DNA of 39,590 bases from Nitrososphaeria archaeon (GTDB lineage: Archaea; Thermoproteota; Nitrososphaeria; JACIWG01), in the NCBI GenBank assembly GCA_029776125.1, contig JARVJS010000006.1, forward strand, positions 1 through 39,590, written 5' to 3'. The translations under genes were made by a program, and so were the position numbers. This document shows, piece after piece, positions 1 to 39,590 of the stretch (its first letter is position 1; every line of letters begins with the position of its first letter). The notes below the pieces were generated by a model. The model saw nothing but the letters and a program-made list of their open reading frames with translations, was not told the DNA's origin and made no database searches.

Positions 1-1188
1 ATTAAAGAAACTTTGGTCAGAGCAATTACAGACTGTGGTGTGGAGGTTTACGATCTTGGTTTAGTTCCTACGCCTGTTCAGTATTTTTCCCTGTTTACGC
101 TTCCTGTGGAAGGCGGGATGATGATAACCGCAAGCCACAATCCACCTGAATACAATGGTTTTAAACTGAGCATTGGTAAGGAAACAATTTTTGGTGAGGA
201 CATACAGAAAATAAGAAACATTATTGAAAACAAAACATTTGTAGCTTTGATGAAAAAGGAAAGGGCAATTAAATGCAATATGCGTAACTATTACATAGAT
301 TACATGGTAAATGCTTTTCCTTCACTTAAAGGGTTAAAAGTAGTGGTTGACTCGGGAAATGGCGTGGCAGGAGTGGTTGCTCCCGAGATAATGAAAAAAC
401 TTGGCGCAGAGGTAATAGAACTTTTCAGTAAACCTGATGGAACCTTTCCTAATCATCATCCTGACCCTGTTGTTCCTGAAAACATGAAAGTAATGATTGA
501 AACAGTGAGAAAAACAAAGGCACACGTAGGCATTGGTTACGATGGGGATGGTGACAGACTTGGCGTTGTTGATGAGAATGGAGAGATGATTTGGGGAGAC
601 AAGCTGATGATTATATTTGCAAAGGATGTTTTAAAAGAAAATCCTGGTGCAAAAATTATTGGTGAGGTTAAGTGTTCAGATGTAATGTATAGAGAAATAG
701 AAAGATTGGGCGGAAAACCAATAATGTGGAAAACGGGACATTCACTTATAAAGAGAAAAATGAAGGAAGAAGAAGCCTTACTTGCAGGAGAGATGAGCGG
801 GCACATGTTTTTTAAGGATAGATACTTTGGTTATGACGATGCTATTTATGCTTCCTTGAGATTACTTGAAATACTGAAAAATTCAGGAGAGCCCTACAGC
901 ATAGGCAAACTACTTAATGGTGTAAATTTCATGTGTACCACACCTGAAATAAGAATAGATTGCCCTGAAGAAGAAAAAGAAACAGTAATTGAACGTGCTA
1001 AAGAATGTTTTAAAAATTATGCCTGCTGTTTCATAGATGGTGTAAGAGTAAGTTTTGACAAAGGTTGGGCATTGATAAGACCGTCTAATACTCAACCTGT
1101 GCTGGTTGCAAGAATAGAAGCGGAGACAGAAAAACAGCTTAACGAAATAAAACAGATATTTCAGAAAGAACTTTCATTAAATTTTTAA
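1..1188 (+). CDS. phosphomannomutase/phosphoglucomutase, 5'-truncated by the window edge
   Basis: TASHNP phosphoserine motif, DGDGDR metal loop, GEMSGH sugar-binding loop and RPSNTQP. The frame is open from base 1. Confidence 0.93.
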   Translation: MKETLVRAITDCGVEVYDLGLVPTPVQYFSLFTLPVEGGMMITASHNPPEYNGFKLSIGKETIFGEDIQKIRNIIENKTFVALMKKERAIKCNMRNYYIDYMVNAFPSLKGLKVVVDSGNGVAGVVAPEIMKKLGAEVIELFSKPDGTFPNHHPDPVVPENMKVMIETVRKTKAHVGIGYDGDGDRLGVVDENGEMIWGDKLMIIFAKDVLKENPGAKIIGEVKCSDVMYREIERLGGKPIMWKTGHSLIKRKMKEEEALLAGEMSGHMFFKDRYFGYDDAIYASLRLLEILKNSGEPYSIGKLLNGVNFMCTTPEIRIDCPEEEKETVIERAKECFKNYACCFIDGVRVSFDKGWALIRPSNTQPVLVARIEAETEKQLNEIKQIFQKELSLNF

Positions 1189-1224
1189 GGATGCAAAAGA
1201 TTGAAAAGACTAATTTTAACTAAA

Positions 1225-1255
1225 TTTTGATACATCCATGTACCCTATATATAGG
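1225..1255 (+). promoter_or_regulatory. 31-bp recurrent operon-head motif, copy 1
   Basis: TTTTGATACATCCATGTACCCTATATATAGG, immediately followed by ATG at 1256. Confidence 0.75.
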
Positions 1256-1738
1256 ATGACATGGATTTCTCATAAGGCACTAACATTTTCTATACTGTTT
1301 GTTACAACAAACAACTTATGGTTTTCTTTGGTTGCAACAGTGGGAGCAATACTTCCCGATTTTCTTGAGGGAACAGGTTTTTTGTCTCTTAACCCATACA
1401 CTCAGTATAGGTGGAAGCAGAACCACAGAAAGATAACTCATTGGATATTTCCATATTTATTTTTGCTTTTGATAGCATGGATAATGTTTAAAGGAAATCC
1501 TTTTACCTTTAAGCCTGATTTTCAGTTTGCCCTTAATAATCGCTTGATTTTTTGGATTCTTTTCTCTGTTTGTGTAGGGGCTATATTTCATATACTGCAG
1601 GATGCTATCTCAGGAAAGGTTCCTTTACTTAATCCTAAAAGAAAAGATTTTGGTGTAAGGCTTATTCCTACAAAATCCACTATTGAATATATTTTCACAA
1701 TAGCTATAATATTAATAATTTTCATGATGAGGTATTAA
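1256..1738 (+). CDS. YdjM-family membrane-bound metal-dependent hydrolase
   Basis: MTWxSH start, GAILPD, HRKITH and HILQD motifs, plus hydrophobic segments. Start taken at the ATG right after the 31-bp motif. Confidence 0.8.
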   Translation: MTWISHKALTFSILFVTTNNLWFSLVATVGAILPDFLEGTGFLSLNPYTQYRWKQNHRKITHWIFPYLFLLLIAWIMFKGNPFTFKPDFQFALNNRLIFWILFSVCVGAIFHILQDAISGKVPLLNPKRKDFGVRLIPTKSTIEYIFTIAIILIIFMMRY

Positions 1739-1740
1739 AA

Positions 1741-2349
1741 ATGGAAAATAAACTGGACATCAAAGAATTACTTGCTTTAATAATTTACAAAAATGATTAC
1801 ATTTACCCTTTACTAAAAGATACTGTTCAATGCGTTATTCTTGACATTATTTTTTCACGAACTATACTTGAGGGGAAACCTTCTGTGAAAATAAGCTATC
1901 AGGATTTAGCACTTCTCGCAGGTTGTTCTGTAGGAACAGTAAAGTCTGCCTTGAAGGATTTAATACTGTCTAGTTTAATAAAAATTGTAGGAAACCATCG
2001 CAGTAGAATAGCAAACGAATACGCTGTTAACCTAAAAATACCTGAAAACTTGAAACAATTTATGCCACTGCAGAGATTACCTTATAAAACAGTAAGCCAA
2101 ATTATATCAGGAAATAATAGAAAACCTGTTTTACAGTTAACTGCTGAAGGAATGGCAATAGTTAACTCTATTAAAGCAAGTATGAGTCCTCATGAAAGGG
2201 CTTTATATGAGAAAAAAGCAGTAGATGAACTAATAATTGAAAATGTTGAAATAAATGATGAATCAATAGACAGAAAAATTACTGAAATAATAATTAGAGG
2301 GTTTAGCAGTGAAAAACGAAAAAAATATCTTGTCTCAGTTGAGCAATAA
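1741..2349 (+). CDS. winged helix-turn-helix protein (resembles a replication-initiator N-terminal HTH)
   Basis: ISYQDLALLAGCSVGTVKSALKDL HTH followed by a wing ending in NEY. Confidence 0.6.
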   Translation: MENKLDIKELLALIIYKNDYIYPLLKDTVQCVILDIIFSRTILEGKPSVKISYQDLALLAGCSVGTVKSALKDLILSSLIKIVGNHRSRIANEYAVNLKIPENLKQFMPLQRLPYKTVSQIISGNNRKPVLQLTAEGMAIVNSIKASMSPHERALYEKKAVDELIIENVEINDESIDRKITEIIIRGFSSEKRKKYLVSVEQ

Positions 2350-2866
2350 AATACTTGCTACGCTTTTTGTTTCAGATAGAGAAGTTTATTTGTCTGAGCT
2401 AGCAAATAAGTTTAATACAACTGAACAAGAAATTAAACTGTGTGTTTATGAAATAGCAAATTATTTAGAACCATCGTCCTTAAAATTGTCAATAACAGAA
2501 AAGTCTGTTATGCTTACAGTTGAGAAAGAATATTTAGAGTATGTTCCTAAAGAAATCGTTTTTCAAACACAACTGTCAGAGCAAGCACTGGAGACTCTTG
2601 CAGTTATTATTTACAAACAACCCTGTACAAAACAGGAAATAGAGCAAATAAGAGGAGTAGACTGCGAAAAGACAATTCAAACTTTACTTAACACAGGATT
2701 AATAAAAAAGATAGCAACAATTTCTCAAACAGGCAATCCCGTGCTTTACAGTGTTACGGAGAAATGCGTACACGCTTTTGGTTTTAAGTCCTATGAGGAT
2801 ATGCTTCAATGGATTAAAACAAAAGTAGAACAGAAAGAAGAACTATCTACAGTACGAGAATTATAA
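2309..2866 (+). CDS. scpB: ScpB-family (KITE) SMC accessory subunit
   Basis: LSEQALETLAVIIYKQPCTKQEIEQIRGV...G.P.LY..T signature. Confidence 0.88.
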   Translation: MKNEKNILSQLSNKILATLFVSDREVYLSELANKFNTTEQEIKLCVYEIANYLEPSSLKLSITEKSVMLTVEKEYLEYVPKEIVFQTQLSEQALETLAVIIYKQPCTKQEIEQIRGVDCEKTIQTLLNTGLIKKIATISQTGNPVLYSVTEKCVHAFGFKSYEDMLQWIKTKVEQKEELSTVREL

Positions 2867-2895
2867 CTTTCCCCCTTTTTTATGAATATTTCAAT

Positions 2896-2925
2896 TTGAC
2901 AAAACTGTTTTGTTTTTGTTATAAT
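2896..2925 (+). promoter_or_regulatory. sigma70-type promoter for sbcD-sbcC
   Basis: TTGACA-N18-TATAAT with a TG extension, 35 bp upstream of the ATG at 2961. Confidence 0.75.
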
Positions 2926-2960
2926 ATAATTATAACAAACAAGACAAAAGGAGCATTTCT

Positions 2961-4598
2961 ATGGAAATTAAAAATGCAATTAAAAACCTTTCTGATGCTC
3001 ACTTTTCGGTCATTTTGGCAAACTTTAACATTGGAAAACTCATACATGACGCATCGGTTATTAATAATGTCTCTCACGACGAAGTAATAAGAAAACTAAG
3101 TGAACATAATTTTTCTGTTAATTATCTTTACAACTGTTACAGAGCATATCAAAAGTTTAAGACTGAAAAGTTTCTTAAGAGTTTGAGAGCCTCTTTTGAA
3201 GGGTTGCTTACTTGGGGATTTATTGTAAACAACATACTTGAAGCACCAGAGGGAGACACACCTGAAGCAATTGCTTACTGGGAAGACAAATTAAGAAGTG
3301 CAGAGAAAATTCTTTATACTATTGAATACAATGTAGTTAAAAACTTTCATGCACTTCCTGAAGCAGTTAAATCTCAGATAGAAGGTTTACTTATTAGCCT
3401 TGGATATGAACTTCCAAATGGCAAAGAAAAGGAAAAAATTAAAATTGCTCACATAGCAGACATTCACATATCTGAAAAACTTACTACTGCAGGGAAGATC
3501 GTAATCAATCCTACTACAGGTCGCAATCGTAGACTTGATGACATACAAAGGTGCTTAACCTATGCAGTAGATAAAGCAATAGAGCAACAGTGTGACCTTG
3601 CACTTATAACAGAGCCCTTTGATAGATACAATCCTACCCCAAATGAAATAGACGTATTCGTAAACGAAGTGCTAAGACTTGCAGAACACATGCCTGTAGT
3701 CATTGAGCCAGGCAATCATGGAATGGATAGAAACCGCATGAACGCATCAGTATTCGTTTTTCTTAAAGGATATAACAATATTTTCGTAGCCGATGAGCCT
3801 ACTACATTTTATTACGATGGCAAGGTGTTAACTACAGAACCAACTATGCGGTTTGGTAAAAAAGGTTCCTGTTTTGTCCATGTCCTTCCTTATCCAGTTA
3901 AATATGGAAACGATGGTGATCCTGCAGAGGCAATGAAAGAACACATAGAAAGGTTTAAAAAGATAAAATCAGAAAATGCTTTATCTGTTTTACTTGCTCA
4001 CACAACAGTCGCAGGCTCAGAGGGAGCAGACTATGTTAAGTTTCTTTCAAGAGAACCTGTGCTTAAAATAGAAGATTTAAGTGGTTTTGACTATGTAGCT
4101 CTTGGGCACATTCATAGATTTCAAAAACTTTCAGACCGCATATACTATGCAGGAAACATTGAAAGAATAGATTTTGATGAAGAAGGACAATCTAAAGGTT
4201 TCATTATTGCAACCCTTGATACAGAAACTAAAGACCTTACTGTAGATTTCATTGAAACTCCTGCAACAGAGATGAAAACTGTTTCAGTGGATATGTTTAA
4301 AGAGATAGATTGGGAGCAAAGGATAAACAGTAATGTTCTTTATCGTGTAGTGGGTGTTGTAAATTCGGAGTCAAAGGTAGAACTCAAAGAAAGTGTTACA
4401 AAATTTCAGGAAAAAGCACCTCTTCTTTTAAAAGTGCAGGTAATAAGTAAGGAAAAACAAAATATACTTGCTCAAAGAATAACAGATAGCATTCAAGATG
4501 AGGAAGCATTGATTGAGTTTCTCAAAGCTAAAGAAATTCCTGAAAATTTTATTCCTGAAATAGTTGAGTATCACAAAAACATAAAGCAAAACGCATAA
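2961..4598 (+). CDS. sbcD: SbcD/Mre11-like metallophosphoesterase nuclease with a ~155-aa N-terminal extension
   Basis: HIADIH, PGNH, LLAH, ALGHIH and YAGNIERIDFDE motifs; adjacent to a Rad50-like ATPase. Confidence 0.85.
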   Translation: MEIKNAIKNLSDAHFSVILANFNIGKLIHDASVINNVSHDEVIRKLSEHNFSVNYLYNCYRAYQKFKTEKFLKSLRASFEGLLTWGFIVNNILEAPEGDTPEAIAYWEDKLRSAEKILYTIEYNVVKNFHALPEAVKSQIEGLLISLGYELPNGKEKEKIKIAHIADIHISEKLTTAGKIVINPTTGRNRRLDDIQRCLTYAVDKAIEQQCDLALITEPFDRYNPTPNEIDVFVNEVLRLAEHMPVVIEPGNHGMDRNRMNASVFVFLKGYNNIFVADEPTTFYYDGKVLTTEPTMRFGKKGSCFVHVLPYPVKYGNDGDPAEAMKEHIERFKKIKSENALSVLLAHTTVAGSEGADYVKFLSREPVLKIEDLSGFDYVALGHIHRFQKLSDRIYYAGNIERIDFDEEGQSKGFIIATLDTETKDLTVDFIETPATEMKTVSVDMFKEIDWEQRINSNVLYRVVGVVNSESKVELKESVTKFQEKAPLLLKVQVISKEKQNILAQRITDSIQDEEALIEFLKAKEIPENFIPEIVEYHKNIKQNA

Positions 4599-4609
4599 AG
4601 GAGATAGGA

Positions 4610-6796
4610 ATGATTCCTATAAAGTTACAGCTAATTAACTTTTTGTCCCATAAAAATACAGAGATTGATTTTACCAATCTTAATGCAATTTGCCTATATG
4701 GTGAAAATGGTGCAGGTAAAACTTCTATTCTCGATGGAATGCTTTACGCTTTGTACAGTTACACTTCTCGTGGCAGAGATGACTCTCTTATCAAACTTGG
4801 TGAAAGAAAAATGCGGGTTGAATTTCTATTTGAAATGGAAGGCACACTTTACAAAGTTATTAAGGAAAAAGAAATAGGCAAAACTAAAAATACTTCTCTA
4901 TACATGGTTACCCCTGATGAAGAAGTGCTTGTTGCAACAGGTGAAAGGGTAGATGAATACATAGAAAGCCTACTTGGTATGAATTACGATACCTTTACCT
5001 CTACCTTTTTTTTGCTTCAGGATAATGCATACAGATTTATACTTGCTACACCCACAGAAAGATACAAAATTCTCTTTGACATACTTGGTTTAGAAGTGTA
5101 TCAAGAATACAGAAAAGTAGCCTCTTACTCAAAGAGAGAAGCAGAAGGAAAGGTTACATTTTTTAGTCAACAGATTGCAGATAGGGTAAAGATTGTAGAA
5201 GGTAAGGATAGTCTTGTTAAGAGTTTACAAAACGTAGAGCAGGAACTTTCACGAATTGCATCGATTCGTATAGAGTCGGAAAAACATTACATAGACAAAG
5301 AAAAAGACCTCTCAACTATATTAGCCCGAATTAAAGAGATACAAAAAATAACTTCAACAGACATAGAAAAGGAGATCCTTAACTCTCAGAAAAAAATAGC
5401 ACAGTATCAGGCTACTGTTCGGATGAAACCACAGGTTGAGGAAGCATTGAAGCAAAAAGCAGAGTTAAATCAGAAACTTACGAATCTGTTTGAATCGGAA
5501 CGAATCGTAATGAAGGAATATGATGAGGCTAAGGCAAAGTATAACGAAGTAGTAGAAAGAGAAAATAAGGTAAAAATACAGATAGAACAGATAGAAAGTA
5601 AAATTCGTGAGTATTCGATACGAATCGAACAGAGTAAAAAAACAGTAGCAGATTACGAAAAAGTGGCAAATCTACTCAATCAGGTTCCTTGCGGTGGAGT
5701 AGGACAGTATGCTACTTGTAGGCTTATTGCGAATGCTGTAGAGTCAAAAGAGAAAATTCCACAGGTGCAGAATACTATAAAGCAGTATGAGGAAGAAATA
5801 AAAAAATTTGAACAAGAAAAGAAATCTCTCACTCAAATACTTCAAAAAATAGCAAAGGAAAAGGAACAAGTAATACAGTATGGAAAATCTGTATCTCAGA
5901 AGGTAAAAGAACTTCAAGCACAAAAAGATGCTTTAACAAAACAGATAGAGGAAGTAGAAAAACTCTGTAGTATGCAGTCCGCAGTAGCCTCTGCGGAAAA
6001 GGCATTAGAGATGGAACAGGAAAGGCTTAAGCAACTTGAACAGGAAAAGGAAAAACTTGCACAAACAAAACAAGAGGAACAAATTCTTGCAAAGTTGTAT
6101 AAAGAAACTCTCATTCAAGTTGAAACACTAAAAAAACAAGTAACAGAGTTAAAGAATAGTGAAACTGAATTAATCAGACAAAAATCTCAGATAGAAAGTC
6201 AGATAGAACTCTGCAATAAAGCAGAACTGGAACTTAAGGAACTACAGATTCAACTTGATAAGGCGAAAAAGAATGCTTACATTTACTCAGTGCTTGATGA
6301 AGCATACGAAAAGATACCCAAAATTATGTTTACAAATTACATAGTTGCACTTGAAAGTAAAGTAAATGAAATACTAAACAGAATTTCAAACACGGGTATG
6401 CAAGTAGAACTTGTAACTGAAAGGCAGACTAAAACAACTAAAACTGTAAAAAACACTCTTGACATAATTGTTTCAGACATCATTGGTGAAAGACGCATAG
6501 AAAACTTCTCAGGTGGTGAAAAGACAAGACTCACACTTGCATTCACAGTTGCCCTAAGTGAACTTGCAAGCAAAAAGGCAGGACACAGAATACTCACGCT
6601 TGCTATTGATGAACCACCTGGACTTGATATGCAGGGTTTTAAGGATTTTGCATCAACCATAAATCAGTTGATTCAAGAAGGAATGTTTGCAAAGTGCTTT
6701 GTAATATCGCACAGTGGTGAACTTATTGATGAGTTTGAACAGAAAATAAAAGTGCAGAAACTAAATGGAAGCAGTGAGGTTATGGTTGAGGTGTGA
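4610..6796 (+). CDS. sbcC: SbcC/Rad50-like SMC ATPase
   Basis: NFLSH, Walker A GENGAGKT, Q-loop, long coiled coil, FSGGE signature, IDEP Walker B and ISH. Confidence 0.9.
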   Translation: MIPIKLQLINFLSHKNTEIDFTNLNAICLYGENGAGKTSILDGMLYALYSYTSRGRDDSLIKLGERKMRVEFLFEMEGTLYKVIKEKEIGKTKNTSLYMVTPDEEVLVATGERVDEYIESLLGMNYDTFTSTFFLLQDNAYRFILATPTERYKILFDILGLEVYQEYRKVASYSKREAEGKVTFFSQQIADRVKIVEGKDSLVKSLQNVEQELSRIASIRIESEKHYIDKEKDLSTILARIKEIQKITSTDIEKEILNSQKKIAQYQATVRMKPQVEEALKQKAELNQKLTNLFESERIVMKEYDEAKAKYNEVVERENKVKIQIEQIESKIREYSIRIEQSKKTVADYEKVANLLNQVPCGGVGQYATCRLIANAVESKEKIPQVQNTIKQYEEEIKKFEQEKKSLTQILQKIAKEKEQVIQYGKSVSQKVKELQAQKDALTKQIEEVEKLCSMQSAVASAEKALEMEQERLKQLEQEKEKLAQTKQEEQILAKLYKETLIQVETLKKQVTELKNSETELIRQKSQIESQIELCNKAELELKELQIQLDKAKKNAYIYSVLDEAYEKIPKIMFTNYIVALESKVNEILNRISNTGMQVELVTERQTKTTKTVKNTLDIIVSDIIGERRIENFSGGEKTRLTLAFTVALSELASKKAGHRILTLAIDEPPGLDMQGFKDFASTINQLIQEGMFAKCFVISHSGELIDEFEQKIKVQKLNGSSEVMVEV

Positions 6797-6801
6797 ATTG
6801 A

Positions 6802-6832
6802 TTTTGATACATTCGGGTACCCTATATGTAGA
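6802..6832 (+). promoter_or_regulatory. 31-bp recurrent operon-head motif, copy 2 (upstream of the type IV cas operon)
   Basis: TTTTGATACATTCGGGTACCCTATATGTAGA. Confidence 0.75.
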
Positions 6833-6885
6833 GATGCATTAATATATATAGAGAACAAAGTAAAAACAAAAAAGGAGGAAAAACT

Positions 6886-7941
6886 ATGAAGTCAGTAGTA
6901 TTTGAAGGAACAATTAAAACTGTATCACCATTGTTAGTTATGTTGCCTGAACCCAAAGGAGCACCAAGAAGTGCGGATAAGTCACCAAAGCATCCAAAAG
7001 CACCTGTTGTAGTAGGAGACATGGTAGTAGAAGTCCCTGTAATTCCGGGGAACACTATAAGGGGTGCTTTAAGAAGACAACTTGCTTTTAGTATTCTTTC
7101 AAAATTTAAAGACCTTGACTATTTAACCATTACCTTTCTTACTTGTGGTGGAGTAATAGACCCAAAAGAGGAAGACAAGGTTAGTCTTAAGCCAAATGAA
7201 GTATTTGAGTATGTCAAAGCAATTAAAGATAAAAACGTTGTTGCAAGTCTTTTCGGGGGATCTTTGCCAATAATAAAGATGATAAAAAGTAGCCTTATAA
7301 CAGAATTTGCTTGGGCAAAAGTAGGAGAAATTTATGATGGCTATCCTTATGTAGATGACATTATGCTGAAAAATATTACGTTTGCTAAGTTAGATGAAAC
7401 ATTAAGAAATTATGACATTTACAGTCTCCTTTCAGAAGAAGGCAAAGCAGAACTTGAAAAAAGATTTCAGAGCAAGAAAGAGAGAGTTGAATCAGGAGAA
7501 GAAAAAGGTAATGGTAAAAAACAAACAGGAGCAGAAACCGCAAACATTATTGGGTCTCTTGGTGATGCAGTAGCACCTAATGTTGAGTTTCAACACAGAA
7601 TAGAACTAACAGAGCCAACAGAAAGAAACTTAGGTGGTTTACTTTATGCTTTAAAAATGTTTGCCGAAAATGATGCTACTTTAGGAGGACATGTAAGGTT
7701 TGGTTTTGGAAAAGTTTATTGCGAATACAAAGTTTATGAAATAGAAGGAAAAGAAAAAAAAGAAATTGGAGATATTGCTGGTGGATGGGCACGCTTTGAG
7801 AATGAAGGTTTTGCTAGATTTTGTGAAATTAGTCCATCTTTAAAACCTTATTTGGCTACTTTTCAAGATTATTTTAGCAACTTAGAGAAAAAAGATATTA
7901 TTGTTGTTATTCCACAGGGGAAAAAGTCAAAAGGAGAATAG
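6886..7941 (+). CDS. csf2: type IV CRISPR backbone protein Csf2 (Cas7)
   Basis: VPVIPGNTIRGALRR, LTCGG, SLFGG and a RAMP G-loop LGGHVRFGFG; GGAGG RBS. Confidence 0.88.
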   Translation: MKSVVFEGTIKTVSPLLVMLPEPKGAPRSADKSPKHPKAPVVVGDMVVEVPVIPGNTIRGALRRQLAFSILSKFKDLDYLTITFLTCGGVIDPKEEDKVSLKPNEVFEYVKAIKDKNVVASLFGGSLPIIKMIKSSLITEFAWAKVGEIYDGYPYVDDIMLKNITFAKLDETLRNYDIYSLLSEEGKAELEKRFQSKKERVESGEEKGNGKKQTGAETANIIGSLGDAVAPNVEFQHRIELTEPTERNLGGLLYALKMFAENDATLGGHVRFGFGKVYCEYKVYEIEGKEKKEIGDIAGGWARFENEGFARFCEISPSLKPYLATFQDYFSNLEKKDIIVVIPQGKKSKGE

Positions 7942-7942
7942 C

Positions 7943-8614
7943 ATGAGATTTGAGGTAAGCTTTGTAAACAAACAAAAAGCAGGGCTTGTTGTTTTAAATA
8001 CTAATACTCCTTTTGATGGAATACTATCTTATTTTGCTTATTTAAGAAATAAGGAAAAGTATTCTGAACAGGAAGCGGTGAGACTATCTCAAGAGGAACT
8101 TCCTTTAAAGAAGTATATTTTTGAAGGAGATTTCTTTTATTTTGCAGGTATGCCTGATATATTCACAACTACTCCTGTTAAAGATTACATGTTTGGTTTT
8201 ACTAACAAAATCTCTAATCCACAAACATACGAAAAAATGGGAAGCGATTTTGTAAAAAAACTGTTTTCAGTAAAAAAACTTGAACAGGGTAGTGGTGGGA
8301 CTGGTCCATACAAATGCTGGCTTGTTACAGTAAAAGCGACTTATTTTAACAAAATATCTTATGTTGTTGAAGTGGAAAATGAAAGAGTAGATGAATTTAT
8401 TTCTCTTGTAAAGAACATTAACGCAATTGGCAAATATACAAGGTTTGGATTTGGTAGGTTTGAAGAATGTGAAATAGTTGAAACAGACAAGCCAATAAGA
8501 AGATATATTCCTGTTAATGCAGGAATAAAAACAGAAAAACAGTTCATTATGTCAGCAACAAGACCACCATATTGGGGGAGGGAAACAGTATTATGCGGAA
8601 TGGCAGAGATATAA
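7943..8614 (+). CDS. csf3: type IV CRISPR protein Csf3 (Cas5)
   Basis: PFDGILSY, AIGKYTRFGFG G-loop and C-terminal RPPYW; ATG at 7943 after AGGAG. Confidence 0.85.
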   Translation: MRFEVSFVNKQKAGLVVLNTNTPFDGILSYFAYLRNKEKYSEQEAVRLSQEELPLKKYIFEGDFFYFAGMPDIFTTTPVKDYMFGFTNKISNPQTYEKMGSDFVKKLFSVKKLEQGSGGTGPYKCWLVTVKATYFNKISYVVEVENERVDEFISLVKNINAIGKYTRFGFGRFEECEIVETDKPIRRYIPVNAGIKTEKQFIMSATRPPYWGRETVLCGMAEI

Positions 8615-9339
8615 CTAAGCCTGCTCAGTTGTTTAAAGTAGCAGGATTTGACCTTAAAGTTGACGATAAAAAGAAGCTATATCAAACTGATGAGAGGATT
8701 CTTTGTTGTATTTGCAGGCAAAAAGACGCAGAGGTGTATAAAATTAACGATGTATTTGGTGGTGGATTTACAAGTTTTAACTTATTTAGCCACAGTAAAT
8801 TTATTTGCAAAGATTGTGCAGGTTTGGTTTCTGATTTCTACAGAAAAAGTCTTGGTAAAGTAATAATTTACTTTAATCCTGAGACTTCTGAGGTGTATTA
8901 TTTCAAAAGTAAAGCAGACAAGACAGAATCAGAACAGGGAGAAAGCATACAGTTAGTTTTAAGCGACGAAGAGAAAGAATTTTGGAAAAACTTTTTACTA
9001 AATCCATCTAAAGGATACTTTTTAATTTCAATTCCTGCTCGTCAGAATGCTCATTATGTAATTTTTGCGCCTCTTTGTTATTCAGATGGAAATATTAAGA
9101 CCTATCAGTTCAACTATGGTGAAACAGTAATGAATGTTGAAGTAGAGGAATTAAATCAAATTATAAATTCAGAAGCTCAAATTAAACAATTAAAAGAACT
9201 CTTAAAATCCATCAAAAAAGACAAGGAAAAAAAGATTTCCATAGTAAAGGAATTAAATGAATTATACCACCAATTAAACATTTTAAAAAGTAAAGACACA
9301 TACTTGCTTTATCAAAATTTTAGATTATTCTTCAGTTAA
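8593..9339 (+). CDS. csf1: type IV CRISPR protein Csf1 (Cas8-like, Zn-binding)
   Basis: CCIC...F....ICKDC zinc motif and FLLNP..GYF; located within the csf operon. Confidence 0.78.
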   Translation: MRNGRDITKPAQLFKVAGFDLKVDDKKKLYQTDERILCCICRQKDAEVYKINDVFGGGFTSFNLFSHSKFICKDCAGLVSDFYRKSLGKVIIYFNPETSEVYYFKSKADKTESEQGESIQLVLSDEEKEFWKNFLLNPSKGYFLISIPARQNAHYVIFAPLCYSDGNIKTYQFNYGETVMNVEVEELNQIINSEAQIKQLKELLKSIKKDKEKKISIVKELNELYHQLNILKSKDTYLLYQNFRLFFS

Positions 9340-9351
9340 AGGAGGATACTT

Positions 9352-10080
9352 ATGAAATTTACAATTTCGTTTTATTGTAAAGAACCAATTGATGGAATAA
9401 ACAGTATTATGGCAGTTCAGGGGTGGATATATCGTAATATGGAAAAGGTTAATCCAGAACTTGCTAATTGGCTACACAATGAAGGAATTTTTAAGAATAA
9501 CAAAGTAATGAAACCAATTAATTTTTCACCTGTTTACAAAACGCAAAGAAAAAATATATATGGAATTAAAGTATCTACTTTGGTTACTAAAATTCAGCAC
9601 GCAATTGTAGAAATGTTAAATGATCCTGAACCTCTTGTCCTAAAGGGCAAAAATGAAAGAACCATTTCCTTAAATGTTAGTGAAGTAAAAATGAAGAAAT
9701 TGAGAGATACCAAGGTTTATTTTACTCTATCTCCAATTATCTTTCGTGACAAAGACGGATTTGTAAAACTTGATTTTACTAAAGAAGAAGACATTGAGAA
9801 AGCACGACAAATTATTGAACACAATCTTACATGGAAATATGAATGTATCTATGATGAAGTATGTCCATACAGAGTTTATTACTTTCAACCTAAAAATATG
9901 AAAACTGCCTTTTATACAAATTATAAAATTCAGAGTAAAGACATTAAAATTCCTTTAACAGGTTACACAGGAAATTTCACGCTTATAGCGGATCAATCTC
10001 TTCTGGATATGGCGTACTACTTTGGCATTGGTTATATGACAGGCTCAGGTTTTGGATGTATAGAATCTGAAGTAAAATAA
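9352..10080 (+). CDS. cas6: CRISPR RNA-processing endoribonuclease Cas6 (I-B-like)
   Basis: WLHNEG...NFS, TLSPI and C-terminal GIGYMTGSGFG G-loop; directly precedes the array. Confidence 0.88.
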   Translation: MKFTISFYCKEPIDGINSIMAVQGWIYRNMEKVNPELANWLHNEGIFKNNKVMKPINFSPVYKTQRKNIYGIKVSTLVTKIQHAIVEMLNDPEPLVLKGKNERTISLNVSEVKMKKLRDTKVYFTLSPIIFRDKDGFVKLDFTKEEDIEKARQIIEHNLTWKYECIYDEVCPYRVYYFQPKNMKTAFYTNYKIQSKDIKIPLTGYTGNFTLIADQSLLDMAYYFGIGYMTGSGFGCIESEVK

Positions 10081-10291
10081 AACTTTTGTTCTTTGACAAG
10101 GCTAATTGCATCAAACCTGTTTTCGAGATTATTTGGCATAAAATGTTGATTCATAAGAGAAAACAGACATATTTAAGCAAATAAAAATTTTTTGACTACA
10201 GGTTTGATGCAAAAAACATGAAAAAGCAGAGGGTAAACATAACAAAAAGTCTGCTTTTTCTTAAGTTTGCTATTTCCTATAAAAGTTGGGG
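10081..10291 (+). promoter_or_regulatory. CRISPR leader 1 with boxA-like 17-mer and 15-bp inverted repeat
   Basis: TTTGTTCTTTGACAAGG at 10085-10101; IR TTGCATCAAACCTGT (10106-10120) / ACAGGTTTGATGCAA (10198-10212). Confidence 0.7.
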
Positions 10292-10991
10292 GTTTTAAAA
10301 GAACCAGTATGGAGTGAAAACCATAGCCTCTTTAGTTTGGTGGTGGATAAGTAAAAAAGTTTTAAAAGAACCAGTATGGAGTGAAAACCTTTTTTGTCTC
10401 CTTCTGCTTTATAAAGTGAGTCATAGTTTTAAAAGAACCAGTATGGAGTGAAAACCGAACTCGACGATGACAGACGAGATGAAATAGAGCTCTTGTTTTA
10501 AAAGAACCAGTATGGAGTGAAAACAGCATGAACAAAAAAACGAGAAAAAAACATGCGAGCAAGTTTTAAAAGAACCAGTATGGAGTGAAAACCGGTCAGA
10601 TGGGCTCTTAGGGAAAAACTCAAAGACAGTTTTAAAAGAACCAGTATGGAGTGAAAACATGTTTTTTTAAGAGTGCAATGCACTCTCTAATATAGTTTTA
10701 AAAGAACCAGTATGGAGTGAAAACGTGAAAGAATACAGTAAAGAATATCAATCTCCAGAGGTTTTAAAAGAACCAGTATGGAGTGAAAACATATATAGAG
10801 GAGGTGAAAATGTCAAAAGTAATCAGAGTTTTAAAAGAACCAGTATGGAGTGAAAAGAGAGAACGGTGGTTGGAAAGGATAAGGAGACTGAAAGGTTTTA
10901 AAAGAACCAGTATGGAGTGAAAAGTTGACTGTTTCTGATGTGGTCACATTCTGTCAGATGAGTTTTTAAAAAAACCAATATGGAATGAATT
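10292..10991 (+). CRISPR. CRISPR array 1 (type IV): 11 repeats, 10 spacers of 36-39 nt
   Basis: 30-nt repeat GTTTTAAAAGAACCAGTATGGAGTGAAAAC at 10292, 10359, 10426, 10495, 10563, 10629, 10695, 10761, 10828 and 10895, with a degenerate terminal copy at 10962 that sets the + orientation. Confidence 0.98.
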
Positions 10992-11036
10992 TGCATTATA
11001 TATATTAGAAACAAAAAAAACAAAGGAGGAGATAAT

Positions 11037-13133
11037 ATGGAAATTTTAACTCAACTGTCAAAGAAAAAACTTATCACAAAAAGAAAAGAACAAGTAGAAC
11101 TATCTCAAAGCATATTGGATACCTTTGAGCAAAAGCGTATTGGTATTTTTGAAAGCCCTACAGGAACAGGAAAAACTCTTGCTTTTATGTCTGCGGTGGT
11201 GGAGTTTTGTCTTAAGAATTCTGCAAACAAGGTAATTATATCTACAAGTTCAAAGCAACTACAATCTCAAATGGTTCAGGAAATAGAAAAAATTAGCAAG
11301 GTTAAGGATTTAAGTAATTTTAGATATGTTATTGTTAAAGGTAAATCCAACTACTTACTCAGGAAAAAGATTGAAGAAAACCTTAAGAGATGTCTTAATC
11401 AAAAAAACTGTGAAATCTATAAAAAACTACTTAAAGCAGCTGACCAGGTTGATGGTGATATAGAGTTACTTTCTGATGAAATTATAGAACAGGTTAATTC
11501 AATAGCACCTGAAATGCTTGAAAGTTTAAGAACACCTGTAAGACTACCAATTTCTGAGACTGATTATGCATTGAAGGTTAGAGAACAGGCAGAAAAAGCA
11601 AATCTTATTATTGTGAATCACAGTTTATTTCTTTGTTATAACCTTCTTTTACAAAAAGAGTCAAATCCATTTTTTAAGACTTTTGCTTATGAATCTGAGA
11701 CACTTCCAGAAGACAGATCTATATCTGTAATTATAGATGAAGCACATACACTTGAAAATGTTGCTCAAAGACTTTTTGCTAAAGAAACTGCTATAAGAGA
11801 AATTCTCTTTGTGGCAGAACATTTGCTAAAAACAGTTTCATCTGTTAAATCTAATACAAAGTTTGTAATGGAGTATGGGAAAATAAAAGAATATATAGAA
11901 AACATAGCAAACAAAGCAAGAAAAGAAAAAGTTGAATACATACACATAACCAAAGACAAGATAAATTTTGATCCTGTAGTTAAATTAATAAGCACATATA
12001 TAGAATCATTTAAAATATTTGGCAAAAGGATTATGTCTCTTATTCCAAAAAATGATGATTTTATAAATCTAAAAGAAAAAGCATCAAAGATTAACGAAAT
12101 AATAAATGTTATCTACAATATTCTGAGAGAAAATAAACCTATTAAGAGTCACTGTTACCTCATTACTTTTTCTCCAGAAAAAAAATATCCTTCCTTTGCA
12201 GTAATAACACCCAGAATTGGTGGAGCTATGCACAATGTATTAGTAAACTTTGATTCCATAGTTCTTTTAAGTGGAACTTTAAGAGATCCAGACAAAGACA
12301 ACATTGATAATGATGCAGATAGGTTTAAAATTATCAGAACAAGACTTGCTATTGACTCATTAATTCCAAAGCGAAAAGAAGGTTTTTCTATAAATGCAAG
12401 AGTGTTTCAGGGATTTGATTTAAAAAAACTTGCTACTGTATATGTTTATCCAGAAGGACCATATCCACCTAAACTCAATGAAGAGAAAAACAAAGATAAG
12501 GATTACAGAGAATTATTAAAGAAAGAATATTTACTACCTCAAAAGGAAAGAATACTTTCTATCCTTAAAAACAGCAAAAAAGCACTAATTCTTACAACAG
12601 CTCACTATGAAACAGAGTTCTACAGAGAAATGCTTATGAATATTTCAGATAAAACAATAATAACTTACCCTGACAATGGTAGTTCTCTAATTCAAAAAGT
12701 AGAGGAATTTAAAAATTCTGATTCTGCAGTTTTTATTACAGCAAGTGCATGGGAAGGATTAGATGCTAAAATAGACACATTGATTATTTCCAAACTACCT
12801 TTTGCTTCTCCTAATGATCCATACTATATTGCATACCACGAAAATGAGAAAAACTATTTCCAAAGTTACTTATCAGAAAAAGACGCTCAAATAAGAGCAA
12901 ATTTAAGAGAACACATGAAAAGAGAATTTGATACATTTATTAAGTTTAGGCAAGGATTAGGTAGAGCAATAAGAGGAGGAGATGATTACTGCAATATTCA
13001 CATACTTGACCCAAGAGCATATGAACCAAAATATTATCAGAAGTTTTTACTTAATACTTATAAAGTTGCAGAGGTTAAGCAAAGAATAGAGGAAAGTAGT
13101 AAATCTGTAAGCAGTTCTGTTGTCGATATTTAA
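11037..13133 (+). CDS. dinG: CRISPR-associated DinG-family helicase (Csf4/CasDinG)
   Basis: RxxQ motif, ESPTGTGKT, KGKSNY, DEAH, LSGTL, WEGLD and QGLGRAIR; lies between two arrays. Confidence 0.9.
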   Translation: MEILTQLSKKKLITKRKEQVELSQSILDTFEQKRIGIFESPTGTGKTLAFMSAVVEFCLKNSANKVIISTSSKQLQSQMVQEIEKISKVKDLSNFRYVIVKGKSNYLLRKKIEENLKRCLNQKNCEIYKKLLKAADQVDGDIELLSDEIIEQVNSIAPEMLESLRTPVRLPISETDYALKVREQAEKANLIIVNHSLFLCYNLLLQKESNPFFKTFAYESETLPEDRSISVIIDEAHTLENVAQRLFAKETAIREILFVAEHLLKTVSSVKSNTKFVMEYGKIKEYIENIANKARKEKVEYIHITKDKINFDPVVKLISTYIESFKIFGKRIMSLIPKNDDFINLKEKASKINEIINVIYNILRENKPIKSHCYLITFSPEKKYPSFAVITPRIGGAMHNVLVNFDSIVLLSGTLRDPDKDNIDNDADRFKIIRTRLAIDSLIPKRKEGFSINARVFQGFDLKKLATVYVYPEGPYPPKLNEEKNKDKDYRELLKKEYLLPQKERILSILKNSKKALILTTAHYETEFYREMLMNISDKTIITYPDNGSSLIQKVEEFKNSDSAVFITASAWEGLDAKIDTLIISKLPFASPNDPYYIAYHENEKNYFQSYLSEKDAQIRANLREHMKREFDTFIKFRQGLGRAIRGGDDYCNIHILDPRAYEPKYYQKFLLNTYKVAEVKQRIEESSKSVSSSVVDI

Positions 13134-13262
13134 TAGTGTAAAAACATTTGAATATCGACAACAAGTTAAATATTGAATTTATAAGAAATAACAAAACTTA
13201 ATACGAGATTAAGTTTGTTCTTTGACAAGGTTAAATTTGTTAATATTTGTATGTATAAATGT

Positions 13263-13690
13263 GTTTTAAAAGAACCTATAAGGAGTGAAAATCGCTCAAG
13301 TTCATACTGAATTTTTATTTCTGTTTCTGTTTTAAAAGAACCAGTATGGAGTGAAAAGGTAATAAATTGTTCGTTTGTCAACTTTAAGCGGTTTGTATTT
13401 TAAAAAAACCAGTATGGAATGAAAATTAATTCTCTGATATTTTTTGTTGCAAAAAAGGACTTGTTTTAAGAAAACCAGTGTGGAATGAAAAACAATTCCA
13501 ATTTAAGACATTCATCCACTTGTAGCATAGTTTTAAAAGAACCAGTATGGAGTGAAAACCAGAAATCGAGCAGTGGCACGACGTATGTGTAGCGGGTTTT
13601 AAAAGAACCTATGAGGAGTGAAAATAATCTCGTTCCGACGGCTATTAGTGTTTTATTTATATTTTAGTAGAACCTATAAGGATTGAAATT
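13263..13690 (+). CRISPR. CRISPR array 2: 7 heterogeneous repeats, 6 spacers of 35-38 nt
   Basis: Repeats at 13263, 13329, 13397, 13463, 13530, 13596 and 13661; same family as array 1 but with CCAGTATGG and CCTAT(A/G)AGG core variants. Confidence 0.93.
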
Positions 13691-13705
13691 GAAAGTATTG
13701 TTAAC

Positions 13706-13735
13706 TTGACAATTTTGTCATAATTTTGTTATAAT
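13706..13735 (+). promoter_or_regulatory. sigma70-type promoter for the helicase operon, with overlapping IR
   Basis: TTGACA-N18-TATAAT with a TG extension; TGACAA-TT-TTGTCA inverted repeat at 13707-13720. Confidence 0.75.
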
Positions 13736-13761
13736 AATATATTAACCAAACAGGAGAAAAT

Positions 13762-15384
13762 ATGCAATATACTGAAGAACAACAAGCAGTCATACAAGAA
13801 ACTTTTAATACACCTGTTACTGTTGTTAATGCACTTGCGGGAACAGGAAAAACTACAACTTGTTTTGGAGTAATACAGGAAGCAGTAAGTAAAGGATATA
13901 GGACTCTTTACCTTGTTTTTAATAAGGCAATGCAGTTAGAGGCAGAGGAAAGGGCAAAAAGGTTAGGATTAAATGGCAGTGTTGAAATAAAAACTGTTCA
14001 TGCACTTGCGTATAAAAACATAGTTAGAACAGGTTATTTTAAAAATAAAACAGTAGGAAATATTAGAGTTAAAGATATAGCAGATACATTTGGAACTTTT
14101 GATTACGATAGGGCGTATTTTATACTGAAAATTTTTCTTGAGTTTCTTTACAGTGATTATTCTATTGAAAATGTTGATAAGTTTCTTTATGAACTTGAAC
14201 AATCAAGCACTTATTATGAACAAGCGATAAACAGATATTCCGTATCTGCTAAAGATTTAACTTTTTTGTATGACTACATAGACAATGGACAACTTCCTTG
14301 TCCTCATGACTTTTATCTTAAGAAATTTATTGACTTTTTAAAAGATGGAAAAACTTACTGCAAATACGACCTTGTTATTCTTGATGAATCTCAAGATGCT
14401 AATCCCTGTTTTGCCTCACTGCTTAAGCACTTAAGGGCTAAAAATTTACTAATGGTAGGTGATAGACATCAATGGATTTATTCATTCAGAGGAAGTGTGA
14501 ATTTGATAGAAGAGTTTGAGAATGCTAAAAGACTATATTTAACTCACACATTCAGATTTGACAACAACATTGCGGATCTTGCCAATAAAGTGCTTTCTAT
14601 AAAGGGAGAAAAACACCTACTTAAATGTAAAAAATCTAAAACAGTAAATAAAGAAAGAGCAATTATTAGTAGAACTAATTCTGAACTTTTAAGAAAATAC
14701 CTCTCTATGCCTGATACTCTTAAAAAACTTGTAGTCTTTGAAAGAGGCATAGAGGAAATAATTAAACTTCCTCTTACCATTGCACTTATACTTGAAAGAA
14801 AAATTCCATATCCATATTGTGAGAGAAATAATTTACAAGTATCAAAAGTAATAGACGAAGGATTTTATAAACTTTTTAAAAATCCTGTTGATTTAAATCT
14901 TTATGTTAGAGAACTTGAATCTTTAAGCAAAGAAGGACAATCGTCAAGCACTGAGACAGATACAGTATCTGCTTATAAGATTGCAGATGACTATGGAACG
15001 AAAAATTTAACTAAACTTATCCATAAATACTATGCTTCTTTAGAAGATGATATAGACGAAGAAAGCAAACTTTACATGGCTACTGCTCACAGTAGCAAAG
15101 GACAAGAATATAAAAAGGTTACACTTCTTGATGATTTTAGGAAATTTTTAACTGACAAAGAATATCCAATGATTGAAAACAACCTCTTTGCACTTGATAA
15201 AAGCTTTAAAGAAGTACTAAAAGAACGCCTTCGCTCTAATTTGCCTGAGTTAAATTTGCTTTATGTGGCATTCACAAGAGCATCTGATAGTATTGACTAT
15301 TCAAGTGAAGTGCAAAAAAACCTAAGAATCTTTGATTACTGCATAAAAAATGGCATTTCCATTAAGCAAAAGAAAGGAGAGTAG
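13762..15384 (+). CDS. UvrD-like superfamily 1 helicase
   Basis: TEEQ, ALAGTGKT, LVFNK, TVHALA, DESQD, VGDRHQWIYSFRG, TAHSSKGQE and LLYVAFTRA motifs. Confidence 0.9.
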   Translation: MQYTEEQQAVIQETFNTPVTVVNALAGTGKTTTCFGVIQEAVSKGYRTLYLVFNKAMQLEAEERAKRLGLNGSVEIKTVHALAYKNIVRTGYFKNKTVGNIRVKDIADTFGTFDYDRAYFILKIFLEFLYSDYSIENVDKFLYELEQSSTYYEQAINRYSVSAKDLTFLYDYIDNGQLPCPHDFYLKKFIDFLKDGKTYCKYDLVILDESQDANPCFASLLKHLRAKNLLMVGDRHQWIYSFRGSVNLIEEFENAKRLYLTHTFRFDNNIADLANKVLSIKGEKHLLKCKKSKTVNKERAIISRTNSELLRKYLSMPDTLKKLVVFERGIEEIIKLPLTIALILERKIPYPYCERNNLQVSKVIDEGFYKLFKNPVDLNLYVRELESLSKEGQSSSTETDTVSAYKIADDYGTKNLTKLIHKYYASLEDDIDEESKLYMATAHSSKGQEYKKVTLLDDFRKFLTDKEYPMIENNLFALDKSFKEVLKERLRSNLPELNLLYVAFTRASDSIDYSSEVQKNLRIFDYCIKNGISIKQKKGE

Positions 15385-16020
15385 ATGGAAATTAAAAATG
15401 CAATCATCTATTTTGATGGTGCTTGTCTTCCTTATAATCCCGGAGGAACTGCTACTTATGGATTTGTGGTCAAAGATACAGGTGGAAATACTGTTTTTCG
15501 TGGGAAAGGTGTTGCTGCAGAACAGGGAACAAATAACATTGCAGAGTATACAGGTTTAATTGAGGCGTTGAAGAAGGCTAAAGAGATGGGAGTAGAGCAG
15601 GTAAAAATCTATGGCGATAGCATGCTTGTTGTAAATCAGATTAATGGTGTTTATGAGGTAAGAAGCAAAAATATTTATCCTTTATATGAGATAGCTAAAA
15701 AACTTTTATCACAATTTTCTGATTGGAAAATACAATGGGTAGCAAGAAAAAATAATAAAGAAGCAGATAAACTTTCTACTGAAGCATTTATTGAATATAT
15801 AGAAAACAAAAACAGACAAAGAATTGAAAAGTTAAGAGAAGAACTTGTTATTTCTGAAAATGGTTGCTTTAAGATTAGAGATTATGTTATTACTCTCAAT
15901 CCTCCATCCTGTAATTGCCAATACTTTCAGAGAATAAACTCTTTTTCTCTGCTAAAGAAGGATAATATTGTAATCAAATGTAAACATATATTGTTTGTTG
16001 AAGAAAGCATTAGAAATTAA
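15385..16020 (+). CDS. rnhA: ribonuclease HI fused to a C-terminal SWIM zinc finger
   Basis: YFDGAC, TNNIAEY, GDSMLVVNQ and N.EADKL catalytic motifs; C-terminal CNC...CKH. Confidence 0.85.
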   Translation: MEIKNAIIYFDGACLPYNPGGTATYGFVVKDTGGNTVFRGKGVAAEQGTNNIAEYTGLIEALKKAKEMGVEQVKIYGDSMLVVNQINGVYEVRSKNIYPLYEIAKKLLSQFSDWKIQWVARKNNKEADKLSTEAFIEYIENKNRQRIEKLREELVISENGCFKIRDYVITLNPPSCNCQYFQRINSFSLLKKDNIVIKCKHILFVEESIRN

Positions 16021-16034
16021 GGTGAGGTGTCTAT

Positions 16035-16202
16035 ATGGAAAATACAAAAGTAAAGAAAACAAAGAAGCCTGCAGAAATGAAAAGAACAAGTTATATTCTT
16101 GTGAGACTTACTGATGAGGAAAAGAAAAGGCTAAAGAAACTTGCATACTCTCAAGGACTTGATATATCTGAGTATGTAAGAAAAAAGGTTTTTGACTTGT
16201 GA
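16035..16202 (+). CDS. 55-aa ribbon-helix-helix DNA-binding protein (absent from the ORF track)
   Basis: GGTGAGGTG RBS; MENTKVKKTKKPAEMKRTSYILVRLTDEEKKRLKKLAYSQGLDISEYVRKKVFDL has the RHH pattern (VRLT.EE...L...A...G...SEYVR). Confidence 0.8.
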   Translation: MENTKVKKTKKPAEMKRTSYILVRLTDEEKKRLKKLAYSQGLDISEYVRKKVFDL

Positions 16203-16230
16203 TAGAGAAATCTTTAAAGTCCTTATCCAA

Positions 16231-16261
16231 TAAGGATACTCTGAGGTACCCTATATATAGG
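16231..16261 (+). promoter_or_regulatory. 31-bp recurrent operon-head motif, copy 3 (upstream of cas10)
   Basis: TAAGGATACTCTGAGGTACCCTATATATAGG; ATG 5 nt downstream. Confidence 0.72.
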
Positions 16262-16266
16262 AATAT

Positions 16267-18543
16267 ATGTCATTGTATGAGGACTTTAGTGAAAAAATTG
16301 CTATTGGAGCCTTATTTCAAGATATAGGCATTATAATTGCCAAAACAAAAGGAACTTGTTCTGATTACATAAAAGAAAGTAAAAATTGGCTTAATCAATA
16401 TTATCCAAAAGACGTAGCATCTCTACAAGAGTATGAGGACTTACTTTCCTTATTGAATGTTTCTGCTTTATCAGGGCAATCAAGTAATATAGACTACAGT
16501 CTAATAAAAAATTCTTTTCTAAAAATTGACTACAAAGAAAATTCCAGAGATTTATATTTTCCTTTAAGACCTTCAAAAGTAATCAATTCAACTACAAATA
16601 ATAAAACTTCTCAGAAAAATTACGAAGAATTATTTAAAAACTTTGAAAGTGATTTTTTAAAAATTAACAGATATAATGTTAATGCTTTATTATTTTTAAT
16701 TAAAAAACACTTCTCTTTTGTTCCTGTTAATGGTGATATTTCCTTTTATGACCAAAGTTGCTTTAATGCTCTATTAGCGTGTTGTTTATTTCACTATCTC
16801 AATAATAATTCAAAACAATTAAGTTTACCAATCAAAGATAGATTGAAACAAAGTTTAGACGAAAAAGCTTTCCTTCTCATAGGTGGGGATATATCAGGTA
16901 TTCAGAATTTTATTTATGCAGTTGCAACCTCTACAGGTGCTTTAAAATCCTTCAAGGGAAGATCCTTCTATCTTGAACTTCTCACTGAACATGTAGTCAA
17001 CGAAATACTTAACCAATTAGGACTGTTTCGTTTTAATATTTATTTTACAGGTGCAGGGCATTTTTACATAATTGCCTACAATACTGATAAAGCAAAGAAC
17101 ATTGTTAACAACATCAAAGAAAGAATCAATAATTTTCTCCTAAAAGAGTTTAATGGATTACTTCAGTTCCACATAGATTTCATTGAATTTCCAATAACTG
17201 CTTTCATGCAGAATTTAGACTTACAATTTATTGATTACTTTAATGACTTAAAAGGTAAACTTGAAATTTCTAAAAAGAAAAAATGGAATGATTTCTTAGA
17301 TAAAGTATTCATGGTTGAAACTCCTCATCCTGACTGCTATACTGAAGGGTGTTCGGTTTGTCAAAGAGAGGACAAGCCATTAACCTCAATAAGTAAACCT
17401 GAAAAAGAAGTTAAATACTGCTCTTCATGTTACAGTCAATACAAACTTGGAGAGCAACTAACTAAACTCTCTTTCCTTGAAAAAAGCATGCCCTGTATAT
17501 ATAAATACGATTTAGATAGTGAAACAAGAAATTCTGATTGCATTATTATAGATAATTCCTGTTATGTTTTTAATCCTGATATTGCAGTTAATTCCTCTAC
17601 AAATAAGCCAAAAAATAAGTATTTAATTAACTGTACTAACGCTTACTATTACAATTCAGAGGAATCAATATATTTCCCTGCCGGCATATACAACAATTCT
17701 GATATTGTAGAACTGTCCGATGTAAAAGGGTATTTTGGTAAAGATTTAGTTTCAGTTTTAAAAATGGATGTAGACAATTTAGGATGGATATTTTCTTTAG
17801 GGATACCTAAAGAGTATAGAACATTTACAAGAATGTCTAACATTTCTGAACTGCTTACTCACTTTTTCAAGTATTCAAGCAACTACATAGCCAAAGGAAG
17901 CGTTCCTACTCAGACAAGTCTTTTAAGGGATATTAAGGAAGGTTTTGAAAGAAGAATATCTATCGTTTACGCAGGAGGAGATGACTTACTTGTCGTAGGA
18001 CACTGGCTTGATATTTTAGAGTTTAGCATAGATATTGACAAATACTTTAGAATGCTTGCAGGTAATCCTAAAGTAACATTATCTGCAGGAATCTCCATAG
18101 GGCATCCAAAGTGTCCGTTTTACCTATTAACTCATACTGCAAACGATTTACTTGAGATAGCCAAAAAATCTAATCCCAATAAAAATTCTGTTACTGTGTT
18201 TGACGAAATCTTTACCTTTAAATGGGATGATTTTGAAATTGTAGAAAAATATATAAAACTACTAATTCCTTACTTTAAAAAAACAGAAAAGGAGATTATT
18301 CCTGTAGCACTGCCAAAGACCTTCTTTTACAGGTTTCTTGCAATTGCTAAAAACTTTGTTAATCACAACAGACTTGAAATATCCAAATTTATATACTTGC
18401 TTTCAAGGATTGGCGATAAAAACATAAGAAATACTCTTAAAACTGAACTTGAACCTCTCTTTACTTTAGACAAAAAAGAGTGGAAGTGCGTTTACTTTGC
18501 ATTAGTTTTATTGTTAATGAGTAGTTTAAGCAAAGAATCATAA
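16267..18543 (+). CDS. cas10: type III-A Cas10/Csm1 with degenerate HD motif and intact GGDD palm
   Basis: GDISGIQNFIY, KGRSFYLE, a Zn finger, KMDVDNLG and YAGGDDL; the N-terminus reads ALFQDIG instead of ALLHDIG. Confidence 0.93.
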   Translation: MSLYEDFSEKIAIGALFQDIGIIIAKTKGTCSDYIKESKNWLNQYYPKDVASLQEYEDLLSLLNVSALSGQSSNIDYSLIKNSFLKIDYKENSRDLYFPLRPSKVINSTTNNKTSQKNYEELFKNFESDFLKINRYNVNALLFLIKKHFSFVPVNGDISFYDQSCFNALLACCLFHYLNNNSKQLSLPIKDRLKQSLDEKAFLLIGGDISGIQNFIYAVATSTGALKSFKGRSFYLELLTEHVVNEILNQLGLFRFNIYFTGAGHFYIIAYNTDKAKNIVNNIKERINNFLLKEFNGLLQFHIDFIEFPITAFMQNLDLQFIDYFNDLKGKLEISKKKKWNDFLDKVFMVETPHPDCYTEGCSVCQREDKPLTSISKPEKEVKYCSSCYSQYKLGEQLTKLSFLEKSMPCIYKYDLDSETRNSDCIIIDNSCYVFNPDIAVNSSTNKPKNKYLINCTNAYYYNSEESIYFPAGIYNNSDIVELSDVKGYFGKDLVSVLKMDVDNLGWIFSLGIPKEYRTFTRMSNISELLTHFFKYSSNYIAKGSVPTQTSLLRDIKEGFERRISIVYAGGDDLLVVGHWLDILEFSIDIDKYFRMLAGNPKVTLSAGISIGHPKCPFYLLTHTANDLLEIAKKSNPNKNSVTVFDEIFTFKWDDFEIVEKYIKLLIPYFKKTEKEIIPVALPKTFFYRFLAIAKNFVNHNRLEISKFIYLLSRIGDKNIRNTLKTELEPLFTLDKKEWKCVYFALVLLLMSSLSKES

Positions 18544-18554
18544 GGAGGTAATAA

Positions 18555-18989
18555 ATGTCTAACTTTTATCAACATCACAAAAGAGAAGAAAAACCAATGG
18601 ATGCTTTCTTTGACCTATATTTGAAGGAATTAACAAAAAGTTCAAACCTAAAACTGCTTTCTACTGATTTAATTGTAAAGTTTGCTGATCAGGCAGGCAG
18701 AGAGTTTAGCAGAATACCTTTGTCTCAGATTAGGAAGTTTTTTAACACAGTAAAGAAAATGTCCTTAGCAGAAAAGTTTAATATTAACGATGTAATGTTA
18801 TTAAAACCTATTGTTGCCTACACTTACAGCAGAAATAAAAATAATAATAATTCAAAAGCATTTGATAGGTTTAAAAACTTAATGGATATATGTCTTGACC
18901 GAATTAAAGACGAAGCAGACTTTAAAAGATTTTTAACTCTGTTTGAAAGCATACTTGCCTATCATAAATTCTATGGAGGTAGAGAGTAA
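18555..18989 (+). CDS. csm2: type III-A small subunit Csm2
   Basis: SQIRKFF, LLKP.VAY and FESILAYHKFYGG. Confidence 0.92.
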   Translation: MSNFYQHHKREEKPMDAFFDLYLKELTKSSNLKLLSTDLIVKFADQAGREFSRIPLSQIRKFFNTVKKMSLAEKFNINDVMLLKPIVAYTYSRNKNNNNSKAFDRFKNLMDICLDRIKDEADFKRFLTLFESILAYHKFYGGRE

Positions 18990-19768
18990 TGGATAAGCAA
19001 AGATTTTTACAAGGCAAAATTGAAGTTACAGGAATAATTAAGTGCCTTACAGGACTACACATTGGAGCATCGAAAGACACAGTAGAAATAGGAGGAATTG
19101 ACCTTATAGTAGTAAGAGACCCAATAACTAAAGAACCTGTTATTCCAGGAAGTTCTGTCAAAGGAAAAATGCGTAGTCTCCTTGAGAAATCTCTTAAAAA
19201 ACCTGCAAACAGAGATTCAGGCTCAGGTGTAAAAATTCATGTTTGTGATGACGCAAAAGAAGCTTACAAGTGTGAAGTTTGTCGTCTGTTTGGAACAACA
19301 GGAACAGGGAAAGACGCAAGCGGAAACAGAAATAAAAACTTTCCTTCAAGGCTTACTGTGAGAGATTCTTTCGTAACAGAAGAAAGCATGCAGGTATTAA
19401 GAAAACTTGATACAGGACTGCTTTACACAGAGTGGAAGTTTGAGAATGTTATTGATAGAAATACCTCTGCAGCCAATCCAAGACAGATTGAAAGAGTTCC
19501 TAAAGGAACAGAGTTTGATTTTTCTATGGTTTACGATGTTGAGGACTTAGAAACACTACAAAGTGACATGAACAATCTGCAACTTGCAGTAAACTTACTT
19601 TTGCGTGACTACCTTGGAGGACATGGAAGTAGAGGCTATGGAAAGATTGACCTTGTATTTAAAAGCATCGTGTTTTACTCTATACCTGAACTTGCAAAAC
19701 CAAATCCTGTAGGTATAAGGCTTGATAACCTATTAGACATAGAGAAAGTAAAGAACGCAATCAAATGA
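18989..19768 (+). CDS. csm3: type III-A RAMP Csm3
   Basis: TGLHIG, IGGID (catalytic Asp present), IPGSSVKGKMRSLLE, ANPRQIERVP and LGGHGSRGYG. Confidence 0.95.
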   Translation: MDKQRFLQGKIEVTGIIKCLTGLHIGASKDTVEIGGIDLIVVRDPITKEPVIPGSSVKGKMRSLLEKSLKKPANRDSGSGVKIHVCDDAKEAYKCEVCRLFGTTGTGKDASGNRNKNFPSRLTVRDSFVTEESMQVLRKLDTGLLYTEWKFENVIDRNTSAANPRQIERVPKGTEFDFSMVYDVEDLETLQSDMNNLQLAVNLLLRDYLGGHGSRGYGKIDLVFKSIVFYSIPELAKPNPVGIRLDNLLDIEKVKNAIK

Positions 19769-20739
19769 TAGATAGTTTATTTGTATTCAAAATAAAGTTT
19801 AAAAATTTTGTTAAGTTTGGGCATCTACTTTCTGCCAGACCTGTTTCTCTGGTTGAATCTGACGCACTGTTTTCGGCGTTATTAAATACAGTTAGTATCT
19901 ATTATGGAGAAAAAGAAACTAATACTTTAGTAGAGGAATTTATAAGCAATCCTCCCTTTTTAATTTCATCTCTGTTTCCCTACTGTAAAGATACTTACTA
20001 CTTACCAAAACCTTTATGGGATGACTTTATAAGTAATGATACTAAAAAACAACTTGGTAAACTCATCAAGAAAAGAACCCTTATAAATGTAGAGGATTTT
20101 TACAAATGGCTAACCAAAAATGAAAACTACTTCTTGCAAAGACTTACTACTGAACAATTCAAAACCGAAAAGACTTCCTTTCTAAAGACTGTTTTACTTC
20201 CCAAAACAGTGTTAGATAGGGAAAGTAAGTCAACTAATCTATATCATGTCGTATATGGAAAATTTGAACCTAATACAGGTGTCTATGGTTTTGTTTACTT
20301 TAAAAAACCTGAATACATAGAAAAATTTCACAAATACCTAATTTTATTGGGCAAAACAGGACTTGGTGGAGAAAGAACCTTTGGTTATGGACAGTTTGAA
20401 GTAGTAGAATATGCTCCTGTAAGAGGATTACTTAAAGATATATTTTTAACTAAAACAGATTTTTATGTTTCTCTATCATTAATTTATCCTGAACAGGAAA
20501 ACTTTATTTTAATAAAAAATTCACTTTTAGCATACGACTTAACTAAAAAAGGTGGTTTTATTTGTTCAGGAAAAAACCAAATCTCCATTAAAAAGAAAAC
20601 AGTAACCTTTTTGAAAGAGGGGACTTCAACTTCAGAACCTTTCAGAGGCTCTATTGTAGATGTAACACCTGAGAACGCTCACTACTACATTAACCACAAA
20701 GTTTATAAATATGGATATGCCCTTTGGGTGCCTTTATAA
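19765..20739 (+). CDS. csm4: type III-A RAMP Csm4
   Basis: SDALFSAL, ISSLFPY, YYLPKP, GLGGERTFGYG and H.VYKYG. Confidence 0.92.
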   Translation: MIDSLFVFKIKFKNFVKFGHLLSARPVSLVESDALFSALLNTVSIYYGEKETNTLVEEFISNPPFLISSLFPYCKDTYYLPKPLWDDFISNDTKKQLGKLIKKRTLINVEDFYKWLTKNENYFLQRLTTEQFKTEKTSFLKTVLLPKTVLDRESKSTNLYHVVYGKFEPNTGVYGFVYFKKPEYIEKFHKYLILLGKTGLGGERTFGYGQFEVVEYAPVRGLLKDIFLTKTDFYVSLSLIYPEQENFILIKNSLLAYDLTKKGGFICSGKNQISIKKKTVTFLKEGTSTSEPFRGSIVDVTPENAHYYINHKVYKYGYALWVPL

Positions 20740-20919
20740 ATAAATTTGTTCTTTGACAAGGTTAATTTCATAAAACATTGATATTGCTTGTTTTAGACTA
20801 AACAAGAAATCAAGCAGTATCAATAACCTGTATTATATTCGTAAGTAGAAAAACACAAAAATTTTTGTATAACCCTACTTATAACCTATTGAAATATAAA
20901 AGAAAAAACATAGGGTACA

Positions 20920-21104
20920 GTAGGAAAAGAGACCTGTTTTAAAGGGGATAAGGACATGTGGTCGTTTAGAAATGCCTCCACAATCTCCTTCGTAGGAAAA
21001 GAGACCTGTTTTAAAGGGGATAAGGATTGGTTTAGAACAGATTCTAACCCTTCGCATCTACTTTTGTAGTAGGAAAAGAGACCTGATTAAAAGGGGATAA
21101 ACAA
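20920..21104 (+). CRISPR. CRISPR mini-array 3 (type III): 3 repeats, 2 spacers (36 and 41 nt)
   Basis: 36-nt repeat GTAGGAAAAGAGACCTGTTTTAAAGGGGATAAGGAC at 20920 and 20992, degenerate at 21069; AT-rich leader at 20740-20919. Confidence 0.92.
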
Positions 21105-21128
21105 AAAAAAACAAAAAGGAGGAATAAG

Positions 21129-22307
21129 ATGAACATATTAGTTAACCTTGTTTCAGACCAAACTATACCTAATGTTCTTGTTACTTATAGCATTAGAGAA
21201 AGGTTTTCGATAGATAGGCTTTTTTTCATTTCTACCAACTACATGAATAAGAAAAACAAAGTGAAACACATTGTTAATACTCTTTCAGAATTGGGGATTA
21301 ATGTAGATTATGAAATTTTAACATTAACTAACGAGTATTCTTTGTATGATATTTATAAGGATTTAAGTTATTTATCTGAAAGGTATAAAAATGCTCAATT
21401 CTTTGTTAATCTTACATGCGGAACAAAGATAATGTTTTTTGTTACTCATGAGTTTTTTAAAAGTTTAGGTAGTAAGTTTTTTTACTTACCTGAGTGGAAG
21501 AAAAATTCAATTATAAATTTATCAGTATTTGATGCAGATGAGGAGATTCCAATTAACTTAAAACTGTCGGCAAAGAACTATTTGTCTGGCTATGGAATTA
21601 CTCTTGAAAATTACAATAGTTTGCCTAATTATATAAACAGAGCATTAGAGAGAAAAAACATAACCCTGAAACTATACAACAATTATCCTCAAACAAAACA
21701 AATGCTATCAGAGCTTTTTGAACAGATAAAGACCAATGGATATAAAATCAAGCAAAAGAAAATTTTGCTAACTTTTGAACTTTCTAACTTAAACGACATA
21801 CAAAAAAGTATTCTTAAATCTTATGGATTTACAATTAAAGGTAGCAGTGTTTCTGCATCTCTCGACAAATATGATATTGAGTATCTTACAGGTGGATGGT
21901 TTGAGGAATATGTTTTTATAACTCTATATGAGATGAAAAACGAAGGAATAATTGATGATGTTGTATTAAAAATGCAAACTTTAGTAAGTAATTTAGCAGT
22001 TCATAACGAACTTGATGTTGCCTTTACAAAAGATAATAAACTATTTATAGTTGAGTGTAAATCTCTTGATCCTGATGATGAAATAAATAAAAATGCCCTT
22101 TATAAAATTCAATCGTTTAAAGATAGAACCAATATAGGAGCCAATGTTAAAGGTTTTTATGTAACTACTTCAAGTGCAATATTTGACAATCACTCTAACG
22201 ATGTGAAACTTCACTTAAAAAATAGAGCAAAACTGTATAACACTGAAATCATCCACCTTGATGGTAGTAAAAACCTTAAAGAAATCATTTTGCCATATAT
22301 TAATTGA
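21129..22307 (+). CDS. cOA-activated CARF + PD-(D/E)xK nuclease (Card1/Can2, DUF1887-like)
   Basis: LVSDQTIPN and NLTCGTK CARF motifs; GGWFEEYV, NELDV and IVECKS nuclease motifs. Confidence 0.85.
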   Translation: MNILVNLVSDQTIPNVLVTYSIRERFSIDRLFFISTNYMNKKNKVKHIVNTLSELGINVDYEILTLTNEYSLYDIYKDLSYLSERYKNAQFFVNLTCGTKIMFFVTHEFFKSLGSKFFYLPEWKKNSIINLSVFDADEEIPINLKLSAKNYLSGYGITLENYNSLPNYINRALERKNITLKLYNNYPQTKQMLSELFEQIKTNGYKIKQKKILLTFELSNLNDIQKSILKSYGFTIKGSSVSASLDKYDIEYLTGGWFEEYVFITLYEMKNEGIIDDVVLKMQTLVSNLAVHNELDVAFTKDNKLFIVECKSLDPDDEINKNALYKIQSFKDRTNIGANVKGFYVTTSSAIFDNHSNDVKLHLKNRAKLYNTEIIHLDGSKNLKEIILPYIN

Positions 22308-22316
22308 GGGAGGGCT

Positions 22317-23282
22317 ATGCAGATAGAGATACCTTATCAAACATATACTGTTATTGCAGAGGCTAAAAACACTCTTGAATTACCTCTGTTTTATGGTGCA
22401 ACAATTCGTGGCGGTTTAGGTTATGTGTTAAAGGAATTCACCTGCACAAATAAAAAATTGAATACCTGTTCCTCTTGTTATTTAATTCAGAAGTGTAGAT
22501 ACAGTTTTCTTTTTGAGGCGGTCTCCAAAGTAAATGGAGCAGGGCAGTTTTTCTTTAAACAAGGTGAAAAAATTCCTCCACCTTTTGTTATTGAATCAAC
22601 ATTAGCGAATACAAAAGTAGTTCAAAAGGGAAGTTCTTTTTCCTTTTCTTTTACTTTGTTTGGAGAGGCAATTAAGTATTTAACATATTTTGCTTATGGA
22701 TTTGAGCAATTGGGTAAGTTAGGACTTGGCGGGAAAGGGGGGAAATATTGTTTAAAGGCAATAACAGTTGACAATGGTGATACTTCTGTTCCTGTTTATC
22801 AAGATGGAGTTTTGCAAGCAGTAGAAAATAAGATTTTTAAATTATCTATTGATACAGATAATTGTGAAAAATTAAATAATGTAAAATTATGTTTTGATAC
22901 ACCTGTAAGAATTAAAATAAATGGCAAATTAATGACTCCTGATGATTTTAATTTTCTTAAATTTTTTGCTTCACTTCTCAGAAGGCTTTCCTGTTTATTG
23001 TATTTTTATTGCGGAAAACAAGTTATAGATATAGAGGAAGTAAAACATTTAATTCAACTTGCAGAAACAGTTAAAGTCAACAAGAAAAACCTTCACTGGT
23101 TTGACCTATCAAGATATTCAACAAGGCAAAAAAGCAAAGTAAAGCTTGGCGGTTTTGTTGGTCATGTCACATTAAATCAGGTTCCTGTTCCTGCTTATGA
23201 AATATTAAAAGCAGGAAAAATAATTCACATATCAAAAAATGCAAGTTTTGGATTGGGAAAGATTTCCTTAATTTGCCTTTGA
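22317..23282 (+). CDS. cas6: second Cas6 (type III-associated, with N-terminal Cys cluster)
   Basis: GATIRGGLG, C..C...C, PPPFVI, F.TPVRI, RYSTRQ and HISKNASFGLG. Confidence 0.85.
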   Translation: MQIEIPYQTYTVIAEAKNTLELPLFYGATIRGGLGYVLKEFTCTNKKLNTCSSCYLIQKCRYSFLFEAVSKVNGAGQFFFKQGEKIPPPFVIESTLANTKVVQKGSSFSFSFTLFGEAIKYLTYFAYGFEQLGKLGLGGKGGKYCLKAITVDNGDTSVPVYQDGVLQAVENKIFKLSIDTDNCEKLNNVKLCFDTPVRIKINGKLMTPDDFNFLKFFASLLRRLSCLLYFYCGKQVIDIEEVKHLIQLAETVKVNKKNLHWFDLSRYSTRQKSKVKLGGFVGHVTLNQVPVPAYEILKAGKIIHISKNASFGLGKISLICL

Positions 23283-23307
23283 TACATTAAGGTACCCTAT
23301 ATATAGG
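23277..23307 (+). promoter_or_regulatory. 31-bp recurrent operon-head motif, copy 4
   Basis: CTTTGATACATTAAGGTACCCTATATATAGG. Confidence 0.75.
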
Positions 23308-23336
23308 AAAGCAAAAAAACTAACAAGGAGGCACTT

Positions 23337-23615
23337 TTGGCAGACAAACTTTTTAAGATAGCCTGTGCAGTAGCATATTATTTTGACGTTGAGGAACCTG
23401 ATGTTAATGCAGACACTCAAGAACTTGCCATGTTTATTAAGAATGCACTGAAAGGAAAACTTCCTGAGTCAAAACTATGCATAAATTGTGGTAGTGTTTT
23501 AGCAAAAAGAGTAACAAATGGAATAGAAAGATACCACTGTAAAAAGTGTTTTTCTGTTTTTGATATTAAAACCTATAGAAAGAAAGAAAAGGAGACATTA
23601 TGCCTAAGCAACTAA
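23337..23615 (+). CDS. small zinc-ribbon protein
   Basis: AGGAGG RBS with TTG start; CINCG...CKKC. Confidence 0.6.
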   Translation: MADKLFKIACAVAYYFDVEEPDVNADTQELAMFIKNALKGKLPESKLCINCGSVLAKRVTNGIERYHCKKCFSVFDIKTYRKKEKETLCLSN

Positions 23616-25579
23616 TTTTATGCGAAAAACCCTCAGTAGGGATAGACTTTGCAAAAGGGCTTGGAGGCAATTTTGTTCGCAAGGATGGTTTTCTTGAAAA
23701 CAGTAACTACATAATTACATGGGCACATGGGCATCTGTGTGAGCTTAAAACTCCTGAAGAATACAATCCTGAGTTGAAACAGTGGAGTCTTGAGACTCTT
23801 CCAATTTTTCCTGAAAGGTTTGAATACAAAATCATTAAAGAGAGTGCAAAACAATTTAAGATTATTAAAGAGTTAATACACAAACAAGATATATCAAGTG
23901 TAGTGATCGCTACAGACTGTGGTCGTGAAGGAGAATTGATTGCAAGACTCATACTGCTACTTGCAGGAAACAAAAAACCTCTTTATCGTTTTTGGACTTC
24001 AGAGGCACTTACTCCAGAAGTAGTGCAAAGAGAGATAAGAAACCTTAAGCCTGCGAAAGAATTTGACCGACTTTATCAGTCTGCTTTAGCAAGGCAGTGG
24101 GCAGACTGGCTCGTAGGGATAAATGCTACAAGAGCAGTAACCATAAAAAATAGGGGAGAACTTTTCAGCGTGGGAAGGGTTCAAACTGCAGTTTTATCGC
24201 TCATAGTAAACAGAGAAAAGGAAATTAAGGAATTCAAACCACAAACATTTTACAACGTAGTTGCAGAATTTGAAAAAGGTAAAGATTCTTACAAAGGTAT
24301 TTACTTCAGAGTAAAAAAAGAGGAAGTAGAAGTTGATGAAGTTGAACAGGAAGGAGATGAAAAGCAAGAGGAAAGTATAAATTCCAAATATGCAATACTT
24401 AAGAAAGAGGAAGCAGAGAAAATAGCAGGTGAAGTTTCAGGCAAAAAAGGCGTAATAAAGAGCATACAAAGCAAAATATCCTCAGAAAAACCACCACTTC
24501 TTTTCTCGCTTACCACACTACAACAGGAAGCAAACAAAAAGTTTGGCTATTCAGCTGATAAAACTCTCAACATAGCACAGTCTCTTTATGAAAAACACTT
24601 AATATCTTACCCAAGAACAGAGTCTCAGCATCTTGATCCAGGCTATGTAGCAGAGGTTAAGAAAATTGTAACTCTGTTATCACAAGCAAATGTAATAAGT
24701 TTTGATATAAAAAAGTGTAATATTAATGCAGGTAATAAAAGAGTATTTGATTTAAGTAAACTTACAGATCACCATGCACTTATACCTCAGCAGACACCTA
24801 AAAGTGCACTTACTGAAGACGAAAAGAAAATATACGAACTCATTTGCAAAAGATTTATCTCTGCTTTTTATCCTGACTGCAAATACAAAAACACAACAGT
24901 AATAACAGAAGTAGCAGGCTATTTATTTGAAACAAAAGGTAAGCAGTTAGTTGATGCAGGATGGCGTGAGATATATGGTGGGCTTACTCAGGACATTATA
25001 CTTCCTGCAACCATTCTTGAGAAGGATACTGTAAACACAAAGAAAGCAGAAGCAGTACAAAAGCAGACTCAACCACCGCCAAGATATACAGATGCAAGCT
25101 TACTTAACATAATGGCTAATGCTCACAAAGTAGTGCAAAACCCTGAACTTAAAAAGATACTTAAAGAAAACGCAGGCATAGGAACACCTGCGACAAGGGC
25201 ACAAATACTGAAGGTACTGCAGGACAGAAAATATGTTTACAAGCAAGAGAAACAGTTTGTTCCTACAGAAAAGGGAATTTTTCTCATAGAGATGCTTAAG
25301 GGTGAAAAAGTTGCTTCTCCTGAATATACAGCAGTGTGGGAGCAGGAACTTGAGAAAATTGCAAAAGGAGAAAGTAAGGATGTAGGAGTGTTTTTAAACT
25401 CAATTAAGCAGTATGTAGTTAATTTTATTGAAACAACTAAAAAAGCGAATACAGTATGGGAAAAGAAAGATAACAGTAGTGGAAAATTCACAAAATCATA
25501 TACAAGCAAATATCAAAAAGCAGGGAAACCCTATAAGCCGAAAACAAAGGTTTATAAGAAAACAGGGAAAAAATATTAG
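23600..25579 (+). CDS. topB: type IA DNA topoisomerase III
   Basis: EKPS, ATDCGREGE, ADWLVGINATRA, SVGRVQT, ISYPRT (catalytic Tyr) and GIGTPATRA. Confidence 0.95.
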   Translation: MPKQLILCEKPSVGIDFAKGLGGNFVRKDGFLENSNYIITWAHGHLCELKTPEEYNPELKQWSLETLPIFPERFEYKIIKESAKQFKIIKELIHKQDISSVVIATDCGREGELIARLILLLAGNKKPLYRFWTSEALTPEVVQREIRNLKPAKEFDRLYQSALARQWADWLVGINATRAVTIKNRGELFSVGRVQTAVLSLIVNREKEIKEFKPQTFYNVVAEFEKGKDSYKGIYFRVKKEEVEVDEVEQEGDEKQEESINSKYAILKKEEAEKIAGEVSGKKGVIKSIQSKISSEKPPLLFSLTTLQQEANKKFGYSADKTLNIAQSLYEKHLISYPRTESQHLDPGYVAEVKKIVTLLSQANVISFDIKKCNINAGNKRVFDLSKLTDHHALIPQQTPKSALTEDEKKIYELICKRFISAFYPDCKYKNTTVITEVAGYLFETKGKQLVDAGWREIYGGLTQDIILPATILEKDTVNTKKAEAVQKQTQPPPRYTDASLLNIMANAHKVVQNPELKKILKENAGIGTPATRAQILKVLQDRKYVYKQEKQFVPTEKGIFLIEMLKGEKVASPEYTAVWEQELEKIAKGESKDVGVFLNSIKQYVVNFIETTKKANTVWEKKDNSSGKFTKSYTSKYQKAGKPYKPKTKVYKKTGKKY

Positions 25580-25590
25580 TCCTTATCCAA

Positions 25591-25621
25591 TTTTGATACA
25601 TTCGTGTACCCTATATATAGG
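25591..25621 (+). promoter_or_regulatory. 31-bp recurrent operon-head motif, copy 5
   Basis: TTTTGATACATTCGTGTACCCTATATATAGG; shares the upstream AGTCCTTATCCAAT with copy 3. Confidence 0.75.
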
Positions 25622-25667
25622 AGGGATAAAAATTAACCCTTCAAAACTTTCTCGTGGAGGTTCATCC

Positions 25668-27815
25668 ATGTTTTCCCAAATTATTAAGCGTGATGGGAGA
25701 TTTGTCTCTTTTGACGCACAAAAAATAGTAAATGCCATTGCCAAAGCAGGCAAGGCAACAGGTGAGTTTGACGAAAAAGTAGCAAAGAGACTTGCAGGTA
25801 GGGTTCTTGCAGTGCTTGAGGATTTAAATGGTGATGGCACTTACATTCCACATGTAGAGGAAGTTCAGGACATAGTAGAGGAAATTTTACTTCGTAGTCA
25901 GTATAAGAAAACTGCTAAAGCATACATAATCTACAGAGATCAACACGCAAAGATGAGAGAAATTGCCACACAAAGTGGTATAGAATTGGTAGATGCCTAT
26001 CTTAGTAAAGCGGACTGGCGTGTTAATGAAAATGCTAATGTTCACTTTTCACTGCAAGGACTTAACAACTACATATCCTCAGAGATAAGTAAATCCTACT
26101 GGTTAAATAAAATCTATCCACCTGAGATAAGAGAAGCATACAAAAACGGTGCTATGCACATTCACGACCTCGGGCTACTTAGCCCGTATTGTGTGGGGTG
26201 GGATTTACAGGACCTTTTAAGAGTTGGATTTAGAGGACTAAAGGGCAGAGTAGAGTCCAATCCACCAAAACACTTCAGAGTTGCACTCATGCAAGCAGTA
26301 AACTTTCTCTATACACTTCAGAATGAAACTGCAGGTGCTTCTGCATTCTCTAACTTTGACACCCTTCTTGCACCTTTTATTGCTTATGACAATCTCACCT
26401 ACAAACAGGTAAAACAATGTATGCAGGAATTCTTATTCAACATAAATGTTCCTACAAGGACTGCAGGACAAGTGCCATTTACGAACATAACACTTGATAT
26501 AACAGTTCCACCTCATCTGAAAGATCAAGCAGTAATTATTGGTGGTATACTACAGGATAAGACTTATGGGGAGTTTCAAGAATACATGGATATGTTCAAT
26601 CAAGCATTGTTTGAATGTATGATGGAAGGAGATGCTTCAGGTAGAGTGTTTTCTTTTCCTATTCCTACGATAAATATAACTAAAGAATTTGATTGGCATA
26701 GACCTGTTGTAAAACAGATGCTTGAGTTGACTGCAAAGTATGGAACATTTTACTTTGCAAACTTCGTTAATTCAGATATGAAACCTGAAGATACCTACTC
26801 AATGTGTTGCAGGCTTCGTTTAAACAAAAAAGAACTTCAAAGGAGAGGTGGAGGTCTTTTTGGTGCAAACGCCCTAACTGGGTCTATAGGTGTGGTTACT
26901 ATTAATTTGCCACGCATTGGTTACTTAAGCACTTCAGAGAAAGACTATTTTGAAAGACTTGAAGCAATGATGAACCTTGCAAAGAACTCTCTTGAAATAA
27001 AGAGAAAAGTTATTGAAAGATTTACAGAAGCAGGCTTATATCCTTATGCAAAATTCTATTTAAGAAGCGTCAAAGAAAAAACAGGTAAATACTGGAGTAA
27101 TCACTTCTCTACAATTGGTATTATTGGCATGAATGAATCTATTGCAAATGCAAAGTGGCTTGGTGAACCAGGTATCTGGACAAAAGGTGGTAAAGAATTT
27201 GCACTTAAAGTACTTGATTTTATGAGAGAAAAACTCATTCAGTATCAAGAAGAAACAGGAAACTTCTATAATCTTGAAGCCACACCTGCAGAGGGAACAT
27301 CATATAGATTTGCAAAGATAGATAAACAACATTTCCCTGATATAATTACTCAAGGAAATGGTCATCCTTATTATACAAATTCCACATGGTTACCTGTAGG
27401 ATTTACTGAATCAATTCATTATATACTTGACCATCAGGACGAACTGCAGTGCAAATACACAGGTGGCACAGTGCAACATATATTCTTGGGTGAAAGTCCT
27501 GATCCTGAGAAATTAGGTAATTTTATTATGAGCGTGTTTTATAAGTATAAACTTCCATATATAAGCATAACACCAACTTTCAGTATATGCGAGGAACATG
27601 GATACATTAAAGGAGAACATTCTATTTGTCCAAAATGTGGAGCAGAGTGTGAAATTTATTCTCGTGTTGTTGGATACCTTAGACCTGTCAATTATTGGAA
27701 TGAAGGTAAAAAAGAGGAATTTAAAGATAGAAGGTATATCAATTTATCTCCCCTGCCGGGAAGACTCCTTCCTTACGGAAGGAGTAGTTCACTTGTGAGA
27801 GTAAAAAACATTTGA
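25668..27815 (+). CDS. nrdD: anaerobic (class III) ribonucleoside-triphosphate reductase with ATP cone
   Basis: IIKRDG ATP cone, HIHDL...YC, SMCCRL, EATPAEG, Zn site and RVVGY glycyl-radical motif; GGAGG RBS before the ATG at 25668. Confidence 0.95.
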   Translation: MFSQIIKRDGRFVSFDAQKIVNAIAKAGKATGEFDEKVAKRLAGRVLAVLEDLNGDGTYIPHVEEVQDIVEEILLRSQYKKTAKAYIIYRDQHAKMREIATQSGIELVDAYLSKADWRVNENANVHFSLQGLNNYISSEISKSYWLNKIYPPEIREAYKNGAMHIHDLGLLSPYCVGWDLQDLLRVGFRGLKGRVESNPPKHFRVALMQAVNFLYTLQNETAGASAFSNFDTLLAPFIAYDNLTYKQVKQCMQEFLFNINVPTRTAGQVPFTNITLDITVPPHLKDQAVIIGGILQDKTYGEFQEYMDMFNQALFECMMEGDASGRVFSFPIPTINITKEFDWHRPVVKQMLELTAKYGTFYFANFVNSDMKPEDTYSMCCRLRLNKKELQRRGGGLFGANALTGSIGVVTINLPRIGYLSTSEKDYFERLEAMMNLAKNSLEIKRKVIERFTEAGLYPYAKFYLRSVKEKTGKYWSNHFSTIGIIGMNESIANAKWLGEPGIWTKGGKEFALKVLDFMREKLIQYQEETGNFYNLEATPAEGTSYRFAKIDKQHFPDIITQGNGHPYYTNSTWLPVGFTESIHYILDHQDELQCKYTGGTVQHIFLGESPDPEKLGNFIMSVFYKYKLPYISITPTFSICEEHGYIKGEHSICPKCGAECEIYSRVVGYLRPVNYWNEGKKEEFKDRRYINLSPLPGRLLPYGRSSSLVRVKNI
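27755..27792 (+). mobile_element. possible IS200/IS605 right-end remnant
   Basis: Hairpin ACTCCTTCC-TTAC-GGAAGGAGT followed by AGTTCAC, as at tnpB-element right ends; no transposase nearby. Confidence 0.5.
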
Positions 27816-27837
27816 AATATAAAAAGGGGCATAAAAT

Positions 27838-28311
27838 ATGAAAAAAACTAAAAAATTTCATATTGGATGGGGGTTTGGAAACTGTAATTTTAAATGTATC
27901 CATTGTTACAATAGTTCAAAAAAACAAAAGTATAAATATCAATTAGATTTATTATTGTCAACTGCACGACAGTTATGTCTTATAGCAGATTCTATAAATT
28001 TTGGTTCAGGCGAATTTATCTATAATGACCATACAATTGAATTGTTAGAATTCATTCATTCTGAATTTTCTGAAGTTCCTATTGCATTAACAACCAATGG
28101 TTCTTCAGTGTTACGATTATCTGAAGAAAAACTTTTATATTTTCATGACATAGATGTCTCTTTGGATTTTCCAACTAAAGAAAAACAAGTTGATTTTAGG
28201 CAACACAGCAGTGCTTGGGATATTCCTATTAAGGCATTACAAAAACTAAAGTCAATAAATAAAATTCCATTTACAATAGTAACTTGTGTCACAATTGTTA
28301 AAATTATGTAG
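27838..28311 (+). pseudogene. radical SAM protein, apparently C-terminally truncated
   Basis: CNFKCIHC (CxxxCxxC), FGSGE, TTNGS and VSLD; ends at 157 aa, part-way through the barrel. Confidence 0.6.
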
Positions 28312-28323
28312 AAAGGAGGAAAT

Positions 28324-28776
28324 ATGAAAAATGTAACAGTTCTAATTAAAAAATTATCCCATGCAGAGGATTTACCGCTTCCTCAATATGCAACAGAACA
28401 CTCTGCAGGAATGGATTTGATTGCAGCAGTTACAGAACCTGTTAAACTGAAACCTTTTCAGAGATTATTAATACCTACAGGTATATCTATTGAACTACCT
28501 GTTGGTTACGAAGCACAGGTAAGACCAAGAAGTGGACTTGCGATAAAACATGGAATAACTGTGTTAAACACGCCAGGCACAATAGATGCAGACTACAGAG
28601 GTGAAATAGGAGTAATTTTGATTAATTTAGGCTACCAAGATTTTATTATTGAAAGAGGTATGCGTATTGCTCAGTTAGTTGTATCGCCTGTAGTAAAAGC
28701 AGAAATTGTTGAAGTTGGAGAGCTTCAGGAGACTGTAAGAGGCAGTGGTGGATTTGGTTCAACAGGAACAAAGTAG
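28324..28776 (+). CDS. dut: trimeric dUTPase
   Basis: [26 protein letters not shown] and [10 protein letters not shown]. Confidence 0.97.
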
Positions 28777-29151
28777 GTGATAGCTATGGTAAACAAAAAC
28801 TACATATTTGTTTATGGAACCTTAAAAAAAGGAAAATGTAGACACGACATACTTGTAGAGGGAAAGGCAGAATTTATTGATTACGCAGAACTTGAAGGAT
28901 ATGACATATATGATACAGGTTATTATCCAGGAATAGTGAAAGGAAAGGGAAAGGTTTATGGAGAAGTTTATTGCGTAAGCGATGAATTATTAAATGTTTT
29001 GGATATTATTGAAGGAGTTGATTATAATTTATTTAAAAGAGAAATTTTGCCTGTAGAACTGCTAAATTATAAAACAAAATTATATGTTTTTGTTTATGTG
29101 TTCCAAGGAAACACAAACTACTTGCAACTGATTGCAAATGGAAAATATTAA
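28777..29151 (+). CDS. gamma-glutamylcyclotransferase (AIG2-like) family protein
   Basis: FVYGTLK, YPG, VYGEVY and LD.IEG. Confidence 0.88.
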   Translation: MIAMVNKNYIFVYGTLKKGKCRHDILVEGKAEFIDYAELEGYDIYDTGYYPGIVKGKGKVYGEVYCVSDELLNVLDIIEGVDYNLFKREILPVELLNYKTKLYVFVYVFQGNTNYLQLIANGKY

Positions 29152-29167
29152 GAAAGGAGATTAAATT

Positions 29168-30013
29168 ATGGAATTAATTGAAAAAATTAAAACATTACTA
29201 GTTAATGAACAGCAAAAAAACGAAAAAACACAAATGCTTGCAACTCAAGAAATTCAGGAAGAAGAGGATCAAGAAGAGATACAAGAGCAGGTTAAAGAGT
29301 CCTACATTGCAGCAATTGTAGATGTAGCAAATTTTATGGACAGAGATCTTACAAATTTATTTGAAAAAGTTTTTGTCATAACCAACAATGCAAATGCAGA
29401 TATAATTGCAATAGTAAACATTCACAGAAAAGAAATCATTGAAAAGATTGAAACCATTGCAAACATATTTAAGAAGTTTTCTGTGCTTGTCTATTTTGCT
29501 ACCTCTGAGACTGACATTGAAGTTACTAAATTTGCCATGCGGAAAATAAATCTTGGTATAGGAAAAGTATTAGTTGCAACAGGAGACTTTGGTTTAATTC
29601 AAACTATTGCCTCGTTTGTTTCCCCTGAAAAGGTTGGATTTTTCATTGACAAAAATAATATTCCCTCTCAAATACACTCTCTCACTCAGATAGGATATTC
29701 TGTTCGTATTGCAGACATAATCTCAAAGAAAGAAGGATTAATAAGAAGGTTAATACATGTATCACCAAACTATATTCGTAGGGCAAGAAACTACAGTTTA
29801 CCCGATGAAATAGAGGAAAAGATACTGAGCGTCCTACCTAAAACAACAGAGGAATTAAAAGCCTTTATTGAGCAAAACAACCTTATGAATAACATTGACA
29901 ACTACAAAGTTGAACTTGCCTCTCTTGCAATAAGAAATAAAGTAAAATTTTTCCATGACAAAGAGAAAAATATCGTAACAGTCCTTCCTGTATCATCTAA
30001 ACAGGAAAATTAA
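29168..30013 (+). CDS. hypothetical protein with a divergent NYN/PIN-like domain
   Basis: IVDVAN, ETDIE and VATGD are spaced like NYN catalytic motifs. Confidence 0.5.
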   Translation: MELIEKIKTLLVNEQQKNEKTQMLATQEIQEEEDQEEIQEQVKESYIAAIVDVANFMDRDLTNLFEKVFVITNNANADIIAIVNIHRKEIIEKIETIANIFKKFSVLVYFATSETDIEVTKFAMRKINLGIGKVLVATGDFGLIQTIASFVSPEKVGFFIDKNNIPSQIHSLTQIGYSVRIADIISKKEGLIRRLIHVSPNYIRRARNYSLPDEIEEKILSVLPKTTEELKAFIEQNNLMNNIDNYKVELASLAIRNKVKFFHDKEKNIVTVLPVSSKQEN

Positions 30014-30031
30014 TAAAAGACAGAGACAAAC

Positions 30032-30080
30032 AAAAAACCCACTAAGGGTTCTCTTAATGAGAAACGCCTTAGTGGGTTTT
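30032..30080. terminator. bidirectional intrinsic terminator at a convergence point
   Basis: AAAACCCACTAAGG...CCTTAGTGGGTTTT stem with A/T tracts on both sides. Confidence 0.75.
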
Positions 30081-30084
30081 CCCC

Positions 30085-30355
30085 AATAAAAAAGCCCGCC
30101 GAATGCACGGGCGGTTGGTGAGGGAACCAACCCTCCCCGTCGGCGGGCTAAAGCAAATTTGTTAGGTGGAGATTAAATTATTCTCCACCTAACAAACCGA
30201 AATACTGACTCTCCCCCAACCCATCCAAGATGGAATTAGGAGAGAATAAAAAAAGCTTATTTCTGGATTTTTTTATCTCTCAGGTGCCCCTGAGAGAATT
30301 TTTATAGATTGGCTTGTTAGCCAATCTATAATAGCCCTTTGCGGGCTAAAAAATA
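30085..30355 (-). ncRNA. candidate multi-hairpin non-coding RNA
   Basis: Six consecutive hairpins and no ORF; TTGACA-N17-TAGTAT promoter at 30390-30362; the last hairpin is followed by a U-tract. Confidence 0.45.
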
Positions 30356-30436
30356 TAATTTATACTAACCTATACTTTACAGGTTGTCAAGTAGCAAAAT
30401 TTGATAGGCGAAAATTGACAATCAAAAGTTTAACCA

Positions 30437-30484
30437 AATAAAAAAGCCCGCTAAGGGCTCTCTTGAGGAGACTCCTTGCGGGCT
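30437..30484 (-). terminator. repeated terminator-like element, copy 1 (others at 32224-32278 and 34077-34131)
   Basis: AGCCCGC..AAG-[CTC/GAG inner stem]-CTTAGCGGGCTTTTTT directly after a minus-strand stop codon. Confidence 0.75.
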
Positions 30485-30494
30485 ATGAGATAAA

Positions 30495-30722
30495 TTATTC
30501 AGTTCCATTTAATTCCGCTAAAACCATCTCTACAACTTCTGTTCTATCAACACCTGGATCTTCGTCATCCCAAATTACTTCGTATTCAGGCTCAAGCTCT
30601 AATCCACCAACTATATTTTTTGTTTCTATAACTACCCCTTCATAGGTTTTACCTTTCCATTCAATTTCAAAAGGGATAGTTCTTTCGTATGATACCTCAT
30701 CCTCAAATACTCTTATTTTCAT
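30495..30722 (-). CDS. small acidic hypothetical protein
   Basis: AGGAGG RBS; D/E-rich; paralog of 30879-31115 (PFE....GKTYEG). Confidence 0.75.
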   Translation of the reverse strand: MKIRVFEDEVSYERTIPFEIEWKGKTYEGVVIETKNIVGGLELEPEYEVIWDDEDPGVDRTEVVEMVLAELNGTE

Positions 30723-30868
30723 AGATACACCTCCTTTAATATTTTGTTTTTCTTATTCTTAAAATTCTTACACTCATTCTTACTGCTTCTTTTCCTTTTA
30801 TCCTCTGCTACCCTATGGGCTTTGCGTAGGAAAAGAACCGCATCCATTGGTAATCTTGCTTTTATCAT
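30719..30868 (-). CDS. 49-aa basic peptide (absent from the ORF track)
   Basis: AAGGAGGTG RBS; MIKARLPMDAVLFLRKAHRVAEDKRKRSSKNECKNFKNKKNKILKEVYL; ATGA overlap with the next gene. Confidence 0.7.
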   Translation of the reverse strand: MIKARLPMDAVLFLRKAHRVAEDKRKRSSKNECKNFKNKKNKILKEVYL

Positions 30869-30878
30869 GTGCACCTCC

Positions 30879-31115
30879 TTAATTTGTTAATTTTTGTGAT
30901 TCTTCTAAAAAGCAATTTAACACTTTCTTAAAGATTTCTGCTTCAGTAACAGGGTCTATATCCTCAAGAAAAGTAATTTCTGCATCCTCTTCAAAAGTTC
31001 CATTGACATCAAGGTAAGATATTTCAAGTATGCCTTCATAAGTTTTGCCTTGATGCGTAACTTCAAAGGGATAGGTTTTAATTATGTTTTCTTTGTCATA
31101 AAATATTTTTACCAT
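30879..31115 (-). CDS. small acidic hypothetical protein
   Basis: AGGAGGG RBS; paralog of 30495-30722. Confidence 0.75.
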   Translation of the reverse strand: MVKIFYDKENIIKTYPFEVTHQGKTYEGILEISYLDVNGTFEEDAEITFLEDIDPVTEAEIFKKVLNCFLEESQKLTN

Positions 31116-31142
31116 AATTTTCCCTCCTTTTTTTAATTAAAA

Positions 31143-31613
31143 TTACATTTTAATTCCATAGGCATTTTTCTCAATTTGTTCTTGTAATGGAATGACCTCT
31201 AATGGAATTTTACTTGATAGAATATTGATGAAATTGTCCAAATCCCGACTGTCGTTTTCTACTTTGTATTCATACCACTTACTTTCAATCTCCTCTGGAT
31301 TAATCTCTATTGGAATACGAATGATTTTTTGAGTGAAATTACTATCTTCATCAAAAAATACAATATGCTGATAATCTTGTTCTAAATAGTTCCTTATCAA
31401 AGAAAAATGTTCACCTTTGATAAAAAGTTCTATTAGACATTCTGCACAAAGAGGATTGGCATCCCCATGATTTAAGATAAGGTCTAAATGTTCTTTTGCT
31501 TTTTCGTAACTTTCCCCCATCCAATAAAGATAATCCGTCTCTTTAGCACAATTTCCACATTTGTTAGTACCTAATTCTTTAGCAGAAAATTTAAATATTT
31601 TTTCCTTTTTCAT
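31143..31613 (-). CDS. hypothetical protein with CxxC...CxxC
   Basis: AGGAG RBS; CGNC and CAEC. Confidence 0.7.
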   Translation of the reverse strand: MKKEKIFKFSAKELGTNKCGNCAKETDYLYWMGESYEKAKEHLDLILNHGDANPLCAECLIELFIKGEHFSLIRNYLEQDYQHIVFFDEDSNFTQKIIRIPIEINPEEIESKWYEYKVENDSRDLDNFINILSSKIPLEVIPLQEQIEKNAYGIKM

Positions 31614-31659
31614 ATAATTCTCCTTTTTAAATAAATTAATTCGTCAAAGACGAATTTCA

Positions 31660-31986
31660 CTACATTAATAAAACTTTTAATTCATCAAAAACTGCAAATT
31701 TTAAATCCTCAAAATCTTTCTTTGTTATATCTGTTTCTCTCCCGTTTTTAATTTTTATTACTCCAAGCGTGTTGAAATAATTAGTTTTCCATTTGGGAGT
31801 TTCAATGTAAATTAAGTTTCCATCTCTTTTTAAATTCACATTGTTTAAGACAATATTATATCCATGTTTAAATCCAATAATATCTGCCACAAATGCTCCA
31901 ATGTCATAAATAAACTCAGCTTCCTCAAAATCATTAAATCCAAATCTCCATAAAAATTTTTCTCTTGATATAGTTTGATTTTTCAT
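31660..31986 (-). CDS. hypothetical protein
   Basis: AGGAGG RBS; first gene downstream of promoter module A. Confidence 0.7.
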   Translation of the reverse strand: MKNQTISREKFLWRFGFNDFEEAEFIYDIGAFVADIIGFKHGYNIVLNNVNLKRDGNLIYIETPKWKTNYFNTLGVIKIKNGRETDITKKDFEDLKFAVFDELKVLLM

Positions 31987-32180
31987 ATAACCTCCTTTTA
32001 ATAAATAATTAATCCGCCAAGGGCGGATTTTATAGAAATATTAAATTACTTGTTTTTAAGGATATGACCTTTTTGGCGGGATCTGAGGTTACATAACCTC
32101 AGAGAAAGGGATTGGAAACAAACTATTACACTATCAGATTACCACTATATCCCACAGGTGTCAAGTGGTAAATTTTGATA
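31987..32180 (-). repeat. promoter plus structured leader module, copy A
   Basis: TTGACA(32164-32159)-N17-TAATCT, TCTGAGG..CCTCAGA hairpin and AATCCGCC..GGCGGATT hairpin; homologous to 35656-35853. Confidence 0.8.
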
Positions 32181-32193
32181 GTCATCTTGTTTG

Positions 32194-32278
32194 GTGGAAA
32201 ATTTTTCCACCATGTATAAAGCCAATAAAAAAGCCCGCTAAGGGCTCTCTTGAGGAGAGACTTCCTTGCGGGCTTTGA
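32194..32278. repeat. 85-bp direct repeat, copy 1 (copy 2 at 34047-34131)
   Basis: GTGGAAAATTTTTCCACCATGTATAAAGCCAATAAAAAAGCCCGCT... is near-identical at both sites. Confidence 0.9.
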
Positions 32279-32290
32279 TGTTGGAGTTAA

Positions 32291-33181
32291 TTATGTAAAT
32301 AAAGTTTTTGATGGAGTTTTCTGCTGTGCTGCCTTCCTTCTTGTTGCCAAAATCTCTACCAATATCTGTTTAAGCTTAATTTGAAAATCAACAAAGAAAT
32401 CCCAATCATCAGGAACAACAAACACTAAAAAATCAGATGAAGCAAAGCCATTCACCTGCCGAAAAACATCGGAGCATGCTATCACAAGATCAGGCTTATA
32501 AGGATATTTGCCATTGAACTGAGACTTCAGATGATAGAGAAATTGCAGGAGTCTGTTTCTTTGGTAGGTGATTTTTATTTTCTCAATAAAAGCATATAAA
32601 GTTTTCACAACTACCTGTTTTTTATCACCAATTTTTCTAAATAAGCAATCCTGCAGAGAGAAATATATATTGCCTTTAGTCTCTACTTGAGGAAGGCTCT
32701 TGCCATAATACTGTTCCACTTTTTCAGTTATCAACTTCTTTTCGATTGGTGTTAACGATGGAATTAAAGAAAGTTGTTCTGTTTGCGAATAAAAACGCTC
32801 ACTGTTAAGATAGTTTTCGTTCTTATAAAGCAAGATATTCCCAAAAATATCGGTTTTGCCTGTTAGGAAGTCCATTAATTTCTGTTGTTTGTTATCTGTT
32901 TCATAGTTAGGATGAAAATCCCAATAGGTAGTGAAATTAACATCTTCCGCAAAATGCCTATAATAGTCTTCAGGTAGATTTTGAAGTTGTCTTCTGCGTT
33001 GGTCAGAAACACAGTTATTGATAACATCCCAAAATATCTCCCAATAGGGAAACTCCTTTTCAAGTTCAGAAGGAAAATCCATTGGAATAGCTCCTTCTTG
33101 TGAGTAGAAAATAACAAGTTCTCCTGTGCGAGAATCCTTCCCGAAAAACCTCACTGTGCCTGTTGCTTTAACTTCTCCCAT
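32291..33181 (-). CDS. hypothetical protein
   Basis: Long ORF; AGGAGG RBS supports the start MGEVK at 33181. Confidence 0.7.
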   Translation of the reverse strand: MGEVKATGTVRFFGKDSRTGELVIFYSQEGAIPMDFPSELEKEFPYWEIFWDVINNCVSDQRRRQLQNLPEDYYRHFAEDVNFTTYWDFHPNYETDNKQQKLMDFLTGKTDIFGNILLYKNENYLNSERFYSQTEQLSLIPSLTPIEKKLITEKVEQYYGKSLPQVETKGNIYFSLQDCLFRKIGDKKQVVVKTLYAFIEKIKITYQRNRLLQFLYHLKSQFNGKYPYKPDLVIACSDVFRQVNGFASSDFLVFVVPDDWDFFVDFQIKLKQILVEILATRRKAAQQKTPSKTLFT

Positions 33182-33269
33182 AAAAACCTCCTTAATTGTT
33201 ATATAAAGAGCCATACGCTCCTTATATAATTAATGCAATTTGAAATATTAAAAATTTTTGTTAGACAAA

Positions 33270-33300
33270 TTTTGATTAATATAGGTACCCTATATGTAGG
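33270..33300 (+). promoter_or_regulatory. 31-bp recurrent operon-head motif, copy 6
   Basis: TTTTGATTAATATAGGTACCCTATATGTAGG, immediately followed by ATG at 33301. Confidence 0.75.
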
Positions 33301-34047
33301 ATGAATAAAACTTTAATTGAATGGTGTGATTATACATGGAACCCTATAACAGGCTGTTTCCATCCCTGCAAAAACACTTACTGTTATAACACCACAAAAC
33401 TATCTTCTCCATTAAACAGATTTGGTGCTAAATATAAACAAAATGGAACTTTTCATTTTGAAAAAAATTGGAAAAGCAGACAAACAGGACAGTGTCATGT
33501 AGCAGAGAAAGGAGAAATTTATCCTTATGGCTATGATCCAACTTTTTATCCTCACAGGCTTGATGAACCTCTGAAAATAAAAAAACCTGCGAAAATATTC
33601 GTTGTAGATACAGGAGATATGTTTGGAAATTGGGTTCCAGAGGAATGGATTGAACAAATTTTAAATGTGGTAAAACATTGTAGCTGGCATACTTTTCAGT
33701 TTCTTACAAAGAATCCTGAAAGGCTTATTAAGTATGAATTTCCCGATAATGCATGGGTAGGAACGTCGGTAAACTCAGACATAGATGTCAAACGATCAAA
33801 TATTATCAAACAAGCAAAGGCAAAAATAAAATACTTAAGCATTGAACCTCTACTTGGATCTATTACTTTTGACCTAAAAGGAATAGATTGGATAATTATA
33901 GGAGCTCAAACAGGTAAAAATCCTTTTGTGCCTAAAACAGAATGGATTGATAAAATAATCAAACAATCAAATAAATACAAAATACCTGTATTTTTTAAAG
34001 AAAACATTAAACAGTATTCAAACTATTTTGTTCAACAATTCCCTTAG
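33301..34047 (+). CDS. DUF5131 (phage Gp37/Gp68-like) three-Cys-motif protein
   Basis: IEWCDYTWNPITGC...C...YCY, IFV...GDMF, HTFQFLTKNP, WVGTSV, SIEPLL, IDWIIIG and PVFFK. Confidence 0.88.
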   Translation: MNKTLIEWCDYTWNPITGCFHPCKNTYCYNTTKLSSPLNRFGAKYKQNGTFHFEKNWKSRQTGQCHVAEKGEIYPYGYDPTFYPHRLDEPLKIKKPAKIFVVDTGDMFGNWVPEEWIEQILNVVKHCSWHTFQFLTKNPERLIKYEFPDNAWVGTSVNSDIDVKRSNIIKQAKAKIKYLSIEPLLGSITFDLKGIDWIIIGAQTGKNPFVPKTEWIDKIIKQSNKYKIPVFFKENIKQYSNYFVQQFP

Positions 34048-34131
34048 TGGAAAATTTTTCCACCATGTATAAAGCCAATAAAAAAGCCCGCTTAGGGCTC
34101 TCTTAAGGAGAGACACTTTAGCGGGCTTTGA
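34047..34131. repeat. 85-bp direct repeat, copy 2
   Basis: Matches 32194-32278. Confidence 0.9.
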
Positions 34132-34137
34132 GAAAAA

Positions 34138-35304
34138 TCATTTCCTCTTTCTTAACTGCAAGGCTATAAAGACCATTGGGACTGCTTTGCAAGCTCCCAT
34201 TTCCTCTTTATAGACCTGTGCTTTAAGTACTTCTACTTCGTATCCATATTTTTCTGCTATTTCTTTATACTTATTAGGTATTACAGTTTTTCTTGCCTCG
34301 TGCATGTTTTTTTCCTTTGGGCAAGTCTGCTGATACACCTCAAGGACATCAGAGGTTTCTCTACCGCCCATAAAGGTTAAAGCAACAAGGCATTCATCTT
34401 TGAGGAAACCATTTTTAATTGCATTTTCAAATACTTGAAGTCTCTGAAAATTAAATTGTCCCATATAGTCCAACCAAAGTAAATCAAACAAAAAGGAATG
34501 CTTTTCCTGAGCAAAAAACTCTTTATCGCTTATATTGTAGAAATCAATATTTTTAACAGGTGGCATATTGTGTTTGCTAAATTCATACACCACAGGGTCA
34601 ACTTCAATTCCTACTATACTTTTACAATTGTTTTGTAAAAGTAAGTCTCTCTCAAATATCCATTCTGTACCGGGTAAGGTAAAAGCAGAAATTGGAGAGT
34701 AAGACTTGGCAAGCTCAAGTAAGTATTTTCTTATTTCAAATTTTTCAAGTCGGTAGGAGAGATTGATTACTGTGTTTGTTTTCCCAGGGGTAGAAGCTTT
34801 AAGCATTTTAGAAGTAATTTTTTGTTTCTTATGGTTTTCTTTACAAAGAGGATTAGACGCTTTTAATTTTTTTAATTTTGCGATTCTGTTTTTTATTCTT
34901 TCATAATCATCGGTAAATATATATTTTTTCACTCCATTTGGAATAGAATCATAATATTGACATACTTTTTCAATATTTTCAGGAGTTCTTTCTGCTCTAT
35001 ATTGTTCATAGAATTTATAAAAATTGTTTCTTATCTGTAAGTAGTTGTTTTCAAATAAAGTACTAAGCTCTACTTCATTCTTTTTTCTGTTATTTTCAGG
35101 CTTATTTATAGCTTTCTTTTCGCTGTAGAGGTTATTTTTTATTCTAAAAACAACCCCTGCTACTGCATATATTTCTTTGCCTAATACATTTTTTTTGTCC
35201 TTTAAAGAAGAATACAATTCAACAATTTGATTAGCAACTTCTTTGTCTCTTGTTTTTCTAAATAAAGAAACTAAATTTAATATTTTTTCCCTTAATTCAA
35301 CCAT
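34138..35304 (-). CDS. hypothetical protein with a probable C-terminal SAM-dependent methyltransferase fold
   Basis: TLPG..., IVGIEVD and FDLLWLDYMG strand/acid pattern; helical basic N-terminus. Confidence 0.55.
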   Translation of the reverse strand: MVELREKILNLVSLFRKTRDKEVANQIVELYSSLKDKKNVLGKEIYAVAGVVFRIKNNLYSEKKAINKPENNRKKNEVELSTLFENNYLQIRNNFYKFYEQYRAERTPENIEKVCQYYDSIPNGVKKYIFTDDYERIKNRIAKLKKLKASNPLCKENHKKQKITSKMLKASTPGKTNTVINLSYRLEKFEIRKYLLELAKSYSPISAFTLPGTEWIFERDLLLQNNCKSIVGIEVDPVVYEFSKHNMPPVKNIDFYNISDKEFFAQEKHSFLFDLLWLDYMGQFNFQRLQVFENAIKNGFLKDECLVALTFMGGRETSDVLEVYQQTCPKEKNMHEARKTVIPNKYKEIAEKYGYEVEVLKAQVYKEEMGACKAVPMVFIALQLRKRK

Positions 35305-35364
35305 ATAGTTCCCTCTTAAAATAAAAATTATTTATCCGCCAAGGGCGGATTCATAAGTAAAAAA

Positions 35365-35655
35365 TTAAATTGGTTTTGTTATTCCATATTTCTTATCACA
35401 AATTCTCAAATAAGGAGTTGTAGGCTCATCAGGATACTCAAAAGATATTAACCCTGGCTCACCATATAATAGAATTGATAATTTGTCTACAAGTTTCTTG
35501 ATTGCCTTCTCATGCTCTGTTTTTCTTTGTTCCTCCTTTTTTGTTAGCCCTCTCTGATAATCACAAAGTCCTAAATCAAACATTTTTTCACTCCAAAAAG
35601 AAAGTTCCTCTAAAACTTCCTTTGCCTCATAGAGTTTTTCAAGATTAGAAACCAT
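35365..35655 (-). CDS. hypothetical protein
   Basis: AGGAGG RBS; first gene downstream of promoter module B. Confidence 0.7.
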   Translation of the reverse strand: MVSNLEKLYEAKEVLEELSFWSEKMFDLGLCDYQRGLTKKEEQRKTEHEKAIKKLVDKLSILLYGEPGLISFEYPDEPTTPYLRICDKKYGITKPI

Positions 35656-35853
35656 ATAATCCTCCTTACAAACAATAAAATTAATCCGCCAGAGGCGGAT
35701 TTTATAAAATTCTATTGAATTATCTTTTCTTAGGATAGAACCTTTTTGGTAGGGTCTGAGGCTTAAGTAACCTCAGAGAAAGGGGTTGAACCAAACTACT
35801 ACACTATCAGAATACCACTGTATCCCACAGGTGTCAAGTGGTAAAATTTGGTA
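35656..35853 (-). repeat. promoter plus structured leader module, copy B
   Basis: TTGACA(35837-35832)-N17-TATTCT and the same hairpins as copy A. Confidence 0.8.
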
Positions 35854-35890
35854 GGCGAAATGATTGTCATAGAGGAAAAATCAACATAAC

Positions 35891-35942
35891 CACCATTGCG
35901 TAGAATCGCTTTAGAGACACTTTTTAGCTTTGACCTATACCT
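35891..35942. repeat. 52-bp direct repeat, left flank of the R-M cassette
   Basis: CACCATTGCGTAGAATCGCTTTAGAGACACTTTTTAGCTTTGACCTATACCT; one mismatch to 39341-39392. Confidence 0.92.
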
Positions 35943-35995
35943 ATATAAGTAGTTTTTATGTCTCTTTCTAAAGTTTAAAACACTAGCATTCAGAT

Positions 35996-36799
35996 TTAAA
36001 TATTGGTATTATTTTGAAAGTTTTTGTCTTTTATTAAATCTAAAAGATACTGTACATATTCATTTGTATATACACCAAAATTATTAGGCAAAAATTTTAA
36101 AGAGTGCTTAAATCCTTGTTTTAAGGTATACGGAAAATCAATATGTATTCCTGAGAGTTTATTTGAATGTTTCATATTACGTTTTTTTTCACGATAAAAC
36201 TTGGCTCTTTTTGATTCAATAAATATATGAATATTGTATTTTTCTTTAAATGTTGGATCAAATATTATACAATCAACTCCTAATCTGTCTAAAGTAGAGC
36301 TACGGAATATCAAATATCCTTGTGGAACAAAAACAGTTGCTAAAAGTATAACTGCATGATATTCGGTTAAAAAACCGAATTGTGTACGATAAAGTCTGGC
36401 TTGCAGATGTTTGTGAAAATCTTTTCCTAAAGATTTTATAATAGGGGAAAATTCCAGATAAAGTTTATTTTTATATTTTTCCAAATAAAGAGAAGCAAAT
36501 TCCGGGAAATCTATCCATTTCTTTTCATTCCAGAAAAGAATTTCTAAAAGTTCAGTCGGATTAAGTTCACCTTTTAAATCTACCTCAAAGCCTTTATAAT
36601 TTTTAAAATTTGGATTAACAGATAATGTTGAAAGAAATTTTTCAAGTTCACATAAATTATATTCAGAAGGATTAACCTGAAAAAGTTCTATATTATAGTT
36701 TTTACTATTTATCTTTAATTTTTTCAAGCAAAATATCCCATGTATAGTAATTAAATGATGAAGTTTTATTGTTAACAATATGTTTAAGAAATTCCTCAA
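35996..36799 (-). CDS. second, divergent TaqI-family endonuclease-like protein (true start uncertain, possibly TTG near 36727)
   Basis: FL..L, E.DL..ELNP, ARLYRT, LD.LGVD, FPYTL and L.N.FGVY blocks are collinear with the neighbouring TaqI-like enzyme. Confidence 0.7.
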   Translation of the reverse strand: MRNFLNILLTIKLHHLITIHGIFCLKKLKINSKNYNIELFQVNPSEYNLCELEKFLSTLSVNPNFKNYKGFEVDLKGELNPTELLEILFWNEKKWIDFPEFASLYLEKYKNKLYLEFSPIIKSLGKDFHKHLQARLYRTQFGFLTEYHAVILLATVFVPQGYLIFRSSTLDRLGVDCIIFDPTFKEKYNIHIFIESKRAKFYREKKRNMKHSNKLSGIHIDFPYTLKQGFKHSLKFLPNNFGVYTNEYVQYLLDLIKDKNFQNNTNI

Positions 36800-37502
36800 C
36801 GGTTTTTGGATATTCTGGATCGAATATTACAAAATCGTTTTTAAGCCAACGTTGAAATTTATAAGCACACAAATAAAACAATTCTGCTTGACTTTTGCGG
36901 ATTTTACTGCGTGCTCTATGAATAATTTTTAGCCATTCATCTGGTTTAGTTAAAGTATATGGGATTTCAATCACTATTTCATATTCGTGTTGACGATTTG
37001 CAAATCTTCCGCCAGTGTTGGCTTCACTTCTATAAGTTTCTTTTTTTATCTGTAAAGCAATTTTAGTGTTTTGTATATTTACTTCAGCATCAATGCCTTT
37101 TAGGTCTAATTCTGAATTAGTATTTAATGCAGATAAACATGATAACTTCCATGTATAACAAAAATGAAATTGCGTTAACACTGAAATTGTAGTACGATAA
37201 AGTCTTGCTTTGAATCCTTTACGGATAAATTCCCATGAGCATCCCCAAAAGTATTTGCGAACAAACTCATCTATAAAAGAAAGTTTGCTTTCCCACCAAT
37301 TATCAAAAAAATTTTCAAAACTTGGGAAATTTTTTATCACCTCTGTCCAGTAAGCATCATAAATTGCCGGTATTGGATTGAGAGATCTAGGTAAATCTTG
37401 CTCTACTGTTTTAACAGAAAGAAGTTCTTCCCTATACTGTTCAAGTGGAATGCTCTCTAAAAAATTTTCAAAAGCCGAAAGAATATTTTTAATGCTTTCC
37501 AT
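36705..37502 (-). CDS. taqIR: TaqI-like type II restriction endonuclease (TCGA predicted)
   Basis: KTVEQDLPR.LNP, KYFWGCS, ARLYRT, TQFHFCY, QIKKETYRSEA and IEIPYTL, as recalled for R.TaqI. Confidence 0.88.
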   Translation of the reverse strand: MESIKNILSAFENFLESIPLEQYREELLSVKTVEQDLPRSLNPIPAIYDAYWTEVIKNFPSFENFFDNWWESKLSFIDEFVRKYFWGCSWEFIRKGFKARLYRTTISVLTQFHFCYTWKLSCLSALNTNSELDLKGIDAEVNIQNTKIALQIKKETYRSEANTGGRFANRQHEYEIVIEIPYTLTKPDEWLKIIHRARSKIRKSQAELFYLCAYKFQRWLKNDFVIFDPEYPKTVEEFLKHIVNNKTSSFNYYTWDILLEKIKDK

Positions 37503-38820
37503 TTTTTTCTCCTATAGTAAAAAGATTGTAAGAATCAAACTTAACTATTTGTTTTGGAACAGGTACTAATTGTAACATTGTTCTAGTTAAATGTGGTGTA
37601 AAATCTTGATATACATTTTGCAAGTATTCTTGTATTTGTTCGCTATTTAAATAAATTTCTAATTTCTGTAAATCTATTTTTACGTCTGTATGTGGAACAA
37701 GATGATATTCTTCTCGCCATGGGTAACACTTCCAATCAATTGCACATACTAACTTAGTTCCTTTTGTATGTCCTACTACTAAATGCGGAAATGAGTAAAA
37801 ATGTCTTAATGTGGCTACTTTTTTCTTTGGAATCCACCACCCACTAAAACAGTTATCATAATCAATTTTTCCTGCTTTTAAGTTACGTCCAGTTAGAACA
37901 GGAACATAACCTTTTTGCGGAACATTACTCAATAGACCGCTTTTACGATATTCGGGACTTCGTGCAGCAAAATGAATATTGAACAATGAACCAAGTGGAA
38001 TACCAGATCTTTCAAATATTATCCATTCAGGAGAATCAAAGCGTATTAATTCTCCTTCATATTCAGACTTACTAATTGAGCATGAAGGCAACAAATGGTT
38101 CAATTTTACTTCTACTGGAAAACAATTGTTATTTGCTAAATTATATAATTTAAGTCCTTTTTGTCCTTTTGTAAATTTAAGCACTACCGCAGAAACGTTA
38201 ATTTTTGGAAAAACTTTGCCGACATAAAATACTTCAATAAGTCCATGCTTGGCAAGAAACTTGCGTAAATATTTAAAATCATCTAAAATTAGCCACGTCG
38301 TTGGCACTATAAATACTAACCTACCATTTTGTTTAAGTAAATTTATAGCCTTTTCTATAAAGGCACCATAAACATTATATTTACCGCTCCAGGTAACAAA
38401 GCGTTTCTTATATTCTTTTTTAAAATTTTTTAAAGTATAAATAGGATAATGTGAAGCATCTCCAATAATACCATAAGGGGGATTGCCAATAATTATATCA
38501 AAGCGTTCAGAAGTGTCCCATAATAAAAAATCAGTATTAATTAGGTTAATTTTTATATTTCTATCAAATTTTATGCAATTCAACGCTTGTAAATTAATAT
38601 CTATACCAACAAAACGATGATTTTTACCATAAGCAAGAGCAAATTGTTTAAGAAATCTTGCATCACCACAGGCAGGATCTAAAACACTACAAGAATCTTT
38701 ACATGGTCCGGCTAAGTGAATTATAAAATCCACAATTTCATAAGGCGTTGAAACAAAACCAAGAGAACGATATTCTTCCTTATTTATATTTGCACAAAAT
38801 TCAGGCACTGTGTCTATCAC
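37489..38820 (-). CDS. taqIM: M.TaqI-like N6-adenine DNA methyltransferase
   Basis: LDPACG, GNPPYGI, GKYN.YGAF.EKA, FAARSPE, VPVLTGRNLK, HTKGT, YPWREE and PHLT, as recalled for M.TaqI. Confidence 0.92.
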   Translation of the reverse strand: MIDTVPEFCANINKEEYRSLGFVSTPYEIVDFIIHLAGPCKDSCSVLDPACGDARFLKQFALAYGKNHRFVGIDINLQALNCIKFDRNIKINLINTDFLLWDTSERFDIIIGNPPYGIIGDASHYPIYTLKNFKKEYKKRFVTWSGKYNVYGAFIEKAINLLKQNGRLVFIVPTTWLILDDFKYLRKFLAKHGLIEVFYVGKVFPKINVSAVVLKFTKGQKGLKLYNLANNNCFPVEVKLNHLLPSCSISKSEYEGELIRFDSPEWIIFERSGIPLGSLFNIHFAARSPEYRKSGLLSNVPQKGYVPVLTGRNLKAGKIDYDNCFSGWWIPKKKVATLRHFYSFPHLVVGHTKGTKLVCAIDWKCYPWREEYHLVPHTDVKIDLQKLEIYLNSEQIQEYLQNVYQDFTPHLTRTMLQLVPVPKQIVKFDSYNLFTIGEKNGKH

Positions 38821-38866
38821 AAATTTTGTTTTTCCTTAATTTTTTTAATCTTGCATTTTTGTTTGT

Positions 38867-39205
38867 CTAACTGTTTTTTCTATAAAGTTCGCTTTTAAGA
38901 ACAATTTGATCTTGAACGTGCATGTCATTGTCTTTTAATGAGACAATAAGTTCTAAATTTAAGATTTTTGCAACCTTTCTTAAGGTCCTTAAGGAATAAT
39001 TATCATAAAAAGGATTTTCAAGCCTTGATACTGTGGACTGAGATGTCCCAAGTAATTTTGCAAGTTCCTTCTGAGTTAGACCTCTTTTTTCTCTGTAATA
39101 AGCAATTTCAGTTGCAATTCTTGTTTTTTCAAGCCCCCTGTAGAATTCTTCTTTTATTTTCTCATCTTTAAATTGTTCCCTTAAAACCTTTTCAAATTTT
39201 TTCAT
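38867..39205 (-). CDS. XRE-family HTH regulator heading the R-M operon (controller or HigA-like)
   Basis: REKRGLTQKELAKLLGTSQSTVSRLEN. Confidence 0.85.
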   Translation of the reverse strand: MKKFEKVLREQFKDEKIKEEFYRGLEKTRIATEIAYYREKRGLTQKELAKLLGTSQSTVSRLENPFYDNYSLRTLRKVAKILNLELIVSLKDNDMHVQDQIVLKSELYRKNS

Positions 39206-39212
39206 TTATTAT

Positions 39213-39242
39213 ATTTTATCTCAAATTTGAGATATTTGTCAA
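39213..39242 (-). promoter_or_regulatory. leaderless promoter with palindromic operator
   Basis: TTGACA-N18-TAAAAT, with ATG 7 nt downstream; perfect palindrome TATCTCAAATTTGAGATA at 39217-39234. Confidence 0.72.
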
Positions 39243-39340
39243 TAAAAAATTTCACCCAATCAACTGAAATGTGATAACAGATATTTCTATGAAATCTATG
39301 ATTAGTTTCTGATACCAAAGTGAACTTTTTGTTCAGACTA

Positions 39341-39392
39341 CACCATTGCGTAAAATCGCTTTAGAGACACTTTTTAGCTTTGACCTATACCT
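39341..39392. repeat. 52-bp direct repeat, right flank of the R-M cassette
   Basis: Matches 35891-35942. Confidence 0.92.
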
Positions 39393-39590
39393 TAATATCC
39401 CCCTTTTTTTCACTTTCTTTGCCCCAGAGGAACTAAATCCCTTTTTTTCCATAAAATTATCTTAAATTTCTTAAGATAATTTACATTATCTTAAATATAC
39501 CCTTTCGTCTATCAATTTTGTATAGTCATAAACTTATAGTTAAATTTGATAGTCATGAGAGGAGTGCGCATCCTCGGCAAGGCCATGCCC

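Follow-up and report, generated by a model that had tools for sequence, protein, structure and literature searches.

The window analyzed here, a stretch of 39,590 nucleotides from an assembly labelled as a Nitrososphaeria archaeon (GCA_029776125.1), opens with the 3' part of a bacterial glmM gene (positions 1 to 1188, plus strand). This part is chromosomal flank; a mobile element begins after it and carries, on the plus strand at the heads of six operons, copies of a 31-bp motif that occurs in two forms, V1 and V2. Copy 1 (1225 to 1255, V1; TTTTGATACATCCAT followed by GTACCCTATATATAG and G) lies 37 nt past the glmM stop codon and precedes ydjM (ATG at 1256), a wHTH gene and a scpB-like gene. 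Copy 2 (6802 to 6832, V1) heads the type IV-A genes csf2-csf3-csf1-cas6, with an SD-led ATG at 6886, and copy 3 (16213 to 16261, V2) heads the type III cas10/csm operon, in which cas10 (ATG at 16267) is followed by csm2-4. Copy 3 consists, in order, of a -35-like TTTAAA, the palindrome TCCTTATCCAATAAGGA, GATACT and the invariant core. Copy 4 (23277 to 23307, V1) precedes a gene for a 92-aa zinc-ribbon protein and topB; copy 5 (25581 to 25621, V1, with the half-module CCTTATCCAA before the motif) precedes nrdD, nrdG, dut and GGACT; and copy 6 (33270 to 33300, V1), which has the most diverged 5' half (TTTTGATTAATATAG), precedes a DUF5131 gene with its ATG at 33301.

Canonical sigma-70 promoters are present in the same window. 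One, at 2896 to 2925 (plus strand), combines TTGACA, an 18-bp spacer, TATAAT and a TG, matches the consensus at 12 of 12 positions and lies before Metallophos and LmuB-like genes. Another 12-of-12 match with a TG, at 13706 to 13735 (plus strand), precedes genes for a UvrD-like helicase, RNase H and an RHH protein. The promoter of an HTH_3 gene (39213 to 39242, minus strand) matches at 11 of 12 positions and has an 18-bp palindrome, TATCTCAAATTTGAGATA, in its spacer; the ATG of this gene is 7 nt past the -10 hexamer, so the leaderless geometry of a normal promoter exists here.

The first-pass annotation of this sequence described one 31-bp motif, free of indels, at six sites with an invariant core. 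The core, GTACCCTATATRTAG, is found at 1240, 6817, 16246, 23292, 25606 and 33285, always on the plus strand and with no mismatches, against 0.10 copies expected and a maximum of one in shuffled sequence. The register also holds at all six sites, and five of them (1225, 6802, 23277, 25591 and 33270) match the 31-mer, in which positions 13 to 15 are the three variable bases, with at most three mismatches. The site at 16231 keeps the register and shows no indels; its 5' half is different, the sequence being TAAGGATACTCTGAG, with five mismatches in the 12 specified bases (counted by hand from the sequence), and CCTTATCCAA stands 5' of it. Other particulars of that description were borne out, including the downstream genes, a palindrome in four copies (CCTATATATAGG, in four of the six), the ATG codons abutting the motif at 1256 and 33301, and the cas10 ATG at 16267, 5 nt past the motif and lacking a usefully spaced SD.

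A scan of the replicon against the host chromosome had been proposed; we scanned the assembly (1.24 Mb). The core occurs 20 times, 18 times exactly and twice with one mismatch, and every copy is on one of four contigs, C2, C85, C115 and C146. A weight matrix applied to 1,241,443 bases gave 20 sites scoring at least 33.7 bits and none between 14 and 33.7. Each of the 20 copies is followed by a gene on its own strand. Although only 12.4% of the DNA is non-coding, 17 copies fall wholly outside ATG-initiated ORFs of at least 60 aa, and the other three fall within in-frame upstream extensions only. A Thermodesulfovibrio MAG (about 1.8 Mb) has four copies, every one of them on a single conjugative contig. 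The motif is, as first proposed, an element-specific and strand-consistent signal at operon heads, those of both CRISPR-Cas systems included, that is absent from the rest of the assembly. A viral contig collection contained no matches, PLSDB gave one weak protein match only, from a NusA-like query, and a full-text literature search found no occurrence of ACCCTATATATAG. A literature search on Thermodesulfovibrio conjugative plasmids gave nothing relevant, as judged by titles and the beginnings of abstracts. A search of sequencing runs returned four DNA runs, from hot-spring metagenomes, with no RNA among them.

The four contigs encode an F-type secretion system, an HD-domain relaxase and an integrase, and they represent a bacterial ICE inserted after a Nitrospirota-like glmM. 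Operons headed by the motif encode F-type secretion, a type IV pilus, partition, recombination and nucleotide metabolism, together with the type IV-A and type III-A CRISPR-Cas systems and other cargo. These contigs were binned into an archaeal MAG, and the best explanation is that the carrier is a thermophilic, Thermodesulfovibrio-like (Nitrospirota) bacterium. The MAG, which has TFIIB and no sigma factor, prompted the idea of an archaeal promoter, which we reject on three grounds. Bacterial traits are present on the contigs, namely outer-membrane T4SS parts, a secretin, signal peptidase I, SD sites and intrinsic terminators; the GlmM protein is 66% identical to that of a Thermodesulfovibrio MAG versus 38% to the archaeal MAG's own copy; and transcription directed by a TATA box at (TA)4 would begin inside ydjM and DUF5131. 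CRISPR self-targeting of the conserved sequence was also rejected, since spacers match the element only as 13- to 17-nt chance matches.

The motif was also compared with its counterparts in related elements. In eight orthologous promoter pairs, the 31-mer is identical at 237 of 248 positions, versus 243 of 440 and 225 of 440 in the ungapped flanks, a difference that suggests selection on the 31-mer. On contigs of a related element, five of six variant promoters, including the orthologous nrdD promoter, keep TG(T/A)TACATT while the 3' box is degenerate, and the sixth reads AGTTACATT. The site orthologous to copy 5 at locus L032 is such a degenerate variant. A more distant ICE in genome G113 has a different box, TGGTTACCAGA, whose poor fit to sigma-70 rules counts against reading the 5' half as a sigma-70 promoter.

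Extended -10 promoters of sigma-70 have a TG at -15/-14, one base 5' of a hexamer with T-12, A-11 and T-7, and need no -35 element; the primary transcript starts 6 to 8 nt past the hexamer. The V1 form (TTTTGATACATT), found in 14 of the 20 copies, resembles them: a TG at motif positions 4 and 5 in all 14 lies one base before a hexamer at positions 7 to 12 that has T-12, A-11 and usually T-7. Of the 20 copies, 19 have T7 and A8. Position 12 is T in nine V1 copies, and T-7 is absent from the other five, which counts against the likeness. The hexamers differ from TATAAT, being TACATT in nine, TACATC in four and another sequence in one, and match it at no more than four of six positions; the best -35 match in V1 averages 2.0 to 2.4 of 6, the background level. 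The V2 form (six copies) has no TG and reads GATACT in five copies and GATACA in one, and upstream of it is a -35-like hexamer matching at four of six positions (TTCAAA at 17 bp in five copies, TTTAAA at 16 bp in one, against the 16 to 18 bp of a sigma-70 -35/-10 promoter), a score of 4 or more being reached at 14.6% of random positions. In all these counts, V1 and V2 are two sequence families rather than 20 independent trials.

The first-pass annotation also set the motif apart from the TTGACA/TATAAT promoters used elsewhere, which is only half right. The 5' half in V1 is identical at 9 of 12 positions to TTTTGTTATAAT, the extended -10 of the canonical promoters, which recurs on the same element at 2915 and 13725 in the window and at 550 and 2033 on the minus strand of contig C149. 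The TTTTGnTA context is also that of the element's 12-of-12 consensus promoters. The looser pattern TTTGnTAnnnT has 78 matches against 53 +/- 7 in shuffles and is common in such AT-rich DNA, so the likeness to sigma-70 promoters is suggestive but not decisive.

Our leading explanation, held with middling confidence, is that each copy is a compact ICE promoter cassette made of a host sigma-70 part and an invariant element-specific box. Host RNA polymerase with sigma-70 would recognize the 5' part, in V1 as a -35-less extended -10 (TTTTG-A-TACATT), while in V2 the -35-like hexamer upstream of GATACT would stand in for the absent TG and the palindrome TCCTTATCCAATAAGGA, which fills the V2 spacer, may act as an extra operator. 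The predicted start is then close to A18, T17 being -1, so that GTACCCTATATRTAG would span about -2 to +13. The variable bases 13 to 15 then fall at the place expected of a discriminator; that G16 and T17 are invariant though upstream of the predicted start counts against this placement. The box would most likely be the common site, over the start, of one putative element-encoded regulator, or alternatively it might supply the common first 13 nt of every transcript. In both cases one control would extend to the operons for transfer, pilus, partition, recombination and nucleotide metabolism and to those of both CRISPR-Cas systems.

Several features of the flanking sequence bear on this explanation. 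Three copies are preceded by an intrinsic terminator that stops about 10 nt short of the motif, and so the promoter of those operons must be within the cassette. AGGGT, the complement of ACCCU in the box, occurs within 20 nt downstream in three of the 20 copies (counted by hand), and the traH leader on C85 has a long hairpin, with seven U after it, in which the box is one of the arms; these two observations would make sense if the box is transcribed. In five of the 20 genes the start codon lies 1 to 6 nt past G30 (ydjM and DUF5131, 1; integrase, 4; a NusA-like gene, 5; cas10, 6), in no case with a usefully spaced SD, whereas GGAG, GAGG or AGGA precedes 96 of the 122 ORFs of the element contigs. 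Under the cassette explanation, those five genes would need SD-independent initiation on a leader of 14 to 19 nt. Symmetry of the box is limited: GTAC is symmetric, and the 10-bp CTATATATAG is symmetric in 16 of the 20 copies, while the partner of C20 at position 31 is G in only seven. The box is thus partly palindromic here, the variants in relatives are not symmetric, and such weak dyad symmetry would be unusual for the site of a dimeric repressor.

The absence of a usefully spaced SD is one of the observations that favor a different account, in which the whole 31-mer is a dedicated promoter class read by an element-encoded factor or polymerase that starts at G30 to A32 and makes leaderless or nearly leaderless mRNAs. 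We regard this as possible though unlikely. Two unrelated genes have their ATG at position 32, and the N-termini of both proteins align with the Pfam model from its beginning (YdjM residues 1 to 149 to model positions 1 to 141, DUF5131 residues 4 to 234 to 2 to 214), and three further start codons lie 4 to 6 nt past G30. Positions 30 to 32 are purines in all 20 copies. The G of GATAC and the final G are 26 nt apart in this element and in two of six related-element variants ending in TAG (two others are 1 nt shorter), as well as in one G113 copy, where an ATG is at index 27 from the T of TGGTTACCAGA. For a start at 30 to 32 there is no fitting sigma-70 -10 hexamer (by our reading, the best candidates match at two of six positions), and invariance over 15 nt is like that of the promoters of phage single-subunit polymerases. 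On the other side, this account leaves the local likeness to an extended -10 and the V2 -35-like hexamer at 17 bp unexplained.

Also against this account, the element-encoded sigma factor that had been proposed was not found: the four contigs have no match to Sigma70_r2, r4_2, Sigma54, FlhC or RNA_pol (PF00940), that is, no gene for a sigma-70, sigma-54 or FlhC-type factor or a T7-type polymerase. Their ORFs of at least 500 aa all belong to a Pfam family except that of a TraN-like protein of 689 aa. No gene of these sigma, FlhC or polymerase kinds was found on the relatives' element contigs; the host-type genomes G001 and G113 have three sigma-70-family genes each, none of them on an element contig. 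PF00940 had no matches in the assembly and five related genomes, a weak negative because its control was also unmatched everywhere and the element is incompletely assembled. The only FlhC (PF05280) match, E = 0.044, is on contig C150. Sigma54_DBD had no match in the assembly, and no AAA+ activator was seen among the annotated ORFs.

Other candidates were set aside. Sigma-54 would require GG (-24) and GC (-12) at a fixed spacing where the motif has GATAC and GTACC, sigma-28 and sigma-32 sites also misfit in spacing or key bases (all by eye), and the Thermodesulfovibrio MAG lacks the core (at most one mismatch) outside its element contig, which argues against all three. An IHF site at TTGATA lacks the TTR arm (by eye). 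The wHTH protein (1741 to 2349), modeled as a MarR-like winged helix (pLDDT 76; weak Foldseek matches, best E = 4e-3), has 10 relatives only and no homologue on the relatives' contigs, and was rejected as the box factor. The HTH_3 protein is probably not the binder, since its own promoter holds a different palindrome. Conserved proteins of 134 aa and 188 aa gave no usable ESM Atlas match.

The traH hairpin and U-run, together with the terminators directly 5' of three copies, could also be explained if the promoter is the same but the box acts through the nascent RNA, or through the non-template strand, as a loading site like nut or ops, at which an element factor joins the polymerase and allows terminator read-through between or within operons. 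A candidate factor would be the NusA paralogue at 43186 to 44007 of C85, which heads the operon for the coupling protein and relaxase. Relatives carry a NusA-like gene too (74% identity at locus L031; 51% in G113, or 52% by tblastn), and the relatives' box is directional, not palindromic. We nevertheless think this quite improbable: the box is lineage-specific while the NusA-like family is reported as widespread, conservation extends to G16 and T17, which would lie beyond the predicted RNA, and a NusG/RfaH-like gene was not found on the element. More broadly, it is a tentative and doubtful proposition that the 15-mer marks an element-specific transcription system of either kind (a private 3'-G promoter, or a nut/ops-like site at the head of each transcript at which the NusA paralogue makes host polymerase resistant to terminators) and is not a plain operator; were it true, one private switch would govern transfer as well as two CRISPR-Cas systems.

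That the motif serves chiefly in recombination, as portable homology or as a site-specific crossover for module swaps with any promoter activity secondary, is very improbable: homology between the window and L032 around the type III module, whose cas block L032 lacks, does resume at the motif, contigs do break at copies (the end of C85, the start of C2), and near-identical int-region modules do occur in elements otherwise 50% identical, but all 20 copies are co-oriented with the downstream gene, even at the divergent pair C85 5674(-)/5766(+), a rule that crossover does not need, start codons or SD sites are 1 to 60 nt away from them, a copy stands before the single tyrosine integrase itself, and no flanking inverted or direct repeats typical of attC or dif-like sites were seen.

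The interpretation as a promoter class is, overall, partly supported. Among the closest known systems are regulons of conjugative replicons. In the kor regulon of the IncP-1 plasmid RK2, operators for KorA, KorB and KorC lie at many operon promoters; they are palindromes that overlap or adjoin sigma-70 promoter elements, and the repressor genes are known. The present case is similar in having a short, near-identical site at most operon promoters of a conjugative replicon, as for coordinate control of transfer, maintenance and cargo genes, but the box is directional, sits at a fixed distance from a -35-less extended -10, and has a regulator that is only putative. Likeness to the T7-group promoters, which are of fixed length, near-invariant in about 20 copies and end in TATA-G followed by purines, extends to all of these properties; the difference is that searches of the assembly and five related genomes yielded no single-subunit polymerase gene, a weak negative. 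Ordinary extended -10 promoters, in turn, are not known to have a start region invariant over 15 nt. The SXT/R391 (SetCD) and IncA/C (AcaCD) systems also concern MOBH/F-type elements with one signal before int, tra and accessory operons, and the SetCD box, according to PMC4344509, is a 19-bp class II activator site that overlaps the -35 or immediately precedes it, while the box here is downstream of a -10-like element and ends 1 to 60 nt from the start codons. The four contigs also differ from that regulon in that no FlhC-type gene was found on them.

To our knowledge, the known conjugative elements in which one regulator serves many operons come from Proteobacteria and Firmicutes; here a thermophilic Nitrospirota element has about 20 operons with one fixed cassette. 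Contigs carrying it were found binned in archaeal MAGs in at least three assemblies, and the cassette is a practical marker for misplaced contigs of this element family. If the box is the site of one regulator, defence and transfer would be co-regulated, which bears on how plasmid-borne CRISPR systems are deployed.

The 15-nt core GTACCCTATATRTAG (G16-G30 of the 31-nt motif) occurs six times in the window, each copy exact and on the + strand (at 1240, 6817, 16246, 23292, 25606 and 33285), where sequence shuffles give an expectation of 0.10 copies. The first-pass annotation had placed the full 31-mer at all six sites; five agree within three mismatches, but the copy at 16231, while in register, has a different 5' half, TAAGGATACTCTGAG, with CCTTATCCAA directly 5' of it. 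The genes downstream are those it named, with start codons picked from ORF and Pfam alignment only. Copy 1 precedes ydjM, a wHTH gene (1741-2349) and an scpB-like gene; copy 2, the type IV-A genes csf2, csf3, csf1 and cas6, beyond which lie DinG and two arrays; copy 3, cas10, csm2-4, a Card1-like gene and cas6; copy 4, a 92-aa gene and topB; copy 5, nrdD, nrdG and dut; and copy 6, DUF5131. An RHH gene lies at 16035-16202.

Across the whole assembly (1.24 Mb, 167 contigs) we found 20 copies, 18 exact and two with one mismatch, confined to four contigs: one on C2, 10 on C85, six in the window and three on C146. A weight matrix built from them and run over the assembly returned the same 20 sites only, all at 33.7 bits or more, with no site scoring from 14 to 33.7 bits. 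Among all species-representative genomes, a longer pattern was found in only three other MAGs (two titled Micrarchaeia, one Thermodesulfovibrio), and a Thermodesulfovibrio MAG of about 1.8 Mb has four copies of the core, on a single conjugative contig. The longer pattern is present on four metagenome contigs; the viral contig collection searched gave no match, and a full-text literature search turned up no article containing the sequence.

Because the assembly has TFIIB genes and no match to sigma-70 region 2, it is an archaeal MAG. The genes on the motif-bearing contigs are diderm-bacterial. C85 encodes an F-type type IV secretion system (TraG, H, V, B, K, E, L, U, N, C, F and TrbC), a type IV pilus with secretin, DsbC, signal peptidase I, a coupling protein, capsule-export genes, an HD-domain relaxase, a tyrosine integrase and a NusA paralogue (43186-44007). 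ParM, two HU-like genes (5020-5286 and 6227-6583), split RecD2-like genes and TraT are on C146, and RecT and chemotaxis-type genes on C2. A fifth contig of the element, C149, holds DNA methylase, amidoligase and amidotransferase genes and an IS200/605 element, with no motif copy. The glmM fragment at window 1-1188 shares 66% identity with the copy in a MAG titled Thermodesulfovibrio, 63% with the copy in another Nitrospirota genome and only 38% with the archaeal MAG's own glmM, and the gene that follows glmM in the Thermodesulfovibrio MAG differs from the one in the window. It follows that the window spans the point where an ICE joins a bacterial chromosome, and that it was binned with an archaeon.

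The element is split over at least five contigs (C2, C85, the window, C146 and C149). These contigs, chromosomal flank included, amount to about 122 kb within the archaeal MAG. Two other MAGs titled Candidatus Micrarchaeia also hold motif-bearing contigs of this kind, which suggests that the element has been mis-binned repeatedly with low-GC archaea. At the element's edge, genes for a Cache-MCP, a CheW-CheZ fusion, a receiver domain, GGDEF-FliL and HDOD adjoin RecT (C2 2021-8298). They may be cargo instead of host flank, since MCP- and CheW-like genes also lie within a related ICE, in the Nitrospirota genome G113 (G113:C7 52974-53423 and 65911-67827).

Several observations point to the motif being a promoter-type signal. 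Every one of the 20 copies points in the direction of the next gene, including a back-to-back divergent pair before the integrase and its neighbour. Only 12.4% of the motif-bearing contigs is non-coding; 17 copies lie entirely outside ATG-ORFs of at least 60 aa, and the other three are overlapped solely by in-frame upstream extensions. At three copies a GC-rich hairpin and T-run ends about 10 nt 5' of the motif, leaving no space there for another promoter. Between this element and its relatives, the 31-mers of eight orthologous promoter pairs are identical at 237 of 248 positions, against 243/440 and 225/440 in the 55-nt flanks (ungapped); without two near-identical int-region pairs the figures are 176/186 against 136/330 and 127/330 (ungapped).

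The motif has two forms. In V1 (14 copies) the 5' half reads TTTTGATACATT; in V2 (six copies) it reads TAAGGATAC(T/A)(C/T)(T/G) and always has AAAGTCCTTATC(C/T)A(A/G) immediately 5', forming the palindrome TCCTTATCCAATAAGGA, the left half of which is also found in three V1 copies. Bases 13-15 vary freely, and the G16-G30 block has two substitutions in 300 positions. The TCCTTATCC module (window 16221-16230), present 5' of nine copies, is the reverse complement of the type III repeat end GGATAAGGA (window 20920-21103), a 9-nt match that is possibly chance.

The element has canonical sigma-70 promoters of the form TTGACA-18-TATAAT with TG (window 2896 and 13706) and 11/12 matches to a sigma-70 promoter (39242(-) and 11061(-)); TTTTGTTATAAT is the -10 region of its canonical promoters and of two more on C149. 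The V1 sequence TTTTG-A-TACATT is identical to it at nine of 12 positions, with TG in 14/14 copies, T-12 and A-11 in 13/14 and T-7 in 9/14, and with no -35 match above background. V2 lacks TG in all six copies, and in all six TTCAAA/TTTAAA stands 17 bp (16 bp in one) 5' of GATACT/GATACA, the spacer being occupied by the palindrome. Such a trade-off between TG and -35 is sigma-70 behaviour. The start that it predicts is close to A18 (T17 being -1), which would put the invariant block at about -2 to +13 and give ydjM and DUF5131 a 14-nt ACCCUAUAUAUAGG leader and SD-independent translation. Contigs of a related element point the same way: TG(T/A)TACATT is kept in five of six variant promoters (the sixth has AGTTACATT), while the block is degenerate (ATCCTTTATATATAG, AATTCCTTTTTATAG, TCCCCTTATTATAG, ATTCCCTCTTTGTAAG and ATCCTTTTAAGTAG, one of them at the orthologous nrdD promoter). 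We regard the sigma-70 likeness of the cassette as good but not conclusive, because a loose TTTGnTAnnnT pattern is common here (78 matches versus 53 +/- 7 in shuffled sequence) and the copies fall into just two families, V1 and V2. A host-type promoter joined to an element-specific box has, in our judgement, about an even chance of being the correct description.

The first-pass annotation had favored leaderless mRNAs and an element-encoded sigma factor or activator. A dedicated promoter of this type, with transcription from the motif's 3' end (G30-A32), seems to us unlikely, if still a serious competitor. Positions 30-32 are purines in all copies, and five of the 20 downstream genes (ydjM, DUF5131, the integrase, the NusA-like gene and cas10) start 1-6 nt past G30 with no usefully spaced SD; on the element contigs an SD core precedes 96 of 122 ORFs. 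In the two genes with canonical promoters that look leaderless (HTH_3 in the window, TnpA on C149) the ATG lies 6-7 nt past the -10. No -10-like hexamer stands at a 6-7 nt spacing from position 32, so a start at 30-32 would need non-sigma-70 recognition; no gene for it was found. Sigma70_r2, Sigma54_DBD, NusG and T7-type polymerase had no match anywhere in the assembly; FlhC had none on the four motif-bearing contigs, its sole hit (E 0.044) being on C150, another contig of the assembly. The r4_2 HTH gave only two hits in the window, both sub-threshold; in two host-type genomes no sigma gene lies on the element contigs; and PF00940 matched in none of five related genomes, nor did its control.

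Less probable again is a transcribed loading site on the same host-type promoter. Three features suggest it: the NusA paralogue, terminators adjoining motif copies, and a traH leader hairpin that incorporates the box. In that traH-traG leader (C85 11142-11202(-)), the motif's (TA)4G together with the 9 nt after it makes up one side of a perfect hairpin (about 16-18 bp) that ends in a run of seven T; it is a predicted leader terminator or attenuator, not conserved in two relatives. That the copies are recombination joints we consider very improbable.

Other features of the window deserve mention. A type IV-A array spacer, ATATATAGAGGAGGTGAAAATG... (10791-10827), resembles the motif's 3' end plus an SD and start codon; it had no full match in the DNA searched, and may target the operon head of a competing related element. 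The first block (1256-6796) encodes YdjM, a MarR-like wHTH protein, a ScpB-like protein, a 545-aa metallophosphoesterase and a 728-aa SMC-type ATPase whose top PADLOC hit is the Lamassu protein LmuB (E 6e-17). This may be an unusually composed defence or maintenance module based on SMC. At 30440-35701(-) is a run of small uncharacterised genes (75 to 388 aa), each a separate unit, four of which have a near-identical hairpin (AATCCGCCCTTGGCGGATT or a close variant) immediately 5' of the SD; since the ORFs that precede them resemble one another at their 3' ends as well, the run looks like a cassette array. The HTH_3 gene, head of TaqI-like restriction-modification genes, has a near-consensus promoter (39205-39242(-)) whose spacer contains a perfect 18-bp palindrome, TATCTCAAATTTGAGATA. 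Its ATG lies 7 nt past the -10, and the gene is for these reasons probably leaderless and codes for a regulator that represses itself; in the Thermodesulfovibrio MAG the homologue adjoins a RelE/HigB-like gene.

The RK2 kor system is a global regulon of a conjugative plasmid, and the cassette layout here is like it. The SetCD/AcaCD regulons (PMC4344509) have the same overall layout. Unlike in both, the box here lies 3' of a -10-like element, is directional and at a fixed distance, and has no known cognate gene.

The ICE integrated in G113, a more distant relative, belongs to the same family: its Tra proteins are 40-60% identical, and it has genes for a NusA-like protein, coupling protein, relaxase, ParM, HU-like protein and TopB. 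Two clusters of a repeat of about 12-24 nt, CTGACAGCATTGCTGA, flank genes without assigned function there (L043-L046; G113:C7 45600-45660 and 49156-49280) and are possible replication or partition iterons. Apart from transfer proteins, the two elements share the NusA paralogue, an HD protein, the HU-like protein, ParM and its partner, TopB, TraT, MCP-/CheW-like proteins and conserved 104-, 134- and 188-aa proteins; none of those examined could be linked to the box. The G113 ICE has no copy of the motif, and at least 14 co-oriented sites of a box of its own, TGGTTACCAGA, lie 5' of its operons; one copy, GGTTACCAGACGCCTGTTATATATAG, has a 26-nt span, equal to that from GATAC to TATAG here. Each lineage thus has a separate box, and this argues for a reader of the box that is encoded by the element and co-evolves with it.

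Follow-up and report, generated by a model that had tools for sequence, protein, structure and literature searches.

The analysed window, a stretch of 39,590 nucleotides, harbours what its genes and repeats identify as a type IV CRISPR system that is real, intact and free of nucleases; it comprises a DinG helicase and two arrays. By content and official criteria the locus is assigned to subtype IV-A, and its parts and mode of action are probably those of that known subtype. The lineage it represents is, as judged from the sequences compared, a rarely sampled hot-spring one, set apart from the variants studied so far by its gene order, its repeats and the enzyme that cuts its RNA. To our knowledge, type IV comprises the least understood class 1 CRISPR systems, and all mechanistic work on it has relied on a small number of proteobacterial loci, of variants IV-A1 and IV-A3, whose repeats form hairpins. 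The hot-spring lineage would widen this test set with a canonical Cas6, unstructured repeats, a different gene order and, with no adaptation genes of its own, indications that its spacers are still changing. It could help to show how the Csf complex forms on crRNAs whose 3' end differs and how DinG comes to be recruited, and to find foreign Cas1–Cas2 modules able to serve a type IV array. Current views are not overturned; Cas6 swapping and acquisition in trans have already been documented for type IV.

Gene content and subtype assignment

The locus is built, successively, from csf2, csf3, csf1, cas6, an array of 11 repeats, dinG and an array of seven repeats, all on the + strand. This order had been given in an earlier sequence-only reading and holds throughout, all seven parts lying where stated. 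The csf2 gene (6886–7941, +) encodes the Cas7 backbone subunit of 351 residues (PADLOC Csf2_0_IV, E 3e-38; TIGR03115, E 2e-19, short of its cut-off; Pfam RAMPs, passing its cut-off), whose nearest relative outside its own cluster shows 39% identity. It overlaps by 41 nt with csf3 (7901–8614, +), which encodes the Cas5 subunit, 237 residues long when counted from a TTG, although the true start may lie further downstream (Csf3_0_IV, E 1e-16; TIGR03116, E 3e-11). The third gene, csf1 (8593–9339, +), encodes the large subunit, which is Cas8-like and bears a zinc finger of the form CxxC...CxxC (Csf1_0_IV, E 2e-15; TIGR03114, E 1.5e-6). Its reading frame opens with a TTG at 8572, and the ATG at 8593 is the likely start; Met8 of the longer product is aligned to Met1 of the Csf1 encoded by the Nitrospirae MAG Kmv42 (25% identity, E 7e-20), with both cysteine pairs conserved. 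Given this ATG, the overlap of csf3 with csf1 measures 22 nt, exactly that of the Kmv42 pair; depending on the start chosen it is 22–43 nt in the window. The two are separate open reading frames in different frames, as the sequence-only reading had stated. The NCBIfam matches to the csf genes agree in direction with PADLOC but score under their own cut-offs.

The cas6 gene (9352–10080, +) encodes a canonical Cas6-family endoribonuclease of 242 residues (TIGR01877, 72 bits, cut-off 58.65). The top PADLOC model is Cas6b PDLC01782 (E 1e-25), and Cas6_7_IV is matched at E 4.5e-13. Pairwise comparison gives 25% identity to the Kmv42 Cas6 (E 1e-9), and neither the Cas6 of IV-E nor that of the type III-A module in the window is truly similar to it; among solved chains there is no match at E ≤0.01, the best being Pyrococcus furiosus Cas6 (3pkm, E 0.44). 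The helicase gene dinG, or csf4 (11037–13133, +), encodes a CasDinG of 698 residues with no nuclease domain. Its best DinG profile is Csf4_0_IVA (E 6e-64), and the IV-E profile Csf4_3_IVE is reached at E 3e-9 (34 bits). Pfam assigns the domains DEAD, ResIII and Helicase_C_2, with neither HNH nor HD found. The Walker A motif (ESPTGTGKT), the DEAH box (D234, E235, H237) and motif VI (QGLGRAIR) are invariant among the four closest relatives.

The features of type IV are present: (i) a Csf2-family Cas7, Csf3 (Cas5) and a Csf1-type large subunit, recognised by profile matches; (ii) neither an effector nuclease nor an adaptation module in the locus, Pfam and PADLOC profiles detecting no HD, HNH or Cas3 domain in any of the five proteins. 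Those of IV-A, in the official scheme attributed to Makarova 2020/2025 and Taylor 2021, are likewise found: (iii) a helicase of the DinG family (Csf4/CasDinG), encoded alongside csf genes; (iv) a Cas6-family RNase (Cas6, Csf5 or Cas6e) with an adjacent CRISPR array. The current official scheme keeps IV-A, IV-B and IV-C only, and according to PMC8175902 and PMC12669027 the content of IV-A is dinG, csf1, csf2, csf3 and cas6 with an array. The locus had been said to fit none of the studied IV-A, IV-D and IV-E systems cleanly; this stands for the finer variants tested, none of which matched, but under the official criteria it is plain IV-A. The accompanying premise that IV-A uses only Csf5 or Cas6e/f-like enzymes is incomplete: PMC8175902 lists Cas6, Csf5 or Cas6e for IV-A systems and cites IV-A systems such as that of Mahella australiensis, in which a canonical Cas6 with a His/Tyr active site, and not Csf5, produces the crRNA. 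The window likewise has a canonical Cas6 in place of Csf5; this feature of IV-A is already in print and is not new here.

Arrays, leaders and spacers

In array 1 (10292–10992, +), 11 repeats, each 30 nt long, enclose 10 spacers of 36–39 nt. The eight repeats on the leader side are identical, two carry one change and the last carries seven; because this degenerate repeat lies at the far end, the leader was placed at 10081–10291 (+). It contains a 21-nt motif, TTTGTTCTTTGACAAGGCTAA, at 10085–10105, which recurs with one change at 13214–13234 in the leader of array 2 (13134–13262, +). Array 2 (13263–13690, +) is formed from seven diverged repeats and six spacers of 35–38 nt, in agreement with the overall range of 35–39 nt first read from the sequence. 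Its repeats differ from the consensus at 4, 1, 4, 5, 0, 5 and 9 positions, in order, and since six of the seven diverge, part of this array may be processed poorly. A consensus sigma-70 promoter was not found in either leader. The 27-nt core of the repeat (≤3 mismatches) has 14 forward occurrences, all on the present contig, and none in reverse or in the backwards control; the repeats are thus no chance pattern. Described beforehand as 30-nt and weakly palindromic, the repeat does have that length; it is computed as unstructured (minimum free energy −0.6 kcal/mol, z 0.53).

Spacer content varies between strains. Across hot-spring runs of two studies, 11 of 940 cas6 bases and 5 of 2055 dinG bases differ. 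Upstream of the repeat at 13596, both the strain that dominates run X1 (depth 52.9) and one contig of run X2 have a 37-nt spacer unlike that of the window; more novel spacers adjoin the first repeat of array 2, and the run contigs that break within array 1 carry other spacers. Such differences might arise from recombination, deletion or assembly artefacts at the repeats instead of acquisition, with no need for a trans-acting Cas1–Cas2. Deletions between repeats are common in CRISPR arrays, and the run data consist of contigs that end inside repeats, the shorter side of the key joint being 29 nt, below the 30 nt advised. However, the variants hold spacers missing from the window, not merely fewer of them, and the same variant is present in two runs; we consider this explanation unlikely, though it retains some weight beside acquisition.

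Two of the 16 spacers resemble mobile-element DNA in three of the 101 genomes of the likely host lineage. Spacer 13493–13529 matches approximately, over 33–34 of 37 nt, at two sites in related genomes, one located 414 nt upstream of a tyrosine integrase gene and the other within the 3' part of a gene for an NTPase, close to a tRNA; the two sites are homologous and therefore not independent. For the 38-nt spacer 13359–13396, 28 positions of a 30-nt aligned stretch (93%) agree with an HTH_17 (excisionase-type) gene beside a SocA-like gene. Both matches are approximate and lie in the DNA of relatives; as targets, these sites are putative. The search of phage and plasmid collections that had been proposed gave no match, nor did a search of the MAG that holds the contig, and no exact protospacer was found in these or in the related genomes searched.

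Proposed mode of action and the source of new spacers

On the present analysis, the locus is likely to be a functional type IV system of the DinG kind that lacks a nuclease. It has the content of IV-A and comes from a divergent lineage of hot-spring bacteria, and the steps proposed for its mechanism are taken from studied IV-A. Both arrays would be transcribed on the + strand, and the canonical Cas6 would cut the unstructured 30-nt repeats to give crRNAs with an 8-nt 5' handle derived from the 3' end of the repeat. On such a crRNA, Csf1 with its zinc finger would assemble together with multiple Csf2 copies, with Csf3 and probably with Cas6; the complex would bind matching double-stranded DNA of mobile elements and recruit DinG, the ATPase motifs of which are intact, so that transcription or maintenance of the target would be blocked without cutting. 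Transcriptional interference dependent on DinG is described for IV-A in PMC8175902 and PMC12669027. New spacers would be added in trans by a Cas1–Cas2 module encoded elsewhere.

A working system is favoured because type IV profiles recognise all five proteins, each of them intact; because DinG keeps Walker A, DEAH and motif VI, lacks a nuclease domain and groups with type IV DinGs; because the eight leader-side repeats of array 1 are identical and its far-end repeat degenerate; because the gene set and the csf2-csf3-csf1-array-dinG order recur in the independent Kmv42 contig; because the genes are near-identical across hot-spring runs while spacers differ; and because two of the 16 spacers resemble mobile-element DNA. 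Counted against it are the lack of adaptation genes on the contig or in the MAG and of a consensus sigma-70 promoter in the leaders, the approximate spacer matches located in relatives, the failure of all spacers to match the phage and plasmid collections or the MAG, the diverged repeats of array 2, and run contigs that break at repeats. A decaying remnant, no longer acquiring spacers or interfering, would likewise be without adaptation genes, and would agree with six of seven array 2 repeats lying 1 to 9 positions off the consensus and with the failure of every collection searched to yield an exact protospacer. Such decay is nevertheless very improbable beside five intact genes with their catalytic motifs kept, genes conserved at about 99% across samples while spacer content varies, and identical leader-side repeats in array 1.

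The contig appears to be bacterial and to have been mis-binned with an archaeal MAG, which, from the sequence evidence, is probably not its host. Profiles of Cas1, Cas2 and Cas4 had no match in all 167 contigs of this MAG, the present one included, consistent with the absence of cas1 and cas2 reported before. No array with the present repeat (≤3 mismatches) was detected in 100 relatives of the MAG or in 101 genomes around genome G464, and the Cas1-linked arrays of the genus and family of the MAG bear a different repeat. The suggestion that the locus borrows host I-B adaptation machinery finds no support: no cas1, cas2 or cas4 was found in the MAG, which is probably not the host, and no array with the repeat in the 201 genomes.

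The two arrays could instead serve the adjacent type III-A (Csm) module, mainly or in addition, as one unit in which the type IV Cas6 makes crRNAs that Csm loads. The cas10, csm2, csm3 and csm4 genes start 2.6 kb downstream on the same strand, the module's own array has just three repeats and two spacers, and neither system has cas1 or cas2 nearby. Spacers of the 35–39-nt kind and unstructured repeats ending in GAAAAC are, moreover, what type III systems often share with type I. Yet the type III-A module has a Cas6 of its own (PADLOC E 5e-83) with no similarity to the type IV one, and its own unrelated 36-nt repeat, and the Kmv42 contig (10.7 kb) carries the type IV set with no type III gene; we therefore give this arrangement a low probability.

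Relationship to described type IV variants

The phylogenies of Csf2 and DinG, which the sequence-only reading had named as a check, included two named references for IV-A1 and one each for IV-A2 and IV-A3, with none for IV-B or IV-D. In the Csf2 tree the window protein belongs neither to the IV-A1 clade (100/99) nor to the IV-A2/A3 clade (100/98), with the IV-E clade (100/100) and the IV-C clade (100/99) standing apart, and is joined with that of Kmv42 in one group of 24 rows (90/95). In the DinG tree the two proteins fall in one clade of nine rows (SH-aLRT 99), and the window DinG clusters with references from type IV and apart from the housekeeping DinG (SH-aLRT 98). By these two trees the locus belongs to a well-supported lineage of its own, apart from the IV-A1, IV-A2, IV-A3 and IV-E references used.

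The Kmv42 contig (JACUUX010000069.1) carries, like the window, a Cas6b-like Cas6, csf2, csf3, csf1, an array and dinG. On this independent contig the order csf2-csf3-csf1-array-dinG, the 22-nt csf3/csf1 overlap and the conserved Csf1 zinc finger are shared. The differences relate to the position of cas6 (ahead of csf2 in Kmv42, after csf1 in the window), the repeat (37 nt and folding at −6.7 kcal/mol, against 30 nt and unstructured), the arrays (a single one of three repeats with none after dinG, against two) and the proteins, which are only 25–33% identical. The Kmv42 system is unpublished as such, and its proteins are annotated as hypothetical.

The IV-A1 references, Pseudomonas aeruginosa pPYO_TB and Geoalkalibacter subterraneus pGSUB1, have the same five protein roles and an array, and likewise no cas1, cas2 or nuclease. 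Plasmid pGSUB1 even places its array between csf3 and dinG, and combines 37-nt repeats with spacers of about 37 nt, so that neither the long spacers nor an array between the csf genes and dinG can be called unusual, as they had been. In contrast to the window (csf2-csf3-csf1-cas6), the IV-A1 order is csf5-csf1-csf2-csf3, the RNase is Csf5 and the reference repeats form hairpins (−9.3 and −11.7 kcal/mol, versus −0.6). Variant IV-A1 (Pinilla-Redondo 2020) was rejected, with two named references, on the Csf2 position outside the clade, the canonical Cas6 and the gene order. Variants IV-A2 and IV-A3 of the same source are marked by Csf2 within the clade, Cas6f or Cas6e, the loss of csf1 or a Cas8-like gene in its place, and I-F/I-E-type hairpin repeats; with one reference each, they were rejected on a Csf2 outside the clade, the presence of csf1 and the unstructured repeat. 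Against plasmid csf2 genes, the window Csf2 shows 23–27% identity over part of the protein (tblastn).

Putative subtype IV-E is said to have been proposed by Pinilla-Redondo et al. in 2020. In its exemplar, Campylobacter concisus pICON, Csf3 also precedes Csf1, but as one fused protein; the repeat is similarly 30 nt long with like ends (GTTyTAAA...AAAAC) and weakly structured, and the spacers are 35–38 nt, which means that neither such a repeat nor such spacers are new. The IV-E Csf2, like that of the window, lies outside the IV-A1 to IV-A3 clades, yet in a clade of its own. The two Cas6 proteins are of unrelated families, and against Csf4_3_IVE the window DinG scores 34 bits versus 1014 for the exemplar. 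IV-E was rejected since csf3 and csf1 occupy two frames, Csf3-Csf1_0_IVE is unmatched at E ≤0.001, Kmv42 is likewise split, Csf4_3_IVE gives 34 bits and Cas6_1_IVE has no match. The csf3-csf1 pair, with its 22-nt overlap in two distant loci, is plausibly the unfused counterpart of the IV-E fusion. Subtype IV-C, for which one locus was taken, was rejected on the lack of a Cas10-like HD large subunit or Cas11 and on its separate Csf2 clade. Putative subtype IV-D was rejected on its helicase criterion: helicase profiles bear out the earlier call of DinG and not a RecD-family protein.

A broader joint reading is entertained tentatively and held to be rather doubtful. The window, Kmv42 and some 15–25 metagenomic Csf2 clusters would form a subtype-level, DinG-bearing type IV lineage of thermophiles, of a depth like that of IV-A1, IV-A2/3 and IV-E. 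It would keep the unfused csf3-then-csf1 pair from which the IV-E fusion arose, combine a Pyrococcus-type Cas6 with unstructured repeats, have spacers loaded in trans, and target integration/excision modules of integrative elements, not plasmids.

Behind array 2 lies a UvrD-like helicase gene, with a match to RecD_0_IVD over 37 residues only (E 1e-7); a nearby UvrD-like helicase in pICON is 25% identical to it over the full length (E 2e-32).

Architecture and surroundings of the type IV locus

Five intact genes and two CRISPR arrays have been identified within 6886-13690 on the + strand, in the order csf2-csf3-csf1-cas6-array 1-dinG-array 2. The profile matches and array coordinates confirm the type IV locus of this composition proposed in the sequence-only reading. 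The genes csf2 (6886-7941; Csf2_0_IV, E 3e-38), csf3 (7901-8614; Csf3_0_IV, E 1e-16), csf1 (8572-9339; Csf1_0_IV, E 2e-15) and dinG (11037-13133; Csf4_0_IVA, E 6e-64) match type IV models, and cas6 (9352-10080) matches TIGR01877 above the cut-off, with a Cas6b model as its best PADLOC hit (E 1e-25); all five lie on the + strand. The IV-E DinG model reaches only E 3e-9 on the same dinG. The type IV proteins are divergent, since the NCBIfam type IV models match them under the cut-off in every case.

A second, related type IV locus is found in Kmv42, a Nitrospirae MAG (contig JACUUX010000069.1). Codon 8 of the window Csf1 (ATG 8593) aligns with residue 1 of the Kmv42 Csf1, and the CxxC...CxxC zinc finger of the protein is conserved. 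Counted from ATG 8593, csf3 shares 22 nt with csf1, and the overlap in Kmv42 is of the same length, which indicates two genes and not a broken fusion; from this arrangement, they are probably translationally coupled. The window DinG retains Walker A, the DEAH box and motif VI, and a domain search revealed neither an HNH nor an HD domain in it. The Cas6 proteins of the window and Kmv42 share 25% identity (E 1e-9), while sequence comparison shows no relationship of the first of these to the Cas6 of IV-E or to the other Cas6 in the window. Among solved structures, Pyrococcus furiosus Cas6 comes nearest; it is matched weakly by the window protein (E 0.44) and significantly by that of Kmv42 (E 1.5e-7).

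Array 1 (10292-10992, + strand) consists of 11 repeats of 30 nt, eight of them identical and the last degenerate, with spacers of 36-39 nt. Array 2 (13263-13690, + strand) has seven repeats, differing from the consensus at 0-9 positions, and spacers of 35-38 nt. The repeat core occurs in 14 copies on the contig, nowhere else in the archaeal MAG and nowhere in the control, and the repeat has no fold (-0.6 kcal/mol, z 0.53). Upstream of both arrays lies a 21-nt motif, TTTGTTCTTTGACAAGGYTAA, with TTGACA inside; its copies (10085-10105 and 13214-13234) agree at 20/21 bases and stand 187 nt and 29 nt, respectively, from the first repeat. No -10 box matching the motif was found at either array. A sigma-70-like promoter scan gave no + strand site in either leader, and its sites were not enriched (24 found versus 28.7 expected).

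Directly upstream of csf2 lies an sbcD/sbcC-like pair (2961-6796), the SbcC of which weakly matches LmuB-type and other SMC-like defence ATPases and may serve either housekeeping or defence. Array 2 is followed by genes for a UvrD-like helicase (540 aa) and an RNase HI-SWIM zinc finger fusion, extending to 16020 and preceded at 13706-13735 by a 12/12 sigma-70-like promoter with an extended -10. On the C. concisus IV-E plasmid pICON, another UvrD-like gene lies within a few kb of the type IV locus, and its product shares 25% full-length identity (E 2e-32) with the window helicase; such a helicase may recur beside type IV loci of this kind. Further downstream, a type III-A module (16267-23282) comprises cas10, csm2, csm3 and csm4, with no csm5 recognised in it. 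Inside this gene row are a mini-array of three unrelated 36-nt repeats (20920-21103), followed by a CARF/PD-(D/E)xK nuclease gene (21129-22307), and the module's own cas6 (22317-23282; 321 aa). Beyond the module are topB, nrdD, nrdG, dut, a DUF5131 gene and a TaqI-like restriction-modification unit (35996-39205, - strand). In the latter, two RE_TaqI paralogues, of which one is weak and the other full-length, are accompanied by an Eco57I/TaqI_C methylase and an HTH_3 controller-like gene. The window contains no integrase, relaxase or tRNA, and Rfam and tRNA scans of it returned no matches. Judged by its genes, the window reads as a defence island, mobility not being among the traits seen.

Phylogeny and relation to subtype IV-A

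Close relatives of the locus are rare. In a word-indexed search across 5.8 billion proteins, only two of 2608 Csf2 candidates reached E <=0.001, namely the query itself and one 82% identical protein. HMMER with Csf2 against 1.84 billion cluster representatives recovered 110 proteins at E <=0.001, only 20 of them at <=1e-10, and the nearest outside its own cluster was 39% identical. The closest Csf2 relatives come from metagenome assemblies; two of them are NCBI MAG proteins labelled hypothetical, from a Nitrospirae bacterium and Dictyoglomus turgidum, and with the window protein as query no close relative was found in species genomes. For DinG, relatives of 86%, 44% and 41% identity are followed by proteins of <=30%. 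The 39% Csf2 and 41% DinG relatives are each recorded on a 9191-nt contig and, on this evidence, probably belong to one locus. A metagenome scan and two viral scans yielded only distant DinGs, with no adjoining Csf2. The plasmid collection likewise held nothing close, its best Csf2 matches being 23-27% identical (E 1e-4 or worse) and its best DinG match only 26%.

Phylogenies were built with named references chosen from the supplement of PMC7038947, their sequences being taken from the plasmid collection: P. aeruginosa pPYO_TB and Geoalkalibacter pGSUB1 (IV-A1), one P. paraeruginosa plasmid (IV-A2), K. pneumoniae pPMK1-NDM (IV-A3) and C. concisus pICON (IV-E). IV-C was represented by a complete locus (Cas10-like, Cas11, Csf2 and Csf3) at 412-4148 of a 4.3-kb archaeal contig, from a genome of the same phylum as the MAG. 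All three trees used LG+G4, two of them being quick searches, and the amino-acid composition is unusual in many rows. In the quick Csf2 tree (115 rows), a branch with SH-aLRT 95 parts IV-A1 and IV-A2/A3 from the window, which lies on the same side as IV-E and IV-C. The careful Csf2 tree (49 rows, IV-C root; ultrafast bootstrap/SH-aLRT) recovers a window clade (7 rows, 97/98), a Kmv42 clade (9 rows, 98/90) and a group uniting both with eight unnamed rows (24 rows, 90/95), next to IV-A1 (6 rows, 100/99), IV-A2/A3 (6 rows, 100/98) and IV-E (4 rows, 100/100), with no resolved backbone between these groups. In the quick DinG tree (72 rows), housekeeping DinG is separated from a single clade of all type IV DinGs (SH-aLRT 98); nested in the latter is a 9-row clade (99) that contains both the window and Kmv42 but none of the IV-A1, IV-A2/3 and IV-E references. 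The window is thus placed outside the IV-A1, IV-A2/3 and IV-E clades, in trees where each variant is represented by one or two references, and IV-B and IV-D by none. PADLOC matched all of ten unlabelled Csf2 representatives to its generic type IV model and could assign none to a subtype.

According to the 2025 official classification, there are three type IV subtypes, of which IV-A is defined by its helicase (PMC12669027). Taylor et al. 2021 give the IV-A set as csf1-3, cas6/csf5, array and dinG, with Cas6, Csf5 or Cas6e as the RNase (PMC8175902). By these criteria, the locus is IV-A and its canonical Cas6 is not new. The Cas6 type, which the sequence-only reading took as unusual for IV-A, is already in print in PMC8175902. 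Pinilla-Redondo et al. describe type IV Cas6 as polyphyletic and report Cas6b with IV-C (PMC7038947).

Other supposed peculiarities recur in known systems. Long spacers are found in pGSUB1 (37-nt repeats, about 37-nt spacers) and in the IV-E exemplar (35-38 nt), whose 30-nt repeats have the same ends as those of the window. An array between the csf genes and dinG is likewise present in pGSUB1, where it lies between csf3 and dinG. The same plasmid carries seven GGGGGATAAyACGGAC-like iteron copies (18587-19103) downstream of its IV-A1 locus, near trfA. Kmv42 encodes a Cas6b-like Cas6, csf2, csf3, csf1, an array and dinG, its array having three repeats of 37 nt with the 3' end GTTGAAAC; the order csf2-csf3-csf1-array-dinG is therefore not peculiar to the window.

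What remains distinctive is a combination of features; (i) first, a deep Csf2/DinG lineage; (ii) the csf2-csf3-csf1 order; (iii) a Pyrococcus-type or Cas6b-like Cas6; (iv) an unstructured repeat; (v) a second array after dinG. The idea of a distinct variant holds in that Csf2 and DinG form their own lineage relative to the IV-A1, IV-A2/3 and IV-E references, and fails in that the official criteria place the locus in IV-A. The locus represents a lineage of its own, inside subtype IV-A or next to it, and not a new kind of system. The literature search found no published account of this lineage; the supplementary trees of PMC7038947, Moya-Beltran 2021 and Taylor 2019, which lay outside it, may bear on the matter.

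Host of the contig and adaptation

The 16S and 23S rRNAs of the MAG are archaeal. Compared with the proteins of the MAG's genus, the contig phosphoglucomutase reaches only 37-39% identity and the contig NrdD only 31-33%, and the MAG has its own copies of both on other contigs. One bacterial genome shows 64% (phosphoglucomutase) and 71% (NrdD) identity to the contig proteins, and a Thermodesulfovibrionales MAG encodes an NrdD with 68% identity to the one on the contig. As both proteins are nearer to bacteria than to the MAG's genus, the contig most likely comes from a bacterium and was mis-binned, horizontal acquisition being the alternative. Archaeal relatives were dropped as host lineage on the same comparisons. 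By tetranucleotide and GC composition, the contig could not be told apart from the other MAG contigs.

Cas1, Cas2 and Cas4 were not found in the MAG (completeness 85.8%), which says little about the true host if the contig is, as is likely, mis-binned. The suggestion that the locus borrows I-B adaptation machinery of its host is unsupported: the repeat was not found in 100 archaeal relatives of the MAG or in 101 genomes around the bacterial relative, and the Cas1-linked arrays of the MAG's genus bear another repeat. Among the 101 genomes, the Csf2 profile matched in one, on a 585-nt contig.

Spacer variation and targets

Four hot-spring metagenome runs, belonging to two studies, contain parts of the locus; no RNA run was among those listed. 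The best two of the four differ from the window at 11/940 bases in cas6 and at 5/2055 in dinG. The contig covering the DNA downstream of array 2 runs on into a 37-nt spacer missing from the window (depth 52.9 and 7.5 in these two runs), the key joint having just 29 nt on one of its sides. Further novel spacers adjoin the first repeat of array 2 on other contigs, and many contigs terminate within array 1 with foreign flanks. These contigs, which break at repeats, fit spacer turnover in a population with near-identical cas genes.

The search of plasmids and phages proposed in the sequence-only reading gave nothing above chance level: the spacers had no match in the MAG or the plasmid collection, and those in the phage collection reached E 0.2 or worse. 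Array 1 spacers matched the 101 genomes only over short or low-complexity stretches (best E 6e-4). The array 2 spacer 13493-13529 is matched at 33-34/37 nt in two of these genomes of the likely host lineage, with per-genome E values of 4e-7 and 7e-7. One match falls in ORF-free DNA, 414 nt upstream of a gene for a tyrosine integrase, and the other in the 3' portion of an NTPase_1 gene with a tRNA about 240 nt away; in this setting the sites resemble an attachment site. For spacer 13359-13396, a 30-nt stretch of the 38 nt is matched with 93% identity in an HTH_17 (excisionase-type) gene adjoining a SocA-like gene. Type IV systems are biased towards mobile elements, and the matches, approximate and few, agree with this bias.
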